Source: Thermoplasmata archaeon (GTDB lineage: Archaea; Thermoplasmatota; Thermoplasmata; GCA-020350865). Taken from it: 64,000 bases of DNA. Under the pieces are notes generated by a model. It was not told where the DNA came from. It did no database searches and saw nothing but the letters and a program-made list of their open reading frames with translations. The stretch's first letter is position 1. The number at the start of each line of letters is the position of its first letter. Made by a program: the position numbers and the translations under genes. Shown here piece after piece: positions 1 to 64,000 of this stretch. Location of the stretch: NCBI GenBank assembly GCA_020348445.1, contig CP070751.1:3755189-3819188 (forward strand), read 5' to 3'.

Positions 1-502
1 ACTGTATAAGACCGGGGGGCATGGATGAGATAAACTCTCGACCTCCAATTCTGATTCAGGTGAATTACTCATTACATTCTCGTTTCCAAAGGAAAAAAAA
101 ACAAAAGATAGCCCCAATATCAATGAAATTATGCCATGAATTTTTGCCAACATTATCAACCTCCCGGATTTTTATGATTTAATTAATATATCTTTGTAAT
201 ACGATTTTTAAATTATCCTTTTTAGATATAAATATATTGGCACAATCATCAAAATGTCAGCGATTATAATCTATTATAGCCTAGAGAATCCCCTCCTTAA
301 GAAAAAGCTTGCAGAAGAAAGGGGCCCCTTCACTATATTGATGATGGATTCAGGGAGGAACAATCCGAAACTTCGGAGTAGCAAAACCTTTATCTTCGCA
401 TGACAATGATGGTTTTGGGGCTTGGGCTTAGAAATGGCATATCGCGGATTACAAATGACATTTCCAAGGCATTTCCGTTAAACAACAAAATGAGGGGATT
501 AA

Positions 503-1711
503 ATGAAACACAATATCTTTAAGATAATGATGATCAACCTGTTAGTAATTACATTTGTTATTAACAGTGGTTGCATATCAGAAGATGATGACAAAGATGA
601 GGGTAGTGTTCCAGATAATAGCGAAGAAGCGCTTTTCCCTGAAGTCGTTCCCGCAACAGATGGTCCTCTTGCCGTAAATGAAATCGATACTTGGGCCTAT
701 GTGATCCAGGATGTAGAGGGAAACGCAGATCTTTTGGAGCGGTCCCGCTATGGGATGCTTGTAATAGAACCCACCCGGACAGATTTTTCAGATGAATCTT
801 CTCGTTCATATAAAACAAAGGATTTGGTAACCCGGCTCAAAGCCTCAGCCGGTAATAATGAGGTCAACCGTAAGCTTGTCATTGCCTATATCGACATAGG
901 TCAGGCTGAAGATTGGCGGTGGTATTGGGAGTGGTCTGTAGATAGCGACTGGGACCCTTCTGAAACAAGCAAGCAAAGCGACTGGCCTTCGTGGATAATT
1001 ACTCACGACCCTGATTGGATAGGATGTTTTCCTGTGTTATATTGGCATGAAGACTGGAAGAATATTGTCATCAATGGTGATTTTGTTTGGAATGATGATG
1101 TTGTGGAGGTTCCTTCCGGGGATGAATATGGGGGTGAAGGTTACAACAGCATCCTGGATGAGGTTATCATAGACGGGTTTGACGGCATTTATCTGGATTG
1201 GGTGGAAGCCTTCAGTGATGAATCTGTTGTTACAGCTGCGGAAGCAGCGGGTATCGACCCTGTCGAGACCATGTTCGATTTCATAGAAGAAATGAGAGAT
1301 TATGGGCGCACTCGATTTCAGGAGATGGGTAGAGATCCCAACGAGTGGGTATTAATACAACAAAATGCACCAGATCTTGCTGAGAGTAACGATCCAAGGA
1401 AATTTACAGTCATTGATGGCATTGCCCAAGAAGGTGTGTGGTGGGAAGGAACTGGTGATTCGGGTTGGGATGATCCCGAGGGTTATGATGTAAGTACTAA
1501 AGAGATATTGGGTGCCGATTGGTACAATGATGTTCTAAATGTATGGCTTCCGGCATACAAGGATGCGGGAATACCCGTATTTGCCTGTGAATATGCATTG
1601 GAAAACGCAGAAGATGTCTATGAAAACTTGGCACCCGATGCTGGTTTCATCCCTTACTGCACAAGACGGTCACTTTCAAAATTAACAACTACTCCACCAA
1701 GTTTTGAATAG
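503..1711 (+). CDS. Secreted lipoprotein-like protein, putative TIM-barrel glycoside hydrolase (GH114/TM1410-like), product uncertain
   Basis: RBS-like GAGGGGAT 8 nt upstream of ATG. The N-terminal hydrophobic segment ends in ..NSGC (lipobox-like). The mature part is acidic and Trp/Asp-rich without repeats. The family assignment is from memory of GH114-like proteins only. Confidence 0.5.
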   Translation: MKHNIFKIMMINLLVITFVINSGCISEDDDKDEGSVPDNSEEALFPEVVPATDGPLAVNEIDTWAYVIQDVEGNADLLERSRYGMLVIEPTRTDFSDESSRSYKTKDLVTRLKASAGNNEVNRKLVIAYIDIGQAEDWRWYWEWSVDSDWDPSETSKQSDWPSWIITHDPDWIGCFPVLYWHEDWKNIVINGDFVWNDDVVEVPSGDEYGGEGYNSILDEVIIDGFDGIYLDWVEAFSDESVVTAAEAAGIDPVETMFDFIEEMRDYGRTRFQEMGRDPNEWVLIQQNAPDLAESNDPRKFTVIDGIAQEGVWWEGTGDSGWDDPEGYDVSTKEILGADWYNDVLNVWLPAYKDAGIPVFACEYALENAEDVYENLAPDAGFIPYCTRRSLSKLTTTPPSFE

Positions 1712-1798
1712 GTTCGAAGTTGAATTTACTTTGAGCAGTTTGTCATTTCCAAGGTGTGCATCCATCTATAAGCAAAAGGAGGGGATTGGCGATATTTT

Positions 1799-3193
1799 TC
1801 ATTTTCCAGGATCAATGACCCTTATCTCATCGCTATATCCCTCAAACGATGTTCCATCTGCTAATTCCCCAGTAACCTTCAAATTGTAAGTCCCGGGTGA
1901 TAACATATCCTCTACTTCGCTTCTGTCGAATTTGACCATAAGCGTATCGCCTTGGATGTCACCCCATTTGGCTGGTAATGTATCCTCGAGTATCACAGTG
2001 CTGATATCTATATCGTTGACATCATAACCATTTGGGAGGCCAATGTAACATGTGATCCATTTGCCCTTTGATTTAAGATTGAGCGTGTCAGGATCGATAT
2101 CAATAAATGAAGTAATGATTGAGGCCCAAGGTCGCATAAGAGGATAATAATCATAATATCTATCGGGGTGAGGAATCAGAGTATCACCTATTCCATCACC
2201 TGCAATTGAATGTTTTCCTGTTCCGCTACCGTCATCTTCACCTGTATAATCTGACCAGTAATTGCCTTCTAAAAGAACAGGATGATACCAATTGTTTCTA
2301 CTTCTCGAAGGATCATCAACTCGGGCATTAAAGAAATTATTATGATATATGGTATTTCCCCTAGAACCATACCCTGTACATATACCCCAATCTCGACCTG
2401 AAATTGTATTATTCATTATTATATTATTATTGGAACGATCCCATAGATTAATATCAATGTCATTTGAGAGGATAATATCGGTGATTAAGTTGTAATTTGA
2501 ATGATAAATCAAAGAAATACCTACAAAATTATCTATTACAGTATTATAGGCAACAGTATTGTTATTACTATAAAAATATATATCGATACCATAGTAATTA
2601 TTGATTACTAGATTATATGTTATAATGTTATTGTTAGAATATTGTAAAATAATTCCACATTTATAATTCCAGGCCGAGTAATTCAAAGAGATGATGTTGT
2701 TTGTAATAATATTATATCTCGAATAGTACGCATAAATACCATAATTGCTGTCTAATAGCATGTTACTATAAATGTTGCATCTATCTGAATTTATTTGAAT
2801 TCCTGCGTCACCAGTTAAAGAGCCACTTTTTTTGATAGTGAAACCAGAGACATTTACCCAATCTGCATTAATATTAATAACATCCCCATTTCCACCACCA
2901 TCAATAACGGTAGTGATATTGTCTTCTCCTTGTAATGTAATAGTTTTATTTATGAATATATTCTCATGGTAATTTCCTGCCCTCACATATACGATGTCGC
3001 CATGATTTGCTGCATCTATTGCCTCTTGAATCGTGAAATAATCATCAGGAACGACGATTAATGTTGCACTAACTATTGGGGTATATATTACAATAAAGAA
3101 GGATACAATCAACAAAGCACATATTACAAAGCTTATTGCTTTTTTTCGCATTCTTACTCCCCCTCCATGAAAAATAAATGTATCTAGAGACAT
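1799..3193 (-). CDS. Membrane-anchored right-handed parallel beta-helix repeat protein (NosD/pectate-lyase fold), likely surface protein
   Basis: N-terminal TM/signal anchor (AISFVICALLIVSFFIVIYTPIVSA). The central region has many N/I/Y/G-rich ~22-aa beta-helix rungs (NNIISLNYSAWNY.., NNIITYNLVINNYYGIDIY..). Confidence 0.7.
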   Translation of the reverse strand: MSLDTFIFHGGGVRMRKKAISFVICALLIVSFFIVIYTPIVSATLIVVPDDYFTIQEAIDAANHGDIVYVRAGNYHENIFINKTITLQGEDNITTVIDGGGNGDVININADWVNVSGFTIKKSGSLTGDAGIQINSDRCNIYSNMLLDSNYGIYAYYSRYNIITNNIISLNYSAWNYKCGIILQYSNNNIITYNLVINNYYGIDIYFYSNNNTVAYNTVIDNFVGISLIYHSNYNLITDIILSNDIDINLWDRSNNNIIMNNTISGRDWGICTGYGSRGNTIYHNNFFNARVDDPSRSRNNWYHPVLLEGNYWSDYTGEDDGSGTGKHSIAGDGIGDTLIPHPDRYYDYYPLMRPWASIITSFIDIDPDTLNLKSKGKWITCYIGLPNGYDVNDIDISTVILEDTLPAKWGDIQGDTLMVKFDRSEVEDMLSPGTYNLKVTGELADGTSFEGYSDEIRVIDPGK

Positions 3194-3400
3194 ATAAAAC
3201 CTTCTTTAAAAGACAATCCGCTCCAGCGTGTCGAGTATGTGTGGGAAGGCCGAAACACACAAACCTCTATAAAGCAAGGAGCAATCCGTGAGCACAGAGT
3301 AGTAAAACCTAAACCCCCGTAGAGTGATAATGGTTTTAGGACTTAAAGCCGAGGAGTGAAAAAAAGATAAGGTCACTGTATCCGATAATAATGGGCTTAA

Positions 3401-4861
3401 TTAAACACCTTTCCCATATAGTTTGATCATAGATGGTTCTTTAACAGATAATAACTTTATTAATGGTCTAAGAAATTGATGTCTTTGATAAAAATAATGC
3501 ACCCCGGTTTTTAGGATGAATCCTTTAATGGATTTTCTTCTATATCTGTCTTTTACGATAAAAGATGTAAGTAAATATTTTCTTAAGTGAAATCGGAATA
3601 TTTTATCTAGTATATCACTTACAAATTCACTATGGTCATACTCTTCGATGTCTATCACAGGATGAACATAATTCCAATTTTGGTAGTCCCAATCTTTTAT
3701 CCATGCCTTGTTTTTCTTATAATATTGTGTCCATGGATAGGGGGTAAAAATATATGGCAATACCAAATCGGGATCCCATTTTTGAACAGTTTTAAATTTC
3801 ATATTTAACGAATTTTTTGTTTCATGTCTATCTCCTACAAGTAAGTTTACGATAGTCATGATATCGTGCTTTTTTAAGTAAGCGATGGCCTGTTTATTTT
3901 CATATACTGTTGTTCCTTTTCTTAATTCGTTTAGAAGATGTTGATCAGTTGCTTCAACTCCCAAATCAACAGTTACAATTCCAGATTTTTTATACAGGGG
4001 TAAATATTCTTTATCTCGAACTACATCAGTTACCCTTAAGTTTAAAGTCATATGTATTTGGAGATTGCGATTCACTACATCTTTTAGCATCTGAAGCCAT
4101 AATTTCTGGTCAAAAGACGGATTTTCATCAGCAAAGAAGAAATGGGTCACACCGAATTTTTTGTTTAATAGTTCCAATTCATCAACAAATAGTTTTGGAT
4201 TCCTTGTCCTGTACTTTTTCCAGAAATTCCATTGACCGCAAAACTCACAAAAAAATGGACATCCTCTTGAAAAACCAACCACAGCCATCTTTTCATTTGT
4301 GACTTTGTTTTTATAAATTTCCCAGTCTTCTATTAGCTCCCAAGCTGCACGCACAGAATCTAGATCTTTTATGGGCTCTCTGTCAGGATTCACTACATAA
4401 CCTTTTTCATTTCTCCAAACCAACCCATTGATTTTCTCCATGGAACGATTTCCATTTATAGCCTTTAACAATTCCTTGATAGTTATCTCACCTTCTCCTC
4501 TTATTATATAATCAACCTCTGGATGTTCCTTCATGATCTGATGAAATGTGAATGTTGGATGTATTCCCCCTAAAACCGTTATGATCTTACTGTTAACTTT
4601 CTTTGCATTTTTTAAGATAGCAAGTGATTTTTTAATGGTGGCAGTAGATGCACTACTGCCAGTGCACACCATATCAGGTCTTCCTTTTTTTAATATCGAA
4701 ATAATATCCCTTATTGAAAGGTTCTTTTTGGAAGCATCGATTAACTTCACATTATGATTATCATCAATCAATGCACCGCCGACATACAAAAGCCCCAAGG
4801 GAGTCATTGTGCCAACAGGAATCTCAGCCCCACCACAATGATAATTAGGATTTATAAGCAA
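3401..4861 (-). CDS. B12-binding domain radical SAM protein (class B radical SAM family)
   Basis: N-terminal cobalamin-binding-like Rossmann region (VGTMTPLGLLYVGGAL..DAS). Canonical radical SAM CxxxCxxC motif (GFSRGCPFFCEFCGQ). 486 aa. Confidence 0.85.
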   Translation of the reverse strand: MLINPNYHCGGAEIPVGTMTPLGLLYVGGALIDDNHNVKLIDASKKNLSIRDIISILKKGRPDMVCTGSSASTATIKKSLAILKNAKKVNSKIITVLGGIHPTFTFHQIMKEHPEVDYIIRGEGEITIKELLKAINGNRSMEKINGLVWRNEKGYVVNPDREPIKDLDSVRAAWELIEDWEIYKNKVTNEKMAVVGFSRGCPFFCEFCGQWNFWKKYRTRNPKLFVDELELLNKKFGVTHFFFADENPSFDQKLWLQMLKDVVNRNLQIHMTLNLRVTDVVRDKEYLPLYKKSGIVTVDLGVEATDQHLLNELRKGTTVYENKQAIAYLKKHDIMTIVNLLVGDRHETKNSLNMKFKTVQKWDPDLVLPYIFTPYPWTQYYKKNKAWIKDWDYQNWNYVHPVIDIEEYDHSEFVSDILDKIFRFHLRKYLLTSFIVKDRYRRKSIKGFILKTGVHYFYQRHQFLRPLIKLLSVKEPSMIKLYGKGV

Positions 4862-5170
4862 GATTCGGATTTATATCACCTTTATTCCTTATAGAAATAA
4901 TATATACTATAATTAAGAATTTCTAAAAGTCTCTTTGAAAGTTCCGAATATAGGGCAGATGGCCTGCGTATAAGGGAGGAATATAGAAAGTGCAGATTCC
5001 GCAGGCCTTCGTGAAGTGAGGACCAGTTCGAGAGGATTGATTGGCAAAAACTTTATCTTCGTAGGGAGATATTGGTACAAGATGCGGGGCTGTTAATGCC
5101 ATTCCATAATATAAGCGAGGTCGTAGGTATGCAAGATAATAAATGAGGAGAATTAATCGTATGTGATGAA

Positions 5171-5563
5171 GTGGATATTAAGGATCTTAGAAGAATGAAT
5201 CTTGTTGGGACAATTTTTTTTGCTCTTTTCGGGAGTATCGGTGTAGCATCTATTTTTAATAGTTATTACAGTATTCAAAGACAATTTCCAAAATATGACT
5301 TTTCTGGAACTTTAAACCTTGCAATAATTTTACTTTGCATAGTAGTAATTTTTACAATTCTTTTATATAGATTTACAGTGATTGGTTTAGATCGAGGGAA
5401 CTATAAAGGTGCCAAATTTTTCACATTGATAGGGATTCTTGTTGGATGGATAGGTTGGATCATTCCTTCAATTGTATTTATAAAATCCTTTCTCTCATTC
5501 GATGAAGCGATCGGACGTATTAAGAAAATTGAAAGCCCCAAAATGTCATTGAGAGATAAATAA
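5171..5563 (+). CDS. Small membrane protein (2-3 TM helices); paralog of ORF 11240..11605
   Basis: The ORF begins with GTG; an in-frame ATG (MNLVGT..) lies at 5195. Hydrophobic helices. The C-terminal block LDRGNYKGAKFFTLIGILVGWIGWIIPSIVFIKSFLSFDEAIGR matches DRGDYEAAKHWTLIGIIVGFAGGILPLIIFIISYISFDDAIR in ORF 11240. Confidence 0.5.
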   Translation: MDIKDLRRMNLVGTIFFALFGSIGVASIFNSYYSIQRQFPKYDFSGTLNLAIILLCIVVIFTILLYRFTVIGLDRGNYKGAKFFTLIGILVGWIGWIIPSIVFIKSFLSFDEAIGRIKKIESPKMSLRDK

Positions 5564-5702
5564 AGAAGATCTTTAAAAATAAAGTTAGGGTAAGACGGAG
5601 GTGGAAGGGCGAAAAAGATAAAATACATTAAAGCGTTGAATAAGAGTATTAAGCCAAGTTCATGGCTTAAAGGCGAAGGTGATTAACAGTTGAGGGATTC
5701 AC

Positions 5703-5933
5703 ATGGGAAATTTGTTACATTTATTCCATCATCATAAACGAAAAAAATACGAAACGGAGAAGATGAAAGAATCGACAAAAGAGCAATATGATAAGGAATT
5801 GAAGAATCAACCGAAAAAATTTGATTATTATTGCCCATCTTGTCTTTTTCAAACAGATACATATTCTAAAATCTGTCCTAAATGTAACAAAGGAAAATTA
5901 CAACAAACAACCGGGAATGTTACTTCAAAATAA
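5703..5933 (+). CDS. Small basic zinc-ribbon protein (hypothetical)
   Basis: CPSC...CPKC Cys4 zinc-ribbon motif; Lys-rich N-terminus; 76 aa. Confidence 0.4.
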   Translation: MGNLLHLFHHHKRKKYETEKMKESTKEQYDKELKNQPKKFDYYCPSCLFQTDTYSKICPKCNKGKLQQTTGNVTSK

Positions 5934-6085
5934 TGTATAATTAATACACTATGTAAAATCGGAATAATGAGGAAATAATGAAAACTGTTAAAGTACTTAA
6001 ATACAATAAAGGTGTGTAGGGAAGGGGTTAAAGCACGAGGCAAAAAGCTTCAAATATATCTGGAACTTAGGAGGAAAATGAAATA

Positions 6086-6367
6086 ATGGCAAGAAAATGC
6101 CCCCACTGTAAAGCCCGACTAGGGACATTAGCCACTTCATGTTGGAAATGTAAATCCCCCGTAGATTATTACAAATCTCAATCAAAAGAAGTTGATCATA
6201 AAGAGATAGAAGAGCCTAGAAATATCGGGAAACTAGTTATTGTTCCATATGTAATGGTCACGATTTTGGCAATTATTTTAGTATTGATTATTGCTGTTGG
6301 GGGGGGAATTATATCTACTTATTCTTCTAGTATATATGGGCATAATAGTATTCGGATCATTATTTAA
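6086..6367 (+). CDS. Small zinc-ribbon membrane protein (hypothetical)
   Basis: CPHC...CWKC zinc ribbon followed by one TM helix (VIVPYVMVTILAIILVLIIAVGGG). GGAGG RBS upstream. Confidence 0.45.
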   Translation: MARKCPHCKARLGTLATSCWKCKSPVDYYKSQSKEVDHKEIEEPRNIGKLVIVPYVMVTILAIILVLIIAVGGGIISTYSSSIYGHNSIRIII

Positions 6368-6731
6368 AAAATCTTGGAAAGCAGAAAAAGTGATGGAATT
6401 GAATAAGATGGACCCTTGGGAAGATTTTCCTTTTTGTGCCCATGGTAACATAATAGAGAACATTTTTACGGCACAGAAACTACCAGAATGGGAAGTAAAA
6501 AAATCGGGGTTAGTCGTAGACACTACCATTTTGATATTCGACTTTATTTTATGGATATTATTGATAATACTAATGCGCTTTCAAGGTCCAGATTTACATT
6601 GGTGGTCACATTTTGGCCCAATAATCGAAATTTTTGCCATATATGTTCTTTATCCAATATTTCTATTTATACTCATATTAATTTATTACAAGGATATCAA
6701 GATCTATAAATCTAAAAAACTTCAGCTGTAG
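6291..6731 (+). CDS. Hypothetical membrane protein (overlaps previous ORF; real start uncertain)
   Basis: Several hydrophobic helices. It overlaps 6086..6367 by ~77 nt in another frame, so one of the two calls may be partly wrong. Confidence 0.35.
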   Translation: MLLGGELYLLILLVYMGIIVFGSLFKKSWKAEKVMELNKMDPWEDFPFCAHGNIIENIFTAQKLPEWEVKKSGLVVDTTILIFDFILWILLIILMRFQGPDLHWWSHFGPIIEIFAIYVLYPIFLFILILIYYKDIKIYKSKKLQL

Positions 6732-6947
6732 TTATAAATATGAATTGCCATAAGGCATACTTTTTTTGCCCTTAGTATTTATATGCTGCACTGACATAAG
6801 CAGTGGGGGCTCCCAGGGCAATCCCACAAAAGGATAATAAGTATCCAATATACCATTTAATTTTAAGCCAAGATTTGAACTTAAGGCGAGGGTTTGCATC
6901 ACATAATTGTATGAAAGGGTGCATTGAACATCCTGAGGCGATAGCTG

Positions 6948-7379
6948 ATGAATAAGAGAATGGAAATAAAAGAGGAAGTTATTAAATTATTGATCGAGCT
7001 CTCAAAGGATTTTTATCCGAGACAATATATTTGTAAATTAGTGAGATCAGATGAAATCATCGATGAAATCTCGATTTTATCGAATCTTAAAAAGAAAATA
7101 CCAGAATTAAAACCTGTTCTACTGAATTTATTGGGTCCCTTTTCGTACAGCCCCTTTCTTGAACAATTTGCAGTAAGCCCCGACATATTATTTGAACAGG
7201 ATTTTGTTGGTTTTGCAATCAGCCATATTGATGACTCATCAACACCCACAGAATATGATAAAAAATTGTTTGCACATTGTGGTGATGTTCACATTATAAT
7301 CGCTCATCCTTTTAATAATTGTTCTTGGGCTGCTTATGATAATAATGGAAATAAAATCAATTTAGAAATAATAAATTGA
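6948..7379 (+). CDS. Hypothetical protein
   Basis: 143-aa ORF with no recognised motifs. A His-rich segment (HCGDVHIIIAHPF) only weakly resembles metal-binding motifs. Confidence 0.45.
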   Translation: MNKRMEIKEEVIKLLIELSKDFYPRQYICKLVRSDEIIDEISILSNLKKKIPELKPVLLNLLGPFSYSPFLEQFAVSPDILFEQDFVGFAISHIDDSSTPTEYDKKLFAHCGDVHIIIAHPFNNCSWAAYDNNGNKINLEIIN

Positions 7380-7476
7380 AATTAAAGTTGTATCCGACCA
7401 AAAGGAGCGGAGCCTAGAGGCTGGGAGTAAAAGAGTAAAACAGTATAGCCGTCATCTTCAATAGCGTCATAGAAAG

Positions 7477-7508
7477 TTTTAAATAGTTAAAATAACTATA
7501 ATAGTTAT
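7477..7508 (+). promoter_or_regulatory. Putative promoter and operator of the toxin-antitoxin operon: TATA-like TTTTAAATA plus three alternating half-sites ATAGTTA-aa-TAACTAT-a-ATAGTTA
   Basis: Two overlapping perfect palindromes lie immediately upstream of ATG 7515. An AT-rich box sits ~30 nt upstream, consistent with a leaderless archaeal transcript. This is the typical autoregulatory operator layout for a type II TA system. Confidence 0.4.
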
Positions 7509-7514
7509 GATAAC

Positions 7515-7742
7515 ATGGCATATAAAACAATTAATGTGACACCAGAAACATATGAAAAGCTGATACTCTATAAACATGCGGGAATGACTTTTGATGAAGT
7601 TATAAACGAAATGATGGATATGATGTCAGAAGAGGAATTCTATAAGCATGTATTAGAGGAACACAAAAAGCGCCTCAAGAAAATAAAAGCGGGAGAATAT
7701 ATAGAATCTGATGATCTTAGTAAGGCTTTAAATGAGGTCTGA
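7515..7742 (+). CDS. Putative antitoxin of a type II RelE/ParE toxin-antitoxin pair
   Basis: 75-aa acidic protein directly upstream of, and 6 nt from, a RelE/ParE-like gene. Assignment is by genomic context. Confidence 0.55.
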   Translation: MAYKTINVTPETYEKLILYKHAGMTFDEVINEMMDMMSEEEFYKHVLEEHKKRLKKIKAGEYIESDDLSKALNEV

Positions 7743-7748
7743 GGTGCT

Positions 7749-8045
7749 TTGTTGCCTAAATATAAAATTATTTATGGTAAGGATTTTTTAAAAGACCTTA
7801 AGAAAATCATAAAAAGTGGTGAGAAAAAGATAAAAGATAAAGTTGAGCAAGTTGTTGAAAAATTATTAATTGATCCACACAAGAAAAGATCTGGGGTCGA
7901 TATAAAACTAATATCGTCAAGAAAAGAAGCGGTGTATCGCGTTCGAATAGGCAAATATCGAATTATATATCAAATTGATGAAAAAGAAAAGAAATTATAC
8001 ATCACCATGATTTTTCTAAAAACAAGTAAGCAAGATTATAGATAA
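7749..8045 (+). CDS. RelE/ParE family toxin (type II TA mRNA interferase)
   Basis: 98 aa, Lys-rich. The C-terminal YRVRIGKYRIIYQIDEKEKKLYITMIFLKTS matches the RelE/ParE core (R..Y R.iY.id....i.i......R...Y). TTG start after a GGTG RBS. Confidence 0.7.
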   Translation: MLPKYKIIYGKDFLKDLKKIIKSGEKKIKDKVEQVVEKLLIDPHKKRSGVDIKLISSRKEAVYRVRIGKYRIIYQIDEKEKKLYITMIFLKTSKQDYR

Positions 8046-8174
8046 TCAATATACTCGGTGGTGTATAATTATGGTAACTATCATAATAGGAAATGGCAGA
8101 TTGGTAAAATATCATTAAAGTTAAATATATTCAGTTACATAGTAGCCATGGTTATTTAAAGGACACTAGGAGGT

Positions 8175-11100
8175 GTGCTAGTAATGGGTGAAGATATTAA
8201 GCGTATATTAATGGTAATTTTAGGGATGATATTGATATTATCGGCGATATCAATAATCCCTTTAAAGGAGCCCATTCTTGATTGTGCATCTGCAGGCTCA
8301 ATCTGGGTTCAAACCACTGAGACAGATTTCAATGCAGGGACTTTAGAAAATGTGACTGTCACACCTGAGGGTAATGTGACGCTTGCATTACAGACCAAAA
8401 ATATAGAAGAAGATTTCACCGACGAATCTAATATCAGTTATAAAATAAATGTGATTGTAGATAGCGTATTAGGGGAAGCTAGGCTGGTAAAAGGTATCAA
8501 TAAAACATTTGGCGGGCCAGATATAGATTGGGGTTGGTGGGTTCAACAAACCAGCGATTTTGGATATGCTCTTTTCAGCGAGACTGGATCTTTTGGGGCA
8601 GGTGATTTGGACGCATGGTTGATCAAGACCGACGAAAAAGGAAATGAAGAGATAAACAAAACATTTGGTGGTCCTGCAAAGGACGGAGCAAGATCAGGCC
8701 AGCAGACCAATGATGGCGGATATATTCTTGGCGGATATGCCGATTCCTTTGGTTTTCCTGGTCATGACGGTTGGTTGATAAGGACAGATTCACTTGGAAA
8801 TGAGCTATGGAACTATACATACGGCGGTCCCGGAACAGATGCTTTCTACTCTGTTGTGCAAACCACAGATGGCGGTTTCGTTGCAACTGGATATGAGACT
8901 TCATATGGACCTCCAGGTTATAACGTTTGGCTGTATAGAACAGACGCAGTGGGATCTGAGCTATGGACTAGATATTACGGGGAGGGAGGTTCAGAATATG
9001 GAATGTCTGTTAAGCAGACATCTGATGATGGATATATTATTACAGGTACCACAGATTCTTTTGGAACTGGAGACACCGATTTATGGTTGATAAAGACAGA
9101 TGTAATAGGAATTGAACAATGGAATCATACATTTGGAGGACTTGCTGATGATTGGGGTGGCTCGGTTTTTCAGACCTCTGATGGAGGATATATCGTCTCA
9201 GGCGATACAAGATCCTACGGCTCTGGTGGTTATGACGTATGGCTGATTAAAACCGATGAATTTGGTAATGAAGAATGGAATATGACATATGGTGAAGCAT
9301 TTGTCGATGACACGGGATATTGTGTTCATCAGACTTTTGATGGGGGATACGTCATAGCTGCAAGCGCGACCAATTTATTTACCGGCTACACAGATATCTG
9401 GTTGATAAAGACTGATAGTAATGGTAATGAACAGTGGAGGAGGATTTTTGGAGGGGCAGCTTCTGATTGGGGATACTCTGTTGATCAAACCGTTGATGGA
9501 GGTTTCATTCTCATTGGATATACAGCATCGTATGGAGCAGGAAGTATAGATGTGTGGTTGATTAAAACCGATACCCAAGGAAATATCAGTTCTGAAGGTG
9601 AACTGATTTCTGCCAACATGCTATCAGGGAAAAATGCATTTTCCATTGATACTTTTAATTGCACAGCATCCATTCCTCCTGGTACCCTTGTGCAAGTTCA
9701 ATTTTCACAGGACAAACTCGATTGGTATGATTCTGCCCGTGTACTAGATAGCTGGGATACTTTAACTGATGGCTTCAATTCCATTGACTTGTCTCTTCTT
9801 GGATGGGGTGGTTCTGAACTTTTCTACAAAATGTACTTTTTCTCAAATACTGTTGACATCCCTTCTGTAGAGAATGTTAATATTTCGTACAGTGTATATT
9901 CATCTTCGGGAGTGTTGACTTCGCAAACCTTTGATTGCGGTGAAACTAATGTTGACTGGAAGACTTTGAGTTGGATTGCATTAGAACCTCCGGGAACAGA
10001 AGTTAGATTTCAGTTAAGGGCTGCTGATACTCAAGCCAATTTATCGACAATGAATTTTTCGGGGCCAGACGGAAGCTCAGCAACTTATTACGATTTTTCA
10101 CCTGCAAATACCTGGTCGGGTCTTGATGGTTACCCATGGGTGCAATTCAAGGCTTTTTTAATAGGAACAAGTGAACTTACACCTATTTTGCAGGAGGTTA
10201 CCATATACTATGATTTCATACCAGATGCGCCAACCAACCTCACAATAGAGATCTGGGGAAATAACCTCACCCTAAACTGGACGGCCCCACAAAGCAGTCC
10301 AAGCCCTGTAAATCACTATTTGATTTATAGGGTTAACGATCCAAATAGTTTTACTTATTCAGATTCAGAGATAATCTACAATTCCTCCAACAATCCAGGA
10401 CACGAACTAGACACCATGTGGAATGATACCCAAGCTCTATTGGACCAAAGTAACAACTATTTTTATGTTGTCAGGGCAATATCTGATGATGGTGGTAACG
10501 ACACCAATGAGAATATCGTGGGGAAGTATGTGATTCAACTTTCTGCTGGCTGGAATTTGATCTCTTTACCTTTGACTCAAAAAGATACCAGTATCTCCGA
10601 GGTTCTAAGAACGATAGATGGTCAATTTAATGTTGTTCAGTGGTATGATGCAAAAAATGGAATTTGGCGTTCTACTTCAACAGGTTTGACTGATATCAAC
10701 AGAAGCATGGGTTTGTGGATTTATATGAAAAATAAACACAATTTAAGTGTGGTTGGCGCAGTTTCAGAGTCAACTGACATTGCTTTGTATAAAGGTTGGA
10801 ATTTAGTTGGGTATCCAAGTTTTACAATCAGAAATCTAAATGATGCTTTAATTGGAATAAATTGGCAGGCTGTGCAGCAGTATAACGCCTTTGATTCTAA
10901 TGATCCTTGGAAGCACAATAGTGTTAGCAAGCCTGATAGATTCAATGACCTAAAGGAAATGAAACCAGGCTATGGATATTGGGTATATGCTGCAATAGAT
11001 GATACCTGGGTGACAACAAGATCATATGATGACGCAAGAAGTGAGATTTGGAGAGTATATGGATTAAAGGAAAAAGACAAAGGGCAGCATAATTTTGAAT

Positions 11101-11282
11101 TAATAATTGAAGATCCATTAGAAATAACGAATGAAGAATACCTTGAAAATAATATCCCTCCAGGGAATTCAAACGATAAAAAAGAAATCAAGAGAATAGA
11201 TTTCTCTCTTCTCTCTTTTATGTTGCTTGTCATATTGGTTTGGATCGGGGGGATTATGAAGCTGCAAAGCATTGGACATTGA
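8175..11282 (+). CDS. Large (1035 aa) cell-surface glycoprotein with ~8 tandem beta-propeller-like repeats, an FN3-like region and a C-terminal TM anchor
   Basis: N-terminal signal/TM helix. Eight ~47-aa repeats share the consensus WLIKTD..GNE.WN.TFGG...D.G.SV.QT.DGGYi..G.T.S.G.G..D, resembling SBBP-type beta-propeller repeats. Many N-x-S/T sequons. An FN3-like block (PDAPTNLTIEIWGNNLTLNWTAP..YLIYRV). C-terminal hydrophobic helix LLSFMLLVILVWIGGIM. Confidence 0.8.
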   Translation: MLVMGEDIKRILMVILGMILILSAISIIPLKEPILDCASAGSIWVQTTETDFNAGTLENVTVTPEGNVTLALQTKNIEEDFTDESNISYKINVIVDSVLGEARLVKGINKTFGGPDIDWGWWVQQTSDFGYALFSETGSFGAGDLDAWLIKTDEKGNEEINKTFGGPAKDGARSGQQTNDGGYILGGYADSFGFPGHDGWLIRTDSLGNELWNYTYGGPGTDAFYSVVQTTDGGFVATGYETSYGPPGYNVWLYRTDAVGSELWTRYYGEGGSEYGMSVKQTSDDGYIITGTTDSFGTGDTDLWLIKTDVIGIEQWNHTFGGLADDWGGSVFQTSDGGYIVSGDTRSYGSGGYDVWLIKTDEFGNEEWNMTYGEAFVDDTGYCVHQTFDGGYVIAASATNLFTGYTDIWLIKTDSNGNEQWRRIFGGAASDWGYSVDQTVDGGFILIGYTASYGAGSIDVWLIKTDTQGNISSEGELISANMLSGKNAFSIDTFNCTASIPPGTLVQVQFSQDKLDWYDSARVLDSWDTLTDGFNSIDLSLLGWGGSELFYKMYFFSNTVDIPSVENVNISYSVYSSSGVLTSQTFDCGETNVDWKTLSWIALEPPGTEVRFQLRAADTQANLSTMNFSGPDGSSATYYDFSPANTWSGLDGYPWVQFKAFLIGTSELTPILQEVTIYYDFIPDAPTNLTIEIWGNNLTLNWTAPQSSPSPVNHYLIYRVNDPNSFTYSDSEIIYNSSNNPGHELDTMWNDTQALLDQSNNYFYVVRAISDDGGNDTNENIVGKYVIQLSAGWNLISLPLTQKDTSISEVLRTIDGQFNVVQWYDAKNGIWRSTSTGLTDINRSMGLWIYMKNKHNLSVVGAVSESTDIALYKGWNLVGYPSFTIRNLNDALIGINWQAVQQYNAFDSNDPWKHNSVSKPDRFNDLKEMKPGYGYWVYAAIDDTWVTTRSYDDARSEIWRVYGLKEKDKGQHNFELIIEDPLEITNEEYLENNIPPGNSNDKKEIKRIDFSLLSFMLLVILVWIGGIMKLQSIGH
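8500..9600 (+). repeat. Tandem ~141-bp coding repeats (8 copies) inside the surface-protein gene
   Basis: The WLIKTD....TFGG....QT.DGG motif is iterated in the protein sequence. Confidence 0.65.
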
Positions 11283-11605
11283 TAGGGATTATTGTGGGAT
11301 TTGCAGGAGGTATTCTCCCTTTGATCATATTTATAATATCTTATATTTCGTTCGATGATGCGATCCGAACACCGCAGCATAGCCCAACTAATTATGGCAT
11401 TTTTCAACAACCCAGTCCTATTAGATATTGTGATAGTTGTAGAAGACAGATTCCATTTGATAGTAAGCTTTGTCCTTATTGTGGTGTGCAACAATCCACT
11501 ATTGATTCATTCGAAAAACCACCTCCACCACCTACAGAATCTAAAAAAACTATACCTGTGGAAGAACAACATCATAAACCGCCACCCCCACCTCCACCGA
11601 AGTAA
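11240..11605 (+). CDS. Small membrane protein with zinc ribbon and Pro-rich tail; paralog of ORF 5171
   Basis: TTG start. The conserved DRGDYEAAKHWTLIGIIVGFAGGILPLIIFIISYISFDDAIR block is followed by CDSCRRQ...CPYCG and PPPPTESKK..HKPPPPPPPK. It overlaps the 3' end of 8175..11282 in another frame. Confidence 0.45.
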   Translation: MDRGDYEAAKHWTLIGIIVGFAGGILPLIIFIISYISFDDAIRTPQHSPTNYGIFQQPSPIRYCDSCRRQIPFDSKLCPYCGVQQSTIDSFEKPPPPPTESKKTIPVEEQHHKPPPPPPPK

Positions 11606-11637
11606 AAACTACCATTACAAAGGAGTATAAAAAAAAC

Positions 11638-11652
11638 AAATATATTTATAAC
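11638..11652 (+). promoter_or_regulatory. Putative TATA box (ATATTTATAA) for the hypCAD operon, probably leaderless
   Basis: AT-rich box ~25 nt upstream of hypC ATG 11674. No RBS between them. Confidence 0.3.
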
Positions 11653-11673
11653 CCCCCACCCATTCAGCCCCCC

Positions 11674-11898
11674 ATGTGCCTTGCAGTTCCTGGTAAGATA
11701 CTGAGTATAGACGAAGACCAAATCGCGAACGTGGATTTCGGGGGAGTAGAAAGACCTGTCAACGTCTCATTGGTGGATGTATATGAAGGAGACTATGTCA
11801 TAGTTCATGCAGGATATGCGATTCAGGTTTTAAGCGAGGAGGATGCACTCCAATCCTTGGAAATGTTCAGGCAGATTTTGGAGGAGCAAAATGCATGA
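11674..11898 (+). CDS. hypC: Hydrogenase assembly chaperone HypC/HupF
   Basis: Begins with the MCLAVPG signature (MC(L/I)(A/G)(I/V)P). 74 aa. Confidence 0.9.
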   Translation: MCLAVPGKILSIDEDQIANVDFGGVERPVNVSLVDVYEGDYVIVHAGYAIQVLSEEDALQSLEMFRQILEEQNA

Positions 11899-12307
11899 GT
11901 ACTCCATCATGGTGGACATCGTCAATGCAGCTCTGAAGTCCATTGAGAACTATGATGTGGAGAGTGTCCAGAAGATTTTTTTGGATGTGGGTGAATTGAC
12001 CTTCTTAAACCCAGAGCAGCTCAAATTCTGCTTCACAGTGTTGATCAAGGACAATATACTAAAAGGTGCTGAGCTTGAGATACAACAAAAGAGGGCCGAA
12101 ATAGAATGTAAATCATGTGAATACAAAGGGCCCCTCGAAAAACAACCAGAAGAGGATCATTTCAGGATACCTAGAATCTCCTGCCCGAAATGCGAAGGTG
12201 AGATCAAGTTGCTGAGTGGAAGGGAGTGCATTTTAAGGAACATCAAGATGACGTTAAGGGATGAGAATCCAAAGGAGCAAAAAGAGCAGGTGAGCAACAC
12301 GAGTTGA
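11891..12307 (+). CDS. hypA: Hydrogenase nickel incorporation protein HypA
   Basis: Start MHEYSIM... Two CxxC pairs (CKSC...CPKC) in a zinc-ribbon arrangement. The ATG overlaps the hypC stop (ATGCATGA). Confidence 0.85.
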   Translation: MHEYSIMVDIVNAALKSIENYDVESVQKIFLDVGELTFLNPEQLKFCFTVLIKDNILKGAELEIQQKRAEIECKSCEYKGPLEKQPEEDHFRIPRISCPKCEGEIKLLSGRECILRNIKMTLRDENPKEQKEQVSNTS

Positions 12308-12317
12308 GGGAATTTAA

Positions 12318-13430
12318 ATGATGGAGAAGTTCAGATTCAGGGATAAGGACCTCGCAGATGAGATCTTTCAAAAATTAAAGGATATGAATTTGAATATCAG
12401 ATTGATGCATGTCTGCGGAACACATCAGGACACACTTGTGAGGTTCGGATTGGAGGAGAATCTTAATAAAGTTGGTGTGGAGATCAGACAGGGCCCTGGG
12501 TGCCCGGTTTGTGTTACCACTCCAAAAGAGATAGAGGAGGCCATACTCCTTTCCAAAAAGGGCAAGAAGCTTGTTGTATTCGGTGACATGATCAAGGTCC
12601 CTGGAGCCTCAGGTTCACTTGCTGACGCAAGAGCCAGGGGAGGAGATATTCAGATCGCATACGGAGTGGACGATGCTGTGAACATAGCCTCCCAGGTAGA
12701 TAAAGAAGTTGTTTTCATGGCAGTGGGCTTTGAAACCACCATACCAAGCATCGCCATGGCAATTAAAAGGGTGCATGAAAAAAAGGAGAGCCAGTCTTCC
12801 AATTTCTCGATTCTAAGCTGCCACAGAATCGTGCCTCCCGCATTGAAGACATTGATTGAACTTGGAGAGGTGAAGTTGCACGGATTAATCGAGCCGGGCC
12901 ATGTGAGCACAATAATAGGTGCTAGACCATACGAGTTCCTCTCGGAAAAGTACAACGTTCCCCAGGTAATCGCTGGCTTCGAACCACTGGATCTTCTTAT
13001 GGGAATTTACATGCTAGCCAGGCAGATAGAAAAAGGGGAGGCCAAGGTGGAGATCGAGTATACACGAAGCGTGAAATACGAGGGTAATCCCAAGGCAGTC
13101 TCTGTTATAGACGAAGTTTTTGAGCCATTCGATATCAAATGGAGGGGATTTCCAGAAATTCCAGAAAGTGGACTTAGGCTTAAATCTGAATATGAGGATT
13201 ATGACGCAAGACAACTCTTTGCAGAGGATCTAAAGGATATTGAGGACATGGAATTCTCCGAACCTGCGGGCTGCAAGTGTGGGGATGTGTTAAGAGGTGT
13301 GATATATTCTGATGAATGCCCATTATTTGGAAAGGCCTGCACACCCGAACACCCTGTGGGGCCATGTATGGTGAGTGCCGAGGGAAGCTGTAATATTCTT
13401 TTGAAGTACGGAAGAAGAGGTAAAGAATAA
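12318..13430 (+). CDS. hypD: Hydrogenase maturation factor HypD
   Basis: CGTHQD, GPGCPVCV and FETT signature motifs. 370 aa. Confidence 0.9.
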   Translation: MMEKFRFRDKDLADEIFQKLKDMNLNIRLMHVCGTHQDTLVRFGLEENLNKVGVEIRQGPGCPVCVTTPKEIEEAILLSKKGKKLVVFGDMIKVPGASGSLADARARGGDIQIAYGVDDAVNIASQVDKEVVFMAVGFETTIPSIAMAIKRVHEKKESQSSNFSILSCHRIVPPALKTLIELGEVKLHGLIEPGHVSTIIGARPYEFLSEKYNVPQVIAGFEPLDLLMGIYMLARQIEKGEAKVEIEYTRSVKYEGNPKAVSVIDEVFEPFDIKWRGFPEIPESGLRLKSEYEDYDARQLFAEDLKDIEDMEFSEPAGCKCGDVLRGVIYSDECPLFGKACTPEHPVGPCMVSAEGSCNILLKYGRRGKE

Positions 13431-13435
13431 ATATC

Positions 13436-13448
13436 TGTTTTTTTTATC
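13436..13448 (+). terminator. Oligo-T tract (T8) after hypD, archaeal-type terminator
   Basis: ctgttttttttatc lies immediately after the hypD stop codon. Confidence 0.3.
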
Positions 13449-13497
13449 AAAACTAATTAGGATCAATAACTCATACAGCATGGTAAATCAATGGCAT

Positions 13498-14235
13498 TTA
13501 AAAAAGACTGGCTTGCTGAAATTTCAATTCTTCATATTCTTGCTTCTCTATTATCTCAGGCACATTTGTATTTCCCTTTCTATATGAAATCATCTTAGAT
13601 ACAGTGTGCGCATCCAAAACAGAATCGTCGATAGGCTCCAGCATCGAGTTGATATCGTCCCTGGTGATGTCAGAGTCCAGCCAACGTCTCTCATCATCCA
13701 GTCTTAATATCGCTGGCATCCTCTTTTTCTTGTTATGGATTTTTTCTAAAAGTGGGTTTGCTCTTGTGGTGATCACAGAAAAGGTATTGTATTTTTCATC
13801 TGTATCCTTGTTTGTCCATGTATCCCATATTCCGGCCATTGCGAAGGCTTCCTTGTCTGCCATTCTTATGTAATACGGATAATTCTTGCCCTTTACCTCT
13901 CTCCACTCGAAAAAGCCATCTGCGATCACAAGGCATCTTTTATTTTTTATGGGTCCTCTAAATGAGGGCTTTTCAAATAATGTTTCGGCCCTTGCATTGA
14001 ATGTTTTTGTTCTTATTTCATTTGCCTTTTCTTCATTTTTTATCCAAAATGGAATCAATCCCCATTTTAAGAACTGAATCAAGTTGACATTTTCGTTGGT
14101 TATCACAGGAACATCCGGAATGGAAAAAGCAGAAACATGATAGGCCGGCTCGTACAATTCAGGGGCATCGAACTTGGCATCAAAGCGCTCCTCAAGGCGA
14201 TCGCTTTTTAAAGCAAATGAGATGTCGAAACACAT
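13498..14235 (-). CDS. SOS-response associated peptidase (SRAP; HMCES/YedK family abasic-site DNA-protein crosslinking protein)
   Basis: Starts MCFD.. (Cys2 nucleophile). Clear similarity to E. coli YedK blocks: FNARAET, LVIADGFFEW, PYYIRMADKEAFAMAGIW, EKIHNKKKRMPAIL. The ORF track extends upstream to 14289, but ATG 14235 is the likely start. Confidence 0.8.
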   Translation of the reverse strand: MCFDISFALKSDRLEERFDAKFDAPELYEPAYHVSAFSIPDVPVITNENVNLIQFLKWGLIPFWIKNEEKANEIRTKTFNARAETLFEKPSFRGPIKNKRCLVIADGFFEWREVKGKNYPYYIRMADKEAFAMAGIWDTWTNKDTDEKYNTFSVITTRANPLLEKIHNKKKRMPAILRLDDERRWLDSDITRDDINSMLEPIDDSVLDAHTVSKMISYRKGNTNVPEIIEKQEYEELKFQQASLF

Positions 14236-14236
14236 T

Positions 14237-14605
14237 TTATTTACCTCCTTTTTTCTTCTTTTTTTCCTTTGGTGGCAGTGACGAGACATAGTTCACAGAC
14301 CTGTTAAGCCAGAATGAGAATTGCTTCTTATTATTAAAAAGGGACTTTGGAACAACGACATACTCCTTCATAAGCCTCCCGCTTACAGGCTCAAAGGGCA
14401 CCACTTCATCATGCTCATTTTTAATTCTTTCCCTATCCTCTTCAGATAATCTGATAAACAAATTTTCCTCGAAGGTACCGCAGAACATGTTGTTGTTTAT
14501 AAAATACGTTGGAAATCCGAACATTTTTCTCTTTTGGCATTCCACATCAGTTAAGCTCTTTTCGAGAAAGGAAGTCAATTCTTCAGGGGATTTTTTCCAG
14601 GCCAT
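14237..14605 (-). CDS. TfoX N-terminal domain-like protein (hypothetical)
   Basis: MFGFPTYFINNNMFCGTFEENLFIRL resembles the TfoX_N MFGG...Y.NG.MFa core. Lys-rich C-tail. Its stop lies 1 nt from the SRAP start. Confidence 0.4.
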   Translation of the reverse strand: MAWKKSPEELTSFLEKSLTDVECQKRKMFGFPTYFINNNMFCGTFEENLFIRLSEEDRERIKNEHDEVVPFEPVSGRLMKEYVVVPKSLFNNKKQFSFWLNRSVNYVSSLPPKEKKKKKGGK

Positions 14606-14649
14606 GATATCATATTTCCTTAATTATAAAGTCATATTTAAGTTTATTT

Positions 14650-16260
14650 TTACCTGGCCACAAGCCAAACAATCCCGATTTCATAGCTGTAATCATTTCC
14701 ACTATCCGTGGATCCAGTTATCCCAAAGGGATCTTCTTGATCTCCTGCATCCTCAAGGCTTATTGTCACTGTAACTTCGTATTCATCGCCTTCATTTGCA
14801 ATGACATTAGCAATATCCTCTATGGTGAAAGAAAGTTCAGTAGAAACACTTCCCTCCTCTCCATGGGCATTGGAACCAGTATCCTCGGAAGAAGTATTGA
14901 GGCCGGATATGATAACGTTAAATGTGTCTGGCTGGTTTTCATATGAAATTATAATACCTCCCCCATCAGGTTCATCTGTCCAAGTAACTGTTATCGTGAC
15001 TTCTTTGAGGTACCTATCTTTTTCAGATCTAAAAGACATTGTTTTTGATTGTCCTTCACCTAGAGAGCCGGAACCTGTTTCTAGCTCTGCGGACGCTATA
15101 AGTGATTCCAAATATCCAACATCTGCACCACCACCTCCTCCGCCATAATACATCTTGGAAAGGTCAGTTTCTCCAAAGGCATGTGTTATGCCCACAAAAG
15201 CGCTGCACACCACCATACAAAAGGCAACCAAGATGGCTAAAGTTGTAGTTACTGGCTTTTTCTCAAAATCGTGATCATGTACAAAGTCTTGCAGGGATAG
15301 GAATATTCCCCCGAATGCAGGTTCACCCCGTCTGTGAGGCTGCCAATAATATTTGTGGATGAAATAGAAAAACAGAATCATAATTGCGTCGGCAATGAGG
15401 CTGGTTCCTATGTTTACCAATGAATAGGTTGCAGGGTCCATTGATGTTTCTGCACTTTGAAAATAGAAAACCGAAAGCTGCCAGTTGCCCATGCCGTGCA
15501 TGACTATGCAGGCAAAGATATTTCTTGAATAGATATAAAGAACCCCGAACACGAAGCCAGCCGATATCCAACCCCAAAGGGCAGCCACAAATATATGGGG
15601 AGGAAGTTCATAGACAAAAAGGGCGATTGGAATATGGCTGCATCCAAACAAAACAGAAGAGAAAAACAGGGCCTGCCAATTTGGTAAAACCCGGGCTGAC
15701 TGGTCCTGGGCAAAGCTTCTAAATTCCAGCTCCTCCACAGGCCCAACTACAAAGAACTGGACGAAGGTCATTATACTGAACAATAATGGCGGGTCCAGTA
15801 AATTGAAGAATGTCATGGTTCCAGGTGCGGTTCCCCCTGCTGCACCTGCCAATGCATCGTATCCAAATTCCTCTAAAAGACGCCACATGATGGCCCCTAT
15901 GAAGCCAACTATGATTCCGCTCATAAGAAGTTTTTTCGTGAACTTAAATGGTAGGCCCCTTTCCTTTCTAACGTAGCGCCAGAAAACCAGAATCGGGATA
16001 AGATGTATCGTGGGTGAGAAAATGATATGGGCAATATAGAACTTAAGACTACCAAAGGGACTGATATAAGGTGCACTTATGTTTCTATATACTGCCCAAA
16101 TACATATTTGGACTATAATCACTCCTAAAATCAGCAATACATACTGCTGTTTTCCAGGAAGAGGCTTTTCACCTTTTGATGGTACACCATACCACTTGTT
16201 ATCTTCCTGGATTTCTTCCTTAATATCTGTAGAACTAGTTTCTTCGGAGCCCTCCATCAA
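14650..16260 (-). CDS. CPBP family (CAAX/Abi) intramembrane glutamic endopeptidase with a large C-terminal extracytoplasmic domain
   Basis: Multiple TM helices. Motifs EExxxR (GPVEELEFRSF), FxxxH (LFGCSHIP) and HxxxN (VMHGMGNW). The C-terminal ~200 aa is acidic and Gly/Thr-rich after a GGGGGG linker. Confidence 0.7.
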   Translation of the reverse strand: MMEGSEETSSTDIKEEIQEDNKWYGVPSKGEKPLPGKQQYVLLILGVIIVQICIWAVYRNISAPYISPFGSLKFYIAHIIFSPTIHLIPILVFWRYVRKERGLPFKFTKKLLMSGIIVGFIGAIMWRLLEEFGYDALAGAAGGTAPGTMTFFNLLDPPLLFSIMTFVQFFVVGPVEELEFRSFAQDQSARVLPNWQALFFSSVLFGCSHIPIALFVYELPPHIFVAALWGWISAGFVFGVLYIYSRNIFACIVMHGMGNWQLSVFYFQSAETSMDPATYSLVNIGTSLIADAIMILFFYFIHKYYWQPHRRGEPAFGGIFLSLQDFVHDHDFEKKPVTTTLAILVAFCMVVCSAFVGITHAFGETDLSKMYYGGGGGGADVGYLESLIASAELETGSGSLGEGQSKTMSFRSEKDRYLKEVTITVTWTDEPDGGGIIISYENQPDTFNVIISGLNTSSEDTGSNAHGEEGSVSTELSFTIEDIANVIANEGDEYEVTVTISLEDAGDQEDPFGITGSTDSGNDYSYEIGIVWLVAR

Positions 16261-16444
16261 CTGTGCCCCCGGAATTCAATATCCAAATTCATACTCAGCG
16301 CTCTCATCCTCATAATAAGCGTTACTTGCCCATAAACTCTTCGCCATTCTTTTTCCGATGGACATCACCTTTTACATACAGTTTGTTAAGCCAAAAAATT
16401 GTTCTACCACCTCATCCAACTCGTTATTTTCTCGCTAAACTGAT

Positions 16445-17005
16445 CTAACTTTTATCTAATCCCATGGCCTTTGCATTTGGACACATTATCTTTGCTCTGC
16501 AGTGGACACATGCTGTCTTTCTAAACACAACTAACATTCGGAACAAGAGCAACCCCACAACCATTATGAATACACCCAAAAGTAAGATCGAGAAGTCAAT
16601 AATCAAGGCTGGGATTATGGCAACGATGGGAATAAAAAGGGAAGCCATATACAGTTTGTTATGGCTGAACCCTCCAGCTCGTTTTGGGAAGTTCTTTAAG
16701 TCACCTTCCTTTGCAATTTTCCTTGAAACAAGGTTCAATCCCGATGTGCAAACCGAATTTTTAAGTTTGTAGTATATACAATTTGGGCACACGGTAAGGG
16801 GCATAATAACATACATCTGGGTAAATGCAAATACGAGGTATATGATCCCCAATAAGATACCCAAACCTGTGAAGTGATAACCAAGTATTATGCCGATACT
16901 TCCAAGTGAATAATGAAAAATCGTAACTCCATTGTATATTATTATATTTGGCAATGGATATCTCGTATAAAGCTCTGCTTTTGGAATATGTTCTGCCTCA
17001 TTCAT
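16445..17005 (-). CDS. Hypothetical integral membrane protein with Cys-rich C-terminus
   Basis: 4-5 hydrophobic helices. CPNC...C and CVHCRAKIMCP cysteine clusters. Confidence 0.45.
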   Translation of the reverse strand: MNEAEHIPKAELYTRYPLPNIIIYNGVTIFHYSLGSIGIILGYHFTGLGILLGIIYLVFAFTQMYVIMPLTVCPNCIYYKLKNSVCTSGLNLVSRKIAKEGDLKNFPKRAGGFSHNKLYMASLFIPIVAIIPALIIDFSILLLGVFIMVVGLLLFRMLVVFRKTACVHCRAKIMCPNAKAMGLDKS

Positions 17006-17162
17006 TTTTATTCCTGCAATCTAATTACTATATCACTCGGCACAGGCAAAGAGCTTTATTTTGTTTTCGCTCTTCTTTAAATAATTTAGTACACAACAAA
17101 ATGCTAGATAAAAATAGAATCCAAGTAAGTAAGAATTTATTTCCAACATATATAATCAAATA

Positions 17163-18227
17163 TCAGCATATCCTTGGAACAGGGTCCCCAATAGGCATAT
17201 CCACTATTCTCTTCCCGCCTACCGAGGTATTTAAAATAACTATTTCCTCACCTTTTTTTACTTCACCAATTATTGAAGCATCCTTACCCTCTTGAGTTTT
17301 TTTCAAAACCTCCACAACGTCCTCGGCCTTCTCAGAAACCACCGCCATCACGGCTTTCCCCTCATTTGCTATGTTCAGCACCTCGATTCCCAGCATCTCA
17401 CATGCTGCAATAACAGGTTCTTTAATTGGTATATCATTTTCGTTGATATCTATGTTCACCTTGGATTTTTGGCTCCATTCATTCAGGGTATTGGCAAGTC
17501 CACCTCTTGTTGGATCTTTCATGGCAACGATGCCACCCACCTCCAAAGCCTTGGATATCATAAAGTTGAGTGGACATGAATCGCTCTCTAACTTGGTTTC
17601 ATAACCATAACCTTCCCTTGTTGAGAGGACGGTAATGCCATGATCCCCGATACTTCCAGATATGATGATCTTATCCCCCTCTCTAAGATTAGAATCAAGG
17701 AGCCATTTTCCCTCAAACTCCCGAAACTTCTTTACCTCTTCTATATTGGAATCCAAATGTCGCGACCTTTTTCCAATGCCTGAGGTATTTATGCATATCT
17801 TATCCAAAGCTCCCTTCTCCATGACTTTTGTATCTCCAGTAATTATTGGGATACCTGTCTCCTTTGAGACTTTTCCCACACTATCAAGTATCTTATCAAG
17901 ATCAGAAATTAAAAGTCCCTCTTCAAGAATCAGGCCTAGGGATAGAGCAAGAGGTTGTGCACCCATGACTGATATATCGTTAATGGTGCCTGAAACAGCC
18001 AAATGGCCGATATCCCCTCCTGGAAAAAAGATGGGCTTTACAACGTAAGAGTCGGTGGTAAAGATGATCCCCTCGATAATTCCAGCATCTTCCAAATCCT
18101 CGAGGGGAATTTCAATATCCCCATCTGATTTTACACCTGAAACCCGGTTTAAAATATTCTTTGCAATCAACTTCTGCATCACGGCCCCGCCGGCACCATG
18201 GGACAGTGTTATACGGTCTTCACCCAT
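17163..18227 (-). CDS. hypE: Hydrogenase expression/formation protein HypE
   Basis: AIR-synthase-related fold with the N-terminal GAGG motif. The C-terminus ends with the conserved PRIC motif (...DPVPRIC). Confidence 0.9.
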   Translation of the reverse strand: MGEDRITLSHGAGGAVMQKLIAKNILNRVSGVKSDGDIEIPLEDLEDAGIIEGIIFTTDSYVVKPIFFPGGDIGHLAVSGTINDISVMGAQPLALSLGLILEEGLLISDLDKILDSVGKVSKETGIPIITGDTKVMEKGALDKICINTSGIGKRSRHLDSNIEEVKKFREFEGKWLLDSNLREGDKIIISGSIGDHGITVLSTREGYGYETKLESDSCPLNFMISKALEVGGIVAMKDPTRGGLANTLNEWSQKSKVNIDINENDIPIKEPVIAACEMLGIEVLNIANEGKAVMAVVSEKAEDVVEVLKKTQEGKDASIIGEVKKGEEIVILNTSVGGKRIVDMPIGDPVPRIC

Positions 18228-18297
18228 TTAAACCACTCGCATAAAGGATTTTTATGTTCTTTGCCCAATGGAAGAAAAGGTAAGAAGAAATTAGGAA

Positions 18298-18558
18298 CTA
18301 AGCTGGTGGGGCTTCTCCCTCAACCACGACCTCGGTTACCACCCTTCGGGTATACACGTGAGGCTTTCCCCCTTCATCCTCGATTATCATTGCCTCGAAA
18401 TTATCTTTTTTATATGCCTCTTCCGCTTTTTTTGCGTGTTCCATACCCTCGTAATCTTCTCCGTCCCACATGAATTTCTTTCCGTCTATGATTTTGAAGC
18501 TGTCGGGCATTACTCTCATCCCCCAGTTGAATTTTCGGCCGTGTATTATCTTCATCAT
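18298..18558 (-). CDS. Small acidic hypothetical protein
   Basis: 86-aa ORF between hypE and the maturation protease. No recognised motif. Confidence 0.35.
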   Translation of the reverse strand: MMKIIHGRKFNWGMRVMPDSFKIIDGKKFMWDGEDYEGMEHAKKAEEAYKKDNFEAMIIEDEGGKPHVYTRRVVTEVVVEGEAPPA

Positions 18559-18591
18559 ATATCATTTTTGCTGACTTTTAAGTGTAAAATA

Positions 18592-19071
18592 TTAAAAGAA
18601 TTTTTCCTCGATTAATTTACACATCTCACCAACTTTTTCTTCCAAGGTTTTTGATAATCCGGGCTCAACCTCTTCTGGTATCTTCTCCACCTGACAAGAG
18701 AGTATCCTCACATCCACATTACAAAGATCCCTAAGCTCCCTTAAAAGATTGGATGTTGGCATTTGATGCATGGAGAAATCATCGATTTTATTCTCAGGAA
18801 GCTCCTCCAAATCGATTTCAAATATCTCTCCGTAAGGCCTTCCAAAATCCACTGCATCAACTATGATTATGGTATCGGGTCTTTGTTCGTCCAAGGTGAT
18901 GTTGAACAACAATTCCCTCACAGAAAGACCTGCATTGATCACATACACATTCTCTGGGATTTTGTAGTTCTTTTGAAGCTCCTCTACAACTGCAGACCCG
19001 AAACCATCATCTCCAAATAGGATGTTTCCGCACCCAAAGATCACTATAGATTTTCCCTTGTATTCTGGCAT
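18592..19071 (-). CDS. Hydrogenase maturation endopeptidase (HycI/HyaD/FrhD family)
   Basis: SIVIFGCGNILFGDDGFGSAVVEEL matches the (G)IGN.L..DDG.G signature. Likely start at MPEYKG. Confidence 0.85.
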   Translation of the reverse strand: MPEYKGKSIVIFGCGNILFGDDGFGSAVVEELQKNYKIPENVYVINAGLSVRELLFNITLDEQRPDTIIIVDAVDFGRPYGEIFEIDLEELPENKIDDFSMHQMPTSNLLRELRDLCNVDVRILSCQVEKIPEEVEPGLSKTLEEKVGEMCKLIEEKFF

Positions 19072-19275
19072 ATCATCCAAATAAGGAACCTCCCAGCTCC
19101 GACACATCTGTACTTCTAATAAAGTTTATGGTCGATTCAAGGATTTTTATAGGTTTCTATTTTCCCCCGTTCTGAAGGATAACAAACATAATAAAGCCAT
19201 AATGAAACGATTTCAGTTAGTTTATCAAATATTTATACCATATTTCGTCAGTAATATATCGGTATGCGTAGTAGC

Positions 19276-19284
19276 TTTTATATA
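19276..19284 (+). promoter_or_regulatory. Putative TATA box (TTTTATATA) upstream of mvhGA
   Basis: ~45 nt upstream of the mvhG ATG, with the GGAAGGAGGGAG RBS in between. Confidence 0.3.
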
Positions 19285-19324
19285 CTTTCAAGCTATACCC
19301 ATTCCTACCTTCGGAAGGAGGGAG

Positions 19325-20278
19325 ATGATGGTAAAAGTAGCAGAAGAATGGCTAAACATTTGTGGCGGTTGTGAAGTGACTGTTTTGGACATCGGCGAAC
19401 CCTTGCTGGATTTGCTTCCATCCTTGGATTTCGTTCACATACCAGTGCTCATGGACCATAAGTACTTTGGACAGACTGGTGAGGATGATCCCAATGTGAT
19501 ACAGATTCCAGAGGCAGACGTAGGGATTATCTCCGGCGGCATTAGAAATGAGAAGGAAAAGCATGTTGCCGAAGCCATGCGTAAAAGCTGTAAGACCTTG
19601 ATTGCTCTGGGCTCTTGTGCATGCTTTGGTGGTATCCCTGCATTGGCAAACATGTATACCTTAGATGATCTGACCAACAAAGTGTACAGAGAATCAATGA
19701 CTACTGAGTCAGCTGATACCCCCTCGGACAACTTACCTCCTCTTTTAGACAGGGTTTATGCAGTGGACGAAGTCGTAAAAGTGGACCTTCAAATCCCAGG
19801 GTGTCCAACAAATCCGGGACTTCTCGTTGAAGCTTTGACTGCGCTTTTAGAGGGTAAACCCTTCACTTTGCCAGAAAGGAGCGTATGCGATGATTGCCCT
19901 GTAAAAAGGGAGAAGAAGGCTGAAGTGGCAATAAAACGGCCCTTGCAGGATGCACAGTTCACCCCAGGTCAGTACGAGAGCATGAGATGCTTTAACGAAC
20001 AGGGAATACTATGCTTAGGTCCAGTGACAAAATCAGGATGCGGCAAGCCCTACGAAGAAGGGGATGCCATGGTTCCACGCTGTGTCAAGGGTTACATGCC
20101 CTGTAGAGGTTGCTTCGGACCCATAAGAAAAGGCGCAAATCCACTTGTGGATATGATGAGCGCAATGTCAAGCATTGGTTTGGATGCCAAACAGGTAGAT
20201 GACAGACGAGCACTCCTAAACAGATATATTGGAGGACAGAAGAGATTAAGGCCCTTACCTGCGAGGCCACCGAGGTGA
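19325..20278 (+). CDS. mvhG: [NiFe] hydrogenase small subunit, F420-non-reducing (MvhG-like)
   Basis: N-terminal CGGCEVTVLD Cys motif of hydrogenase small subunits. Additional Cys clusters (GSCACFGG, CPTNPG, CDDCPVKRE, CLGPVTKSGCG). A strong RBS precedes ATGATG at 19325. Confidence 0.85.
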   Translation: MMVKVAEEWLNICGGCEVTVLDIGEPLLDLLPSLDFVHIPVLMDHKYFGQTGEDDPNVIQIPEADVGIISGGIRNEKEKHVAEAMRKSCKTLIALGSCACFGGIPALANMYTLDDLTNKVYRESMTTESADTPSDNLPPLLDRVYAVDEVVKVDLQIPGCPTNPGLLVEALTALLEGKPFTLPERSVCDDCPVKREKKAEVAIKRPLQDAQFTPGQYESMRCFNEQGILCLGPVTKSGCGKPYEEGDAMVPRCVKGYMPCRGCFGPIRKGANPLVDMMSAMSSIGLDAKQVDDRRALLNRYIGGQKRLRPLPARPPR

Positions 20279-20283
20279 TATGA

Positions 20284-21729
20284 ATGGGAAAAACACTAAC
20301 AATAGCACCGGTTTCAAGACTTGAAGGACACGCAAAAGTGACCATAAATTTGGATGATGCAGGCAATGTTGCAGACACCTTCGTAAATGTGGTGGAATTA
20401 AGAGGATTCGAGAAGTTCTGCATTGGAAGACCAGTGGAGGAGCTGCCCAGAATAACCACCAGTATATGCGGTGTCTGCCCGTGGTCCCATCATCTTGCCT
20501 CGGCAAAGGCAAATGATGCGGTATTCGGGGTTCAGCCACCACCTGCAGGCGCGAAACTAAGAGACCTTTGCAACAGTATAGCCTATACAGAAGAGCATAT
20601 CCTGCACTTCTATTTCCTGGCAGGTGCGGACTTTGTCATGGGCCCGTCAGCTGCATATGCGGTAAGGAATGTGATAGGCATTGCAGGGCAACATCCAGAT
20701 ATCGCGAAGACGGTGGTTCGTAATCGTCATCTTGGGGCAAGGATGCTTGAGATTATCTCGGGCAAGGCTATACATCCAGTAACTGCCGTGCCTGGAGGTT
20801 ATAGCAAACCGCTCACCGAGGATGAGAGACAGAAAGTGCTACCCATGGCGGAAGAGGTACTGGAATTTGCCAAGTTCACAATCAAGTATGCAAAGGAGAA
20901 CATCTTCCCCAAGTACTTGGATACAGTGAAAACATTGGGTGTGATCAAAACCGGTTTTCTGGGTACCATTGCCGAGGACGGTTCTTTGAACTGTTATGAT
21001 GGAAAACTACGCATGATGAAACCTGACGGTAGCTACGAGGACTTCACTTACGAGGAGTACACAGATCATATTGGCGAGAAGGTTCTTCCCTGGAGCTACC
21101 TGAAATTCCCGTATGCTAAAAAATGGGGTGAAGGCTTCGACATGAATCTGGAAGCTCCAAAGGGTATCTATCGAACCAATACGTTGGCAAGAATAAACGT
21201 AGCAGACAAGATGGCAACACCACTGGCACAGGAAGAATTCACAGAATTTAGGAACCAGTTCGGAAGACCAGCCCAATTGACCCTACTCTATCACTGGGCC
21301 AGGCTCATTGAGCTACTGTATCATGCAGAGCACATGGTAGAGCTACTAAACGACCCAGAGATTACAAGCACTGAAACAAGAGTTGCGGTCACTCCAAGAG
21401 CTGCAAGAGGTATAGGTTGCACTGAGGCACCAAGAGGAACACTCATCCATGATTACGAGACTGACGAAAAGGGTATGATAAAGAACGTGAACCTTATCGT
21501 CGGTACAACCCACAACAACGCACCGATAAACATGTCAGTGAAACAAGCAGCTACAACCCTGATAAAGGGCGGTGCTTACGACGAGGGCATACTGAATCAG
21601 GTGGAAATGAGCATAAGGGCTTATGACCCGTGTCTCTCGTGCGCCACCCACAACCTTGACGGCACCATACCAGTAAAACTGGATATAATCGACCACAAGG
21701 GAAAACTCATAAAAACCTTTAAAAACTAA
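20284..21729 (+). CDS. mvhA: [NiFe] hydrogenase large subunit (MvhA-like)
   Basis: N-terminal RLEGHAKV (R.EGH L1 motif). CGVCP motif. C-terminal DPCLSCATH Ni-binding motif. The start lies 6 nt after the mvhG stop. Confidence 0.9.
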   Translation: MGKTLTIAPVSRLEGHAKVTINLDDAGNVADTFVNVVELRGFEKFCIGRPVEELPRITTSICGVCPWSHHLASAKANDAVFGVQPPPAGAKLRDLCNSIAYTEEHILHFYFLAGADFVMGPSAAYAVRNVIGIAGQHPDIAKTVVRNRHLGARMLEIISGKAIHPVTAVPGGYSKPLTEDERQKVLPMAEEVLEFAKFTIKYAKENIFPKYLDTVKTLGVIKTGFLGTIAEDGSLNCYDGKLRMMKPDGSYEDFTYEEYTDHIGEKVLPWSYLKFPYAKKWGEGFDMNLEAPKGIYRTNTLARINVADKMATPLAQEEFTEFRNQFGRPAQLTLLYHWARLIELLYHAEHMVELLNDPEITSTETRVAVTPRAARGIGCTEAPRGTLIHDYETDEKGMIKNVNLIVGTTHNNAPINMSVKQAATTLIKGGAYDEGILNQVEMSIRAYDPCLSCATHNLDGTIPVKLDIIDHKGKLIKTFKN

Positions 21730-21737
21730 ACTCCAAT

Positions 21738-21760
21738 CTTTTTTCTTTTTTTTATTTTTC
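21738..21760 (+). terminator. T-rich tract after mvhA (archaeal oligo-T terminator)
   Basis: tcttttttcttttttttatttttc follows the mvhA stop. Confidence 0.35.
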
Positions 21761-21776
21761 TCTAATTATACCCTAT

Positions 21777-22202
21777 TTAGGAGGCTATATCAACGATCTT
21801 TACTTTAAAGTTCAAAACCTTTCCTGCTAATGGATGGTTTATATCCACAGTTATCCATTGCTCTGTTACATCCAATATCTTCACAGGTATCTGCATACCC
21901 GCGGGTAGGGTGGTAATCAGAATCATTCCCGGCCTGATATGTTCTGGAACCCGCTCTCTTGGAGCTTTTAGAATTAACTGAGGATTATGTTCACCATATG
22001 CATCCTCTGGTTTTATTTTGAATTCCTTTTCTTCCCCATTTTCCATTCCTATCACGGCTTTTTCAAAGCCAGGTAGCATATACCCTATACCAACTTCAAA
22101 TTCCAATGGTTCTCCATTTATTTTGGAGCTATCAAATACAACTCCATCATCGAACCTTCCTTCAAATTCGACCCTGATAATATCTCCTTTTTTAATGGAC
22201 AT
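21777..22202 (-). CDS. FKBP-type peptidyl-prolyl cis-trans isomerase (SlyD-like, with IF insert)
   Basis: GDIIRVEFEGRFDDGVVFDSS..EPLEFEVGIGYMLPGFEKAVIGM..GEEKEF is the classical FKBP core. 141 aa. Confidence 0.85.
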   Translation of the reverse strand: MSIKKGDIIRVEFEGRFDDGVVFDSSKINGEPLEFEVGIGYMLPGFEKAVIGMENGEEKEFKIKPEDAYGEHNPQLILKAPRERVPEHIRPGMILITTLPAGMQIPVKILDVTEQWITVDINHPLAGKVLNFKVKIVDIAS

Positions 22203-22464
22203 TTTACCGACTCCTTAAGGGTAAAAATGGAAAATACCCTTTTTTCAACATCAGTTACTGTTTTCATTTGATGTTATATAATTATTTGTTCCCCATTTCC
22301 ATTTTCGAATATCAATTTTAAAAATATCATTGGAATCATGAGATTATAAGTGAAAATTTTAAAAACCTTCAAAAACCAAATCCAAACCTTATTTTTTTTA
22401 AATCTTTATCTATCTTGAAGTAAAGATTCTATTGATTTAAATCGTATATTCGGTCAAAAGAAAA

Positions 22465-22890
22465 TTAAGACGAAATATCCACAACCTTGATTTTAAAGTT
22501 CAGGCTCTCTCCTGCCAAAGGATGATTCATATCTATTGTTACCATTTCCTCTGTTACTTCTGATACCCGAACTGGCATCTGCAGGCCATTTGGAAGGGCC
22601 ACAACCAACATCATCCCGCAAACCACACCGGGTGGCACTTGGTCTTTTGGGACCTTCTGGACAAGCTGAGGATTTCTGTCGCCGTACGCTTCGGACGGCC
22701 CAAGCTTGAATTCCTTTTCCTCCCCAGTTTCCATTCCAATTACAGCATTTTCAAAACCAGGGATTATTTGCCCCGTCCCCACCTCAAATTCTAAAGGTTC
22801 GCCGTGTTTTTTGGAACTATCAAATACGGTTCCATCGTCCAAGGTCCCTTCATATTCCACTTTTACTTTATCCCCATTTTTTACTGGCAT
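22465..22890 (-). CDS. FKBP-type peptidyl-prolyl cis-trans isomerase (SlyD-like), tandem paralog
   Basis: ~65-70% identical to the neighbouring FKBP (GDKVKVEYEGTLDDGTVFDSS..EPLEFEVGTGQIIPGFENAVIGM). Probable start MPVKNG. Confidence 0.85.
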   Translation of the reverse strand: MPVKNGDKVKVEYEGTLDDGTVFDSSKKHGEPLEFEVGTGQIIPGFENAVIGMETGEEKEFKLGPSEAYGDRNPQLVQKVPKDQVPPGVVCGMMLVVALPNGLQMPVRVSEVTEEMVTIDMNHPLAGESLNFKIKVVDISS

Positions 22891-23058
22891 AAAGTCATCT
22901 CCATAATCGCAAAACAAGTAAAAAACCAATTTTACGATCTTTTAGACCTACAGGTTAATTTTATTTAAGCCTTTGGTTACAATTATCGGCCAGGGGAAAA
23001 ATAGGAATAATCTGTCTATAATCCGGTAATTAGCCTGGAGTTCTATATAAAGTGACTT

Positions 23059-23505
23059 TCAGTACATCTTATACGGGCTCGGTCCCAGAGATTTAATGGT
23101 ATCAGTGAAATCCTTCATCAGCTCAGCAAATCTCTGTCCCTCGGAGGCAGATACCCATTCCAGGCGGTATCGCTCGGGCTCGATTCCAAGGTCCTCTAAC
23201 ATTAGAAAGAGGGCATCTGCCCTTTTTTCTGCCTTAAGGTTACCCTCTAGGTAATGGCAATCCCCTGGGTGGCAGCCGCACATGAGCACTCCGTCGGCAC
23301 CTTTTGAGAGTGCATCGATAACAAGGTTTGGATGCACCATGCCAGAGCACATTACACGAATTATACGTATATTGTGGGGGTATTGCAGTCTAGAAGTACC
23401 TGCCAAATCAGCCCCTGTATATGAACACCAATTGCAGCATATTGCCAGTATTAACGGCTCGAATTCCTCTTCTTGCGTTACACCCTCAGCAGCCCCTTCT
23501 TCCAT
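23059..23505 (-). CDS. mvhD: MvhD-type [2Fe-2S] subunit (methyl-viologen-reducing hydrogenase delta subunit family), short form
   Basis: FEPLILAICCNWCSYTGADLAG..IRIIRVMCSG..GCHPGDCHY is the MvhD signature. Translationally coupled to the upstream hdrA. Confidence 0.85.
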   Translation of the reverse strand: MEEGAAEGVTQEEEFEPLILAICCNWCSYTGADLAGTSRLQYPHNIRIIRVMCSGMVHPNLVIDALSKGADGVLMCGCHPGDCHYLEGNLKAEKRADALFLMLEDLGIEPERYRLEWVSASEGQRFAELMKDFTDTIKSLGPSPYKMY

Positions 23506-26500
23506 TTATACCACCTCCAGTGCAGCTCCAATCATTGCAGATATTTGATCCAGTGTAAAACCTTTGACCATAACGCCCCTCTTCGGGCATGTGGCCATGC
23601 ACACACCGCAGCCCTTACAAGCAGCCTCGTTTCGCTCCACAGTCTTCTTCACATTTCCGTTTCTCATGTACTCTATCAACGTCAGAGCATTGAATGGGCA
23701 GGGATCAATACAATATGCACATCCATCACAGTTTTCGTCGATGATCTCCGATATCGTTGGCTCAAGCTCCATGATCTCATCAGAAAGAATCGTGCATGCC
23801 CTGGATACAGCTCCACAAGCCTGGGATATACTCTCATCAATGAATTTTGGGCTGTGTGCCAGGCCACATAAAAACACCCCTTCGGTTGCGAAGTCCACGG
23901 GCCGAAGTTTCATATGGGCCTCCAGGAAGAACTTGTCCTTTGAGAGCGGGATCTTGAGCATCTTAGCCAATTCTTCATTATCTGGCTGCGGCAAAGTGGC
24001 TGCTGAAAGCACCACATATTCTGGTTTTATTTTGATATGCTCTCCTAGGATCGGATCGTTTATAGATACTACCAGATCATCGCCTTCTTTGGTAACCTCA
24101 GGTTTGTTTTCGTCATCGTACCTAATGAACCTCACTCCCTTGTCAGCAGCTTCCCTGTAGTAGTCCTCCCTGAAACCATAAGATCTGATGTCCTTGTAGA
24201 GTACGATTATTTGAGCATCTGGATTCTTTTCCTTGATCTTCAAGGCATTTTTAATGGCATCTGCACAGCATATCCTGCTGCAGTAAGGTCTTTCCTCTAT
24301 CCTTGAGCCAACGCATTGGATCATTACAACACTGTTTGGTTTGATTTCATCCTTAGCAAGTTTCCCCTCAAGGTCCATTTGGGTAAGAACGCGGCTATCT
24401 TCCCTGTATAAATATTCAGTAGGTTTGTATTCTTGACCTCCTGTAGCTACAATAACAACTCCATGCTCGATTTTTGTGTCATCGGAAAGTTCGGTTGTGA
24501 AGCTGCCCATGAATCCTTCTATGCTTTTTACAGTGGTTTCAAGATGTAACTTTATTTTATCGTCATTTTTAACCTTCTCGATAATCTCCTTTAACATCTT
24601 CTGCGGATCCTCACCTTTCTCGCTTAACACATGGTAAATATTTCTGAGATTTCCCCCGAGCTCCTTCTCCCTTTCCACAAGATGAACTTCAAATCCCTGC
24701 TTTGCCATCTCAAGTGCTGCGGTCATGCCAGAAAGTCCACCACCTATGACAAGTCCAGATTGGAATACATTCAGTTCCAGTTTATACAATGGCTCAAGCA
24801 GTCTTGATTTTGCTACAGCCATTCTAACGAGGTCCTTTGCCTTTTTAGTAGCGTTATCAGCATCATGCATGTGCACCCATGAGCACTGGTCCCTGATATT
24901 TGCCATTTCAAAGAGATAGGGATTCAATCCACCTTCCTTTGTGGTGCTCCTGAAAAGAGGCTCATGGGTTCTTGGTGTGCATGATGCCACGATTACTCTG
25001 TTCAGGTTGTGCTCCACAATTTTCTCCTTGATTCCCTTTTGGGTGTCCTCGGAACAGGTATAGAGGTTGTGTTCGGCATGTTCAACATTTGGTAACGTTT
25101 TTGCATATTCCACGACATCTGGAACGTTCACCACACCACCGATGTTGATTCCACAGTGGCAGATAAAGACTCCGATTCTGGGATCCTCACCTAAAACATC
25201 CCTTTCTGGTGGGTACTCCTTGGGAGTGATCATCTTCCCTCTCTCAGAGGAGATAATGGATGATGCTTTGGCTGCTGCTCCACTTGCCTGGGCCACCGTA
25301 TCTGGGATGTCCTTGGGACCGTTGAAAACACCGCTCACATAAACTCCTTCCCTTGATGTTTCCAAGGGTGAGAAAACTCCAGTTGAGCAGAAGTCATACT
25401 TGTTCAAATCAATACCCAGTGTCTCTGCAAATTCCTTCACGTTTTCAGGGGGTCTGAAACCTGTGGATAAAACAACCATGTTGAATTCTTCTTCCTTAAC
25501 CTCCCCATCTTCTACATATTTGATTATGAGGTTGTTAGTTTCAGGTACCTCACGAACCTCGGCCACCCTGCATCGTGTGAACTTGATCTTGTGCTCCTCC
25601 TGGGCTCTCGTGTAGTAATCATCGAATTCCTTACCAAAGGCTCTCAGGTCCATGAAGAAAATATGGGATTTCAAGCCCTCTGAATGCTCCTGAGCAATTA
25701 TCGCCTCTTTCATTGCGAACATGCAACATACTGAGGAACAATATTCGCTTCCTGCTTGGCTGTCTCTGCTTCCCACGCATTGTAAGAACGCCACCTTTTC
25801 TGGAATGTCCCCGTCAGAAGGTCGCATCACTGTACCTGCGAAGGGTCCTGTTGCAGAAAGGAATCTTTCAAATTCCATACTCGATACTACATTCTTGTAT
25901 CTGCCGTAGCCATATTCGGTTTTCAGAGAAGGATCGAACATACTATATCCCGGGGATAAAACGATGGAACCCACATTCAAATCGAACTTCTGCTCCTCTT
26001 GGTCGTACTCCACTGCCTCGGCCTTGCATTCCTCCTGGCAGATGCCGCATCCTATGCATTTTTCCTTGTCTATCATGAATTTCAGAGGAACTGATTGAGG
26101 GTAACGAATAAAGGTCGCCCCCCTTCTAGTCAATCCCCAGTTGTACTCATCTATTGCTTCAACGGGACATTTTGCACCACAGACTCCGCATCCTGTACAT
26201 TTTTCTTCATTGATCCTCCTTGGCCTTCTTACGAGATTAACGTTGAAATTTCCTGCCTCACCTTCAATTGATTCGATCTCTGTGTTGCTGATGACCTCGA
26301 TATTATGATGTCTTCCCGTTCCCACGAGCTTTGGAGCCATGATGCACATGGCGCAGTCGTTTGTTGGAAAGGTTTTATCCAACTGGGACATCACACCTCC
26401 TATTGAGGGGAGCTTATCTATTAGATAAACCTTGAATCCTGCATCTGCAAGATCAAGTGATGATTGCATTCCGGAAATTCCACCCCCGACAACAAGAACC

Positions 26501-26523
26501 GCTCCCACCTTATCATTGCTCAT
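23506..26523 (-). CDS. hdrA: Heterodisulfide reductase subunit A-like flavoprotein, two-module long form (1005 aa)
   Basis: Module 1 has GGGISGMQSSLDLA (FAD GxGxxG), FPTNDCAMC, two CxxCxxCxxxCP ferredoxin motifs and CVGSRD..YCSSVCC. Module 2 has the HdrA N-domain Cys signature (VFICHCGINIGG, ASCTPRTHEPLF, IRDQCSWVH), a second GGGLSG FAD motif and C-terminal ferredoxin motifs. Confidence 0.9.
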   Translation of the reverse strand: MSNDKVGAVLVVGGGISGMQSSLDLADAGFKVYLIDKLPSIGGVMSQLDKTFPTNDCAMCIMAPKLVGTGRHHNIEVISNTEIESIEGEAGNFNVNLVRRPRRINEEKCTGCGVCGAKCPVEAIDEYNWGLTRRGATFIRYPQSVPLKFMIDKEKCIGCGICQEECKAEAVEYDQEEQKFDLNVGSIVLSPGYSMFDPSLKTEYGYGRYKNVVSSMEFERFLSATGPFAGTVMRPSDGDIPEKVAFLQCVGSRDSQAGSEYCSSVCCMFAMKEAIIAQEHSEGLKSHIFFMDLRAFGKEFDDYYTRAQEEHKIKFTRCRVAEVREVPETNNLIIKYVEDGEVKEEEFNMVVLSTGFRPPENVKEFAETLGIDLNKYDFCSTGVFSPLETSREGVYVSGVFNGPKDIPDTVAQASGAAAKASSIISSERGKMITPKEYPPERDVLGEDPRIGVFICHCGINIGGVVNVPDVVEYAKTLPNVEHAEHNLYTCSEDTQKGIKEKIVEHNLNRVIVASCTPRTHEPLFRSTTKEGGLNPYLFEMANIRDQCSWVHMHDADNATKKAKDLVRMAVAKSRLLEPLYKLELNVFQSGLVIGGGLSGMTAALEMAKQGFEVHLVEREKELGGNLRNIYHVLSEKGEDPQKMLKEIIEKVKNDDKIKLHLETTVKSIEGFMGSFTTELSDDTKIEHGVVIVATGGQEYKPTEYLYREDSRVLTQMDLEGKLAKDEIKPNSVVMIQCVGSRIEERPYCSRICCADAIKNALKIKEKNPDAQIIVLYKDIRSYGFREDYYREAADKGVRFIRYDDENKPEVTKEGDDLVVSINDPILGEHIKIKPEYVVLSAATLPQPDNEELAKMLKIPLSKDKFFLEAHMKLRPVDFATEGVFLCGLAHSPKFIDESISQACGAVSRACTILSDEIMELEPTISEIIDENCDGCAYCIDPCPFNALTLIEYMRNGNVKKTVERNEAACKGCGVCMATCPKRGVMVKGFTLDQISAMIGAALEVV

Positions 26524-27311
26524 GCTTTCACCTCCGGTACAATGGAGATGTATTTGGGTGTAAATCCTTCGATTGAGTCCAGTGCAAGCTGATTTCTCTT
26601 TCTAAGAAAGACCACATGATCCAGAATTCTGTCTGTAGGAAGATCAATCTCAGAGGCGAGCTCCTTTACTGACATTGGTTTTTCGGTAATTAGGCCAAGT
26701 AGTCTCTTCCTTTCAAACTCGGCCTCGATGGCGTCCTCCATAAACTCGTCCCACTCCTCCTGACTCTTGGTTTCATTATATACATTACCCTGTTCCACTA
26801 TCTTTCTCTCTTTTGAAACAATGGCTCTGAGTCTGAAATCCAGTGCTGCGAGCTTGGCCGCATTTATATTGGCCATTAGTTTCTCATCCGGTTTCTCTCC
26901 AGATAACGGGCTCGGCCCCAATTCCTGAATTTGCTTGGGAAATTCTCTCATGAGTATAGCAAATCTTTCACCTTCTGATGCTGCAACCCATTCCATTCTG
27001 AGCCTTTCAGGCTCCAATCCAGCTTTCTTAACAAGCTGTCTCGTCATCTTTATCTTTCTTTCAGCCTGGTAGTTGCCCTCAAGGTAATGGCAGTCTCCAG
27101 GGTGGCATCCACCTATAAACACACCATCCACACCCTGGGTAAAGGCTTCGAGGACGATATAGGGATCGATTCTTCCTGAACACATGACTCTGATGATCCT
27201 GATGTTTGGAGGATACTGGAATCTGGAAACACCTGCCAAATCGGCTCCTGCATATGAACACCAGTTGCATAAGAAGCCAACAATTTTCGGTTCAAATTCA
27301 GTCTCAGCCAT
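26520..27311 (-). CDS. mvhD: MvhD-type [2Fe-2S] protein with C-terminal winged-helix-like extension (263 aa)
   Basis: N-terminal MvhD core (FEPKIVGFLCNWCSYAGADLAG..GCHPGDCHY). The C-terminal ~70 aa is SVKELASEIDLPTDRILDHVVFLRKRNQLALDSIEGFTPKY, a helix-turn-helix plus wing pattern. Confidence 0.8.
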   Translation of the reverse strand: MAETEFEPKIVGFLCNWCSYAGADLAGVSRFQYPPNIRIIRVMCSGRIDPYIVLEAFTQGVDGVFIGGCHPGDCHYLEGNYQAERKIKMTRQLVKKAGLEPERLRMEWVAASEGERFAILMREFPKQIQELGPSPLSGEKPDEKLMANINAAKLAALDFRLRAIVSKERKIVEQGNVYNETKSQEEWDEFMEDAIEAEFERKRLLGLITEKPMSVKELASEIDLPTDRILDHVVFLRKRNQLALDSIEGFTPKYISIVPEVKA

Positions 27312-30300
27312 CTAGTTCACCTCCTTTACAGCAGCAACAACCTGTGCAATAAGTTGCTCGTCAGTGAACTGTTTAATAGAGGCTGCCTTCTCGGGACAAC
27401 TTGCAGCGCATGTCCCACAGCCTTTGCAGAGCACTTCGGTTACCCTTGCTATACCATTTTCATCTTTTTCGATTGCATTGAAGGGACATATGACCACGCA
27501 CGTTCCGCATCCTGAACATATATCTTCATCTATACTGGAAACCATTCCTTCAGCTTCCAAGGTTTTCTTGGAAAGTATTGTTGCGGCTCTGGAAACAGCT
27601 GCACTTGCCTGGGATACACATTCCTCAAAGAATTTCGGTGAATGGGCAAGCCCGCATAGGAATATACCCTCTGTTGCAAATTCAACTGGACGAAGTTTCA
27701 TGTGGGCTTCCAAGAAGAATTTATGTTTGGAAAGGGGCACCTTCAACATCTGTGCCAAATCAGCATTATCTGGGTGAGGGATAGTGGCTGCACTCAAAAC
27801 TAAAACGTCGGGTTTGATTGTTATTTCCTCTCCTAAAAAGGGCTCCCAGATCTTCACCTCCAATCCCTTCTTATCAGCAACCTTTGGCTTGGTTTCGTCA
27901 TCGTATCTTATGAACTTGACTCCATTTTTTGCAGCCTCCTCGTAGAATACCTCGCTGAATCCATATGTTCTTATATCCTTGAATAAGACATAAACACTCG
28001 TTGCTGGATTCATTTCCTTGACCTTCAAGGCGTTCTTCACGGCCTCGGTGCAGCATACCCTGCTGCAATATGGTCTCTCATCATTTCTGCAGCCAACGCA
28101 TTGAATCATCACAACTGTGTCTGCATCCATCTTCTTCTTTGCCAGCTTTCCTTCAAATTCCAGTTGAGTCATTACGTTGTCGTTCTCCCCGTAAAGGTAC
28201 TCTTTTGGTTTGTGCTCCATCCCTCCCGTGGCAACTATCACTATACCATGCTCGATTTCCTTTTCTTCGCCATTTTGGTCGATTGTTGTCTTGAAGTTTC
28301 CGATGTAACCAGATATATCCTTTACTGTGCTGTTTGTAAACACATGAATCTTCTTATCTGAATTTACGTTTTTAATCAATTCCTTCAGTTTTTTCTGGAC
28401 ATCCTTTTTTTCACCCACCATTTCATAGTGGACCCTCTTCATGAGGCCTCCAAGTTCGTTTTCTCTTTCCACAATGAACGCCTCGAAACCTTGTTTTGAA
28501 AGCTCCTGTGCCGCTGTGATACCAGAAAGACCACCGCCTATAACAAGACCTGATGGTTTGACTTCAATTGGGACCCTTGTGAGAGGTTCTAATAATCCTG
28601 CCTTTGCCACCACCATTCGAACCAGGTCTTTTGCCTTCTGTGTGGCTTTTGCAGGTTCATGCATGTGAACCCATGAGCATTGGTCACGAATATTTGCCAT
28701 CTCGAATAAATAAGGATTCAGGCCCGCTTCTGCACACGTATTTTGGAATAAGGGTTGATGGGTTCTTGGAGTACAGGAAGCCACAATAACCCTGTTTAGA
28801 TTGTTCTCTTCAATTTTCTCTCGTATTTTTTTCTGGGTATCCTGTGAACATGTATACAAATTGTTCTCTGCATAAGCAACATTCGGTAGGGTCTTTGCAT
28901 ATTCCACGACACCAGGCACATCCACAACCCCGCCTATGTTGATTCCGCAGTGGCATATGAAGACACCTATGCGCGGCTCCTCACCACTTACTTCTTTTTC
29001 AGGGGGGTATTCCTTTACTGTAACCAGTTTCCCCCTCTCGGAAGCGATGACAGAAGATGCTTTAGCCGCAGCACCACTAGCCTCTGATACACTATCGGGA
29101 ATGTCCTTTGGAGCCCCGAATGCTCCACCCACAAATATACCAGGTTTGGAGGTTTCCAGTGGTGAGAACAGAATGTCTGTTGAGCAAAAATCATATGGAT
29201 TTAATTGTACCCCAAGTTTTTCTGAAAGGTCCTTTGCATCCTTTGGTGCCGTCATGCCAACGGCAAGGGCAACCATATCGAAGACCTCCGAGACAAGGTT
29301 ACCCTTGTCTATAAAGGTCACCAGCAGATTATTTGTGATAGGATCCTCTGCAATGGATGATATTCTATTGTTTTTAACAAATCTAATGCCGTGTTCTTTT
29401 TCTGCCCTCACATAATAATCGTCGAACTCCTTTCCAAAGGCTCTCATATCCATGAAGAATATGGTGGCTTCCAAACCTGGATTATGCTCTTGAGCAATAA
29501 CAGCCTCCTTTATCGCGAACATACAGCATACTGAAGAACAGTAGGGATTACCTATGCTTCTATCCCTGGAACCAACACATTGAACGAAGGCTATCTTCTT
29601 TACCACTTCACCGTCTGAGGGTCTTAATACTAATCCGCCAAACGGACCCGTTGCAGAAAGCATTCTCTCAAGTTCAAGGCTTGATACAACGTTTGGAAAT
29701 CGACCATAACCGTATTCTTTTCTTTTTTGAACTAAATCGAACTCGTCAAAACCAGGGGAAAGAATGATTGATCCCACTTCCAATACCTTTGTTTCGGGCT
29801 CCTGGCTGTAAACTATGGCCCCGGCTTTGCAAAGTCTCTCACAGTTACCGCAACCAATGCAGTAATCCTTGTCTATTGAAAAAATCAGTGGTACGGCTTG
29901 GGGGTATTTGACAAATATGGCTTTGCGGACTTTTAATCCTTTATTGTATTCGTCCACCACCTCCACAGGGCATTTTTGTGTACAAATGCCGCACCCTGTA
30001 CATTTGCTTTCATCTATGAATCTCGACTTTTTGGAAACAGTGACCTTGAAATTTCCTGCTTTTCCCTCGATTTTGTCGATGGTTGAATTGGTAATCAAAT
30101 CTATGTTCCTATGTCGTCCAGTTTCCACCAATTTTGGGGCCATTATACACATTGCACAGTCATTTGTTGGGAATGTTTTGTCAAGCTGGGCCATGGCTCC
30201 ACCAATACTAGGACTCTTGTCCACAAGATAGACTCGATATCCTGAATCCGCCAGATCCAATGAGGACTGCATCCCTGCAATACCGCCTCCGACGACCATA

Positions 30301-30323
30301 ACTGCTCCAACAGAGTCTGTCAT
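27312..30323 (-). CDS. hdrA: HdrA-like flavoprotein, two-module long form (1003 aa)
   Basis: Same motif set as 23506..26523; roughly 55% identity estimated by eye. Confidence 0.9.
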   Translation of the reverse strand: MTDSVGAVMVVGGGIAGMQSSLDLADSGYRVYLVDKSPSIGGAMAQLDKTFPTNDCAMCIMAPKLVETGRHRNIDLITNSTIDKIEGKAGNFKVTVSKKSRFIDESKCTGCGICTQKCPVEVVDEYNKGLKVRKAIFVKYPQAVPLIFSIDKDYCIGCGNCERLCKAGAIVYSQEPETKVLEVGSIILSPGFDEFDLVQKRKEYGYGRFPNVVSSLELERMLSATGPFGGLVLRPSDGEVVKKIAFVQCVGSRDRSIGNPYCSSVCCMFAIKEAVIAQEHNPGLEATIFFMDMRAFGKEFDDYYVRAEKEHGIRFVKNNRISSIAEDPITNNLLVTFIDKGNLVSEVFDMVALAVGMTAPKDAKDLSEKLGVQLNPYDFCSTDILFSPLETSKPGIFVGGAFGAPKDIPDSVSEASGAAAKASSVIASERGKLVTVKEYPPEKEVSGEEPRIGVFICHCGINIGGVVDVPGVVEYAKTLPNVAYAENNLYTCSQDTQKKIREKIEENNLNRVIVASCTPRTHQPLFQNTCAEAGLNPYLFEMANIRDQCSWVHMHEPAKATQKAKDLVRMVVAKAGLLEPLTRVPIEVKPSGLVIGGGLSGITAAQELSKQGFEAFIVERENELGGLMKRVHYEMVGEKKDVQKKLKELIKNVNSDKKIHVFTNSTVKDISGYIGNFKTTIDQNGEEKEIEHGIVIVATGGMEHKPKEYLYGENDNVMTQLEFEGKLAKKKMDADTVVMIQCVGCRNDERPYCSRVCCTEAVKNALKVKEMNPATSVYVLFKDIRTYGFSEVFYEEAAKNGVKFIRYDDETKPKVADKKGLEVKIWEPFLGEEITIKPDVLVLSAATIPHPDNADLAQMLKVPLSKHKFFLEAHMKLRPVEFATEGIFLCGLAHSPKFFEECVSQASAAVSRAATILSKKTLEAEGMVSSIDEDICSGCGTCVVICPFNAIEKDENGIARVTEVLCKGCGTCAASCPEKAASIKQFTDEQLIAQVVAAVKEVN

Positions 30324-31105
30324 GCCTCCACCTCCTGGGTTTGAGCTAGGTACATTGGTGTTGTACCTTCGATACCCTCTAGTCTAATCAGATTCCTGTC
30401 CCTCAATGTAACGATATGTTTAAGAATGTCCCTTGAAGGGACTTTCATCTTATCAGCAAGCCCTTTGACAGATTGTGGTTTGTCTTTAGCTAGAAGAAGG
30501 ATTCTTGTACGTACGAGCTCTTCATCGATTGCATTTTCCATCAACTCATCTATCCTTTCCTGGGGTATTTTTTCATCATAGACGTTTTCCTTTTCAACCA
30601 GAGCAAGCTCTTTGCCAACAAGTGTTCTTAACCTGAAATCTTCTACAGCGTTTCTTGCGGCATAAAGGGATTCCATGATTAGCAAATTGGGTTTCTCTCC
30701 AGCTACTGGATTTGGTCCCAAGGATCTGACCTGTTCTGTGAAATCCCTCATGGTCTTGGCAAATCTCTCACCTTCGGAGGCGGCTATCCATTCAAGGCTT
30801 AATCTCTCTGGTTCGAGACCGGACTTTGCAAGGACCTTCTTCAGCATTTTCACTCTCCTCTCAGTATGATAATTCCCCTCCATGTAATGGCAATCACCTG
30901 GGTGACATCCGCCAATGAGCACCCCGTCAGCACCTTGGATGAACATCTCGATAACAAACAGGGGATCAACCCTACCGGAGCACATCACCCTCACGATTCT
31001 GATATTGGGTGGATACTGAAATCTGCTAACACCTGCCAAATCTGCTCCTGCGTAACTACACCAATTGCACAAGAAACCAACAATCTTCGGTTCAAATGCC
31101 TTCAT
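30320..31105 (-). CDS. mvhD: MvhD-type protein with C-terminal wHTH-like extension (261 aa)
   Basis: MvhD core plus C-terminal SVKGLADKMKVPSRDILKHIVTLRDRNLIRLEGIEGTTPMY. Confidence 0.8.
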   Translation of the reverse strand: MKAFEPKIVGFLCNWCSYAGADLAGVSRFQYPPNIRIVRVMCSGRVDPLFVIEMFIQGADGVLIGGCHPGDCHYMEGNYHTERRVKMLKKVLAKSGLEPERLSLEWIAASEGERFAKTMRDFTEQVRSLGPNPVAGEKPNLLIMESLYAARNAVEDFRLRTLVGKELALVEKENVYDEKIPQERIDELMENAIDEELVRTRILLLAKDKPQSVKGLADKMKVPSRDILKHIVTLRDRNLIRLEGIEGTTPMYLAQTQEVEA

Positions 31106-31128
31106 CTTCTACACCCCTATTTTTATTA

Positions 31129-31413
31129 TCACTCATCCTCCACTCCCGACATCAATCCTCTTACACAAACTGAGAAATTACATGAATCTGATCTTGCCCT
31201 CTCACAGTAATGACATCTTAAAGTCAGAAGCACTTCTCTTACGATCCATTCCTTTGTCTCGTCATCAACATCTGGAAGGTTCTTTTTAATCTCCATAATA
31301 CTTTTACTCTGTACATCCTTCCATTTTGGTTGTGTTGATAGGTGCATTCTCTTTTTCCATGCATTCCTCATCTCTTCGATCTTCTTTTGTTCTTCTTCGT
31401 TTAATTCACTCAA
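31129..31413 (-). CDS. Conserved small Cys4 protein (uncharacterised family; 4 paralogs in window)
   Basis: C-terminal block VLLTLRCHYCERARSDSCNFSVCVRGLMSG (CxxCx7Cx4C). Preceded by LPD(V/I)D(D/E)ETK. The stop overlaps the hdrA start. Confidence 0.6.
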   Translation of the reverse strand: MSELNEEEQKKIEEMRNAWKKRMHLSTQPKWKDVQSKSIMEIKKNLPDVDDETKEWIVREVLLTLRCHYCERARSDSCNFSVCVRGLMSGVEDE

Positions 31414-34400
31414 GTTGATCCCTCCTTTAGGGCAGCAATGGCCTGAGAGAGAAGTTGAATGTCGGTGAAATGTGCAATATCTATGGCCTTCTCAGGGCAT
31501 GCTGCGCCACAAGTCCCGCATCCCTTGCATAGAACCTCGGCTACCTTTGCCTTCAATTCTTCCATATCAACTCTAATTGCACCATATGGACATACCATCT
31601 CGCAGGTTCCACACCCTGTACATTTATCCTCGTTAACTGAAGATACAGTGCCTTCCACAAAGAGTTTTTCCTTGGATAGGATGGTGGCTGCTCTTGATAC
31701 TGCTGCACTTGATTGAGCAACACATTCCTCGAAGAATTTTGGTGAATGAGCAAGACCACAAAGGAATATACCTTCTGTTGCAAATTCTACTGGGCGAAGT
31801 TTCATATGTGCTTCCAAAAAGAATTTGTGCTTGCTGAGGGGGACCTTCAATATCTGTGCCAAATCTGTATTATCCGTGTGAGGGATCGTTGCTGCACTCA
31901 GAATTAATAGGTCTGGTCGAAGCACCAGGTCCTCGTTAAGGAATTGCTCTTTGATCTTTACCTCAATTCCTTTTTTATCGCTTACCTTGGGCTTTGTTTC
32001 ATCATCGTATCTAATGAACTTTATACCCTTTCTCGCTGCTTCCTCATAAAATATCTCGCTGAATCCATAGGTTCTGATGTCCTTGAATAGAACATATATG
32101 TTTGCATCTGGTTTTAATTCCTTTATGTTCAAGGCGTTTTTCACCGCCTCGGTACAGCAAACCCTGCTGCAATAAGGTCTCTCTGGCGTTCTGGAACCTA
32201 CACATTGAATCATCACTATCGTGTTTGCATCGATTTTTTGCTCTTTAGCCATTTTTTCTTCCAGCTCGAGCTGAGTTAGAACGTTTTCGTTTTTACCATA
32301 GAGGTATTCAGAGGGCTTGTACTCCTCCCCTCCAGTAGAGACTATGACGATTCCATGTTCGATTTCCTTATCTTCACCGTTATGATCTATTATTGTTTTG
32401 AAGTTGCCAATATATCCGGATACATCTTTTACAGTGCTATTTGTGAATACATGGATTCTTTCATCAGAATCGATGTTCATGACGATTTCTTTCAATTTCT
32501 TTTGTATGTCTTTTTGCTCGCCCATTAATTCGTGATGTATTCTCTTCATGAGTCCTCCAAGCTCATTCTCTCTCTCAACGATAAAGGCTTCATAACCTTG
32601 TTTGGATAGTTCCAAGGCTGAATTCATACCGCTTATCCCACCACCTATGACCAAGGCAGATGGTTTTACTTCAATGGGAACCTTTGGCAATGGTGAATTC
32701 AATCTTGCCTTGGTTACAGCCATTCTAACTAAATCCTTTGCTTTCTCTGTAGCGGCATCAGGTTCTCGCATATGAACCCATGAGCACTGATCACGAATAT
32801 TAGCCATCTCGAAAAGATACGGATTTAATCCTGCTTCTGCCACCGTATTTTGGAACAATGGTTGATGGGTCCTTGGGGTGCAAGAAGCCACTATCACCCT
32901 ATTCAGCCCATGCTCCTCGATTTTTTCTTTTATCTTTTGTTGAGTATCCTGTGAGCAGGTGTAAAGGTTATTCTCAGCATATGCTACGTTCGGCATAGTT
33001 TTTGCATACTCAACCACATCGGGTACATCCACTACACCGCCGATGTTGATGCCACAATGACAAACAAAAACGCCTATACGAGGTTCCTCCTCACCTATCT
33101 CTCTCTCAGGCGGGTACTCCTTTACAGTTACCAATTTCCCCCGCTCAGAGGAAATAACTGACGATGCTTTTGCTGCCGCGCCACTTGCCTCTGATACACT
33201 GTCGGGAATGTCCTTTGGTGCCCCAAATGCCCCACCAACAAATATTCCTGGGCGTGAGGTCTCTAACGGGGAAAATAAAATATCTGTTGAGCAAAAATTA
33301 TATTCATTCAAATCTACATTAAGCTTCTCGCTGAGGTTCTTTGCATCTTTAGGTGCCGTCATCCCAACTGCAAGTGTTACGAGGTCGAACTCTTCTGTGA
33401 CAAGTTCCCCCTCTTCGATATAGTTTATAATCAAATTATTGGTATTTGGATTTTCAGCGATTGCGGATATCCTATTGTTCTTTACGAACCTTATACCGTG
33501 CTCTTTCTCAGCTCTGATATAATAATCATCGAACTCCTTACCAAAGGCTCGCATGTCCATGAAGAATATAGTGGCTTCCAACCCAGGGTTATGTTCCTGA
33601 GCTATCACCGCCTCTTTTATTGCGAACATACAGCATACAGAGGAGCAGTATGGATTGCCAATTGATCTATCGCGGGAACCAACGCACTGGATGAACGCCA
33701 TCTTCTTTGAGACCTTTCCGTCAGAAGGTCTTAGAACCAGTCCCCCATAAGGACCTGTTGCGCTCAACATGCGCTCTAGCTCAAGACTTGATACCACATT
33801 CAGATATTTTCCATAACCGTACTCTTTGCGTTTTTTGGTGAGGTCGAACTCATCGAAGCCTGGCGTGACGATAATAGAGCCCACCTCCAGTTGCATTTTT
33901 TCCTCGGTTTGATCATACGCAATGGCCCCTGCTCCACAAACCTCGGAGCAGACGCCGCATCCGATACATATATCCTTATCGATAGCATACACTGACGGCA
34001 CAGCTTGGGGATACCTAACAAAAATTGCTTTTCTAAGTTTGAATCCTTTATTGTACTCATCTGGCACCTCAACGGGGCATCTTTGGGTACATATTCCACA
34101 ACCCGTACATTTTGTCTCATCCACTCGTCGAGAGTGTTTTGATATAGTGACCGTAAAATGCCCTGCATCACCCACAACCTCTTCCATATCTGCGTTGGTT
34201 ATCAACTTAATATTTTGATGTCTTCCCGTCTCTACCAATTTTGGAGCCATTATACACATGGCACAATCGTTGGTAGGGAAAGTTTTATCCAATTGGGACA
34301 TAGCCCCTCCGATGGTTGGTGATTTTTCCAATAAATATACTTTAAATCCTGAATCCGCTAGATCAAGAGATGATTGCATGCCGGAAATTCCTCCTCCGAT

Positions 34401-34433
34401 GACCAAGACCGCACCAACTTTGTCGTTGCTCAT
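31410..34433 (-). CDS. hdrA: HdrA-like flavoprotein, two-module long form (1007 aa)
   Basis: Same motif architecture. Closest paralog of 27312..30323. Confidence 0.9.
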   Translation of the reverse strand: MSNDKVGAVLVIGGGISGMQSSLDLADSGFKVYLLEKSPTIGGAMSQLDKTFPTNDCAMCIMAPKLVETGRHQNIKLITNADMEEVVGDAGHFTVTISKHSRRVDETKCTGCGICTQRCPVEVPDEYNKGFKLRKAIFVRYPQAVPSVYAIDKDICIGCGVCSEVCGAGAIAYDQTEEKMQLEVGSIIVTPGFDEFDLTKKRKEYGYGKYLNVVSSLELERMLSATGPYGGLVLRPSDGKVSKKMAFIQCVGSRDRSIGNPYCSSVCCMFAIKEAVIAQEHNPGLEATIFFMDMRAFGKEFDDYYIRAEKEHGIRFVKNNRISAIAENPNTNNLIINYIEEGELVTEEFDLVTLAVGMTAPKDAKNLSEKLNVDLNEYNFCSTDILFSPLETSRPGIFVGGAFGAPKDIPDSVSEASGAAAKASSVISSERGKLVTVKEYPPEREIGEEEPRIGVFVCHCGINIGGVVDVPDVVEYAKTMPNVAYAENNLYTCSQDTQQKIKEKIEEHGLNRVIVASCTPRTHQPLFQNTVAEAGLNPYLFEMANIRDQCSWVHMREPDAATEKAKDLVRMAVTKARLNSPLPKVPIEVKPSALVIGGGISGMNSALELSKQGYEAFIVERENELGGLMKRIHHELMGEQKDIQKKLKEIVMNIDSDERIHVFTNSTVKDVSGYIGNFKTIIDHNGEDKEIEHGIVIVSTGGEEYKPSEYLYGKNENVLTQLELEEKMAKEQKIDANTIVMIQCVGSRTPERPYCSRVCCTEAVKNALNIKELKPDANIYVLFKDIRTYGFSEIFYEEAARKGIKFIRYDDETKPKVSDKKGIEVKIKEQFLNEDLVLRPDLLILSAATIPHTDNTDLAQILKVPLSKHKFFLEAHMKLRPVEFATEGIFLCGLAHSPKFFEECVAQSSAAVSRAATILSKEKLFVEGTVSSVNEDKCTGCGTCEMVCPYGAIRVDMEELKAKVAEVLCKGCGTCGAACPEKAIDIAHFTDIQLLSQAIAALKEGST

Positions 34434-34741
34434 TAATAAATCCCCCCTATTTCTCTTCCTGACATAAGTCCTCGGATACAGATTGAGAAGTTACATTGAT
34501 CTGTTCTTGCCCGCTCGCAACTATGGCATCTTAAAGTTAACAAAAGTTCTCGGGTTATCTTTTTCTTTGTTTCCTCGTCGATGTCTGGGAGACTTGTTTT
34601 ACAAAGTTGTATGATCTTATTTTGTGTTTGTCCCCAACTTGGTATGGTGGATATACGGCTTTTGTAATCCCATCTGCTTCTTATTTCATCAACAGTTTTC
34701 TTATCCTTTTTGCTCAATTCGCTTTTAGTGTTCTTGGTCAC
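34433..34741 (-). CDS. Conserved small Cys4 protein (paralog)
   Basis: ..LPDIDEETKKKITRELLLTLRCHSCERARTDQCNFSICIRGLMSG. Overlaps the mvhD stop upstream and the hdrA start downstream. Confidence 0.6.
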   Translation of the reverse strand: MTKNTKSELSKKDKKTVDEIRSRWDYKSRISTIPSWGQTQNKIIQLCKTSLPDIDEETKKKITRELLLTLRCHSCERARTDQCNFSICIRGLMSGREIGGIY

Positions 34742-35523
34742 TTTATCCCCTCCTCTACTGCTAAATATAAAGGAGTATCATTGTCAATCCTGTCAAGCAT
34801 CACCAGACCTCGGTCCCTTAACGTCACAATATGTTGTAATACTCGATTGGGGGGAAGTTCTAGGCGCTGAGCCAGTTCATCTACTGATAACGCTTCATCC
34901 CTAACTTCAAAAATAATACTACATCTATCTAATTCATAATTGATGGCGGCGTCAAGTACGGTGTCTATTTCCTCCTGAGGAACTTTCTCATTGTATACAT
35001 TTCCTTCCATAACCAAATCCAATTCTCTTGAAACAAGTAACTTCAATCTAAAGTCCTTCACAGCATTTTTTGCTGCAAATAATGCCTTAAGAATATCAAC
35101 GTTAGGTGTTGTTCCGCTAACGGGTGATGGCCCAATTTCTTTTATTTGCTTTGTGAATTCTCGGATAGTTTCTGCAAATCGTTCGCCTTCGGAAGCAGAA
35201 ATCCATTCTAGTCTGAGTCGCTCCTCTTCAAACCCTATCCTCTTCAATAATTTCTTTGTCAGTTTTACCCTCTTTTCAGCAAAATAATTACCTGTTTGAT
35301 AATGGCAATCTCCAAAATGACATCCACCAACAAGGATCCCATCTGCACCTTGGATGAACATTTCCAAGATAAGAGATGGTTCGACCCTACCACTACACAT
35401 TACCCTTACTATCCTAAGATTTGCAGGATATTGATATCTGCTCACACCTGCCAGATCAGCACCTGCATATGAGCACCAGTTGCATAAAAATCCCAGAATT
35501 TTAGGTTCGAATTTTGTTGCCAT
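34738..35523 (-). CDS. mvhD: MvhD-type protein with C-terminal wHTH-like extension (261 aa)
   Basis: MvhD core plus C-terminal SVDELAQRLELPPNRVLQHIVTLRDRGLVMLDRIDNDTPLY. Confidence 0.8.
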   Translation of the reverse strand: MATKFEPKILGFLCNWCSYAGADLAGVSRYQYPANLRIVRVMCSGRVEPSLILEMFIQGADGILVGGCHFGDCHYQTGNYFAEKRVKLTKKLLKRIGFEEERLRLEWISASEGERFAETIREFTKQIKEIGPSPVSGTTPNVDILKALFAAKNAVKDFRLKLLVSRELDLVMEGNVYNEKVPQEEIDTVLDAAINYELDRCSIIFEVRDEALSVDELAQRLELPPNRVLQHIVTLRDRGLVMLDRIDNDTPLYLAVEEGIK

Positions 35524-38500
35524 TAGATCGCCTCCCTTAAAGCGGCCATGGCTTGTGCAGTAAGTTGTGTTTCAGTGTAGTTCCGAATTGTAATTGCGTT
35601 CTCTGGACATGAACCTGCACAAATACCACAACCCTTACATAGCACTTCCATAACCTTTGCCACCAATTCCTCTTCATCTTTGCGGACAGCACCGTATGGA
35701 CAAACGAACTCGCAGGTTCTGCACCCTATACACAGTTCCTCATCCACGGAGGATACCATTCCTTCGACGAATAGTTTCTCCTTCGAGAGAATTGTGGCGG
35801 CTCTTGAAACTGCTGCACTGGATTGTGAAATGCACTCATTAAAGAATTTTGGTGAATGGGCCAAACCACAAACGAAGATACCATCGGTTGCGAACTCCAC
35901 AGGACGCAGTTTCATATGTGCTTCCAAGAAGAATCCGTCTTTTGTCAATGGAACCTTTAATATCTTTGCTAAATCATAATTATCAGGATTAGGTACTGTT
36001 GCAGCGCTCAATACCAGGTAATCTGGCTTTATAACTACATCCTCATTTAGGAAATGATCATAGACCTTAACTTCCAAGCCATTATCATCCGTAACAACGG
36101 GTTTTGTATTGTCAAAGAATCTAATGAACTGGATACCCTGTCTTGCAGCTTCCTCGTAATATATTTCCCGAAATCCATATGTTCTCATATCCTTGAACAG
36201 GACGAACACGCTGATTTGGGGATTCTTCTCTTTGGCCTTCAACGCATTTTTTACAGCCTCGACACAGCATACCCTACTGCAATACGTTCTGATTTCATCT
36301 CTGCACCCAACACATTGGATCATAACAACAGTCTTGGCATTGGGATCCAATTCATTGTTATAAAGTATATTGTCGAATTCGAGCTGGGTGAGCACTTTAT
36401 CATTTTTTCCGTATAGGAACTCTTTTGGTTGGTATTCGGCACCACCTGAAGCAACGATTATTGCTCCATGTTCAATTTCCTTTTCCTCTCCATTTTGATC
36501 TAAGGTTGTGACGAAGTTACCAACGTAACCGTTTACATCCTTCACCGTTGTATTTTTATAGATTTTGATCTTATCATTTGAATTAACGTTTTCTATGGTC
36601 TTATTAAGCCATGTGGGTATATCCTCTCCTTTCAAACCATAATGCAATCTATTTACCAAACCTCCTAACTCGCTCTCCTTCTCAACAATATGGGCCTCGA
36701 AACCTTGACTTGCCAGCTCCAAAGCCGCATTCATACCTGAGATCCCACCTCCTATAACCAATGCAGATGGTTTTACATCAATGGGCACCTTGGGTAATGC
36801 AGTGCTCAATCTGGCCTTTGCTAAAGCCATTCTTACCAGATCCTTAGCCTTCTCTGTTGCTCTTTCTGGCTCTTCCATATGCACCCATGAGCATTGGTCA
36901 CGAATATTGGCCATCTCGAAAAGATAGGGATTAAGCCCACTTTCTGCCACCGTGTTTTGGAACAGGGGTCCATGGGTTCTAGGAGTGCAGCTTGCCACCA
37001 TTACGCGGTTGAGGTTGTGCTCTTTGATCTTCTCTTTTATATGCTCCTGGGTATCTTGGGAACACGTGTACAGGTTCTCCTCTGCAAATATAACATTGGG
37101 CAAGGTCTTTGCATATTCTACGACCTTAGGAACATTCACAACTCCGCCAATATTTATTCCGCAATGACAGATGAAAGCTCCAATGCGCGGTTCCTCCTCA
37201 CCAACCTCTTTTTCAGGAGGATACTCCTTTACTGTTGTGAGGGTATTTCTTTGGGATGCGATTATACTGGATACTTTGGTTGCGGCACCGCTTGCCTGAG
37301 CCACGCTATCTGGAATATCCTTTGGATCCTGAAATACCCCGCAGACATATATCCCTGGTTTGTTGGTGCTTATGGGGGAGAATATTGTTGTATTGCAGAA
37401 ATCGAAGTCGTTAAGTTCTATTCCCAATTTCTCTCCTAATTCATGGGCTCCCTTTGGTTTTTCCATACCCACAGAAAGAACCACCAAATCAAATTCTTCC
37501 TCCTTTAATTCCCCTCCAAAGATGTATACTATCTTCAGATTCTTTGTTTTGGGCATCTCCTCAACAGAGGAAATGCGATTGTTTGAAACAAACCTAACCT
37601 TATGCTCTTTAGCAGCCCGAATGTAATAATCGTCGAACTCCTTGCCAAAGGCACGCATGTCCATGAAGAATATAGTTGAGCTTAATTCGGGGGTATGCTC
37701 CTGGGCAATCACAGCTTCCTTTATGGCGAACATGCAGCATACTGAGGAGCAGTATGGATTGCCGATGCTTCTGTCCCTTGATCCAACACATTGTATAAAA
37801 GCGATTTTTTGGGCAACTTTTCCATCTGAAGGTCGAAGAACCACACCACCATATGGTCCTGTTGCAGAAAGCATTCTCTCCAGTTCAAGGCTTGATACGA
37901 CGTTGGGAAATCTACCGTAGCCGTACTCCCTTCGCATCGTCCTCAAATCGAACTCTTCAAAACCAGGAGAGACAATAATCGAGCCTACATTCAGATCGAT
38001 TTTTTCCTGTGTTTGTGAGTATTTTATGGCTCCTGCCCTGCATTGGGTCTCACAGATTCCACAACCTATGCAATGGTCTTGGTCTATGCAATGGATAGGC
38101 GGCACAGCCTGTGGATATTTTATATAAACCGCTTTTCTGATCTTAAAGCCCCTGTTATACTCGTCTTTGACCTCCACGGGGCAGCGCTGTGTACAGAGAC
38201 CACAACCTGTACATTTGCTTTCGTCCACATATCTTGGTCTCTTATTGATGGTGACCTTGAAGTTTCCTGCTTCACCTTCCACATTCTCCACATTGGCATT
38301 GGTGATGAGCTTGATATTCTGATGTCTTCCTGTTTCCACAAGTTTGGGAGCCATTATGCACATTGCGCAGTCATTTGTTGGGAAGGTTTTATCCAACTGG
38401 GCCATAGCACCCCCTATACTTGGAGAGTAATCAACGATATAAACATAGAATCCCGAATCAGCCAGATCCAGTGCGGATTGCATACCGGCTATTCCTCCTC

Positions 38501-38534
38501 CAATGACCAGTGCGGCTCCTATAGTTTCATCCAT
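35523..38534 (-). CDS. hdrA: HdrA-like flavoprotein, two-module long form (~1003 aa from MDETIG; the ORF track extends to 38588)
   Basis: Same motif architecture. The likely ATG overlaps the stop of the small Cys4 gene (TGATG). Confidence 0.9.
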   Translation of the reverse strand: MDETIGAALVIGGGIAGMQSALDLADSGFYVYIVDYSPSIGGAMAQLDKTFPTNDCAMCIMAPKLVETGRHQNIKLITNANVENVEGEAGNFKVTINKRPRYVDESKCTGCGLCTQRCPVEVKDEYNRGFKIRKAVYIKYPQAVPPIHCIDQDHCIGCGICETQCRAGAIKYSQTQEKIDLNVGSIIVSPGFEEFDLRTMRREYGYGRFPNVVSSLELERMLSATGPYGGVVLRPSDGKVAQKIAFIQCVGSRDRSIGNPYCSSVCCMFAIKEAVIAQEHTPELSSTIFFMDMRAFGKEFDDYYIRAAKEHKVRFVSNNRISSVEEMPKTKNLKIVYIFGGELKEEEFDLVVLSVGMEKPKGAHELGEKLGIELNDFDFCNTTIFSPISTNKPGIYVCGVFQDPKDIPDSVAQASGAATKVSSIIASQRNTLTTVKEYPPEKEVGEEEPRIGAFICHCGINIGGVVNVPKVVEYAKTLPNVIFAEENLYTCSQDTQEHIKEKIKEHNLNRVMVASCTPRTHGPLFQNTVAESGLNPYLFEMANIRDQCSWVHMEEPERATEKAKDLVRMALAKARLSTALPKVPIDVKPSALVIGGGISGMNAALELASQGFEAHIVEKESELGGLVNRLHYGLKGEDIPTWLNKTIENVNSNDKIKIYKNTTVKDVNGYVGNFVTTLDQNGEEKEIEHGAIIVASGGAEYQPKEFLYGKNDKVLTQLEFDNILYNNELDPNAKTVVMIQCVGCRDEIRTYCSRVCCVEAVKNALKAKEKNPQISVFVLFKDMRTYGFREIYYEEAARQGIQFIRFFDNTKPVVTDDNGLEVKVYDHFLNEDVVIKPDYLVLSAATVPNPDNYDLAKILKVPLTKDGFFLEAHMKLRPVEFATDGIFVCGLAHSPKFFNECISQSSAAVSRAATILSKEKLFVEGMVSSVDEELCIGCRTCEFVCPYGAVRKDEEELVAKVMEVLCKGCGICAGSCPENAITIRNYTETQLTAQAMAALREAI

Positions 38535-38839
38535 CAGATCACCTCCTGACCAGAAAGAAGACCGCGAATACAAACTGAGAAGTTGCATTCATCGCTACGG
38601 GCTCTTTCGCAACTGTGACATCTAAGTGTTAGAAGCATATTTCTTGTGATTTTCTTCTTTGTCTCTTCATCGATATCAGGTAACGAGCTCAGGCATTCCT
38701 GGATGATCTTTGTTTGAACCTGTCCCCATCTGGGAAGTGTGGATATTCTATCCTGGTTTCGCCATGAATCCTTTATCATCCTGACCTTAGCCTCTGAACC
38801 TTTTTTAGATGTTTTTGAAGGAGCCTTTTCTTTCTTCAT
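38534..38839 (-). CDS. Conserved small Cys4 protein (paralog)
   Basis: ..LPDIDEETKKKITRNMLLTLRCHSCERARSDECNFSVCIRGLLSG. Confidence 0.6.
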   Translation of the reverse strand: MKKEKAPSKTSKKGSEAKVRMIKDSWRNQDRISTLPRWGQVQTKIIQECLSSLPDIDEETKKKITRNMLLTLRCHSCERARSDECNFSVCIRGLLSGQEVI

Positions 38840-39642
38840 CTAAGCACCTCCTCTTTTGGAGTTATGTAAAGGGGCATCACACCGTCGAATCTATCCACCA
38901 CGACAAGGCCTCTGTCTTTGAGGGTAACAATATGCTGCAATACTATTTCAGGGGATAGATTAATCTGTGAGGCGATGTCCAAAACTGAATAAGGCCCGTC
39001 TATGGTCATCAATAGTATTTTCTGCCTGGCCATCTCCTCATCAATGGCAGAGTCCATGAGATTATCGAACTCCTCTTGTGAAATTGTTTTGTCGTAGACA
39101 TTGCCTTTTTCTGTTAGGTTGATTTCTCGGGCCACCAAGGACCTCAATCTAAAATCTCTTGCTGCATTTTTGGCAACAAAAAGACCTTCCAGTTTATCAA
39201 CATCAGGATTCTTCCCAGCAACAGGGCTTGGCCCTAAAGTTTTTACCTCGTTTACAAAATCCTCCACAACCTTGGAAAACCTCTCACCCTCAGATGCTGA
39301 TACCCATTCCAGGCGCAATCTGTTAGGATTAAGACCAGACTTTTCGATTAATTTCTTTGCGAGTTTTATTTTCTTCTCAGTGTAGTAATTACCAGTAATA
39401 TAATGGCAGTCACCAAGGTGACAACCACCTACAAGTACTCCATCTGCACCATGTATCAACATCTCGATTATGAGAACTGGATCCACTCTTGAACTGCACA
39501 TGACCCTGACAGTTCTTGTGTTTGTCGGGTACTGGTACCTGGAAACTCCAGCCAAATCAGCTCCTGCATATGAGCACCAGTTGCATAGAAATGCAATGAT
39601 CTTGGGTTCGAATCCAGATGCTGTTGCTTCTTCTTCACTCAT
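38836..39642 (-). CDS. mvhD: MvhD-type protein with C-terminal wHTH-like extension (268 aa)
   Basis: MvhD core plus C-terminal SVLDIASQINLSPEIVLQHIVTLKDRGLVVVDRFDGVMPLY. Confidence 0.8.
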   Translation of the reverse strand: MSEEEATASGFEPKIIAFLCNWCSYAGADLAGVSRYQYPTNTRTVRVMCSSRVDPVLIIEMLIHGADGVLVGGCHLGDCHYITGNYYTEKKIKLAKKLIEKSGLNPNRLRLEWVSASEGERFSKVVEDFVNEVKTLGPSPVAGKNPDVDKLEGLFVAKNAARDFRLRSLVAREINLTEKGNVYDKTISQEEFDNLMDSAIDEEMARQKILLMTIDGPYSVLDIASQINLSPEIVLQHIVTLKDRGLVVVDRFDGVMPLYITPKEEVLR

Positions 39643-41543
39643 GTCCCTACCTCCTCCAACGCCGCAAGGGCCTCAGCCGTGAGCTGCTCATCTGTATAGT
39701 GAGTCATTGTAATGGCCTTCTCAGGACATATGGAGCCGCAAGTTCCGCAGCCTTTGCATGCCGCTACAATGACCTCTGCAAGCCCTTCCTCATCAAATTG
39801 AATCGCACCATATGGGCATACCACTTCACATGACTTGCACCCCGAGCAGCGCTCCCTGTCCACATAGGAAACTATGGCCTCAGCCTGAACATAACCCAGG
39901 CTCATGGGTATTGAAGCACGGGATGCGGCACCATATGCTTGGGCAACGGCCTCGGTGATGTTTGCAGGTCCGTGAGCAGTCCCGCAAAGGAAAATACCGT
40001 CAGTAGCAAAATCAACTGGACGAAGTTTAACATGGGCCTCCAAGAAGAATTCATCTCTACCCAAGGGAACCTTGAGCATCTTTGAAAGTTCCTGGGCATC
40101 TGGTCTCTGGGTAAGAGGTGTTGCCAATATTATCAGATCAGGATTCATCTTTCTGTCGGCCTTCAATGTCTCGTGGTAATAGGATACTGTGAGTTTTCCA
40201 TCCTCCATTGAGACCTTTGGTGGATTCTCAGGGACGAAGCGAACGAACTTTACCCTCTGCTCCCTGGATTTATTGTATAGCAGCTCCTGCTCTATACCAT
40301 ATGTTGTGATTCCTCTGTTGAAGACCGTGACATCCACTGCTGCCCCTCTTTCTTTGGGTCTTTCCTCGCCTCTTTCTGCACCCCTTCTTCTTCCACCTCT
40401 CCTTCCCCTTCTGTCCCTTCTGCTTCTTCTTCTGGATTCACCCTCCTCCTCCTCTGGTTCCTCTGCTTTTTCCTCTTCTTTATCCGAAACCGCCTTTTCA
40501 TCCACACTGGCTTCCTCTACTTTAGCTTCTGCATCACCGCCCTTTGAGGCCATCTCCATGACCTTCATTGCGTTCTTGACTGTAACAGTGCAGCATATTC
40601 TAGAGCAGTATTCCTTGTCCTGACCCCTTGCTCCCGAACATGTTATGAAGGCAACACTCTTTAAATCCGCGGGGACTTTGTCTTCCTTTACCATCTTCTC
40701 AAAGTCCGTTAATGTTATTATATTGTCGTGTTCTCCAAGACCATAGAGTCCCTTTGGTCTGTATTCATCGGCACCTGTTGCAACGATGATGGTTCCCACA
40801 CCAATTTCCTTGTCCTCCCCATTCACATTTAAAACGGCATCGTACTTGCCGATGTAACCGGTAAGTGATTTTAAGGTGGTATTCTTGTAAAGTTGAATCT
40901 TGTCATTTGCCTCCACTTTTTTAATCAATCCCTCATAGGCTTTTGCACTGCTTTCTTGGGTTTGATAAAGGGTGCTCAATTTTCTTAGAAATCCTCCGAG
41001 TTCAGGTTCTTTTTCTATCAAATGTGTTTCAAAACCCTGATTGGCCAGATTGAGGGCCGCTGTCATACCTGCTATACCACCACCTATCACCAGAGAAGAG
41101 GGTCTAACATCGATTTTCACCTCCTCTTGAGGCTCCAAGAGCACGGCCCTTGCCACACCCATTTTTATCAGATCCTTGGACTTTGCCGTGGCTTTCTCCT
41201 GCTCTTTCATATGAACCCATGAGCAGTGCTCCCTGATGTTCACGAATGTGAAAAGGTATTTGTTCAGTCCTGCCTCCTCGCAGATTCTCATAAAAAGTGG
41301 AGCATGTGTTCTGGGTGTGCATGATGCCACAATCACCCTGGTAAGATTCTTCTCCTTAATCGCATTTTTTATGGCTGTCAAACCATCATCAGCACATGTA
41401 TAAAGATTGTTCTCGGCGTGAACCACATTTGGCAATGTTTTTGCGTACTCTGCAACGTCCGGTACATCAACAAATCCCCCGATGTTCACACCGCAGTGAC
41501 ATACGAATACACCGATTCTGGGCTCTTTTATCTCCATGGCCAT
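39639..41543 (-). CDS. hdrA: HdrA, classical single-module form (634 aa) carrying a ~70-aa Glu/Arg-rich low-complexity insertion
   Basis: N-terminal VFVCHCGVNIGG / ASCTPRTHAPLF / IREHCSWVH. GGGIAGMTAAL FAD motif. C-terminal CSGCKSCEVVCP / CKGCGTCGSICP. The insertion is EAKVEEASVDEKAVSDKEEEKAEEPEEEEGESRRRSRRDRRGRRGGRRRGAERGEERPKERG. Confidence 0.9.
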   Translation of the reverse strand: MAMEIKEPRIGVFVCHCGVNIGGFVDVPDVAEYAKTLPNVVHAENNLYTCADDGLTAIKNAIKEKNLTRVIVASCTPRTHAPLFMRICEEAGLNKYLFTFVNIREHCSWVHMKEQEKATAKSKDLIKMGVARAVLLEPQEEVKIDVRPSSLVIGGGIAGMTAALNLANQGFETHLIEKEPELGGFLRKLSTLYQTQESSAKAYEGLIKKVEANDKIQLYKNTTLKSLTGYIGKYDAVLNVNGEDKEIGVGTIIVATGADEYRPKGLYGLGEHDNIITLTDFEKMVKEDKVPADLKSVAFITCSGARGQDKEYCSRICCTVTVKNAMKVMEMASKGGDAEAKVEEASVDEKAVSDKEEEKAEEPEEEEGESRRRSRRDRRGRRGGRRRGAERGEERPKERGAAVDVTVFNRGITTYGIEQELLYNKSREQRVKFVRFVPENPPKVSMEDGKLTVSYYHETLKADRKMNPDLIILATPLTQRPDAQELSKMLKVPLGRDEFFLEAHVKLRPVDFATDGIFLCGTAHGPANITEAVAQAYGAASRASIPMSLGYVQAEAIVSYVDRERCSGCKSCEVVCPYGAIQFDEEGLAEVIVAACKGCGTCGSICPEKAITMTHYTDEQLTAEALAALEEVGT

Positions 41544-42850
41544 CAGCTCACCCCCTTTGTCGAAAGGAGCTCTGCCGCCCTTGCCGCAGCTCCAGATGCC
41601 TGGGCAACTGCCTCGGGTATATCCATGGGCTCATGACAGTATCCTGCAATGAAGATGCCGGGACGTTTGGTATCCACGGGATTGAGCAACTTATCAGCTG
41701 ATTCGTAGAAGCCGAACTCATCCACATCAATATCAAGGAGCTTGGCCAGTTCTTTTGCACCCTTACGGGGCACAAGTGTAGTGGCAAGAATAACCATGTC
41801 TACCTCCATTTTCTCCTGTTTGCCAGCAACATCGTAAACAACTATTGGATTTTGGTTGGCAGGATTTTCCTGCACTGTGGCATCTGAATTGATGTAGGTG
41901 ATTCCATATTCGCTTTTTCCTCGCTCCATATATTCATTGAAACCTTTTCCAAATGTCCTCATATCTTTGTAGAAAATGAATGATTCCATATCATCGTGAT
42001 GTTCCCTTGCCAAAATCGCCTCCTTGGTTGAATGCATGCAGCATACACTGCAGCAGTACGGATGATCCAGCTGGGGATTTCTTGAGCCAACGCATTGTAT
42101 AAATCCTATCTTCTTTGGCCTTTCCCCGTCTGAACGTCTTTGGATATGACCTCCCGTGGGACCTGCAGCATTTATCATACGCTCGAATTCCATGGCAGTG
42201 AAGACGTTCTGAACCTTTTTATAACCATATTCCTTGGCTGGGGTCGGGTCCCATACATCGTAGCCTGTGGCAACGATTATTGATCCAACATTAAGCTTCA
42301 ATTCCTCAGGACCCTTGTCGAATTCTATTGCACCAATTTTACACGCCTTCTCGCAGAGCCTGCACTTTCCTTTTGTATAAAAAATGCAGTTCTCTTCGTC
42401 GATGGTCATGACCCTGGGCACTGCTTGAAGAAAGGGAAGGTAAATCGCTTTTCGCATCCCAAGTTCCATATCAAATTCGTTGGGGACCTTAACTGGACAT
42501 TTGGCATTACAATCACCGCATCCAGTGCAGACATCTTCGTTCACATGTCTGGCTTTTCTTGTTACCGTTGCATTATAGTTACCCGCATCCCCGGCAATTT
42601 CAGAGACCTCTGAGTAGGTCATTACATTTATGTTATCATGGCCAAAACAATCCGCCATTTTCGGGGCTAAGATACAAATGGAGCAGTCATTTGTGGGGAA
42701 GGTCTTATCCAATTGTGCCATTCTTCCCCCGATAGAGGGTTCCCTCTCAACAAGATAGACCTGCATACCTTTATCAGCCAAATCCAAGGATGCCTGGATT
42801 CCTGCGATGCCTCCACCAATTACTAAGACATTTTTCTTTTCCATTTTCAT
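41543..42850 (-). CDS. HdrA-like N-module flavoprotein (435 aa; stand-alone counterpart of module 1 of the long HdrA forms)
   Basis: VLVIGGGIAGIQASLDLA, FPTNDCSIC, CTGCGDCNAKCP, CRLCEKACK, CVGSRN..YCCSVCC. Aligns with residues ~1-440 of the long HdrA paralogs. Its start overlaps the stop of 39639..41543. Confidence 0.85.
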   Translation of the reverse strand: MKMEKKNVLVIGGGIAGIQASLDLADKGMQVYLVEREPSIGGRMAQLDKTFPTNDCSICILAPKMADCFGHDNINVMTYSEVSEIAGDAGNYNATVTRKARHVNEDVCTGCGDCNAKCPVKVPNEFDMELGMRKAIYLPFLQAVPRVMTIDEENCIFYTKGKCRLCEKACKIGAIEFDKGPEELKLNVGSIIVATGYDVWDPTPAKEYGYKKVQNVFTAMEFERMINAAGPTGGHIQRRSDGERPKKIGFIQCVGSRNPQLDHPYCCSVCCMHSTKEAILAREHHDDMESFIFYKDMRTFGKGFNEYMERGKSEYGITYINSDATVQENPANQNPIVVYDVAGKQEKMEVDMVILATTLVPRKGAKELAKLLDIDVDEFGFYESADKLLNPVDTKRPGIFIAGYCHEPMDIPEAVAQASGAAARAAELLSTKGVS

Positions 42851-43049
42851 GCCCCCTTAAGGATCGAACATGATTACATATTACCTTCCCTTTATACACT
42901 GTACATAGGGGAGGAGGGAATTGCTCTTTTATGATATATATTTTATGACGATATATAACACTTTTTAGATGGTATTCGCCGAAATACCACTGGTATTTTT
43001 CCATATCTCGTCATGGATATCTGCGGTATATTTTTCAATAGTTATGGTA

Positions 43050-44177
43050 TCATTTTTCATTATCATCCATATTTTTATTTTTCAATGCCCTTTCTCTCTT
43101 CATATTTGCAAATTCTGAAATTTTTTCTAATTGTTCCTGGGCAAGATTATCGGATCCTCCTTGGCTTTTATCTAACTCTTCTATGAACCTGTGGCGAATT
43201 GCATCTTGATAAATCGCCTCTCCCAAATCTGTTCTGATCAATACAGTGGTCCATCCCTCAGGTGAACCCAAACCGCCAAAAGAAAGGTCTGCAAAGTCGT
43301 TTGCAAAATCTGAGCAGGCAAGACAGGCAGAGCGGGCAAATTCCTCCATTTTTTCCAAGGGAATGTGTTTTGTATCACCATTTTTTTGCTTGATTATGAA
43401 ATCCTCCCTGATATTCATATTCTCGATGTCATCAAAATTCACGCCAAGGATTTTTTCCATATCTCTTTTTTTAGATACATCAAAGGAAAAATTCTCGGTG
43501 CAAAAAAGGCCGAAAACGAACTTCACTACATGGGAGGGTACAACATGCAAACTTTGCATCTTTCTCAGGGTATGTACTTGACACGGTGTGCTCACAACAA
43601 CTATTTTCACCAAATCCATATTGGTAATTTCTTTTATTGCAAACATGGTTGGAGAATATGTGGAGAACCTGCTAAGCTCCTCGACACCACAAATTCCCGT
43701 GAATCTCGAGCCGGCAGCAGAGAGAACCTCTTCGTAGGAGGTGGCTATCATGGGCTCTCTGGCAAATTGCGCAGTCTTCTTGGATACCACAGCACCATCG
43801 ATCATTTTTTTTTCCAATAAGAAATGTAGAATTGAAGTGACAACTCCACCATCTGTTGCATTTTTTCGAATCTCTGGGTTTGTACTTCTGGCAGATACAA
43901 TATTTTTAAACCTACCAACGGGTGAAACCCAATGATAAGTGTCTTTTAGATCCTGGTCAAGAATACTAATCTGTGGGCAGATAATATAGCAGATACCACA
44001 TTCAAGGCAGCTTTCTTCATCCAAATATTTTGGCCTTCCATCCTCGCCAAAACCGATGGCCATAAGCTCTCCTGCAGAGCAAAACGAGACACACCCTCCA
44101 CAGGATCCGCATAATCCAGGTTCATGAACTTCTTTGACCAGGTCCTTGAATGTCTTTGTCTCATCAATTTCGTCCAA
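43050..44177 (-). CDS. Coenzyme F420-dependent oxidoreductase beta subunit family protein (FrhB/FdhB/FpoF-like)
   Basis: N-terminal 2x[4Fe-4S] motifs (CGSCGGCVSFCS, CLECGICYIICP) followed by the FrhB-type core (NATDGGVVTSILHFLLEKKMIDGAVV). Confidence 0.75.
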   Translation of the reverse strand: MDEIDETKTFKDLVKEVHEPGLCGSCGGCVSFCSAGELMAIGFGEDGRPKYLDEESCLECGICYIICPQISILDQDLKDTYHWVSPVGRFKNIVSARSTNPEIRKNATDGGVVTSILHFLLEKKMIDGAVVSKKTAQFAREPMIATSYEEVLSAAGSRFTGICGVEELSRFSTYSPTMFAIKEITNMDLVKIVVVSTPCQVHTLRKMQSLHVVPSHVVKFVFGLFCTENFSFDVSKKRDMEKILGVNFDDIENMNIREDFIIKQKNGDTKHIPLEKMEEFARSACLACSDFANDFADLSFGGLGSPEGWTTVLIRTDLGEAIYQDAIRHRFIEELDKSQGGSDNLAQEQLEKISEFANMKRERALKNKNMDDNEK

Positions 44178-44309
44178 AACCCCAATGCCCCCAATCCCAG
44201 GTATAAAATTGGAGATTAAAAAACTTATTATTATCCGAAAGCTATGAATTTTGAAAGCAAGTAATAGTTAAAATAGTTCGTAACAAATAAGAAAATATTT
44301 TAAAGGAAC

Positions 44310-44888
44310 TTATTTCGAAGATCCGAGGGGATTTGGACCAAGAGCCTTTATTTGCTCAACAAATTCGTTCATGGTCTGTGCAAACTTCTCTGCTTCAGAA
44401 GCAGAAAGCCATTCACCCCTCAATCTCCCAGAGCCCAAACCCAGCATGTCAAGTATTTGCTGTGTGGTTTCAATCCTCTCTTTTGCACGAAGATTGCCAG
44501 ATATGTAATGGCAATCGTCCAACTTGCATCCAGTCACCATTACACCGTCGGCCCCGTACTCAAAGGCCTTCATAATGAATTCAGGTTCGATTCTTCCTGA
44601 GCACATGAACCTTATGATATTGACACAGGAAGGATATTTATATCGATTGATACCTGCTAAATCAGCGGATGTGTAAGAGCACCAATTACAGGAGAATGCA
44701 ATTATCTTTGGTTCGAACTCAGTCAGTCTCCCACCTCCTAATCGCCGAAGGAGCATTAATATCATATGTAAAATTCGAGCAGGTGAGGGCGAGTTTCTTT
44801 TTCCCCCATGTTCCGATGAAAAACTGATGTTTTTCAAGGCCTCGGGAAATCTTTGATTTCCCAAGGTTTCTTTGCGAGCCCGAGCCAT
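44310..44888 (-). CDS. mvhD: MvhD-type [2Fe-2S] protein, short form (start uncertain)
   Basis: LTEFEPKIIAFSCNWCSYTSADLAG..GCKLDDCHY. No ATG at the conserved N-terminal position (CTG preceded by GGAGGTGGGAGA). Upstream in-frame ATGs exist at ~44768/44759. Confidence 0.75.
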   Translation of the reverse strand: MARARKETLGNQRFPEALKNISFSSEHGGKRNSPSPARILHMILMLLRRLGGGRLTEFEPKIIAFSCNWCSYTSADLAGINRYKYPSCVNIIRFMCSGRIEPEFIMKAFEYGADGVMVTGCKLDDCHYISGNLRAKERIETTQQILDMLGLGSGRLRGEWLSASEAEKFAQTMNEFVEQIKALGPNPLGSSK

Positions 44889-45027
44889 CGTGGTGGACAG
44901 AAATTGAATCTAAACACTTACTGTCCTCCACTGTGTAGTGGAAAACATATTTAGTATTAGGGGTATTGTTTTCCACGACAGCAGAGAATTTTACCTCAAA
45001 GAAAAAGGCGGGTTCGAAATCAGTCAA
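44719..45027 (-). CDS. Hypothetical 102-aa protein between hdrA and mvhD (TTG start; doubtful)
   Basis: RBS AGGGGGT lies 9 nt upstream of TTG. It begins MTDFEP like MvhD N-termini but does not continue as MvhD. Its stop overlaps the mvhD RBS/start region. Confidence 0.25.
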   Translation of the reverse strand: MTDFEPAFFFEVKFSAVVENNTPNTKYVFHYTVEDSKCLDSISVHHDGSGSQRNLGKSKISRGLEKHQFFIGTWGKKKLALTCSNFTYDINAPSAIRRWETD

Positions 45028-45054
45028 TTATGGTACCCCCTTTTTTTGAGCAGG

Positions 45055-46845
45055 TCACCCCTCCACCTCCATCTTATATTCTAAAATCGCTTTGATCATT
45101 GGAAGTATCTGCTCTCTTTTGAAGTGGCGAATTGAAATGGCCTTGTTACAGCATCCTGCCGAGCATTTACCATCCCCTTGACAAAGAATGGGGTCCACAT
45201 GGGATACTTTTCTCCCATCCTTGACTACAATCACTGCGGCATTGAATTCGCAATTTTCTGCACATTTACCGCAGCCAACACACATTTCTTCATCAACAAC
45301 TGCAACCCCGCCTCCAATGTATGTTGAGCCCTTTTGAAGCAGTTTTATGGCATTGGATGCAGAAAGCCTGGCATCCTCGATTGAATATCTGATTCCCTTT
45401 GGTCCCTGGGCGCAGCCCGCAATGAAAATTCCCCTACGCTCTTCAGGAGTGAGCATGGGATTCATGTATTTTATAAAACCGTCTATGTCCAATGGCAGGT
45501 GTAAAGTTTCAGCCAATTTTGTGGTTGCATCTCTTGCCTCCTGACCCACAGAGAGCACGACAAGATCACTTTCGATCTCAAGGGGTGTTCCGGCATCCAC
45601 ATCCTCACATCTTAGAATTACCTTGCCCTCCTTCTCGAAAATCTCTCCAACCCTTCCCCTAACGAAATTTACTCCCGCAGCTTTAGCTTCCTCATAGAAT
45701 TCCTCAAAGCCCCTGTAAGGGCCCCTTAAGTCCATGTAGTGAATGTAAACTTCAGTACCAGGATAGCGTTTTTTGATTTCCATGGCCTGGCCAATTGCGT
45801 ATGTGCAGCATACCAGTGAGCAGTGGGGATTTCCCTTGTTGGCATCTCTTGAGCCCACACATTGAATGAAGTTAACGGTCTTGGGTATCTTGCCGTCCGA
45901 GGGTCGGTGAAGTTTTCCCCCTTTATCTCTTTGGGCCATGATCATCCTTTCGAGTTCGATTGTGGAAATAACATTCTTGTGGTCATAGCTGTATTCCTTC
46001 AATTTTGAGGGATCGAAGATCTGGGAACCAGTAGCAATTATTATCGTGCCAACATCGATTTCCTTTTCCCCATCAGGAGTTTTTATTTTCACATGTCGGT
46101 TTCCCAAACCACCTGTGATTTCGGTAACTTCCGAGGATAGGAGGACCTCTATTTTATCATGCTGATTAACATCCTCGATCTTCGGTGTTAGGACGCAGCT
46201 TTTACAGGATTGAATGCAGCATATCCCGCAGTTGTGCGTGGGAAAAGTCATGGAGAGCTCGTATGCCCTTCCACCGAGTTTTTCAGTTTTTTCCACGAGG
46301 TACACCTGATACCCTGCGTTTGCGATATCCAAGGCGGCCTGCATTCCCGCCACACCACCACCGATCACCAATGTTGATGGAATTATGTCCACCTTTGTAT
46401 CCTCAAGTGCTTCAAGAGTATTTGCTCTGGCAACTGAACCTGCGATTATGCGCTTTGCCTTTTGTGTAGCTTCGTTTTTATCCTCGTGTATCCATGCACA
46501 TTGTTCTCTTATATTTGCCTGCTCATATTGATATTTGTTAAGGCCTCCTTCAACAACTCCTCCCCCGATCGTGGATTCGTAAATCTTTGGAGTACAGGCA
46601 GCAACAACCACCGCATCAAAATTTTCTTTTTCACATTCCTCAGAAAGAAACTTCTGGCCGGAAACCGAGCATAGGGAATCATGCTTCTTTACAACTTCTA
46701 CTCCCGGTAATGCCTCAGCAAATTTAATGATTTCATCAAAATCGATTTTATCTGTGATGTTATCATAACAACTGCATATAAAGAGTCCAACTTTTTTCTC
46801 TTTTTTTTGGTCCAAGACCATACACCCCTTCAGCAATCGCAGCAT
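45055..46845 (-). CDS. hdrA: HdrA, classical single-module form (596 aa)
   Basis: N-terminal Cys domain (LFICSCYDN.., AACTPKIYE.., IREQCAWIH). GGGVAGMQAALDIA FAD motif. C-terminal CVGCGKCAENCE and CQGDGKCSAGCC clusters. Confidence 0.85.
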   Translation of the reverse strand: MLRLLKGCMVLDQKKEKKVGLFICSCYDNITDKIDFDEIIKFAEALPGVEVVKKHDSLCSVSGQKFLSEECEKENFDAVVVAACTPKIYESTIGGGVVEGGLNKYQYEQANIREQCAWIHEDKNEATQKAKRIIAGSVARANTLEALEDTKVDIIPSTLVIGGGVAGMQAALDIANAGYQVYLVEKTEKLGGRAYELSMTFPTHNCGICCIQSCKSCVLTPKIEDVNQHDKIEVLLSSEVTEITGGLGNRHVKIKTPDGEKEIDVGTIIIATGSQIFDPSKLKEYSYDHKNVISTIELERMIMAQRDKGGKLHRPSDGKIPKTVNFIQCVGSRDANKGNPHCSLVCCTYAIGQAMEIKKRYPGTEVYIHYMDLRGPYRGFEEFYEEAKAAGVNFVRGRVGEIFEKEGKVILRCEDVDAGTPLEIESDLVVLSVGQEARDATTKLAETLHLPLDIDGFIKYMNPMLTPEERRGIFIAGCAQGPKGIRYSIEDARLSASNAIKLLQKGSTYIGGGVAVVDEEMCVGCGKCAENCEFNAAVIVVKDGRKVSHVDPILCQGDGKCSAGCCNKAISIRHFKREQILPMIKAILEYKMEVEG

Positions 46846-46874
46846 CTTATGGTCATATTACCAATATCACTTCT

Positions 46875-48020
46875 TTACTTTATTCTTTCTATTATAGCCG
46901 ATATCAGATCACCAACAGGAATATCCACTTTCTCCTTCTCAACAGGTATCTCCTTCCATGTGGCACAAGTGAAGTGAATCACACATTTAGGACAAGTTGT
47001 AATGAGCTTATCGGCCCCTGTATTTTTCGCCTCCATTAACCGATCTATCTGCATTATCTTAGAGAGGGATTCACAGGTTGCAAAGGCATTTACTCCGCAG
47101 CATGCACTGTTCTCCTTTATGTTCTCCATTTCAATCAATTCAAATCCCGCAGCTTCAATGAGTTCCCTGGGGCTGTCGTAGATCTCCAAATGCCTTCCAA
47201 GTCTGCACGGGTCATGGTATGTAACTTTCTCATTTCCATCGCTTTTAAATTCCAGTTTCCCGTCATCCACCAAATCCATTAGATAATCTGTGATGTAAAC
47301 CAGCTCAAAATCCAGATCACCTGCAATATCCTGATAATCGAAATCAAATGTTCTCATCCCTTCTGGGCAGGAAAAAACCACGGTCTTTGCACCAGCTTCC
47401 TTTATTGCCTTGATATTGAGATTCATTAATTTGTCAAAATTATCTTCATCCCCTGTCCAATTGAGATCGTGACCGCAGCATACCTCGTTTTTGCTCATTG
47501 CTGGTGTGATACCGGCTTTGTTCAACACCCTTACATTGTTTTTAGCAATATCAAGGATACCGGCCTTCCTTTCCTCGAAAATCTTATCTAGATGAGCCTG
47601 GCAGCCAGAGAAATAGTACACATCACCCTTTTCTGCAACCTTTAAATCATCGGTAACCCAGCTTAACCTGTTCTGTGGTAACTGGTGAGATTGGATTCTG
47701 GCAATTGTCTGCATCAATCCTCCCTGGGAGCACGTGGGCTCAAATCCGTCTAAAACAGATTCACTTCTAAGTCCTCTGATGAACTCGGTGTAATCCACTT
47801 TGTAAGGACACATCTGACTGCACATGGCACATGTAGTACAGCGCCATATGTCCATGTTCTGGGCAAGGCCCCCCTCCACACCCTCCAATGCCTTAACCAC
47901 TATCAGTCTTGGAGCAAAGTTCTGGTCCAGTTTGGCAACGGGACATACAGTCGTGCATTTACCGCATTCAACACAATCATATGCTCCTGTGTCATCGATG
48001 AGATCATCTATTGCGGACAT
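46875..48020 (-). CDS. HdrD-like / fused HdrC-HdrB-type iron-sulfur protein with CCG domains (GlcF-like)
   Basis: N-terminal 2x[4Fe-4S] (CVECGKCTTVCP, CTTCAMCSQMCP) followed by two cysteine-rich CCG-type segments (EVCCGHDLNW, SACCGVNAF). Confidence 0.75.
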   Translation of the reverse strand: MSAIDDLIDDTGAYDCVECGKCTTVCPVAKLDQNFAPRLIVVKALEGVEGGLAQNMDIWRCTTCAMCSQMCPYKVDYTEFIRGLRSESVLDGFEPTCSQGGLMQTIARIQSHQLPQNRLSWVTDDLKVAEKGDVYYFSGCQAHLDKIFEERKAGILDIAKNNVRVLNKAGITPAMSKNEVCCGHDLNWTGDEDNFDKLMNLNIKAIKEAGAKTVVFSCPEGMRTFDFDYQDIAGDLDFELVYITDYLMDLVDDGKLEFKSDGNEKVTYHDPCRLGRHLEIYDSPRELIEAAGFELIEMENIKENSACCGVNAFATCESLSKIMQIDRLMEAKNTGADKLITTCPKCVIHFTCATWKEIPVEKEKVDIPVGDLISAIIERIK

Positions 48021-51000
48021 TCGATTTCCTCCTTCTGAGGTTTAATGGATTGTTCTATCGGATTCAATGGATTGGGCCCGAGCTCTTTGACCTTGTTTAC
48101 GAACTCTGTCATGACCTCTGCAAATCTTTTTCCTTCGGATGCAGAGATCCATTCTAATCGAACACGCCTTTCATCCATACCCAACAATCCTATAAGTTCT
48201 TTTACGTTTTTGACCCTAATTTCCGCCTTCTCATTTCCTGATATATAATGGCAGTCGCCGATATGACAGCCTGCAACCAGTATACCATCCACTCCTTTAT
48301 GAAGTGCTTCCATAATAAATGATGGGGAGATTCTTCCCGAGCACATCACCCTTATCACCCTGATATTTGGCGGGTACTGAAATCTGGAAACACCTGCCAA
48401 ATCAGCCCCGGCATAGGCACACCAATTGCAGCAGAATGCTAGTATGAAGGGTTCAAATTCCTCCCTCAATTTATGCCCTTCAAGTGCAGAGTCTATCATG
48501 GTATGAATCTGATCATTTTTGAAATGCTTTGTAATGATGGCGTTATTGCAGCAACTTGCAGCACATGCTCCGCAGCCCTTGCATAAAGCCTCATTGATTT
48601 TCGAATGCTTTTTCCCTTCATCATCTGTAATGAGCTCGGGGGCGCCGAACTCACAGATATCGACGCATTCTCCACATCCTCGACATTTTGACTCGTCAAC
48701 AACAGAGATTACAGCATTTGCTTCAAAGAATTTTTTAGAAAGCAAAGTTGCAGCCCTTGATACCGTCCCCTTAGCCTGTGAAATACATTCCTCCAAGAAT
48801 TTTGGTGAATGCGCAAGCCCGCACAAAAAGACCCCCTCGGTTGCGAAATCCAAAGGACGTAATTTCATATGAGCCTCCAGGAAAAATCCATCCTTGGAGA
48901 GGGGAACCTTAAGCATCTTGGCGATTTTTTCATTGTCGACACTGGGTATTGTGGCTGTGCTTAGAACCAAAAGATCTGGATTGATATCGATATTTTCACC
49001 TAGAAAATGATCGAAAATTGATACAGAAAGCTCACCACCTGCAAGCTGAACATCGGGCTTTGAATCGTCATAGTACCTGATGAATATTATACCTGATCTT
49101 GCAGCCTCTTCATAGAAGATCTCGCGAAAGCCGTATGTTCTCATGTCCTTGTATAGGATGTATATATTTGCTTCGGGATTCAATTCCTTCAACTTCAAAG
49201 CATTTTTCACGGCCTCTGAGCAGCAGACCCTGCTGCAATATGTCCGTGTCTCATCCCTGCTTCCCACACACTGAATCATAACTACTGTCTTTGCATCCAC
49301 TTGGCCTTTTCCTAATCTCTCTTCAAAATCCAGTTGGGTGATGATCCTCTCATCCTGGCCGTATAGGTACTCTTTAGGCTCGTAACTGATGCCGCCGGTA
49401 GCAACGATAACGGCTCCATGTTCCAATGTCTTCTCCTCGCCGTTTTCAGAAATAGTGGTTTTAAAATCTCCCACACAACCCTCGATATTCTTGATTTCAG
49501 AATTTACATACACATTTATCTTATCATTGGAATTGATCTTGTCTATGGTTTCCTTTAAAAATTCCTGAAGATTTTCTCCGGTGAGCATATAATGCAGCCG
49601 CTTGAGATTTCCTCCAAGTTCCTTCTCTTTTTCAACGATATGAGCAGCAAATCCATGCTCAGCCAATTCCAAGACAGCCATCATACCCGATATTCCACCG
49701 CCTATGACAAGGGCCGATTGATTTATGGGAATTTCCACTTTATACAATGGTTCAAGCAATCTCGTTTTTGAAATGGCCATTCTCACAAGGTCCTTAGCCT
49801 TCCTTGTTGCAGCCTCTGGCTCGTGCATGTGAACCCATGAGCACTGATCGCGGATATTAGCCATTTCAAAGAAGTATGGATTCAACCCCGCCTCTCTTAC
49901 AGTATTCTGAAAAAGCGGTTCATGGGTTCGGGGTGTACAGCTGGCCACGACAACGCGGTTGAGATTATGCTCCTCTATTTTTGATTTGATTTTTTGCTGC
50001 GTGTCCTGTGAACATGTGTAGGGGTTACTCTCTGCATAAACAACATTAGGTAGGTTTTTAACGTACTCCACAACCTCTGGAACCTTAACTACACCACCTA
50101 TGTTGATTCCGCAGTGGCAAATGAATACTCCCAAACGGGGCTCCTCCTGGGCTACCTCTTTTTCAGGTGGATACTCCTTTACTTCAACAAGTTTGTCCCT
50201 CTCGGACGCAATCAAGGACGAAGCACATGCAGCAGCACCGCTTGCTTGGGCCACAGTATCTGGAATATCCTTTGGAGCCGAAAATGCCCCTGAGACGAAA
50301 ACCCCTTTCCTGTTTGTCTCAAGAGGTGAAGTAACACTTGTTTCGCAAAAGTTGTAATCATTTAACTCAACACCCAATTTCTCGGCGAGCTCCAAGGCAG
50401 TATCTGGTGAGTCCATGCCAACAGAAAGAACAACCAGATCGAACTCTTCTTCCTTTAACTCCCCCTCGTCAACATAATTCAATATTAAATTGTTGGTGTT
50501 TTTATCCTCTTTTACTCCCGAGACCCTGTTGTTCTTCACAAACCCGATTCCATGCTCCTCTTCTGCTCTAATGTAATAATCATCAAATTCCTTGCCAAAT
50601 GCCCGCATGTCCATAAAGAATATGGTTGATTTTAACCCAGGTGCATGCTCCTGTGCTATTACAGCCTCCTTGATTGCGAACATGCAACATACAGATGAGC
50701 AATATGGATTTCCAGACGTCCTATCTCTGGAACCAACACATTGAATAAATGCAACTTTTTTTGGAATCTCGCCGTCAGAGGGTCGCAGAACCAATCCATT
50801 GAAGGGTCCTGTGGCACTGAGCATGCGCTCCATTTCCAAACTTGAGATCACATTTGGGAATTTTCCATAACCATATTCCTTGCGTTTTGATAGAATGTCA
50901 AATTCCTTAAATCCAGGTGACATGATGATGGAGCCAACTTGTATATTGATCTCCTTTTTTTCCTGGGAATATTTTATGGCCTCTGCCTCACACTGGGTCT

Positions 51001-51433
51001 CGCAGAGCCCGCAGCCAATGCATATCTCCTGGTCAATACAATGAACAGGTGGAACAGCTTGAGGATACTTTACATGGATGGCTTTTCTTCTCTTTAGGCC
51101 CTTGTTGTACTCGTCCTTTACTTCAATGGGGCATCTTTGTGTACAAATACCGCATCCCGTACAACGACTTTCATCCACATATCTCGGCCTCTTGGTGAGG
51201 GTGACCTTGAAATTTCCTGCTCCTCCTTCTACATTCTCCAAATCTGCATTTGTGATGAGCTGGATATTGTGATGGCGTCCAGTCTCCACAAGTTTGGGAG
51301 CCATGATGCACATTGCACAATCATTTGTAGGGAAGGTCTTATCAAGCTGGGACATTGCCCCACCGATGCTGGGGCTGTTATCGAGGACATAGACTTTGAA
51401 TCCTGAATCTGCCAGATCCAGTGCAGACTGCAT
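48008..51433 (-). CDS. hdrA: HdrA (two-module long form) fused C-terminally to an MvhD domain (1141 aa as called); N-terminus lacks a canonical start
   Basis: Full HdrA motif set, then a C-terminal FEPFILAFCCNWCAYAGADLAG..GCHIGDCHY MvhD domain. The called ATG (MQSALDLA) falls after the GGGISG FAD motif. The in-frame upstream stretch KKVGAILIIGGGISG contains no ATG/GTG/TTG before the stop at 51572. Confidence 0.8.
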   Translation of the reverse strand: MQSALDLADSGFKVYVLDNSPSIGGAMSQLDKTFPTNDCAMCIMAPKLVETGRHHNIQLITNADLENVEGGAGNFKVTLTKRPRYVDESRCTGCGICTQRCPIEVKDEYNKGLKRRKAIHVKYPQAVPPVHCIDQEICIGCGLCETQCEAEAIKYSQEKKEINIQVGSIIMSPGFKEFDILSKRKEYGYGKFPNVISSLEMERMLSATGPFNGLVLRPSDGEIPKKVAFIQCVGSRDRTSGNPYCSSVCCMFAIKEAVIAQEHAPGLKSTIFFMDMRAFGKEFDDYYIRAEEEHGIGFVKNNRVSGVKEDKNTNNLILNYVDEGELKEEEFDLVVLSVGMDSPDTALELAEKLGVELNDYNFCETSVTSPLETNRKGVFVSGAFSAPKDIPDTVAQASGAAACASSLIASERDKLVEVKEYPPEKEVAQEEPRLGVFICHCGINIGGVVKVPEVVEYVKNLPNVVYAESNPYTCSQDTQQKIKSKIEEHNLNRVVVASCTPRTHEPLFQNTVREAGLNPYFFEMANIRDQCSWVHMHEPEAATRKAKDLVRMAISKTRLLEPLYKVEIPINQSALVIGGGISGMMAVLELAEHGFAAHIVEKEKELGGNLKRLHYMLTGENLQEFLKETIDKINSNDKINVYVNSEIKNIEGCVGDFKTTISENGEEKTLEHGAVIVATGGISYEPKEYLYGQDERIITQLDFEERLGKGQVDAKTVVMIQCVGSRDETRTYCSRVCCSEAVKNALKLKELNPEANIYILYKDMRTYGFREIFYEEAARSGIIFIRYYDDSKPDVQLAGGELSVSIFDHFLGENIDINPDLLVLSTATIPSVDNEKIAKMLKVPLSKDGFFLEAHMKLRPLDFATEGVFLCGLAHSPKFLEECISQAKGTVSRAATLLSKKFFEANAVISVVDESKCRGCGECVDICEFGAPELITDDEGKKHSKINEALCKGCGACAASCCNNAIITKHFKNDQIHTMIDSALEGHKLREEFEPFILAFCCNWCAYAGADLAGVSRFQYPPNIRVIRVMCSGRISPSFIMEALHKGVDGILVAGCHIGDCHYISGNEKAEIRVKNVKELIGLLGMDERRVRLEWISASEGKRFAEVMTEFVNKVKELGPNPLNPIEQSIKPQKEEIECPQ

Positions 51434-51537
51434 GCCTGAGATTCCGCCACCTATTATGAGAATCGCGCCTACCTTTTTTGATTCAGCTTCCTTAATGACT
51501 GAAGCAGCTTCTACCTCGACCTGTCCATCCTTTGCCT

Positions 51538-51861
51538 CTATCCCACCACCCCCTTCCCTGAAAGCAATCCTCTAATGCACACCGAGAAATGACAGGCATC
51601 GCTTCTTGCCCTCTCGCAGCTGTGGCATCTTAACGTGAGAAGTAATTCTCTTGTGATTTTCTTTCTTGTCTCTTCATCTATATCGGGGAGGTTTTCCTTG
51701 CAATCCTGAATGATCTTATTTTGAACCTGAGCCCAGGCGGGTAAGGTGGAGACCTTGTATTTTTTTCTCCAAGAGTTGCGAATATTTTTGATCTTGTCCA
51801 ACTCTTCTTCTTTTATTTCCTTGTCACCATTATTAATTTCCATTTTTGTTCCCCTATTCAA
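51538..51861 (-). CDS. Conserved small Cys4 protein (paralog)
   Basis: ..LPDIDEETRKKITRELLLTLRCHSCERARSDACHFSVCIRGLLSG. Confidence 0.6.
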   Translation of the reverse strand: MNRGTKMEINNGDKEIKEEELDKIKNIRNSWRKKYKVSTLPAWAQVQNKIIQDCKENLPDIDEETRKKITRELLLTLRCHSCERARSDACHFSVCIRGLLSGKGVVG

Positions 51862-52652
51862 TCACTTTGGACATAGTTATATATTGGAGATGAGCCTTCG
51901 ATTTTCTCCAGGCCCACCAATCCCCTGTCCCGAAGTACCACCAGGTGTTCTAGGACCTCTCTTGAGGGGGTTTTAATGTCCTGGGCTATATCTTTGACTG
52001 ACCTGGACTTTTTCATAAGTGACCTCAGAATTCTTTGTCTGAGCATCTCCTCCTCAATAATTTCATCCAGTATCCCATCAAATCGTTCATCTTCGATTTT
52101 GTTGTTGTAGACATTCCCCTTTTCAATTATGTTGTATGCTTTTGCGCAAAGTAATCTCAACCTGAAATCGTTGGCTGCATCCCTTGCTATTAACAATTGC
52201 TCCATAATTTTCAGGTCAGGGGATTTGCCCGAGATCGGGCTTGGCCCAAGTTCCTTAATTTTGTTGGTCATGTCCTTCATTATTTCGGCAAATCTAACAG
52301 ATTCTGATGCAGAGACCCATTCCAATCTTAGCCTCTCTGGGTTCAACCCTACCCTTTGAAGCAGACTCTTGGTCATTTCTATCCTATACACTGTATGATA
52401 ATTACCCTCCATGTAGTGACAGTCCCCGGGATGGCACCCGCCAATAAATACTCCATCAATACCCTGTATGAACATCTCCAGTATTATGGAAGGCTCGATT
52501 CTGGAACTGCACATGACCCTAACGATTCTGATATTATGGGGGTACTGTATCCTGCTCACACCTGCCAAATCGGCTCCGGCATAACAGCACCAATTACAAA
52601 GGTAGCCTATTATCTTTGGATCGAACTCATCCAATGCCCCATCCCCATTCAC
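51858..52652 (-). CDS. mvhD: MvhD-type protein with C-terminal wHTH-like extension (264 aa)
   Basis: MvhD core (FDPKIIGYLCNWCCYAGADLAG..GCHPGDCHY) plus C-terminal SVKDIAQDIKTPSREVLEHLVVLRDRGLVGLEKIEGSSPIY. Confidence 0.8.
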   Translation of the reverse strand: MNGDGALDEFDPKIIGYLCNWCCYAGADLAGVSRIQYPHNIRIVRVMCSSRIEPSIILEMFIQGIDGVFIGGCHPGDCHYMEGNYHTVYRIEMTKSLLQRVGLNPERLRLEWVSASESVRFAEIMKDMTNKIKELGPSPISGKSPDLKIMEQLLIARDAANDFRLRLLCAKAYNIIEKGNVYNNKIEDERFDGILDEIIEEEMLRQRILRSLMKKSRSVKDIAQDIKTPSREVLEHLVVLRDRGLVGLEKIEGSSPIYNYVQSD

Positions 52653-55600
52653 TTGATCTCCTCCTCAAGCAATGGCAACCCTTGAGCTATTAGCTGGTCC
52701 AAGGTGTAATGATTCATGGTAATTGCCCGCTCGGGACACGCGGCGGCACAAGAACCACAACCTTGGCAAAGGGCCTCCATGGTTCTCATTTTCTTCTTCC
52801 CTTCCACTGGCTGTATGGCTCCATAAGGGCATACCTGCTCGCATGTTTTACATCCAATACACCTTTCCTCATCTATCCATGAGGTGATGGGTTCGTTTTG
52901 GGCAAATCCTCTAATCATTGGAATTGCCGCCTTCATTGCGGCTCCACTTCCCTGTACAAGGGACTCGGCTATATTCTTGGGGCTCTGAAGGCATCCTGCA
53001 AGATAAATTCCCTCGACACTGGCCTCGATGGGTGCCAGTTTGATGTGCTTTTCCATACAAAAGCCGCTTCCGCATTGAGTCACCTTAAAATGTCGAAGCA
53101 AATCAGAAGTATCAGGATGATGTGCAACCATTCCCAAAACGAGAATAACTGTGTCCACATTGAGCTCCAATTCCTCTTCTGAGAGTTCATCGAAAACGAG
53201 AATCCTGGCTGATCCCTTCAGATCTTCAACCTTTGGTTTGTTATTGAATTCATATTTTATGAACTGGACACCGAGCTCACAGGCCTTCCTGTACATCTCC
53301 TCCCCGCCTTTACCATAGGTTCTGATATCTCGGTAAAGAACCATCACATTGATTCCCATCTTTTTCAGCTGGATTGCCTGTTTCATGGTGGTTTTACAGC
53401 AGTATCTCGAGCAATCACCAATTCCTTCAGTGCCCTTGCGATCAAAGAGCCGCTCGCACAAAGGATCTCGGGAGCCTACACACATGATAAATGCTATGCT
53501 TTTTGGCTCTCTATCGTTGATTACGATCTCGCCCTTTGTGGGGCCTTCGGGATTCAGTAACCTCTCAAGGCCAATATTGCTGATTACGGTGATTGCCTCA
53601 AGGCTATCTGGGCTGTCCTCGTAACAGTATTCCCCCTGTGGATCGTATACATCAGAGCCGATCGCCAAGACAACTGTTCCGGCCTTAAGCCGTTTAAAGT
53701 CGTTATCAAGGTACTTGATTGATTCTGGGGTTATGGCTCCTGTGGGACATACTTCGGCACATTTACCACATTGATTGCAATCCCTGACCACGATGTTGTA
53801 AGACTTGGGCCATGAATTTGGGTGCATGTATATGGCTTTGCGTGTTGATATCCTCCTGTCAAACAGGTAATGGGATGTAACAGGACACACATCTTCACAT
53901 CTACCGCATGCATCACATTTTTCAATATCCACTCCCCTTGCCCTTTGTGTTATCTCAACCTCGAAATTGCCAAGGTAGCCTTCCACATTCGTAACCTCGG
54001 ATTTCAAATGGACCTTGATATTGGGTCTTCTATCTATTGCTTGGTACATCCTGTCCAATATTATATGGGATGGTTGGCTTTCTGGAAATACCTCTCCCAG
54101 CTGTGCCACCCTACCTCCGAGGTATGCGGCCTTCTCAACAAGATTCACATCAAAACCCATGTTAGCAAGGTCAATTGCACTGCGCATCCCTGCTATTCCA
54201 CCTCCAATTACCAGGGCACTTCTTTCGATCTCGATACTTTTCGGATAGAGCGGTTGTAGATAAGCAGCCTTGGCAACAACCATGCTGATAAGGTCCTTGG
54301 CCTTTTCTGTGGCTTTCTCAGGCTCCTGCATGTGAACCCAGGAGCATTGATCCCTGATATTTGCCATCTCAAATAGGAATGGATTTAGCCCGGCTTTCTC
54401 GCAGGTATCCCTAAATATCGGTTCATGTGTTTTTGGTGTGCATGAGGCAATGACCACCCTATTTAGATTCTTTTCCTTTATCATATTTCCTAGATGTGTC
54501 TGGGAATCCTCTGAACACGTGTAGAGATTCTCCTCGGCATAGACCACATAAGGTAGGGTATTGGCATGCTCAACCACCTTGGGCACATCCACTATACCGC
54601 CTATATTTATGCCACACCGGCATACAAAAACACCAATTCTAAGCTCCTCTGGCTCCCCACCTTCCTCGGGTTTTGTAATATCTTCTTTTATCTCTTCCCT
54701 CTCTATGACGTCCTTTAACCATAACATCGTCCTGGAAGCTGCGGCACTTGCCTCGGCAACACTGTCAGGAATATCCTTCGGGCCAAGGGCACAACCTGCA
54801 AGGGAGATACCGGGTTTAGTGGAATCCACGGGCAATGCATTGATGTGCCTCTCTTTGAAAAATCCGTTTTCATCCAGTTGAATACCAAGAATCTCGGCCA
54901 ATTTACCGTTACTTTTATTGGGGATGATGGTCGTGGAAAGTATTACCAAATCCCCTTTGATTTCCATGGTCTCTCCTTTCTTTATATCACCGACCCGAAC
55001 GAGGATATCATTAGTGTCTGGATCCTCGATAATCTCAGCAGGCTTGCCTTTTACAAAATCGATTAAGATTTCGTCTTTGGCCCTGAGATAGTAATTTTCA
55101 AAGTGCTTGCCATAGGCTCTGATATCCATGTATAAAATGTGCATCTCCTCGATATTTGGGTCATGCTCCTTGGCTATCATGGCCTCCTTTATGGAATGCA
55201 TGCAGCAAACGGCAGAGCAGTAGCTGCATCTGTTAACATCACGAGAGCCGACACATTGAATAAATACAACGCTCTTCGGTGGTTTGCCGTCAGACGGTCT
55301 AAGAATCTTGCCCTGAGTAGGACCCGATGCACTCATGAGCCTTTCGAACTCTAATGAAGAGATAATATTCACGTACTGGTCATATTTATACTGGGGAACC
55401 ATGGAGGGAGGCAGGATATCGTATCCTGTGGCAACTATTATCGCACCCACATCCAATAGAATTTCTATATCCTTTTGCTCAAAGTCTATGGCACCCCGTA
55501 AGCAAGCTTTTTCGCATAACCTGCACTTCCCTTTTAAAAAATAGGTGCAATTCTCAGAATCGATGGTATATATCAACGGTACCGCCTGTGGAAATGGGAT

Positions 55601-56002
55601 GTAAATTGCCTTTCTATGGGTCATTCCCATATCAAATTCAGAGGGTACTTTCTTAGGACATTTCTCAGCACATGTTCCACAACCAGTGCACTTTTCTTCG
55701 TCGATGTACCGTGCATGCTTCAATATCTTAACTTTAAACTCCCCAGCCTTTCCTTGGCACTCCAAAAGCTCTGAATTTGCCAGAATCTCGATATTTGGAT
55801 GTCTTCCAGCCTCTACTAATTTAGGCGAGAGAATGCACATAGAGCAATCGTTTGTCGGGAAGGTCTTGTCAAGTTGTGCCATCTTGCCCCCCAGTGAGGG
55901 GGACTTCTCAACAAGATATGTCTTAACACCAGCATTTGCCAAATCCAGTGCCGCTTGAACACCGGCAATACCGCCACCTATTACAAGCACACCTTTATTC
56001 AT
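52649..56002 (-). CDS. hdrA: HdrA-like flavoprotein, long variant with extra ferredoxin insert (1117 aa)
   Basis: N-module (VLVIGGGIAGVQAALDLA, FPTNDCSMC). HdrA Cys-domain (VFVCRCGINIGG, ASCTPKTHEPIF, IRDQCSWVH). Second FAD motif (GGGIAGMRSAIDLA). Additional CDACGRCEDVCP / CNQCGKCAEVCP and C-terminal CIGCKTCEQVCP / CQGCGSCAAACP clusters. Confidence 0.85.
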   Translation of the reverse strand: MNKGVLVIGGGIAGVQAALDLANAGVKTYLVEKSPSLGGKMAQLDKTFPTNDCSMCILSPKLVEAGRHPNIEILANSELLECQGKAGEFKVKILKHARYIDEEKCTGCGTCAEKCPKKVPSEFDMGMTHRKAIYIPFPQAVPLIYTIDSENCTYFLKGKCRLCEKACLRGAIDFEQKDIEILLDVGAIIVATGYDILPPSMVPQYKYDQYVNIISSLEFERLMSASGPTQGKILRPSDGKPPKSVVFIQCVGSRDVNRCSYCSAVCCMHSIKEAMIAKEHDPNIEEMHILYMDIRAYGKHFENYYLRAKDEILIDFVKGKPAEIIEDPDTNDILVRVGDIKKGETMEIKGDLVILSTTIIPNKSNGKLAEILGIQLDENGFFKERHINALPVDSTKPGISLAGCALGPKDIPDSVAEASAAASRTMLWLKDVIEREEIKEDITKPEEGGEPEELRIGVFVCRCGINIGGIVDVPKVVEHANTLPYVVYAEENLYTCSEDSQTHLGNMIKEKNLNRVVIASCTPKTHEPIFRDTCEKAGLNPFLFEMANIRDQCSWVHMQEPEKATEKAKDLISMVVAKAAYLQPLYPKSIEIERSALVIGGGIAGMRSAIDLANMGFDVNLVEKAAYLGGRVAQLGEVFPESQPSHIILDRMYQAIDRRPNIKVHLKSEVTNVEGYLGNFEVEITQRARGVDIEKCDACGRCEDVCPVTSHYLFDRRISTRKAIYMHPNSWPKSYNIVVRDCNQCGKCAEVCPTGAITPESIKYLDNDFKRLKAGTVVLAIGSDVYDPQGEYCYEDSPDSLEAITVISNIGLERLLNPEGPTKGEIVINDREPKSIAFIMCVGSRDPLCERLFDRKGTEGIGDCSRYCCKTTMKQAIQLKKMGINVMVLYRDIRTYGKGGEEMYRKACELGVQFIKYEFNNKPKVEDLKGSARILVFDELSEEELELNVDTVILVLGMVAHHPDTSDLLRHFKVTQCGSGFCMEKHIKLAPIEASVEGIYLAGCLQSPKNIAESLVQGSGAAMKAAIPMIRGFAQNEPITSWIDEERCIGCKTCEQVCPYGAIQPVEGKKKMRTMEALCQGCGSCAAACPERAITMNHYTLDQLIAQGLPLLEEEIK

Positions 56003-56043
56003 CTGTTACTATCACCTTCTTTGAGGCTGTCAATTTATTTTGA

Positions 56044-56062
56044 GCGTAAAGTATATAATGCT
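56044..56062 (-). promoter_or_regulatory. Putative TATA box (TTATATAC on the minus strand) and promoter of the hdrA array
   Basis: AT-rich box ~50 nt upstream of the 56002 ATG, with a GAAGGTGATAG RBS in between. It sits in a 275-bp AT-rich intergenic region. Confidence 0.25.
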
Positions 56063-56277
56063 TTGTACTCCCATTTGGTTACTCATTGAATTATTATACT
56101 ATTAAAGACTTAATAATTATTAATATACATAACTTTTTCGTTGTAATTTTTGCGATATATAGAAGAAATTATGAACAATATCAACGATTATCGTCTCATA
56201 CATATCGTATAAGATATATGAAAACAGAATTCATTTAAGAATAAAAACAATTAAAAAAACTGCTTGCAATCAAGTTA

Positions 56278-56736
56278 TTATTCGGAAGCAGTTTCCACAG
56301 CTTCTAACATCTTCAAGTATCCAACAGGAAAATCGGGCTGTTGTGCACCTCTTATTAGATAATCAAGATATAATTTGGCGGGTCTTAAGTCAGATCCACA
56401 ATCTAAAGCCATATAGGTTACTGCCTCGAAATGCTCGTTGTTCCCATCCCTCACGGTAATGATGTTTCTCTGATATAGACCCTGGGGAACCCCTTCGTAA
56501 TCATCAAGTATTTCCAGCTGCTTTTCTGTCAACTCGTATAACACCCCTATAACCACCATATTTTTGTCTGGGATGATATTGGCATAACCGATTTTAGGAG
56601 TAGCTGAATTTACATTAAAAACCAGGCGATGTCTCTCTAAAAACGCTATCTTTCCCTCCTCAAAATCGCCTATTCTCTCCCAAAGTCTGGCTTCATCCAT
56701 GTTCGATCCATAGGCGAAGTATTTGTACTTCTTCAC
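56278..56736 (-). CDS. Gamma-glutamyl cyclotransferase / AIG2-like family protein
   Basis: N-terminal YFAYGSNM matches the YGSNL hallmark. 152 aa. Confidence 0.7.
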   Translation of the reverse strand: MKKYKYFAYGSNMDEARLWERIGDFEEGKIAFLERHRLVFNVNSATPKIGYANIIPDKNMVVIGVLYELTEKQLEILDDYEGVPQGLYQRNIITVRDGNNEHFEAVTYMALDCGSDLRPAKLYLDYLIRGAQQPDFPVGYLKMLEAVETASE

Positions 56737-56903
56737 TTAATCACATCATTTTGGGCAAGGCATCCAGATTAAATAATCGTTTTGCTGAATTTGTAATTAT
56801 TTTATTGGATAATCAAACAGAAGGTTTATAAAACCCCACTTTTATATAGATAAATTGCGCATTGGAGAGGGGAATCAAATATTACACATGAAAGTGGTTA
56901 CAT

Positions 56904-57434
56904 ATGACACCCGAACAGTTGAATCAAATTCTTCCGATGCTCATTATTGCTATAATTATCGAGGGTATTGGCCTTACGGCTCTCACATATTTTGTATTGA
57001 GATCTAAGGGTGAAACACCCGTGATCGAGGAGGTATTCACCGTCTATAAGGATGGTAGATTGATCAAACATGTAAGCAACAAGAATGAAAATTACCCTGA
57101 TAACGACATATTCACTGGCATGATGACGGCAGCCCAGGAATTTATAAAGGACTCTTTTGCGACCAGGGACTCCTCTGGTCTAAAGAAGATCGAATTGGGG
57201 AAGAAAAGAATTATTTTTGAGAGAGGGGACAATATCTATATGGCCCTTGTTTACACGGGCGATGCCAATGAAAAGATGAAAGATAGTATAAACAACAAAA
57301 TAGAAGTCATAGAATCAAAATATGGAAATATTTTGAATAAATGGAAGGGTGACATAGGAAAATTGGATGGTATTGAAGAGATCATAAAACCTCTTCTTGA
57401 TACTGATGGTACAGAATTGGAGGATTCAATATAA
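56904..57434 (+). CDS. Hypothetical protein with N-terminal TM helix
   Basis: ILPMLIIAIIIEGIGLTALTYFVL TM helix followed by a soluble alpha/beta-looking domain. No recognised motif. Confidence 0.45.
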   Translation: MTPEQLNQILPMLIIAIIIEGIGLTALTYFVLRSKGETPVIEEVFTVYKDGRLIKHVSNKNENYPDNDIFTGMMTAAQEFIKDSFATRDSSGLKKIELGKKRIIFERGDNIYMALVYTGDANEKMKDSINNKIEVIESKYGNILNKWKGDIGKLDGIEEIIKPLLDTDGTELEDSI

Positions 57435-57473
57435 AAGCTCAGAAATAAAGAAAATGAACTATATTTGTTAGAA

Positions 57474-57854
57474 TCATCTGTACTCTAGGTACCTGAGTTT
57501 ATCCCATTCGACCTTGTGATCTATATCGTTATCAATTAAGAATTTACTGAGACTCTCTGTTACCTTAGTTATTTCGGAAGATCTGGTGTTGCCTTTTATA
57601 TAAAATTGTACATTTCCCTTTGGTACGATGGGGAATACCATCTTGGTCCTACAGTTTCTGTTGTGCCCTTCGGGTTTTCTATTCTTCTCAAGGTCCAGAA
57701 GGTTCAACCTGATGAGCATGTAGTTTCTGTCCTCTTCCTCTTCAATCTGACCTGTTTCCGAAAGGAACCTCATGTAAAGGTCCCTATAGATAGGAACGAG
57801 GTCCTTATACTTCATCTTCTTGGGAAATATGATGTGTCCCGTTTTAGACCGCAT
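57474..57854 (-). CDS. Hypothetical protein
   Basis: 126-aa basic ORF. No recognised motif. Confidence 0.4.
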   Translation of the reverse strand: MRSKTGHIIFPKKMKYKDLVPIYRDLYMRFLSETGQIEEEEDRNYMLIRLNLLDLEKNRKPEGHNRNCRTKMVFPIVPKGNVQFYIKGNTRSSEITKVTESLSKFLIDNDIDHKVEWDKLRYLEYR

Positions 57855-57986
57855 GATAACCCCTTTGTTCGGATGAGGTTTATCATATTTAAGATTTGTT
57901 ATTAACTTCAGGGAAAAGCGAACCTGAAAATATCAGAGATTATCTAAGGTAAATAAGATATAAAATATAAACAGGAAGAGTTTTTT

Positions 57987-59144
57987 TTACTCCTTCAAAA
58001 TCCACTTCTTCCCATTTCGCATGATTCTTGGACTCTTGTTTAAAACCTCGATGATCTCCTGTATGCTCGCATCCTTGTTATCGATTAGAATGCTCTTTAT
58101 GGCCCGTGGAGAAGATAGACCTTCTGGAAAGTAAGAGAGATGATATAGAATTTCATCCTCGAGCTCCTCATCAAATTCTTCTTTAATGAGCTCTTGTATT
58201 TCAATTTTATCCTCAGTGTCCTCGACAATCCCCCCTCCGTTCGGGGCCACTTCAACATATTTTTTCAATTCCTCTTCGATTATTGTGGGATTCTTAAAGC
58301 ACTTTGCAATTGGATTTCCCCTGTTCTTTTTTACCCAACCTCTCACCTTCTCCTTGTCTATTTGGAGAATTTTTGAGATCTTCGAATACTTCCAGTTGTA
58401 ATGGTCATATAATGCCTTTGCTATATGATAATCCATATGTTCAAGTGTGAGTTCATCCACGATTTTACTGTATTCATTCTCCAGATACTCATCATCCTTC
58501 AGCACCCGGAAAGCGTTTTTGGGAACCCTGCGTCCGTTGATCCAGCATGTTATAGTTTCCTTGGGTATTGGCCTAAATAGATTGAAATGCTCAGTCAAGA
58601 TCATACTGATAGTTTTACCGCCTATTCTCATTCTCCCGACATTTTCTTTGGCGGTTTCATTGAGCCGAAGGGAAAGATAATAGAGCTTGTTCTCCCTTGT
58701 GGATTTAGCCGAGAGAAACTGCATGAGATTATTGAATTCCTTATCAAAAAAATCTCTGTCAATGAACAACCTTTTAACGCCTTTGGGGGTAACTCCTTCT
58801 TTCCATGTTCGTATCGTGCTTGTGGGAATGCCTAGGTGTTTTCCGATATACTCTGGATGTAGGTTCAGATCCAGGAGTTTCACTGCTAAAAGATAGTATA
58901 TGTTCTCCTGAGTTATTCTACGCCTAACATTTTTAAGTTTCTTTTCAAAGGCCCCCAACTTGAACTGTTGCTCAGCCAAAGCATGTGATTCGCCGGCCTG
59001 CATCCAGCTTTGAACCAGACCCCGGGGCTTTCCCAGATATCTGGCAACTGTGTTTGAACCGAATTTGTATCTTTTTAACATTAATGCAACCCGAAATGGC
59101 ACCACATCATCTTTTGTTTTGGTATGCATTCTTTCAACTCTCAA
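57987..59144 (-). CDS. Hypothetical protein with 3-4 degenerate helix-turn-helix repeats (putative DNA-binding)
   Basis: Recurrent HTH-like units: NTVARYLGKPRGLVQSWMQ, IGKHLGIPTSTIRTWKEG, ISKILQIDKEKVRGWVKKN, IKSILIDNKDASIQEIIEVL. 385 aa. Confidence 0.5.
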   Translation of the reverse strand: MRVERMHTKTKDDVVPFRVALMLKRYKFGSNTVARYLGKPRGLVQSWMQAGESHALAEQQFKLGAFEKKLKNVRRRITQENIYYLLAVKLLDLNLHPEYIGKHLGIPTSTIRTWKEGVTPKGVKRLFIDRDFFDKEFNNLMQFLSAKSTRENKLYYLSLRLNETAKENVGRMRIGGKTISMILTEHFNLFRPIPKETITCWINGRRVPKNAFRVLKDDEYLENEYSKIVDELTLEHMDYHIAKALYDHYNWKYSKISKILQIDKEKVRGWVKKNRGNPIAKCFKNPTIIEEELKKYVEVAPNGGGIVEDTEDKIEIQELIKEEFDEELEDEILYHLSYFPEGLSSPRAIKSILIDNKDASIQEIIEVLNKSPRIMRNGKKWILKE

Positions 59145-59235
59145 AACAATTCGTACTTGAGGGCAAATAAACTATCGTTTGTTACCTGGCCAAGTGACGT
59201 AGAACCTCAATTGACTGGCTCAAAATGGATTCCCC

Positions 59236-60495
59236 TTGCATTTCCCTTTCAAAGAAACTTTTATATATGGAAATTTCTTACCATTTTCGGGGATAGCTTT
59301 GCTCACCTATTTCGAGAGATTAAAGAAGCTAGAGGATTTTGGATTGACTGAGTATCAGGCTAGGGTTTATCTGGCCCTGTTGGAATTCGATGTTGCTACA
59401 GCAGGTCAAATTCCTGCTGCATCCAAGGTTCCTAGGACGAAGATTTACGGCATAATGAGGCAGCTTCATGATAAGGGTCTTGTACAAATCGTTCCAGAGA
59501 CACCGCTTAAATACAGAGCAGTTACTTTTGATAGATATCTGGAGAAGCAGATCAAGGATATGAGAGAAAAATCCGATGAACTGGAGGCTAATAAAGAGGA
59601 CTTATCAAAGGAATTTGAATTTGGACATAAAAAACCTGAAAAGCAAGGGAAATTCGAGGTACTTTATGGAAGAAGGAACGTTCGGGACAGGCTCAATAAG
59701 ATATACTCAGCGGCAAAAGAGGAGATTTTATCGATAGGTACCTCCAACAGCCCAGCCAGGATAGTAAATACGACTCTCTGGGTGATAGAGGATAAGAAGG
59801 GAATCGATATAAAATACGCTTTTCCCGTAAATGCTGGTAACAAGGAGAAGGTGGAAAAGATAGCTAAATTTGCCCAGATCAAACACATCGACCGGGATCC
59901 CCCCATGCATTTTGTTGTTGTAGATAATAAAGAATGCATGCTCATTCACCGTGTACCTGATGATCCCGACCCAGTGAGAGGGGATGATGTTGCGATATGG
60001 ACAGACGACGAGGCCATCGTGAGTGCAATGGACGAAATCGCCCATAGTTTTCTAAACGGGGGCGTGGGATACTCCTCCTTTAACGCACTTGGTCCAACAT
60101 TGGGTACAATCGGGAACTGGATCGACGCAACCGGTGTAAAAACTGATGAGGCACTGGTGAGCCTTGGACAGGAGATTGGAAGACAGATAGCAGGCCAATT
60201 GAGGTCAAGGAATAAAGAGCCGCTTTTAAAAGAGATCGCAAGTTTCTGGAAAAAGCACAATCTAGGAGAGGTCAAGGTAGTTAAAAAAAGGCCCCTTATC
60301 ATCACAATGGAAAACTACATGAACTGCAGAGATAGCCCAGAGATCGCCAAATCCTTGTGCGGCTTCGTTAAGGCCAGTATGGAAACCATAATCAAATCCA
60401 GATTGAATGCGGAATGTATAGTTAAGAGAATGAGCTGTCCCGATGGGGGAAGGACCTTCTGCAGATTGGAATTGGATATTAAAAAAGGTTCTTAA
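59236..60495 (+). CDS. TrmB family transcriptional regulator (N-terminal wHTH plus C-terminal effector domain)
   Basis: LTEYQARVYLALLEFDVATAGQIPAASKVPRTKIYGIMRQLHDKGLV matches the TrmB wHTH. The ORF starts with TTG; the true start may lie further downstream (~59308). Confidence 0.7.
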   Translation: MHFPFKETFIYGNFLPFSGIALLTYFERLKKLEDFGLTEYQARVYLALLEFDVATAGQIPAASKVPRTKIYGIMRQLHDKGLVQIVPETPLKYRAVTFDRYLEKQIKDMREKSDELEANKEDLSKEFEFGHKKPEKQGKFEVLYGRRNVRDRLNKIYSAAKEEILSIGTSNSPARIVNTTLWVIEDKKGIDIKYAFPVNAGNKEKVEKIAKFAQIKHIDRDPPMHFVVVDNKECMLIHRVPDDPDPVRGDDVAIWTDDEAIVSAMDEIAHSFLNGGVGYSSFNALGPTLGTIGNWIDATGVKTDEALVSLGQEIGRQIAGQLRSRNKEPLLKEIASFWKKHNLGEVKVVKKRPLIITMENYMNCRDSPEIAKSLCGFVKASMETIIKSRLNAECIVKRMSCPDGGRTFCRLELDIKKGS

Positions 60496-60522
60496 CTCGA
60501 TTTTGATCACCTGGGTATTGTC

Positions 60523-61884
60523 TTACGGCATCATCCTGGTCATGGTCCTTGGGAAAGGAATGGCATCCTTGATGTTGGGAATACCGCATATCCACATTAT
60601 GAGCCTCTCCATTCCAAGACCGTACCCTGAATGTGGAATCGAGCCATATTTTCTCGTATCAAAGTAGAATTTATAGTCTGAGGGGGACTCCCCGTCCTTT
60701 TCTAGGTATTTTTTCAGCTCATCAATATCGGTATCCCTCTCTGAACCACCGATCAATTCACCGTAACCCTCGGGAGCAAGCATGTCAAAGCACTTGGCCA
60801 CAGGTCCGGGGGCATCAGCATCGGAATCAACTGGTTTGTAGAAGGCCATAACGTCCTTGGGATAATGTGTCACAACAACCGGGGTATCGAAATGCTTCAT
60901 GAGTTCGTCTTCCTCTACTGTCCGAAGATCCTTTCCCCAGGGAATCTCATGTCCGCTTTTTTCCTTGAGGATTTCAAGGGCGTTGGTGTAGGTTAAGGTG
61001 GGGAAGGGTTTTTCCAACGAGACCTTTAATTTCGATTTGTCCCTCTCTAGGATATCCAATTCCCCTTGATTCTTGTCCAGGACTTCCTTGACTATGAATT
61101 TCACTTCCTCCTTGGCAACCTCAGTGCACTCCTCAAGTTCCATCCAGGCCGCCTCCATCTCCGCCATCCAGAACTCGCACAGATGTCTTGATGTCTTGGA
61201 TTTCTCGGCCCTAAACGTTGGTCCCACATCGTAAACCTTCTCAAGGGCGAATATGGCGGCCTCGGCATAAAGCTGCCAGGACTGGGAAAGGTAGGTTTGG
61301 GTGTCATAGTACTTGACCTCAAAAAGTGTGGCCCCGCCTTCACTTTGCATGGGCTGGAAAATCGGGGGTGTGAATTCATAATATCCCCTTTCCCGAAAGA
61401 ACTGATGAATGGCTCCAGTTACCGTACTTCTGATCTTCATCATGGCCGTTATCTTTCGAGAGCGCAGCCACAGATGCCTGTTGTCCCTAAGGAACTCCTC
61501 GCTTTGATCCTTTGTGATGGGAAAAGTCTCGGCAAAACCAACAACATCGAAGCTTTTTGCCTGGATTTCGAACCCGCCTGGGGCTCTTTTGTCTTCCTTT
61601 ACCGTACCTTTTACGATTACAGAGGATTCCACAAGAGCGCGTTTTGCATTCTCGAAATCGGTGTCATCAACTGATCCTTTTATCACGGTGGTTTGAAGGA
61701 TCCCAGTATGATCTCGAATTTGTGCAAATACGATCTTGCCGCTGCTTCGAATTCGGTAAATCCAACCCCTGACCTCCACCTCTTTTTCTATACATTGGCC
61801 TTTTAATATTTCTTCTATTGATGTCCAACTCTGCATGAGACTACGATCCCTGTTGAGATGGCTAGGAAATGTATAATACCGCAT
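60523..61884 (-). CDS. asnS: Asparaginyl-tRNA synthetase (class IIb, archaeal type)
   Basis: OB-fold N-domain. Class II motif 2 FRAEKSKTSRHLCEFWMAEME and motif 3 GSIPHSGYGLGMERLIMWI. Block-wise close to archaeal AsnRS (Pyrococcus-type). Likely start MQSWTS at ~61836. Confidence 0.8.
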   Translation of the reverse strand: MRYYTFPSHLNRDRSLMQSWTSIEEILKGQCIEKEVEVRGWIYRIRSSGKIVFAQIRDHTGILQTTVIKGSVDDTDFENAKRALVESSVIVKGTVKEDKRAPGGFEIQAKSFDVVGFAETFPITKDQSEEFLRDNRHLWLRSRKITAMMKIRSTVTGAIHQFFRERGYYEFTPPIFQPMQSEGGATLFEVKYYDTQTYLSQSWQLYAEAAIFALEKVYDVGPTFRAEKSKTSRHLCEFWMAEMEAAWMELEECTEVAKEEVKFIVKEVLDKNQGELDILERDKSKLKVSLEKPFPTLTYTNALEILKEKSGHEIPWGKDLRTVEEDELMKHFDTPVVVTHYPKDVMAFYKPVDSDADAPGPVAKCFDMLAPEGYGELIGGSERDTDIDELKKYLEKDGESPSDYKFYFDTRKYGSIPHSGYGLGMERLIMWICGIPNIKDAIPFPRTMTRMMP

Positions 61885-62403
61885 ATATTCATTTTGGTGT
61901 CCATGAAATTCGGGATTGTTGTGTGTCCATGGTGTATAACAGCAAGGGGGGTGAGGCTTGAGGCAAAAACAGCTTTATGTCCAAAATGTGGAAAGAGGAT
62001 GAATTTGAAAAAAACAAGGATTATTTGTGAGGTGAATTCAGAAAAAGAAGTTGCATTCGCCGTGATGAAGCATAATACTAAACTCAAGGGCGGGGAGGAA
62101 ATATATGCCAGAGACTTACGACTTCTGGGTGAAAAAGAAGCTGATGATATCTTGGGTGAATCTCAGGACATCTACCTTGAAGTGATTAAAAAAATAAGCC
62201 AAATAAGAGGCAGGGATAGGAGGATAGAGGCTGCGGTGAGGGAGTTGTGCCGTAGATTGGATGGATTCACTGAGGATGATTTAGCTGAAGTGCTCAAACA
62301 AATCGGGATTATCAAAAACCATGATTGTAGTGAATATATCGATAGGTTGATGGCTGATAATGTGATATACCGGCCAAAAAACGGGATTTATAAATGTTTA
62401 TAG
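61858..62403 (+). CDS. Hypothetical zinc-ribbon protein
   Basis: CPWC...CPKCG zinc ribbon near the N-terminus (likely start MKFGIV at ~61903). Charged helical C-terminal part. Confidence 0.45.
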   Translation: MARKCIIPHIFILVSMKFGIVVCPWCITARGVRLEAKTALCPKCGKRMNLKKTRIICEVNSEKEVAFAVMKHNTKLKGGEEIYARDLRLLGEKEADDILGESQDIYLEVIKKISQIRGRDRRIEAAVRELCRRLDGFTEDDLAEVLKQIGIIKNHDCSEYIDRLMADNVIYRPKNGIYKCL

Positions 62404-62405
62404 GT

Positions 62406-63659
62406 TTATCTCTTACGAAGATGTTTTTTTCTCCGTAATATCAAGGCTGTGATTAAAATAGCGGACACTACCAACATACCTTCAAATCCGGGTACCTTTT
62501 CATCCATGGGCCTTCCTTCCTCACTGATCCTAGTGGTTTTTGAGGAAGTTTTCAAACTTAGGGTTGTGTAGGTCTCTGAAGATAGGTAATTGCTGCCATT
62601 GAATAGGTAATAATAATCTTCCAGATGATCACCATTTCCGTCACTTTCCCATTCTGTGAATCGAAATGAATCCCTGAATAGGAAATGATCGTTTACAATA
62701 TCTATATTATACCAGTAAACCTCGCCTGAGTAATGAGGAATGTAAGTTTTGATCCAGGCATGACCTCCCCACTCTTCCTGTTTCTGGTTGTAAAGTGCTC
62801 CAAATTCAAGCTTGCAGGGTATACCTGCTGCTCTGGCCAATGAGATGAAAAGCACGGATTGATCATCACAATCTCCAAACCTGTCCTTAAGTGTCTGATA
62901 GCAGACTTTAGGCTCTCCGATGTTGCTGGTTACGTATTCAAAATGATCGTTCATATAATCAAATATAGCCCAAAGTTTATCATATACCGTGACTTTGCCA
63001 CCAGTCAATTGGTTGGACAGGTCTTTTATCTCAGGGTCAGTGGGTAGAATCTTCCATTCATCTCTGGTTTTGTTGCCGAATTTGTCGATTAGATTCTGAG
63101 AATAATCATTAACGGAACCAGAATCACTTGAATCCATTGTCCATATGGCATTCTCGGTGCGCATGGAATATACTATAGTTATCTTTTTCTCTGATGTGAT
63201 ATCGGAACCGTTCCAGAACATCCACATATAATTCCCAGAGTAATAATCCTTGGTGTCCTCGTATGGTGTTGGATATTTTTCAATACCCCTAATAGATTGA
63301 ATGATGGTTTCATTTGATCCAATATTCTGAGGTGTGGGTATATCGACCTCGTAATTCATGGGTGAACCGCGATTTCTTGGTGTCACGGTAATCTCTCTTT
63401 CCACCTCAAATTCGGCCCATTCTGGGTACTCCCGATAGCCCCCAACCTCAGGGGAGAATGCACTTTTTACAGCGTCCCGAAAACCAGCATCCAGTAGTAT
63501 TAAAAGGAGGAGGATGATAACCGCAAGAATCACGATTGTGCTTATTATCTCCCCAACACGCCTTCGAGGCATTCGAGATTTTTTCTTTTTATCGTAGTAT
63601 GCGTAATCTTCCTCATATGTCTCGGTGGTGGCCTCTGTTGGTTGATTGGAGTTCGCCAT
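62406..63659 (-). CDS. Transglutaminase-like domain membrane protein with PGF-CTERM archaeal sorting signal
   Basis: N-terminal signal-anchor TM. Transglutaminase core (FGDCDDQSVLFISLARAAGIPCKLEFG ... GHAWIKTYI). C-terminal VPGFEGMLVVSAILITALILRRKKHLRKR (PGF + TM + basic tail). Confidence 0.75.
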   Translation of the reverse strand: MANSNQPTEATTETYEEDYAYYDKKKKSRMPRRRVGEIISTIVILAVIILLLLILLDAGFRDAVKSAFSPEVGGYREYPEWAEFEVEREITVTPRNRGSPMNYEVDIPTPQNIGSNETIIQSIRGIEKYPTPYEDTKDYYSGNYMWMFWNGSDITSEKKITIVYSMRTENAIWTMDSSDSGSVNDYSQNLIDKFGNKTRDEWKILPTDPEIKDLSNQLTGGKVTVYDKLWAIFDYMNDHFEYVTSNIGEPKVCYQTLKDRFGDCDDQSVLFISLARAAGIPCKLEFGALYNQKQEEWGGHAWIKTYIPHYSGEVYWYNIDIVNDHFLFRDSFRFTEWESDGNGDHLEDYYYLFNGSNYLSSETYTTLSLKTSSKTTRISEEGRPMDEKVPGFEGMLVVSAILITALILRRKKHLRKR

Positions 63660-63887
63660 CGATGGATTATAAGATTTTGGGGGGTATTAATGTTTCGGTT
63701 TTTATATTATTTTTGAAATTTAACGTTTGGATGGCCTTGAGGTGAATTGAGTATGTGCGAAATTATTATAAATTCTCAGAATTTGATGTCAGACATTTTG
63801 TCAGAAAATTTTATATATAAAGATTCCCATTACCTTATACCTTTCTTTTGTGAAAAAGGATGGGAATAAAAGGGATGGTGATGTAAA

Positions 63888-64000
63888 ATGATACCAGTAT
63901 TTGTAGCAATCGGCGTAGTTATAGCAGGCCTGGCTATAACAACGACTTACGTCGCACTAGAGGTACAAAAGAAGATGAAAAATAGTGAGGACATGGATTT
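63888..64000 (+). CDS. Partial CDS (5' end) of a hypothetical membrane protein
   Basis: MIPVFVAIGVVIAGLAITTTYVALEV... hydrophobic start. Runs off the window. Confidence 0.3.
   Translation, partial: MIPVFVAIGVVIAGLAITTTYVALEVQKKMKNSEDMD

Follow-up and report, generated by a model that had tools for sequence, protein, structure and literature searches.

The 22 co-directional genes described here, from an uncultured Thermoplasmata archaeon, make up a gene cluster that is both real and conserved. It holds eight units of a known flavin/iron-sulfur type, fused HdrA dimers with MvhD adaptors, comparable to BamE and BamF of benzoyl-CoA reductase. What is new is how large the array is, together with a small partner protein that has four cysteines and no known relatives. 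It is probable, though by no means certain, that seven BamE-like units and one F420-linked unit (A3) act as partner-specific bifurcation isoenzymes with the origin and operation proposed below. The array would most likely represent a toolbox of flavin-based electron bifurcation and confurcation modules linking H2, F420, ferredoxin, and other partners.

Organization of the array

In the open reading frame listing and Pfam annotation, the array runs uninterrupted on the minus strand from 56002 to 23059 (about 33 kb) of the window, the 64-kb stretch of DNA analysed here. Its genes, in order of transcription, are as follows.

52649-56002 (-): A1, 1117-aa two-module HdrA (Pfam; NCBIfam HdrA2, 1177 bits; cysteine/domain table)
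51858-52652 (-): D1, 264-aa long MvhD with [2Fe-2S] domain, helical linker, and ArsR-type winged helix at nt 51915-52046 (PF02662 E=9.5e-53; HTH_5/HTH_20)
51538-51861 (-): s1, 107-aa Cys4 protein, C-x2-C-x7-C-x4-C (alignment; dN/dS 0.06)
48008-51433 (-): A2D, 1141-aa two-module HdrA with a short MvhD fused C-terminally, nt 48077-48445, residues 997-1119 (Pfam)
46875-48020 (-): CCG, 381-aa HdrD/BamD-like protein with two ferredoxin CxxCxxCxxxC motifs and two CCG domains (PF02754 E=4e-24)
45055-46845 (-): A3, 596-aa single-module HdrA (Pfam; cysteine/domain table)
44310-44888 (-): D3, short MvhD, called at 192 aa (PF02662 E=7e-51)
43050-44177 (-): FrhB/FdhB-like, 375-aa F420-binding iron-sulfur flavoprotein subunit (PF04432 E=3e-38; PF04422 E=2e-21)
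41543-42850 (-): A4, 435-aa free-standing module 1 (Pfam; cysteine/domain table)
39639-41543 (-): A5, 634-aa free-standing module 2 (PDB alignment; cysteine/domain table)
38836-39642 (-): D5, 268-aa long MvhD with winged helix (Pfam; profile match)
38534-38839 (-): s5, 101-aa Cys4 protein (alignment)
35523-38588 (-): A6, two-module HdrA, likely true start 38534, giving 1003 aa (Pfam; domain table)
34738-35523 (-): D6, 261-aa long MvhD with winged helix (FlpD E=1e-55; HTH_20; HTH_5)
34433-34741 (-): s6, 102-aa Cys4 protein (alignment)
31410-34433 (-): A7, two-module HdrA, 1007 aa (Pfam; domain table)
31129-31413 (-): s7, 94-aa Cys4 protein, preceding its own MvhD, D7 (alignment)
30320-31105 (-): D7, 261-aa long MvhD with winged helix (Pfam; profile match)
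27312-30323 (-): A8, two-module HdrA, 1003 aa (Pfam; domain table)
26520-27311 (-): D8, 263-aa long MvhD with winged helix, not followed by a Cys4 gene (Pfam)
23506-26523 (-): A9, two-module HdrA, 1005 aa (Pfam; domain table)
23059-23505 (-): D9, 148-aa short MvhD (Pfam)

An earlier note on this DNA had described nine HdrA-like genes in a one-directional array, as found here, with eight interleaved MvhD genes. Eight MvhD domains are indeed present, seven as free genes and the eighth within A2D, so that HdrA units and MvhD domains stand at 1:1 (eight each). Four small Cys4 genes, one CCG gene, and one FrhB-like gene complete the set; the last lies inside the array and had been overlooked, the note having advised a search for frhB elsewhere in the assembly. 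The nine HdrA-like genes contain 15 TrxR/FAD domains, not the 13 FAD modules counted before. Gene junctions are tight, with 15 of 21 being 1-4 nt overlaps, 0-nt gaps, or larger overlaps that stem from over-long ORF calls, and from A4 to D9 the 14 genes either overlap or lie no more than 23 nt apart. The proposed hdrA-mvhD-Cys4 repeat occurs only four times, once reordered as A7-s7-D7, and the s gene is missing beside A8-D8 and A9-D9.

Complementary modules in the HdrA-like proteins

Residue-level comparison, numbered after M. thermolithotrophicus HdrA, reveals that the domains and cysteines of modules 1 and 2 are exactly complementary. Module 1 of A1 (nt 54662-56002) carries a TrxR-FAD domain, Cys194/197, and an inserted ferredoxin. 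Its module 2 has all the domains of a classical HdrA (N-terminal cluster domain, FAD, inserted and C-terminal ferredoxins) but not Cys194/197. A4 comprises FAD, Cys194/197, inserted ferredoxin, HA4 cysteines, and Lys409, while A5, joined to it by an ATGA overlap, contributes the N-terminal cluster domain, FAD, and C-terminal ferredoxin. The pair is an unfused version of the two-module protein, A4 being the first half and A5 the second. Judged from sequence, seven of the eight units are BamE/type II HdrA pseudo-heterodimers, of which six are fused and A4+A5 is split. Module 1 provides an FAD and the HA4 cluster, together with the Cys194-x2-Cys197 pair and the inserted ferredoxin domain. Each unit would thereby hold one complete bifurcation circuit, whereas the methanogen HdrA homodimer contains two. 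Module 2 retains the Lys409/Glu356 columns, and whether its FAD is purely structural is not decidable from sequence alone. The lysine hallmark is not decisive, because the BamE-like proteins of L074 and L079 keep the same column.

A3 and A5 had been regarded as two classical HdrA proteins of about 600 aa. Both lack the inserted ferredoxin domain, and A5, as half of a split protein, also lacks Cys194/197. A3 could form a homodimer, since its N-terminal cluster domain and Cys194/197 are both present; Gly stands in place of Lys409, and Asp in place of one C-terminal ferredoxin Cys. The eighth unit, A3-D3-FrhB, is thus of the homodimer type, with neither a ferredoxin-output domain nor Lys409, and is probably a non-bifurcating F420-linked electron-transfer module.

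Amino acid identities, estimated by eye at about 55-85%, measure 59-79% among A2D and A6-A9 (about 1003-1021 aa for A6-A9), and lower elsewhere: 47-50% for A1, 44-54% for A4/A5 against the matching modules, and 32-35% for A3 against the other copies. As called, A2D lacks the module-1 dinucleotide-binding motif; this carries a start-codon caveat, the GGGISG motif lying in frame at 51434-51571, upstream of the first canonical start codon.

Two-module HdrA and extended MvhD are not unique to this array: they make up the BamE/BamF architecture (bioRxiv 10.64898/2026.04.10.717634), and the former corresponds to type II HdrA, in which classes A6 and A12 are fused (Lyu et al. 2025, PMC12054007) and which also appears in Chadwick et al. 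2022 (PMC9012536). In a cryo-EM structure reported in 2026, BamE is a fused HdrA dimer in which a single FAD bifurcates, and BamF is a long MvhD that uses its winged helix to dock the input module (10.64898/2026.04.10.717634). Tandem or fused HdrA with complementary Cys197 and N-terminal domain implies heterodimer-like action (PMC9012536). BamE-like proteins of bamEFGHI and bamBCDEF-type clusters share the same module complementarity and are 47-50% identical to A6-A9.

MvhD adaptors and the Cys4 protein

The MvhD domains match PF02662 at about E 1e-51 to 1e-56. Five long forms (D1, D5, D6, D7, and D8) are BamF-like, an MvhD domain followed by a helical linker and a terminal ArsR-type winged helix. 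The D1 profile matches ArsR/HlyU regulators in the PDB (E=2e-5), and an AF2 model of the long MvhD (pLDDT 82), with a Foldseek search on its fold, is consistent with this layout. FlpD+HTH_5 is also the architecture of a BamF-like gene in L074. Among the short forms, D3 is probably called too long, with a true start near 44765 or 44756, because its relatives are 143-151 aa. The D9 counterpart in relatives is an MvhD gene immediately before mvhG-mvhA.

The Cys4 proteins (94-107 aa) form what appears to be an undescribed family, with no Pfam, NCBIfam, or PDB match; AF2 modelling yielded no model of the Cys region. In other Thermoplasmata, about 20 clusters encode MvhD, winged helix, and Cys4 as a single protein. 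This fusion identifies the Cys4 protein as a detachable C-terminal domain of the long MvhD, most likely acting as a metal-binding docking or relay piece.

Candidate electron-transfer partners

The CCG protein is the only one of its kind in the window, in agreement with the earlier note. Its first CCG domain is degenerate with four cysteines (C..CC..C-PEG), as reported for BamD, and its second is canonical with five. The best NCBIfam matches are TfrB, LdhH, and HdrC, all under cut-off, as are the frhB/FpoF matches of the FrhB-like gene. The linkage to a mvhGA-type hydrogenase and hyp genes described before is also present.

19202-20278 (+): small subunit of Mvh/Vhu-type (F420-non-reducing) [NiFe] hydrogenase, 19202-21729 (Pfam)
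20284-21729 (+): large subunit of the same hydrogenase (Pfam)
21777-22202 and 22465-22929 (-): two FKBP-type peptidyl-prolyl isomerase genes between array and hydrogenase (PF00254)
11843-12307 (+): HypA, hydrogenase maturation
12318-13430 (+): HypD, hydrogenase maturation
17163-18227 (-): HypE-like, hydrogenase maturation
18592-19107 (-): HycI-type protease, hydrogenase maturation

The hydrogenase genes diverge from the array. Their Ni-Fe ligands are intact (CGVC and DPCLSC), and the NCBIfam matches to VhuA (456 bits) and VhuG (215 bits) fall under cut-off. Unrelated genes are interspersed among the maturation genes (11843-19107). The 64-kb window contains no AOR/BamB, NuoEF/BamGH, ETF, or HdrB/C genes.

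Origin of the array

A9, A2D, A1, and A4+A5 predate the lineage, each with orthologs in many Thermoplasmata; A9 is the paralog with the widest conservation, and most Thermoplasmata loci retain the A4+A5 pair. Serial tandem duplication, proposed earlier for the whole array, fits A6 with A7 and A8 and does not extend to these older units. The youngest paralog is A7, which shares 79% identity with A8. The array has an old three-unit core, widespread in Thermoplasmata, and lineage-specific tandem expansion is limited to A6/A7/A8. This ancient core (A2-like, A4+A5, and A9-like) would first have gained A1 and A3-D3-FrhB, and a later tandem triplication would have yielded A6, A7, and A8. Close relatives carry 4, 8, or 9 HdrA genes, and one lacks D6-s6-A7.

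Proposed operation and alternative explanations

By homology to Mvh-Hdr and BamDEF, electrons would enter from the neighbouring Mvh-type hydrogenase (for A9-D9), from F420H2 via FrhB, or from partners that dock at the winged helix of any of the five long, BamF-like MvhDs. The module-1 FAD would split electron pairs, or merge them in reverse. One low-potential branch would pass through the Cys pair, the N-terminal cluster, and the inserted ferredoxin domain to ferredoxin, and the high-potential branch through the HA4 cluster to the single CCG protein or partners encoded elsewhere. The many copies would be partner-specific isoenzymes.

It is scarcely credible that the array results from misassembly, with paralogs expanded or joined into chimeras, or that it is a set of duplicates in decay. 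The circular MAG CP070739.1 has the orthologous genes at two places 1.4 Mb apart, with breakpoints within the A5 and A1 orthologs, and at least one assembly or genome must therefore be rearranged. However, the misassembly that the earlier note had raised is contradicted by paralog DNA that is at most 73% identical without an exact repeat of at least 28 nt, and by the gene order A1 to D9, which recurs in independent assemblies, complete on CBDUXN010000001.1 and in part on three others. Decay is countered by array genes without internal stop codons and by dN/dS of 0.02-0.18 for every gene, indicating purifying selection on all copies. It is also unlikely that the genes are paralogs of a classical CoM-S-S-CoB heterodisulfide reductase serving reverse or forward methanogenesis in a methane- or alkane-metabolising archaeon. 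HdrA, MvhD, HdrD-like, FrhB-like, and Mvh hydrogenase do make up the methanogen Hdr parts list, ANME-1 has been reported with more HdrA than hdrBC copies and with FdhB-only clusters (PMC9012536), and NCBI labels the closest genome 'Methanomassiliicoccales archaeon'. Yet every one of the nearest genomes is a Thermoplasmata MAG (CP070739.1, 94% amino acid identity for A9), which leaves the ANME-1/Syntrophoarchaeum frame invoked before unsupported, and Thermoplasmata that carry hdr/mvh genes without being methanogens are on record (10.1101/2020.03.09.984617). The core cluster occurs in many Thermoplasmata, and related modules are found in groups that produce no CoM-S-S-CoB (Syntrophales, Dehalococcoidia, and Desulfotomaculum). 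Neither HdrB nor HdrC is encoded in the window, and the sole CCG protein, with one motif degenerate, scores far under the HdrB/C/D equivalog cut-offs. As the earlier note had argued, most units probably do not reduce heterodisulfide; BamD does not either (10.64898/2026.04.10.717634).

A single super-complex in place of independent isoenzymes, a hierarchical assembly in which winged-helix/Cys4 adaptors join bifurcation and confurcation modules in series, is rather unlikely. The tight packing of the 14 genes from A4 to D9 suggests co-translation, and the MvhD-winged helix-Cys4 fusion shows a partner dedicated to the winged helix. The BamF winged helix of BCRII forms the physical link between BamE and a second bifurcation module (10.64898/2026.04.10.717634), and two coupled bifurcations have been proposed for type II + type I HdrA clusters (Lyu et al., PMC12054007). 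Copy number nevertheless varies among close relatives, which is easier to reconcile with independent isoenzymes than with a fixed complex, and more than two serial bifurcations need as many high-potential acceptors, none of which is encoded here. Transcription factors such as SoxR and ArsR/SmtB combine an HTH with Fe-S or metal sensing. The compact Cys4 motif beside an HTH resembles such sensors, the winged helix is a bona fide ArsR/HlyU-family domain with the usual HxxxLRxxGLV recognition-helix signature, and JGI pipelines call relatives 'delta subunit/ArsR family regulator'. A redox-sensing DNA-binding regulator tethered to MvhD, which would signal the complex's redox state to the transcription machinery instead of serving in structural docking, is very unlikely all the same: one operon-like array holds five copies, each coupled in translation to an HdrA, and in BamF, the only solved homolog, the winged helix binds a protein subunit and not DNA (10.64898/2026.04.10.717634).

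Architecture of the array

In the ORF listing, an uninterrupted run of 22 genes occupies the minus strand between 56002 and 23059. Pfam assigns nine HdrA-like genes (A1 to A9), seven free MvhD/FlpD genes (D1, D3, and D5 to D9; E 1e-51 to 1e-56), and one further MvhD domain fused at the C-terminal end of the second HdrA, the 1141-aa A2D. The remaining genes are one Fer4+CCG gene, one FrhB/FdhB-like gene (FrhB, 43050-44177), and four ORFs of ~100 aa without an assigned family (s1, s5, s6, and s7, the small Cys4 genes). The order is A1-D1-s1-A2D-CCG-A3-D3-FrhB-A4-A5-D5-s5-A6-D6-s6-A7-s7-D7-A8-D8-A9-D9. ORF calls and Pfam together establish the array of HdrA-like and MvhD genes that the earlier note had read from the translations, although that note missed the FrhB gene inside it. 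Most junctions are abutting or overlap by 0-4 nt. Longer AT-rich spacers of 104-199 nt precede A2D, D3, FrhB, and A4, and another of 275 nt lies 5' of A1; operon boundaries are putative, placed solely by how long the spacers are and where AT-rich TATA-like stretches occur, with predicted transcription starts upstream of A1, FrhB, and A4. If each HdrA dimer equivalent is counted as a unit, HdrA units and MvhD domains stand at 8 versus 8, a 1:1 ratio. No tRNA and no Rfam family was detected when the window was scanned in full.

All component proteins belong to known families, the Cys4 proteins excepted. New here are the multiplication of BamEF-like units to seven in a Thermoplasmata array, copy-number variation among close relatives, and a Cys4 accessory protein with fused and split states.

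Complementary modules in the HdrA proteins

All 15 TrxR domains, counted as 13 FAD domains in the earlier note, were aligned to the HdrA of M. thermolithotrophicus, the sequence of which was rebuilt from PDB alignments and supplies the residue numbers used here. Module 1 comprises the N-terminal half of A1, A2D, and A6 to A9, and the whole of A4. [quoted passage not shown] Module 2, the C-terminal half of A2D and A6 to A9 and the whole of A5, lacks Cys194/197 and the inserted ferredoxin domain. Its N-terminal domain has five Cys, its C-terminal ferredoxin domain has eight, and both the HA4 Cys and Lys409 are kept. A1 differs in that its second module is a classical HdrA, complete but for Cys194/197. 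The reading frames of A4 and A5 share an ATGA overlap, and the two proteins jointly correspond to one two-module protein. [quoted passage not shown] Chadwick et al. took complementary distribution of Cys197 and the N-terminal domain as evidence of heterodimer-like tandem or fused HdrA (PMC9012536).

A3 departs from this scheme. It possesses both the N-terminal domain and Cys194/197, has no inserted ferredoxin domain, and shows replacement of Lys409 by Gly and of one C-terminal Cys by Asp. Because the N-terminal domain and Cys194/197 sit in the same protein, A3 could form a homodimer. The two ~600-aa proteins described earlier as classical HdrAs are therefore something else: A5 is one half of a split two-module protein, and A3 has no inserted ferredoxin domain.

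All 15 domains retain the four ligands of the TrxR-domain [4Fe-4S] cluster (Cys386, 399, 403, and 404). The GxGxxG FAD motif at the domain start lies within the called ORFs in 14 of them. Glu356 is likewise kept in 14 of 15 (Asp in A6 module 2), as is Lys409, for which A3 has Gly; these two residues close to flavin N5 are a proposed bifurcation hallmark. The Lys column of module 2 is kept in all window proteins and in BamE-like proteins from Syntrophorhabdus and Desulfatiglandales, whereas the second FAD of Geobacter metallireducens BamE has Gln768 where the Lys is expected (10.64898/2026.04.10.717634). The Lys409/Glu356 hallmark alone is not decisive for bifurcation.

At the 5' end of A2D, the GGGISG motif of module 1 (51434-51571, minus strand) is in frame, follows a TAG stop, and lies 5' of the first ATG/GTG/TTG. 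Its location implies that A2D starts at a non-canonical codon, that the sequence contains an error, or that the first FAD site is truncated; the ORFs of relatives are longer at this end. Pyrrolysine read-through of the TAG was considered and set aside, as TAG is the stop codon in 4/41 genes and the upstream frame is an alternative frame of s1.

Long MvhD adaptors and the Cys4 protein

Every MvhD copy conserves five Cys (CxxC...C...C....C). The short form is found in D3, D9, and the A2D fusion. D1, D5, D6, D7, and D8 are longer (261-268 aa) and extend the MvhD domain with a helical linker of ~60 residues and an ArsR/HlyU-type winged helix, identified by Pfam (HTH_5/HTH_20) and a PDB profile match to 2p4w (E=2e-5). 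The long form constitutes a large family in metagenomes. For P0257, a natural fusion of MvhD, winged helix, and Cys4 segment, an AF2 model built on a 67-sequence MSA reached pLDDT >90 over the linker and winged helix and was also confident over MvhD, with the Cys4 part below pLDDT 50-80. The model consists of one alpha/beta domain plus helices. Foldseek searches of the PDB with it recovered only MvhD chains and weak ArsR/MarR matches, and no solved chain that spans the long adaptor.

The four Cys4 proteins share the motifs STLPxW, LPD(I/V)D(E)ETK, and LRCHxCERxxxxxCxFSxC(I/V)RGL(L/M)SG, with a Cys spacing of C-x2-C-x7-C-x4-C. Searches of Pfam (E up to 10), NCBIfam, and the PDB found no relative of this family, only sub-threshold zinc-knuckle-like noise in Pfam and the PDB. 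An AF2 model from the four window paralogs was unusable (pLDDT 57). Against 1.84 billion representative proteins, the Cys4 profile matched only seven clusters. One of these, and ~20 found later, are single proteins with the order MvhD, linker, winged helix, and Cys4. Since the segment is fused to MvhD and the winged helix in ~20 clusters, the Cys4 protein is a detachable end-piece of the long MvhD adaptor, and it represents a new candidate accessory subunit.

CCG protein, hydrogenase, and flanking genes

The CCG protein has a canonical second CCG motif. Its first motif reads C..CC..C-P-E-G and lacks the fifth Cys of the CX31-39CCX35-36CXXC pattern, and scores against the HdrB, HdrC, and HdrD NCBIfam models all fall far below cut-off.

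Downstream of the array, and divergent from it, lies a [NiFe] hydrogenase of the Vhu/Mvh type, its Ni-Fe ligands intact (CGVC62-65 and DPCLSC450-453). Its top NCBIfam models, VhuA and VhuG, stay below their equivalog cut-offs. D9 adjoins the hydrogenase genes, and relatives show the order D-HydS-HydL. HycI, HypE, HypD, and HypA follow beyond the hydrogenase, in agreement with the linkage to mvhGA-type and hyp genes pointed out in the earlier note. Between the array and the hydrogenase are two paralogous FKBP-type peptidyl-prolyl isomerase genes (21777-22202 and 22465-22929, both on the minus strand), which may be SlyD-like helpers of nickel insertion; relatives carry at most one copy at this site. 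Five flanking genes are unrelated to the array:

1799-3193, minus strand, NosD-like beta-helix protein
3401-4861, minus strand, B12-binding radical SAM protein
8175-11282, plus strand, fn3-containing protein of 1035 aa, possibly a surface protein
13498-14289, minus strand, SRAP peptidase
14650-16260, minus strand, CAAX-type protease

Relation to BamDEF of class II benzoyl-CoA reductase

The closest structural template for the repeated unit comes from a cryo-EM preprint on G. metallireducens (10.64898/2026.04.10.717634). There, BamE is a fused HdrA dimer of ~1000 aa. Its N-terminal TrxR domain contains the bifurcating FAD (Lys280) and an inserted ferredoxin domain, and its second FAD is off-pathway. 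A Cys59-Cys62 pair gates the low-potential branch to the inserted ferredoxin domain (10.64898/2026.04.10.717634). BamF is an MvhD protein >100 residues over the usual length, and its winged helix docks the input module BamI; BamD (~380-450 aa) resembles HdrD, but its distal non-cubane cluster is altered and it has no site for a heterodisulfide (10.64898/2026.04.10.717634).

The window proteins match BamE, BamF, and BamD in size (about 1005, 261, and 381 aa), domain order, and Cys pattern. By alignment offset, the A9 Cys pair would fall at ~57/60 and the Lys at ~272, as compared with Cys59-Cys62 and Lys280 in BamE. Identity to BamE- and BamF-like proteins of bam-type clusters is 47-50% for HdrA (A6 to A9) and 40-46% for MvhD. 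Such relatives are found in a Syntrophorhabdus bamEFGHI-type locus (338-10228) and a Desulfatiglandales bamBCDEF-type locus (9453-16351). The BamE-like proteins of both loci share the Cys and domain pattern of the window, and the Syntrophorhabdus BamF-like protein has the FlpD+HTH_5 composition of the long MvhDs. The ORF of this last protein begins at FlpD profile position 28, which would fit a selenocysteine codon further upstream. On these sequence grounds, the array uses the same BamDEF-like building block.

Several differences accompany this likeness. BamF, as described in the preprint, has selenocysteine at position 19 near the [2Fe-2S] cluster, whereas the window MvhDs have Cys: it occupies the CNWC motif, and the MvhD genes contain no in-frame TGA. 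The second Rossmann-like domain described for BamF has no counterpart in the AF2 model of the long adaptor. The window holds seven units against one in BamDEF, with an extra Cys4 protein beside the winged helix. Visible input modules in the window are the Mvh hydrogenase and FrhB, unlike those of the benzoyl-CoA reductase. Identity as such a reductase was weighed and rejected. BamB/C (the AOR tungsten enzyme) and the NuoEF-like BamGHI are missing from the window, and no AFOR, Complex1_51K, or 2Fe-2S_thioredx domain was detected in any array ORF of >=90 aa or in most flanking ORFs of that size, although these domains occur in the Syntrophorhabdus and Desulfatiglandales loci. Because AOR and NuoEF-type genes are absent from the window, the array is not a benzoyl-CoA reductase; it shares the BamDEF-like part.

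Comparison with other HdrA systems

Type II HdrA proteins (classes A3 and A3+MVH; Lyu et al. 2025, PMC12054007) have two TrxR domains per protein, as in the window. They correspond to the fused HdrA3/4 and tandem HdrA5/6 of ANME (Chadwick et al. 2022, PMC9012536). Shared traits include complementary loss of Cys197 and the N-terminal domain, optional C-terminal fusion to MvhD (A2D), and, in some clusters, association with FdhB/FrhB and HdrD. However, these surveys (PMC12054007, PMC9012536) cover mcr-containing archaea only, while the host here belongs to a Thermoplasmata lineage. The typical type II cluster, which includes a catalytically dead molybdopterin protein, is missing here, and copy number in one array is far above that of type II clusters. 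Reports on fused HdrA in Asgard/TACK archaea (PMC11237513) and ANME-1 give per-genome counts, and describe no single co-directional array with long MvhD and Cys4 genes.

Hydrogenotrophic-methanogen MvhADG-HdrABC (PDB 5ODC) shares the HdrA fold and cofactor ligands with the window proteins (phmmer up to 1e-209), and the MvhD domain aligns to 5ODC_D at 52% identity (TM 0.87). An Mvh-type hydrogenase is common to the methanogen complex and the window neighborhood. In contrast, methanogen HdrA is homodimeric (650 aa), its two circuits are symmetric, and HdrBC serves as the heterodisulfide reductase, whereas the window encodes fused asymmetric dimers and no HdrBC. Most window MvhDs bear a winged helix, unlike methanogen MvhD. 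MetF/MetV and HdrBC, which belong to MetFV-HdrABC-MvhD of Moorella thermoacetica (cited in PMC9012536), are absent from the window.

Proposed electron flow and its implications

By homology to Mvh-Hdr and BamDEF, the FAD of module 1 would bifurcate. The low-potential electron would pass from the Cys pair to the N-terminal cluster, the inserted ferredoxin domain, and finally ferredoxin, and the high-potential electron would exit via the HA4 cluster. Gene neighborhood suggests distinct partners. A9-D9 may exchange electrons with the Mvh hydrogenase in either direction, A3-D3-FrhB may constitute an F420-linked and probably non-bifurcating unit, and A2D may partner the BamD-like CCG protein. The long-MvhD units may dock partners encoded elsewhere via the winged-helix/Cys4 piece. 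The units could operate in either direction, by bifurcation or confurcation. A more ambitious reading, which we consider unlikely, is that winged helix and Cys4 protein form an unrecognised plug-in docking or electron-relay module of HdrA-type bifurcating enzymes. Such a module would couple the seven BamEF-like units to each other or to partners in a combinatorial, hierarchical bifurcation network of a non-methanogenic Thermoplasmata archaeon.

[quoted passage not shown] Here, the same block is present seven-fold in an archaeon, beside a hydrogenase and an F420 subunit and with one HdrD-like outlet. Given this multiplication around one outlet, the locus offers a natural paralog set for partner choice in flavin-based electron bifurcation.

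Integrity and history of the array

Collapse or expansion of paralogs during assembly, an artefact that the earlier note proposed to check, is implausible because paralogous DNA stretches are only 65-73% identical and the longest exact repeat is <28 nt. CBDUXN010000001.1, from a Thermoplasmata MAG with 83-88% aa identity, reproduces the order from A1 through D9 apart from D6-s6-A7, which it lacks. Array parts recur on a 121-kb JGI contig, in GCA_975848915.1, and in the circular MAGs CP070739.1 and CP070726.1. Given the low DNA identity and the same order in independent assemblies, the array is not an assembly artefact. Against CP070739.1, dN is 0.03-0.15 for every gene, and the dN/dS ratios of 0.02-0.18 are qualitative only, since dS is saturated (>1 or not computable) against both relatives compared. 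Selection maintains all copies, small genes included.

The earlier note had set the array beside ANME-1 and Syntrophoarchaeum and attributed it to serial tandem duplication. The closest genomes for A9 are all Thermoplasmata MAGs (94% in CP070739.1, 87-90% in two others, then <=69%). The locus survey found a short cluster in dozens of Thermoplasmata, in the order MvhD, A2-like (~1011 aa), CCG protein (531-660 aa), A4 (~431 aa), A5 (~625 aa), long MvhD, A9-like (~1013 aa), MvhD, MvhG, MvhA, and HypE. This three-unit version is common in sediment Thermoplasmata, the energy metabolism of which is poorly understood. Two-module HdrA with long MvhD also occurs in Syntrophales, Desulfobacterales, Dehalococcoidia, Desulfotomaculum, Bathyarchaeia, and Hadarchaeota. 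With the close matches and the short cluster in Thermoplasmata, and two-module HdrAs in further lineages as well, the ANME-1 frame is unsupported. A large hdrA array is thus no mark of an ANME-1-type methane or alkane oxidiser, contrary to what had been assumed. Tandem duplication fits A6 to A8 only. A neighbour-joining tree resolves A6/(A7,A8) as a young clade, whereas the tree and locus survey place A9, A2D, A1, and A4+A5 in separate old orthology groups; orthologs in sister genomes (83-95% identity) are closer than paralogs (59-79%). A7 is present in the window and in CP070739.1 and absent from CBDUXN010000001.1 and the JGI contig, and the CP070726.1 copy at the A7 position is closest to A6 among the window paralogs (76%).

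Individual relatives show further variation. The nearest circular MAG, CP070739.1, has its array orthologs in two blocks 1.4 Mb apart (1680793-1703795 and 3105081-3141206), by either real rearrangement or misjoin. One breakpoint falls within the A5 ortholog, leaving residues 1-557 in one block and 543-634 in the other, and another truncates the A1 ortholog to its final 75 residues. On JGI Ga0452215_000182, the 10 kb available upstream of A9, beside the hydrogenase, holds only four HdrA genes. The CP070726.1 array ends in an A8 cut off at 254 aa that adjoins unrelated genes. On CBDUXN010000001.1, ~1.4 kb separates FrhB and A4 (locus 18114-19552), versus 199 nt in the window.

Beyond the array, CP070739.1 encodes at ~2.14 Mb a 2598-aa ORF (locus 1208-9004) whose last 1427 residues are a two-module HdrA. 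A GltD/NfnB-like insertion (Fer4_20 + Pyr_redox_2) in its module 1 makes it type III-like, an insertion previously reported for ANME-1 and Bathyarchaeota only. The first 1171 residues have zinc-ribbon matches only, and the ORF call may be over-long. In Syntrophales and other Deltaproteobacteria, a recurrent set comprises an HdrA-like protein of ~1500 aa, a long MvhD (~250 aa), a two-module HdrA of ~1015 aa, and a short MvhD (~112 aa).

Follow-up and report, generated by a model that had tools for sequence, protein, structure and literature searches.

A winged-helix extension of MvhD as a candidate inter-module docking arm in clusters of double-length HdrA genes

Long MvhD genes among double-length HdrA genes

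The window, that is, the whole stretch of 64,000 nucleotides from a Thermoplasmata archaeon analysed here, carries eight MvhD domains, the number counted in an earlier note on this DNA: five belong to long MvhD proteins (La to Le), all present at the positions given in that note and lying on the minus strand, and the others to two ORFs (23059-23505 and 44310-44888) and to the C-terminus of a double-length HdrA fusion (48008-51433). The long MvhD genes alternate with double-length HdrA genes in two runs (Table 1).

Table 1. Genes of the two runs and their surroundings, in window positions
Feature	Position	Strand	Details
La, long MvhD + extension	51858..52652	-	264 aa; extension 51861-52235; PF02662 E 9.5e-53; HTH_5 24.8 bits
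Lb, long MvhD + extension	38836..39642	-	268 aa; extension 38839-39222; PF02662 E 5.7e-52; weak HTH_5/HTH_20 matches
Lc, long MvhD + extension	34738..35523	-	261 aa; extension 34741-35121; protein used for the structure model
Ld, long MvhD + extension	30320..31105	-	261 aa; extension 30323-30706; PF02662 E 2.1e-56
Le, long MvhD + extension	26520..27311	-	263 aa; extension 26523-26906; PF02662 E 6.1e-55
Double-length HdrA, first of run 1, upstream of La	52649..56002	-	1117 aa; two FAD/TrxR-like regions + Fer4; NCBIfam HdrA2 in two stretches
Double-length HdrA fused to short MvhD, downstream of La	48008..51433	-	1141 aa; FlpD at residues 997-1119 + HdrA-type domains; no extension
Tail of run 1	43050..48020	-	HdrBC/HdrD-like CCG 46875-48020; single HdrA-like 45055-46845; short MvhD 44310-44888 (192 aa, MvhD domain at residues 62-184); FrhB-like 43050-44177; Pfam and NCBIfam
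Split double HdrA, first of run 2, upstream of Lb	39639..42850	-	435 aa (41543-42850) and 634 aa (39639-41543); Pfam, tblastn map
Double HdrA between Lb and Lc	35523..38588	-	1021 aa
Double HdrA between Lc and Ld	31410..34433	-	1007 aa
Double HdrA between Ld and Le	27312..30323	-	1003 aa
Double HdrA, last of run 2, downstream of Le	23506..26523	-	1005 aa
Short canonical MvhD ending run 2	23059..23505	-	148 aa; PF02662 E 9.6e-55; no extension; best NCBIfam match VhuD
Mvh/Vhu-type [NiFe]-hydrogenase	19202..21729	+	Small subunit 19202-20278, large 20284-21729; VhuG E 9.5e-64, VhuA E 1.1e-136, both below equivalog cut-offs; Pfam
Small Cys-rich ORF, one of four paralogues	51538..51861	-	107 aa; others 38534-38839, 34433-34741, 31129-31413; between long MvhD and double HdrA genes

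The five long proteins are 50-61% identical over an end-to-end alignment, and the FlpD/MvhD profile (PF02662) matches each of them over its full length (profile positions 1-123 of 123, residues ~10-135) at 175-190 bits against a cut-off of 22.3 bits (E 1e-52 to 1e-56), while MvhD chains of the PDB are matched at E 1e-58 to 1e-64. The motifs CNWC, MCS, GGCH and GDCH supply five cysteines that are invariant in all five copies and, in Le numbering, align as C15, C18, C44, C69 and C74 with chain 5ODC_D; judged by this alignment, they appear to correspond to the [2Fe-2S] ligands and the neighbouring redox-active Cys. Public homologues are called at ~220 aa with a start at 'MCSGR', and selenocysteine or in-frame stops were considered and rejected as the cause; the upstream translation keeps the frame open through CNWC, and these short calls are therefore start-codon artefacts. 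Real TGA codons within long MvhD genes occur in bacterial relatives only.

The C-terminal extension

Past the canonical MvhD domain the long proteins continue for about 125 aa, so that the ~70 aa given in the earlier note fell short in length, although the conserved winged helix (wHTH) that it described there did hold: a helical linker of ~55 aa, in which DFRL and NVY are invariant, is followed by a ~68-aa wHTH. The motif proposed at the time agrees with the invariant columns S214, V215, A219, L230, H232, V234, L236, R239, P252 and Y254, with small deviations in single copies, and the call of an ArsR/MarR-type fold for the C-terminal ~68 residues is borne out by sequence matches, structure comparison and the modelling that the note had recommended. 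Specifically, the AF2 model of Lc has the wHTH fold, and the pTM of 0.85 reached by the full-length protein suggests a fairly fixed arrangement of the extension relative to the MvhD domain. In a sequence search of the PDB, the wHTH matches the ArsR-like proteins HlyU and Phr at E~2e-5, with similarity over ~65 residues that include the 'xxVLxHLxxLRxxGLV' helix, and its nearest structural matches (Foldseek against the PDB) are mostly DNA-binding regulators. The Pfam profile HTH_5 scores 24.8 bits in La (cut-off 22) and 21.4-21.7 bits in two other copies, being below the cut-off in four of the five, and the NCBIfam profile HTH_metalloreg stays at 13-28 bits against a cut-off of 55 in all five.

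The earlier note had considered a redox-sensing regulator. In such a protein the [2Fe-2S] MvhD domain would sense the redox state and the ArsR-like wHTH would bind operator DNA to regulate the hdrA/mvhD cluster. This likeness in sequence, the DNA-binding character of most structural neighbours and the basic wHTH of two of the five copies (pI 9.2 and 9.6) would suit such a protein, but five paralogues in one cluster, each fixed between HdrA genes, would not. Regulators that join an Fe-S sensor to a wHTH do exist as a class, for example the Rrf2 family; the present domain, however, has no helix past the wing, whereas ArsR/SmtB dimers need the alpha5 helix at that position. Indeed, the chain of the Lc model ends 6 residues past the second wing strand (E250-255 of 261), the extension is followed by a median of 2 residues across the family, and no metal-site residues of the ArsR/SmtB type were identified in the wHTH. 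Among 178 non-redundant members the exposed positions of the recognition helix are variable and the wing tip is acidic in 69%, with a mean net charge of about 0; in the window, three of the five wHTH domains are acidic and the net charge spans -6 to +3, a range that makes charge weakly informative as a discriminator of function. Moreover, the same domain occurs inside oxidoreductase fusions of 800-1700 aa, its equivalent in BamF (see the last section) binds a protein, and the inverted repeats common to the two intergenic regions (55990-56290 and 42840-43060) are AT-rich chance palindromes, none of them operator-like. A regulatory role is consequently disfavoured and considered improbable.

Distribution, gene order and covariation with HdrA

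A profile HMM built from the extension alone, run against 1.84 billion proteins, retrieves 325 representative clusters at E<=1e-3, of which 143 also reach E<=1e-10, and the conservation of the extension is therefore not due to chance. The long form is found in Thermoplasmata, Bathyarchaeia, Asgard archaea, Cloacimonadota/WOR-3 and Desulfobacterota, and some members have lost the Cys ligands of the MvhD domain and kept the extension. In the fusions, the extension comes after HdrA-MvhD or Fer4-MvhD or, in a protein of 1737 aa, sits between MvhD and a GltD-like flavoprotein module. In the JGI automatic annotation, part of the members already bear the name 'hydrogenase delta subunit/DNA-binding ArsR family regulator'.

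The four small Cys-rich ORFs of the window are 50-57% identical, share the invariant motif RCH.CERAR.D.C.FS.C.RGL and have no match in Pfam, NCBIfam or the PDB. They are conserved and interspersed among the long MvhD and HdrA genes both here and, according to the locus map, in all Thermoplasmata loci, an arrangement that would suit a wHTH recruiting this ~100-aa neighbour, or another non-HdrA partner such as a ferredoxin, in place of the next HdrA. Since the ORF is missing beside Le and from the clusters of Bathyarchaeia, Lokiarchaeota, Cloacimonadota/WOR-3 and Desulfobacterota that carry the same extension, it cannot be the general partner and was rejected as such, being restricted to Thermoplasmata; recruitment of an accessory protein of this kind is accordingly held to be very improbable.

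The gene order around the long form is highly regular. Counted over the window plus 28 non-redundant related loci, the start of a double HdrA gene follows the long MvhD gene in 40 of 40 cases (all long MvhD genes with downstream sequence) and 1 of 26 short MvhD genes. All runs end A-M, that is, in an HdrA gene followed by a short MvhD gene. Desulfobacterota, Lokiarchaeota and WOR-3/Cloacimonadota share the core order B-A-L-A'-M (L, long MvhD; A', the HdrA after it), accompanied by an Flx-like NAD(P)H module. The Bathyarchaeia have a stand-alone GltD-like gene directly upstream of the long MvhD gene; this extra module being upstream of L and not downstream, the partner may differ between systems. 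The rule that a long MvhD gene follows an HdrA gene has real exceptions at loci L008 and L009, where a GltD-like gene stands upstream, while locus L018 was rejected as an exception, because the assembly has duplicated the gene start and the C-terminus of HdrA is visible upstream.

Covariation singles out the same neighbour. Across 21 complete A-L-A units, which are phylogenetically related to one another, the distances of the extension correlate with those of the downstream HdrA at r 0.94 (partial Mantel r 0.81, p 0.0002, once the upstream HdrA is controlled for) and with those of the upstream HdrA at a partial r of 0.13 (p 0.09), and the window's own paralogues follow the same trend; tandem co-duplication of L-A' units could produce this pattern without physical interaction. 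The MvhD domain has an independent upstream-HdrA signal (partial r 0.46) and also correlates with the downstream HdrA. The correlation of both portions with the downstream HdrA would also suit L and A' as one unit, in which the extension would fold back within its own module, onto the MvhD domain or the HdrA partner, and thereby add stability or tune the [2Fe-2S] environment in double-HdrA complexes. The fairly fixed arrangement suggested by the AF2 model agrees with such a brace, as does the conservation among the 178 members: conservation is concentrated in the core, in RLR and GNVY and at the Pro and Tyr of the wing, and the strongest motifs, RLR and GNVY, belong to the linker and not to the surface of the wHTH. 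A brace would leave unexplained, however, why a short MvhD suffices for the last HdrA of every run, which in run 2 is of the same class as the other double HdrAs (60-79% identical), and why the extension stands between MvhD and a GltD-like module in fusions; moreover, the wHTH of BamF touches another module. Bracing is therefore regarded as unlikely.

The reading preferred here, with a probability of about 0.6, is that the long MvhD is an inter-module adaptor within an HdrA-type system that comprises several modules and performs flavin-based electron bifurcation. Its MvhD domain, at the N-terminus, would carry the [2Fe-2S] cluster and bind an HdrA module in the canonical way, and the ~125-aa extension would be a helical linker with an ArsR-derived winged helix that has been recruited for docking between proteins. 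This docking arm would hold a second redox module, in the window most plausibly the double-length (BamE-like) HdrA encoded immediately downstream, so that electrons could flow between the two. The gene order, the covariation with the downstream HdrA, the oxidoreductase fusions and the cryo-EM precedent of BamF agree with the other option of the earlier note, a scaffold domain specific to these HdrA partners. If the long MvhD does connect to the downstream double HdrA, the cluster would encode chains of modules: A-L-A(MvhD fused)-HdrBC-like in run 1 and A-(L-A')x4-M in run 2, where the last HdrA bears a short canonical MvhD that probably links it to the neighbouring Mvh-type [NiFe] hydrogenase. 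A more far-reaching and rather doubtful extension of the adaptor reading is that the long MvhDs physically daisy-chain several double-HdrA modules into a single serial super-complex, which could comprise as many as five modules in this genome and would be fed by the Mvh-type hydrogenase; there the wHTH would be a universal connector within a multi-stage bifurcation/confurcation cascade.

Double-length HdrA in many copies is a long-noted, unexplained trait of the genomes of ANME, Asgard and TACK archaea and of sulfate reducers. If the wHTH-bearing MvhD joins modules to each other or to NAD(P)H/H2 inputs, the long form would mark an internal junction and the short form a terminal input adaptor, a rule that, if true, would help to predict which modules make up large electron-bifurcating assemblies of uncultured organisms, and in what order. 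The extension would also illustrate neatly how a DNA-binding fold can be turned into a protein docking module and is a warning against annotating long MvhDs as ArsR-type regulators, as some pipelines do. Were the serial super-complex real, the principle of class II benzoyl-CoA reductase would extend to a widespread uncharacterised system in Thermoplasmata, Bathyarchaeia, Asgard archaea, Cloacimonadota and Desulfobacterota.

Comparison with known electron-bifurcating systems

The first 135 residues of the long MvhDs are 55-61% identical to the canonical MvhD/VhuD of MvhAGD-HdrABC and related complexes (PDB 5ODC, 7BKB, 8RVU, 9SW2), with all Cys motifs conserved, and the N-terminal domain superposes on canonical chains at a TM-score of 0.82-0.87 normalised to the target. 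In contrast to the long form, all solved canonical chains are 129-141 aa and have no extension, and they connect hydrogenase, formate dehydrogenase or Elp with an HdrA dimer of single length. With the ArsR/SmtB regulators HlyU, SmtB, CzrA, NolR and Phr the extension shares the wHTH topology, but it lacks their alpha5 dimerisation helix, stands behind an Fe-S subunit and is embedded in enzyme operons and fusions.

A second comparison concerns FlxD of FlxABCD-HdrABC (Desulfovibrio) and the type II/fused HdrA clusters of ANME and other archaea (PMC9012536, PMC12054007, PMC11237513). FlxD resembles the proteins studied here as an MvhD-like adaptor between HdrA and an NAD(P)H module, and the type II/fused clusters likewise have double-length HdrA in multiple copies per genome; these three papers make no mention of a long MvhD or of a wHTH. 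The clusters of the relatives end in Fer4_22 and FNR-like NAD-binding genes resembling FlxBC/A, and there the short terminal MvhD, as opposed to the long one, appears to fill the FlxD-like role.

The closest parallel is BamF of the class II benzoyl-CoA reductase Bam[(BC)2DEFGHI]2 of Geobacter metallireducens, whose wHTH docks BamI in a cryo-EM structure (bioRxiv 10.64898/2026.04.10.717634); by the same source, the BamF gene neighbours bamGHI (Gmet_2079-2081). This 2026 preprint describes an MvhD adaptor that exceeds the usual length by more than 100 aa and whose wHTH binds a partner subunit, and the earlier note's view of an undescribed architecture is out of date. Compared with BamF as the preprint describes it, the long MvhDs of the window likewise consist of an MvhD [2Fe-2S] domain and a >100-aa extension with a wHTH, although the two-helix linker of the Lc model may not agree with the preprint's domain description of BamF ('two Rossmann-fold domains'). 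As BamF is paired with BamE, 'a fused HdrA dimer' (same preprint), so they pair with fused double HdrAs (1003-1141-aa proteins with two HdrA-like halves); an HdrBC/HdrD-like CCG protein, as BamD is in the bam cluster, is encoded at 46875-48020, and the gene order B-A-L in relatives of the cluster parallels bamD-bamE-bamF. Sec19 of BamF is placed in a CxWU motif (same preprint), and Cloacimonadota relatives carry selenocysteine (TGA) at that position, whereas Desulfobacterota relatives have TGA at GG[U]H instead and the window proteins have cysteine (CNWC) and no selenocysteine.

The cluster also departs from bam. By Pfam and NCBIfam, the window holds no BamGHI-like genes and no AOR-type genes of the BamBC kind; after the long MvhD comes another double HdrA rather than a BamGHI (HydBC-like) module, and L-A' units form tandem arrays of up to four. 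The deltaproteobacterial loci were rejected as true bam operons, as AOR and NuoEFG-like genes are missing there and a second double HdrA stands together with a short MvhD and Flx-like genes. No named Geobacter protein is among the matches listed from the profile and full-length homology searches for BamF, and the genome scan used a pattern requiring NVY[ND], which misses NVYG variants. By analogy with the docking of BamF on BamI, we infer that the wHTH of the long MvhDs may contact a second electron-input module.

Architecture and distribution of the long MvhD proteins

The five long open reading frames of the earlier note are borne out on the minus strand (see table); their products of 261-268 aa align end to end with 50-61% identity and carry, at residues ~10-135, a complete MvhD/FlpD domain (PF02662, E 1e-52 to 1e-56, profile positions 1-123 of 123) in which five cysteines are invariant across all five copies. 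Its count of eight MvhD domains is also correct, comprising the five long forms, two short forms and one domain fused to HdrA. Conversely, the C-terminal extension had been put at ~70 aa, and alignment with the short forms gives ~125 aa. Of these, ~55 aa form a linker in which DFRL and NVY residues are invariant, and the remaining ~68 aa are the segment noticed before, whose assignment as a winged helix (wHTH) was right. The 192-aa short MvhD at 44310-44888 begins with an N-terminal low-complexity stretch of ~55 aa that is missing in its 148-aa L002 orthologue, and its true start is probably an internal codon.

An extension-only profile retrieved 29 clusters in a word-indexed search and 325 representative clusters (143 with E ≤ 1e-10) in an exhaustive one, and a broader profile retrieved 310 clusters at E ≤ 1e-5. 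The full-length search gave at least 120 matches; among the matches listed, 120 of 120 are ~255-261 aa long and cover the whole query. In archaea, the form is present in, among others, Thermoplasmata/Methanomassiliicoccales MAGs (at 80-90% identity and probably of the same lineage as the window), Bathyarchaeia, Lokiarchaeota and Helarchaeota, and in bacteria in, among others, Cloacimonadota/WOR-3 and numerous Desulfobacterota. The extension nearly always sits at the C-terminus, a median of two residues from the end, and is also found in HdrA-MvhD-extension and polyferredoxin-MvhD-extension fusions; in a 1737-aa protein it separates MvhD from a GltD/NfnB-like flavoprotein module. Some family members (representatives P0043, P0129, P0145 and P0168) have lost the [2Fe-2S] cysteine motifs (e.g., CNWC is replaced) and have kept linker and wHTH, which suggests purely structural adaptor variants.

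Many public gene calls for the long homologues are truncated, in archaea because of start-codon choice and in bacteria because of in-frame TGA (probable selenocysteine) codons. Calls of archaeal homologues often begin at MCSGR and miss ~40 residues, although upstream the frame runs on through the CNWC cluster motif; non-ATG or unrecognised start codons seem to be the cause, and database lengths (~220 aa) understate the protein. Bacterial calls are split or truncated at the TGA into 165-167-aa fragments, the codon sitting at different conserved cysteine positions, namely GG[U]H in Desulfobacterota and CxW[U] in Cloacimonadota.

Features of the window and of related loci (L numbers) from other genomes
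Feature	Position	Strand	Remark
Long MvhD	26520-27311	minus	
Long MvhD	30320-31105	minus	
Long MvhD	34738-35523	minus	
Long MvhD	38836-39642	minus	
Long MvhD	51858-52652	minus	
Short MvhD	23059-23505	minus	MvhD domain
Short MvhD	44310-44888	minus	MvhD domain
Double HdrA, 1141 aa	48008-51433	minus	short MvhD fused at C-terminus
Double HdrA, split	39639-42850	minus	ORFs of 435 and 634 aa, one-base overlap
Small Cys-rich ORF	31129-31413	minus	between long MvhD and double HdrA genes
Small Cys-rich ORF	34433-34741	minus	between long MvhD and double HdrA genes
Small Cys-rich ORF	38534-38839	minus	between long MvhD and double HdrA genes
Small Cys-rich ORF	51538-51861	minus	between long MvhD and double HdrA genes
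FKBP-type isomerase	21777-22202		between hydrogenase and terminal short MvhD
FKBP-type isomerase	22465-22929		between hydrogenase and terminal short MvhD
VhuA-like hydrogenase subunit	20284-21729	plus	
VhuG-like hydrogenase subunit	19202-20278	plus	
Hydrogenase maturation protease	18592-19107	plus	
HypE	17163-18227	plus	
HypD	12318-13430	plus	
ORF, 536 aa	14650-16260	minus	no NCBIfam match at E ≤ 1e-10
ORF, 1035 aa	8175-11282	plus	no NCBIfam match at E ≤ 1e-10
GcvH-like and GltD/NfnB-like genes, Bathyarchaeia	L008:3079-5716		directly upstream of long MvhD
GcvH-like and GltD/NfnB-like genes, Bathyarchaeia	L009:356-2767		directly upstream of long MvhD
Bacterial long MvhD with in-frame TGA	L021:9539-10297; L022:9596-10354; L015:8563-9327; L017:594-1430		
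Archaeal long MvhD called short	L001:8105-8887; L002:9884-10657; L004:9875-10663		

Gene order around long and short MvhD

From 56002 down to 23059, every gene lies on the minus strand. With A for a double-length HdrA (~1000 aa, two HdrA-like halves), L and M for long and short MvhD, and s for the small Cys-rich ORF, the first run reads A(1117 aa)-L-s-A(1141 aa, M fused)-HdrBC-like-HdrA(596 aa)-M-FrhB-like and, after a 200-nt gap, the second reads A(split)-L-s-A-L-s-A-s-L-A-L-A-M, followed by two FKBP genes. The HdrA split and the HdrA-MvhD fusion recur in related genomes (L002, L010, L018, L019, L029). Beyond the FKBP genes, an Mvh/Vhu-type [NiFe]-hydrogenase region (12318-21729) with its subunit, protease and Hyp genes adjoins the array.

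HdrA, MvhD, extension, small ORF, HdrBC-like and FrhB-like segments were mapped on the window and all fetched loci, and long MvhD genes were counted only where the sequence extended 600 nt or more beyond them. A double-HdrA N-terminus comes next downstream, directly or past a small ORF, in 40 of 40 long MvhD genes, as against 1 of 26 short ones; in that lone case, the HdrA lies past a gap and begins the next operon. Every run ends in A-M. The recurrent core (HdrBC-like, A, L, the downstream HdrA termed A', M, then Fer4_22 and FNR-like NAD-binding, Flx-like, genes) is present in Desulfobacterota, Lokiarchaeota and WOR-3/Cloacimonadota, while the Thermoplasmata version multiplies the L-A' unit up to fourfold and has a nearby Mvh-type hydrogenase in place of the Flx-like genes. 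In two Bathyarchaeia loci, the first L is preceded by a GltD/NfnB-like flavoprotein gene (product with a C-terminal 2x[4Fe-4S] domain), which parallels the 1737-aa fusion, and this in turn by one or two GcvH-like genes (lipoyl-carrier type), reminiscent of the lipoate-binding proteins that accompany sulfur-oxidising Hdr-like systems.

The four s ORFs are ~100-aa paralogues that share 50-57% identity. Their C-terminal motif, RCH.CERAR.D.C.FS.C.RGL, is invariant and contains four Cys and a His; they had no match in Pfam, NCBIfam or PDB, are limited to Thermoplasmata among the mapped loci, and may represent a small metal-binding accessory subunit. Separately, L018 (CP070739.1, a Methanomassiliicoccales MAG chromosome) was rejected as a gene-order exception: at 9433-9660 the start of the long MvhD gene (~50 nt) occurs twice at a distance of ~170 nt, downstream of a region without long ORFs, a probable assembly artefact of the public MAG.

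Docking versus DNA binding

The earlier note had offered two functions for the extension, a scaffold or docking domain and a redox-sensing regulator. The former is favoured, with a probability of about 0.6, as a means of docking HdrA-type bifurcating modules to one another in chains; confidence in any specific partner is lower. Within the window's five paralogous units, identity of the MvhD domain follows the upstream HdrA (Spearman 0.77 vs 0.35 downstream) and extension identity the downstream one (0.64, linker alone 0.74, vs 0.41 upstream), values drawn from only ten non-independent pairs. In Mantel tests on 21 complete A-L-A units from five lineages, the extension correlates with the downstream HdrA at r 0.94, and at partial r 0.81 (p 0.0002) with the upstream HdrA controlled, while the reciprocal partial r with the upstream HdrA is 0.13 (p 0.09); the MvhD domain holds independent signals on both sides (partial r 0.46 upstream, 0.73 downstream). 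The HdrA proteins form two classes: those that open a run are 45-50% identical to the rest, and those preceded by L are 60-79% identical among themselves. L-A' co-duplication could contribute to this pattern, and covariation is thus taken as support for an extension-HdrA contact, not as proof.

A role as redox-sensing transcription factor is unlikely. Conservation across 178 non-redundant extensions is highest in the hydrophobic core, in RLR and GNVY, and at the Pro and Tyr of the wing; surface sites on the would-be recognition helix are low in information, 69% of members have Asp or Glu at the wing tip, and the wHTH net charge averages +0.3 (sd 3; -1, +3, -6, -4 and +2 in the window copies). 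ArsR/SmtB regulators dimerise via alpha1 and alpha5, and the extension has no helix after the wing. Moreover, no operator-like inverted repeat common to the two intergenic regions proposed for EMSA (42851-43049 and 56003-56277) was found.

Relation to known systems

All solved MvhD chains in the PDB span 129-141 aa, and a long MvhD goes unmentioned in papers on type II or fused HdrA of archaea (PMC9012536, PMC12054007, PMC11237513). In the literature searched, MvhD is linked with a winged helix only in a 2026 preprint that describes the cryo-EM structure of the class II benzoyl-CoA reductase from Geobacter metallireducens (bioRxiv 10.64898/2026.04.10.717634), and the architecture, first thought undescribed, is no longer so. 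Compared by its description, the MvhD-like adaptor BamF shares architecture, partner type and B-A-L gene order with the long MvhD proteins of the window. These differ in being followed by another double HdrA instead of BamGHI, in their tandem amplification, and in having Cys where BamF has Sec. What is new relative to the searched literature is the proposed use of the extension to join double HdrA modules, the gene-order rule that tells long from short MvhD, and the tandem arrays.

Follow-up and report, generated by a model that had tools for sequence, protein, structure and literature searches.

The window, which is the whole 64,000-nucleotide stretch of Thermoplasmata archaeon DNA analysed here, carries on its minus strand an array of hdr genes in which small Cys4 genes are placed beside genes for MvhD-wHTH adaptors and double HdrA proteins. 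The four small ORFs of the original prediction, here named S1-S4, were all found, on the minus strand. The features are as follows:

23506..26523, minus strand: double HdrA of the unit without a small gene, 1005 aa, with a plain MvhD (23059..23505) next
26520..27311, minus strand: MvhD-wHTH adaptor without Cys4 partner, 263 aa
27312..30323, minus strand: double HdrA of the S1 unit, 1003 aa
30320..31105, minus strand: MvhD-wHTH adaptor directly downstream of S1, 261 aa; Pfam FlpD E=2.1e-56 plus HTH_20
31129..31413, minus strand: S1, Cys4 small protein, 94 aa, TTG start, type-b arrangement
31410..34433, minus strand: double HdrA between S2 (on its upstream side) and S1 (on its downstream side), 1007 aa
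34433..34741, minus strand: S2, Cys4 small protein, 102 aa, GTG start, type-a arrangement
34738..35523, minus strand: MvhD-wHTH adaptor paired with S2, 261 aa; Pfam FlpD E=9.8e-56 plus HTH_20/HTH_5
35523..38534 (probable start), minus strand: double HdrA (fused dimer) located downstream of S3, with Fer4 domains and two Pyr_redox/FAD modules
38534..38839, minus strand: S3, Cys4 small protein, 101 aa, ATG start, type-a arrangement
38836..39642, minus strand: MvhD-wHTH adaptor paired with S3, 268 aa; FlpD E=5.7e-52 plus C-terminal HTH_5/HTH_20 (Pfam)
41543..42850 plus 39639..41543, minus strand: split HdrA, member of the hdr array (39639..48020)
43050..44177, minus strand: FrhB-like, member of the same array
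44310..44888, minus strand: MvhD, member of the same array
45055..46845, minus strand: HdrA, member of the same array
46875..48020, minus strand: HdrBC-like CCG protein, member of the same array
48008..51541, minus strand: double HdrA with an MvhD fused at its C-terminus, located downstream of S4
51538..51843 (most likely start), minus strand: S4, Cys4 small protein, 101 aa from ATG 51843, type-a arrangement
51858..52652, minus strand: MvhD-wHTH adaptor paired with S4, 264 aa; Pfam FlpD E=9.5e-53 plus HTH_5, PF0610-like_N
52649..56002, minus strand: double HdrA of 1117 aa heading the array, with an additional ferredoxin insert

Five adaptor/double-HdrA pairs are present, four of them with a small gene; the fifth (26520..27311 / 23506..26523) has none. 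The HdrAs of about 1000 aa beside the adaptors contain two FAD/TrxR modules each. All five adaptors scored far above the FlpD (PF02662) cut-off (175-190 bits against 22.3), and no FlpD signal was found in the Cys4 small proteins themselves. The HdrA downstream of S3 probably starts at ATG 38534 rather than 38588, judging from the N-terminal alignment, and no canonical start codon was found ahead of the FAD-binding motif in the HdrA at 48008..51541. The window further contains a plain MvhD gene and MvhG/A-like hydrogenase genes, and genes for HypD, a HypE-like protein, HycI and SlyD-like FKBPs (hydrogenase/Fe-S maturation genes) occur in the wider neighbourhood.

Two gene orders were observed: mvhD-wHTH, small gene, double hdrA (type a; S2, S3 and S4), and hdrA, S1, mvhD-wHTH (type b). 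S2 overlaps the mvhD stop by 4 nt (GTGA) and the hdrA start by 1 nt (TAATG), and S3 does the same (ATGA, 4 nt; TGATG, 1 nt). The S1 start overlaps an hdrA stop by 4 nt and a 23-nt gap precedes mvhD-wHTH. The mechanical S4 ORF runs on to TTG 51861; its start is most likely ATG 51843, ahead of which AGGGG is found, and the S4 ortholog (L001 8001-8306) begins at the equivalent ATG. Since this start is adopted, S4 does not overlap mvhD. The overlapping codons proposed between an upstream mvhD and a downstream hdrA were thus correct for S2 and S3, whereas the order is reversed at S1 and the mvhD overlap is missing at S4. The 4-nt and 1-nt overlaps were seen again in orthologous loci, and this conserved translational coupling supports the proposed co-translation.

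GGAGG Shine-Dalgarno sequences were found 6-9 nt 5' of the S1, S2 and S3 starts. Each of S1-S4 has its own separate ortholog in CP070739.1, and the dN/dS values lie between 0.02 and 0.18: 0.024 for S1 (ortholog L002 9329-9613; 93% identity), 0.12 for S2, 0.18 for S3 and 0.058 for S4. The S2 sequence is identical to P0001 (NCBI JSW00_14715, annotated as a hypothetical protein). On the basis of the GGAGG sites in three of the four genes and the dN/dS values, S1-S4 are real genes under purifying selection. We give next to no credence to the reading of S1-S4 as spurious intergenic ORFs: their shortness, the non-ATG codons (TTG, GTG, TTG) at three of the mechanical starts and the lack of a match to any known domain would suit it, but selection, strong Shine-Dalgarno sites, a conserved family with invariant motifs and in-frame fusions (see below) effectively rule it out.

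Sequence comparison showed that S1-S4 are 50-57% identical (pairwise, to the first sequence) and share an invariant C-terminal block (LLTLRCHxCERARxDxCxFSxCxRGLxSG) with the spacing C-x2-C-x7-C-x4-C. The spacing is as originally described, and conservation reaches further upstream (W...STxPxW..Q) than the block first noted. The module has about 70 residues and is preceded by a variable N-terminal tail. The four Cys, invariant within a 17-residue span, are retained across stand-alone, fused and divergent members, as are the Glu after the second Cys and F/L/T/P/W positions; Arg residues flank the cysteines, and in all family members the second Cys pair has the spacing C-x4-C instead of C-x2-C. 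Classic zinc knuckles usually have Gly after the second Cys, where this family has the invariant Glu. The block His, thought to belong to the conserved pattern, is constant in S1-S4 only and is H/N/Q/Y/D/K across the family, so that a role as conserved ligand is not supported. The N-termini, predicted to be variable and basic, are basic in S2-S4 (pI 9.2-10.5) and not in S1 (pI 6.5).

The family is conserved outside the window genome: among 1.84 billion proteins it comprises at least 210 clusters at 90% identity, which shrink to only 7 representatives when 50% identity is used. Wherever a source is named, it is a Thermoplasmata or Methanomassiliicoccales MAG; ANME, Syntrophoarchaeum and Archaeoglobus, whose hdrA loci had been proposed as further context, are not among them. 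No Pfam, NCBIfam or PDB family was matched by the Cys4 proteins and no published description was found in the literature. Judged by these sequences, Cys4 is an undescribed family, as had been supposed, and is compact and lineage-restricted.

Many Cys4 members are labelled 'ribosomal protein L44E' by JGI, and membership in L44e was rejected by score: NCBIfam NF004425 gave 18.4 bits for S2 and 16.5 bits for S3 against a cut-off of 87 (E = 0.0025 and 0.0099 for the two paralogs) and no match for S1 and S4. Pfam Ribosomal_L44 (PF00935) did not match the four window proteins at E <= 0.1, and was sub-threshold in 17 of 51 Cys4 members (best E = 5e-4). An hhalign comparison with L44e was colinear over 51 columns (P = 0.001, probability 21%), a result reached by 1 of 200 shuffles. 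Both kinds of protein have a similar length (about 92-106 aa) and a 'GQ' motif followed 35 residues on by an 'L-x-L-R-C-x-x-C-x-[KR]-A-[HR]' knuckle, colinear and sub-threshold. The L44e zinc ribbon is built from an N-terminal and a C-terminal CxxC (C11, C14, C71 and C74 in all six PDB-verified archaeal L44e sequences), whereas the Cys4 proteins lack the N-terminal pair and carry all four Cys at the C-terminus, two of them extra downstream ones. Their middle region is predicted to be helical (AF2 pLDDT up to 91 in the part aligned to L44e), in contrast to the extended rRNA-bound loop of eL42, and their genes occur in hdr operons, not in ribosomal context. A remote link between Cys4 and L44e appears possible but unproven.

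A local motif, R-C-x-x-C-x-R-[AV]-[RH]-[SA]...F-x-V-C, is shared by the Cys4 proteins with uS14 type Z (PDB 7OOC chain M) and mL97 (7AIH chain BD), in non-significant matches (E 0.2-1). The 12 residues between the second and last Cys of Cys4 correspond to those between the second and third Cys of uS14; the fourth uS14 ligand position is Gly in the Cys4 proteins, and another Cys, five residues before the last, makes four. The suggested zinc-ribbon-like or novel metal site is reflected only in sub-threshold likeness to the zinc knuckles of L44e, uS14 and mL97. A ferredoxin-type [4Fe-4S] domain was rejected because the spacing is not CxxCxxCxxxC(P), and no Fer4 or other Fe-S Pfam model matched 51 members at E <= 1. 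Only the first pair is CxxC, unlike in rubredoxin and classical zinc ribbons, for which no HMM scored above threshold (PriA zinc ribbon, E = 0.054, and PyrI_C, E = 0.0079, were sub-cut-off), in agreement with the original exclusion of ferredoxin and rubredoxin. A DsrC/TusE-type thiol carrier was rejected on Cys pattern and spacing, with no Pfam match at E <= 1. The succession of wHTH and Cys4 element in fused members appears to resemble the wHTH-then-Cys4-zinc-ribbon arrangement of PF0610-like proteins and TFE. PF0610-like_N (PF21476) gave 13.9-24.8 bits on the adaptor wHTH against a cut-off of 33 (E = 2.6e-5 to 0.065), no ribbon model matched the small proteins, and membership was rejected; a PDB phmmer search with the wHTH-plus-Cys4 segment returned nothing significant. 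Here, in contrast to PF0610-like proteins and TFE, an acidic wHTH is joined to an Fe-S adaptor domain.

We surveyed the gene context in the window and 40 other loci (21 genome and 19 metagenome), which gave 42 unique domain instances. MvhD-wHTH was adjacent or fused in 41 of them, and the sole exception is cut by a contig end. Fused MvhD-wHTH-Cys4 proteins, in which the module is the C-terminal domain of the adaptor, formed about 14 clusters (322-380 aa, down to 51% identity) from at least 6 MAGs. MvhD-wHTH followed directly by double HdrA is found in other lineages (L023 and L024), and this small-less unit is a widespread form; since the module is absent from related lineages and from one window unit, it is optional. 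The units are co-duplicated, and adjacency alone cannot separate MvhD from HdrA as partner; it is solely the fusions and the two alternative gene orders that favour MvhD-wHTH. The constant partner of Cys4, adjacent or fused in these 41 of 42 instances, is the MvhD-wHTH adaptor, not HdrA as such. The recurrent natural fusions also argue for co-assembly, as first proposed. The suggestion of an HdrA-complex subunit or assembly factor stands as to the link with HdrA/MvhD loci, which is tight and exclusive, and changes as to the partner; since some lineages carry the module as a fusion, a permanent module is likelier than a transient factor.

In the AF2 model of a fused member (pTM 0.78), MvhD and wHTH were confident (wHTH residues 217-258, pLDDT above 90), the module's two helices had pLDDT of about 77-80, and the Cys-rich tail fell below 50 in both AF2 models, so that a common site for the four Cys is putative. 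Foldseek matched the adaptor MvhD to 5odc_D, 8rvu_F and 7bkb_F (E about 1e-13, 50-55% identity, TM 0.86-0.92 on the target) and the wHTH to ArsR/MarR-type structures. The N-terminal domain is therefore a bona fide MvhD, like that of MvhAGD-HdrABC, Fdh-Hdr and Elp-Hdr (5ODC chain D, 7BKB chain F, 8RVU chain F), whereas canonical MvhD has about 130-140 aa, no wHTH and no associated Cys4 protein.

A cryo-EM preprint on BCRII, the class II benzoyl-CoA reductase of Geobacter metallireducens, describes, in the passages available, BamE as a fused HdrA dimer and BamF as an MvhD adaptor whose wHTH docks BamI, not DNA (bioRxiv 10.64898/2026.04.10.717634). The window adaptors, each an MvhD-type [2Fe-2S] protein lengthened by a wHTH beside a fused double HdrA of about 1000 aa, have this architecture, a likeness drawn from the description in that one preprint. 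A Cys4 module of BamF is not mentioned in the preprint passages (bioRxiv 10.64898/2026.04.10.717634). The window differs from BCRII in lacking BamGHI and BamBC, in its archaeal host and in the tandem arrangement of the units.

For the function of the Cys4 proteins, an Fe-S relay is unlikely yet the most serious alternative. The four Cys would bind a [2Fe-2S] or [4Fe-4S] cluster and pass single electrons to or from the MvhD [2Fe-2S] or the HdrA ferredoxin domains; the protein would then be part of the electron path and not a structural clasp. All neighbouring proteins are Fe-S/flavin electron-transfer proteins, the 17-residue span resembles that of compact cluster loops with four Cys, as in EndoIII, zinc knuckles do not typically have a Glu at this place after the second Cys, and the failure of AF2 on the Cys region could reflect cofactor dependence. 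However, Fe-S Pfam signals are missing, such weak likeness as was found points to the zinc-binding knuckles of ribosomal proteins (L44e, uS14-Z, mL97), and the dispensability of the module suits an accessory role better than an obligatory step in electron transfer. A factor for assembly or maturation that helps co-translational folding or cofactor loading of MvhD-wHTH/HdrA and is absent from the mature complex is improbable: the tight translational coupling, the small size and the neighbouring HypD, HypE-like, HycI and SlyD-like FKBP genes would suit it, but the diverse covalent fusions to the adaptor C-terminus point to a permanent component, the pairing is one-to-one and paralog-specific, since four of the five adaptors have a small gene and every small gene has a separate ortholog, and one window unit works without a small gene.

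DsrC-like redox-active thiol chemistry, with the CxxC and Cx4C pairs cycling as substrate or relay, is very improbable. The incomplete, phylogeny-confounded correlation with a Cys at HdrA reference position 904 (74% of HdrAs with the small module, 8% without) is compatible with it, as are the Arg residues beside the cysteines, the disulfide chemistry of Hdr-type enzymes and the Cys-Cys disulfides discussed for the MvhD-to-FAD path of BCRII in the available preprint passages (bioRxiv 10.64898/2026.04.10.717634). Against this, neither DsrC/TusE nor thioredoxin-like signals were found in Cys4 members, adaptor fusion would be odd for a diffusible substrate, and most small-bearing units lack an adjacent HdrBC/CCG catalytic subunit. 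We consider it highly improbable that the module is a nucleic-acid-binding zinc knuckle, either a diverged L44e/eL42 paralog or, with the wHTH, a redox-sensing hdr autoregulator. DNA-binding proteins often combine a wHTH with a zinc knuckle, for which TFE is a comparison, and the Ribosomal_L44, hhalign and PF0610-like_N matches and the basic S2-S4 agree with it; yet all L44e scores are far under curated cut-offs, the N-terminal CxxC is missing, the genes, at four copies per genome, occur in no context other than hdr operons, the wHTH domains have an acidic pI (4.4-5.8, with 4.4 in the S2-paired adaptor at 34738..35523), and S1 is acidic too.

We therefore favour, with moderate confidence, Cys4 as a lineage-specific metal-binding module of the MvhD-wHTH adaptor with a docking role in bifurcating double-HdrA complexes; its physical binding, metal binding and docking are what we infer from the evidence above. 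The module would belong to the adaptor subunit of double-HdrA flavin-based electron-bifurcating complexes as a stoichiometric component, being a separate polypeptide translationally coupled to its partners in the window organism and the adaptor's own C-terminal domain in sister lineages. By analogy with BamF/BamE as described in the preprint passages, the adaptor wHTH would be a protein-docking element, for which its acidic pI is only indirect support. The four invariant Cys would most likely hold one metal centre, with Zn(Cys)4 favoured and a small Fe-S cluster as the alternative, and the module may stabilise or extend the wHTH docking surface. In this way every paralogous HdrA unit would be supplied with a separate connector, leading either to HdrA or to a module that donates electrons.

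Four small genes for proteins with four conserved cysteines (Cys4 proteins S1 to S4) had been predicted in the window, and all four were found on the minus strand as follows:

31129..31413, minus strand, S1, Cys4 small protein ORF
34433..34741, minus strand, S2, Cys4 small protein ORF
38534..38839, minus strand, S3, Cys4 small protein ORF
51538..51861 as originally predicted, minus strand, S4, Cys4 small protein ORF

Comparing the products of S1–S4, we found 50–57% identity to the first sequence and a common invariant C-terminal block, LLTLRCHxCERARxDxCxFSxCxRGLxSG, in which the predicted spacing C-x2-C-x7-C-x4-C holds in every paralog; upstream of it lies a second conserved stretch composed of W, then STxPxW, then Q. 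A GGAGG element is located 6–9 nt 5' of the start codons of S1, S2, and S3. For S4, ATG 51843 is the most likely start, being preceded by AGGGG and matched by the equivalent ATG at which the ortholog in L001, a locus outside this genome, begins. The complete MAG CP070739.1 carries one ortholog of each paralog at 81–93% amino-acid identity, with dN/dS values of 0.024 (S1), 0.124 (S2), 0.179 (S3), and 0.058 (S4). S1–S4 are genuine genes, and the family is under selection. Divergence among the four proteins combined with closeness to their orthologs fits a unit-specific pairing.

The residues T, P, W, L, D, L, C, C, E, C, F, C, and L are invariant in stand-alone, fused, and divergent forms. All four cysteines are kept in the divergent members, with a middle spacing shortened by one residue in a single representative, P0124, whereas the histidine that was predicted to be conserved is replaced there by N, Q, Y, D, or K and is thus not a conserved ligand. 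The 78-aa representative P0127 stops just ahead of the Cys block ('...LLLRRVVTGKP') and probably reflects a frameshift or truncation in the gene call rather than a Cys-less variant.

The small genes are placed among MvhD-type adaptors with a C-terminal winged helix-turn-helix (MvhD-wHTH) and fused HdrA dimers of ~1000 aa (double HdrA), in this gene order from high to low coordinates:

52649..56002, minus strand, double HdrA, then MvhD-wHTH (51858..52652), S4, and a double HdrA fused to MvhD (48008..~51541)
after the S4 unit, minus strand, HdrBC-like protein, HdrA, MvhD, FrhB-like protein, and an HdrA split into 435-aa and 634-aa parts
38836..39642, minus strand, MvhD-wHTH, then S3, then double HdrA (35523..38534)
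34738..35523, minus strand, MvhD-wHTH, then S2, then double HdrA (31410..34433)
S1, minus strand, then MvhD-wHTH (30320..31105), then double HdrA (27312..30323)
26520..27311, minus strand, MvhD-wHTH, then double HdrA (23506..26523), then MvhD (23059..23505), no small gene

The original prediction put each small gene between an upstream mvhD and a downstream hdrA with overlapping stop and start codons. This is exact for S2 and S3 (upstream overlaps GTGA and ATGA, downstream overlaps TAATG and TGATG, respectively), but the order is reversed for S1 and the description is imprecise on both sides of S4. The S1 gene has a 4-nt overlap with the stop of the upstream hdrA and lies 23 nt ahead of its own mvhD-wHTH. 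Overlaps of 4 nt and 1 nt recur in orthologous loci, which bears out the predicted translational coupling. One adaptor/HdrA unit of the window has no small gene at all.

Several features of this region were observed besides. The hdr genes form a tightly packed 33-kb array on one strand (23059–56002, minus) with six double-HdrA genes, five MvhD-wHTH adaptors, further single or split HdrA genes, plain MvhDs, one HdrBC-like CCG protein, and one FrhB-like protein, an unusually dense cluster of bifurcation modules with no evident substrate. The adjoining 435-aa and 634-aa genes (39639–42850, minus; ~1069 aa together) match HdrA2 positions 139–562 and positions 1–228 plus further stretches, respectively; the pair looks like a double HdrA split in two or domain-permuted, and it is conserved in four loci elsewhere (L006, L008, L009, and L023). 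In the double-hdrA/mvhD fusion gene 3' of S4 (51433–51574, minus), no ATG, GTG, or TTG precedes the FAD-binding GxGxxG motif, and the first ATG (51433) is the Met within 'GGGISGM'. The S4 stop reads ATAG behind a G-rich SD-like stretch in the window and in L001 (8249–8450), and another outside locus, L005 (6211–6430), has an ATGA stop/start overlap. These features suggest a non-canonical ATA start, termination-reinitiation, or an N-terminally defective gene. The array is flanked by a hydrogenase and maturation cluster (12318–22929), upstream of which are three further proteins:

12318..13430, HypD
17163..18227, AIR-synthase-family HypE-like protein
18592..19107, HycI-type maturation protease
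19202..21729, plus strand, [NiFe]-hydrogenase small and large subunits, near the last hdr unit, which lacks a small gene
21777..22202 and 22465..22929, two FKBP-type, possibly SlyD-like, isomerases
8175-11282, plus strand, 1035-aa protein with a fibronectin-III domain
1799-3193, minus strand, NosD/beta-helix protein
503-1711, plus strand, GH114-like protein

The last three, possibly secreted or located at the surface, seem to have no connection with the Cys4 finding.

Conservation outside this genome was found. A profile of the four paralogs recovered at least 210 clusters at 90% identity (E <= 1e-3), and HMMER, run exhaustively over 1.84 billion representatives at 50% identity, found only 7. 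Wherever a source is named, it is a Thermoplasmata or Methanomassiliicoccales MAG; this is a compact family confined to one lineage. In NCBI, the S2 protein has an identical entry, JSW00_14715, listed as a "hypothetical protein".

We surveyed 21 loci from species-representative genomes and 19 metagenome loci. Among 42 unique domain instances, 18 had the order mvhD-wHTH, small gene, double hdrA (type a), 17 had hdrA, small gene, mvhD-wHTH, double hdrA (type b), and 6 carried the Cys4 domain fused to the C-terminus of MvhD-wHTH (type c); the remaining one was cut by a contig end, and in none was the domain fused to HdrA or found in any other context. The fused proteins (322–380 aa) comprise about 14 clusters, down to 51% identity, from at least 6 MAGs, and are not assembly artefacts. 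In a rough NJ tree of the domain, built without support values, gene arrangement tracks phylogeny: types (a) and (c) are one clade each, and type (b) is spread over several deep branches. These results show that the MvhD-wHTH adaptor is the only constant neighbour of the Cys4 domain and is recurrently fused to it. Other metagenomic lineages have a ~258-aa MvhD-wHTH followed directly by double HdrA, MvhD, HdrC, HdrB, MvhG, and MvhA, with no small gene, a layout matching the last unit of the window (26520..27311 onward). Such units in the window and in other lineages indicate that the adaptor/double-HdrA unit is the more widespread form, to which the Cys4 module is an addition. Alignments of HdrA and MvhD revealed no clean Cys or other signature in columns tracking the presence of the module. 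The best candidate, a Cys just before the C-terminal ferredoxin domain (position 904 of the HdrA encoded at 31410..34433), occurs in 74% of double HdrAs paired with the module versus 8% of unpaired ones, a contrast that is incomplete and confounded by phylogeny.

All five adaptors of the window contain a FlpD/MvhD domain (175–190 bits) and a C-terminal ArsR-type wHTH by Pfam. In their ~1000-aa neighbours, two FAD/TrxR-like modules are combined with several ferredoxin domains. AF2 modelled a fused member with pTM 0.78, and most of its MvhD domain, helical linker, and wHTH scored pLDDT above 90. Using this model, Foldseek matched the MvhD chains 5ODC_D, 8RVU_F, and 7BKB_F at 50–55% identity and ArsR/MarR folds for the wHTH part, with nothing besides. 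In class II benzoyl-CoA reductase (BCRII), as described in a 2026 preprint (bioRxiv 10.64898/2026.04.10.717634), BamE is a fused HdrA dimer, whereas BamF is an MvhD adaptor that exceeds the usual length by more than 100 residues and whose wHTH docks the input subunit BamI; by this description, BamF/BamE share the adaptor and double-HdrA architecture of the window units. The window wHTH domains are acidic (pI 4.4–5.8), a property uncommon among DNA binders and in keeping with a docking role. S2–S4 are basic (pI 8.9–9.5), making them charge-complementary to the wHTH, and S1 is acidic (pI 5.8).

The small protein had been predicted to be undescribed and neither a ferredoxin nor a rubredoxin. Searches of Pfam, NCBIfam, and PDB sequences with single proteins and profiles gave no family above threshold, and we found no description of it in the literature. 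Among 51 family members there was no ferredoxin or DsrC signal even at E <= 1, and no rubredoxin or zinc-ribbon signal above threshold. AF2 predicted helices at residues 11–25, 36–50, and 56–69, and gave no fold for the Cys region, alone or in fusion (pLDDT below 50). A PF0610-like 'wHTH plus Zn ribbon' was set aside, as its N-domain matches were all sub-threshold.

Dozens of members (e.g., P0010, P0014, and P0029) are labelled 'ribosomal protein L44E' in JGI/IMG; NCBI calls them hypothetical. No curated threshold supports this label, which has probably spread as a mis-annotation: the NCBIfam L44e model, with a cut-off of 87 bits, gave scores of 18 and 16, and Pfam Ribosomal_L44 had sub-threshold matches in 17 of the 51 members (best E = 5e-4). 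With six archaeal L44e sequences, each confirmed by a PDB chain, hhalign produced a colinear 51-column alignment (probability only 21%, P = 0.001); its score of 23.9 compares with 11.1 ± 2.9 for column-shuffled profiles, and with either of two null models a single shuffle in 200 scored as high. Because L44e was chosen post hoc, this suggests at most that the C-terminal knuckle and L44e share a distant ancestor. Membership was rejected since the defining N-terminal CxxC is absent, the context is non-ribosomal, the scores are sub-threshold, and the aligned region is predicted to be helical; in eL42 that region is an extended rRNA-bound loop. Local resemblances to the uS14-Z and mL97 knuckles (E = 0.2–1), hinting at a zinc-knuckle-like first Cys pair, were not significant.

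From these results we infer that the small protein would be a stoichiometric part of the adaptor subunit, in which the four invariant cysteines would hold one metal centre. By analogy with BamF, the module and the wHTH may together form or stabilise a docking surface linking each double-HdrA core to its partner. For the metal, we weakly prefer Zn(Cys)4 over Fe-S because the weak similarities are solely to zinc knuckles, Fe-S signatures are lacking, and sister units can do without the module. The same points make an Fe-S relay unlikely. Our preference is tempered by the Glu that invariably follows the second Cys and by the second pair being C-x4-C, neither of which is typical of zinc knuckles. 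More doubtful still is a wider reading, in which the module belongs to a subunit class new to flavin-based electron-bifurcating HdrA enzymes, a zinc- or Fe-S-binding knuckle possibly derived from eL42/L44e that, with the acidic winged helix, would act as a paralog-specific connector choosing a donor module or a neighbouring double-HdrA unit for each adaptor; if true, the 33-kb array would encode several differently wired or daisy-chained complexes. An assembly factor is improbable, a thiol/disulfide carrier slightly more so, and the least credit among these goes to a nucleic-acid-binding role, whether as a regulator or as an L44e paralog.

One major class of flavin-based electron bifurcation is built around HdrA/MvhD modules, and how the adaptor chooses its partner is under active structural study, addressed by the Mvh-Hdr, Fdh-Hdr, Elp-Hdr, and most recently BCRII structures. 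We know of no role for many hdr genes of non-methanogenic Thermoplasmata. The adaptor/double-HdrA architecture is already known from BCRII; the Cys4 module is new, an undescribed addition in one archaeal lineage. An unannotated and partly mis-annotated ("L44E") family is thus defined as a specific add-on to BamF-like adaptors. No new chemistry is claimed, and lineage restriction keeps the immediate impact moderate, namely better annotation and a concrete target for electron-bifurcation specialists, for whom units with and without the module in the same operon provide a clean natural experiment and the fused variants are material suited to structure work.
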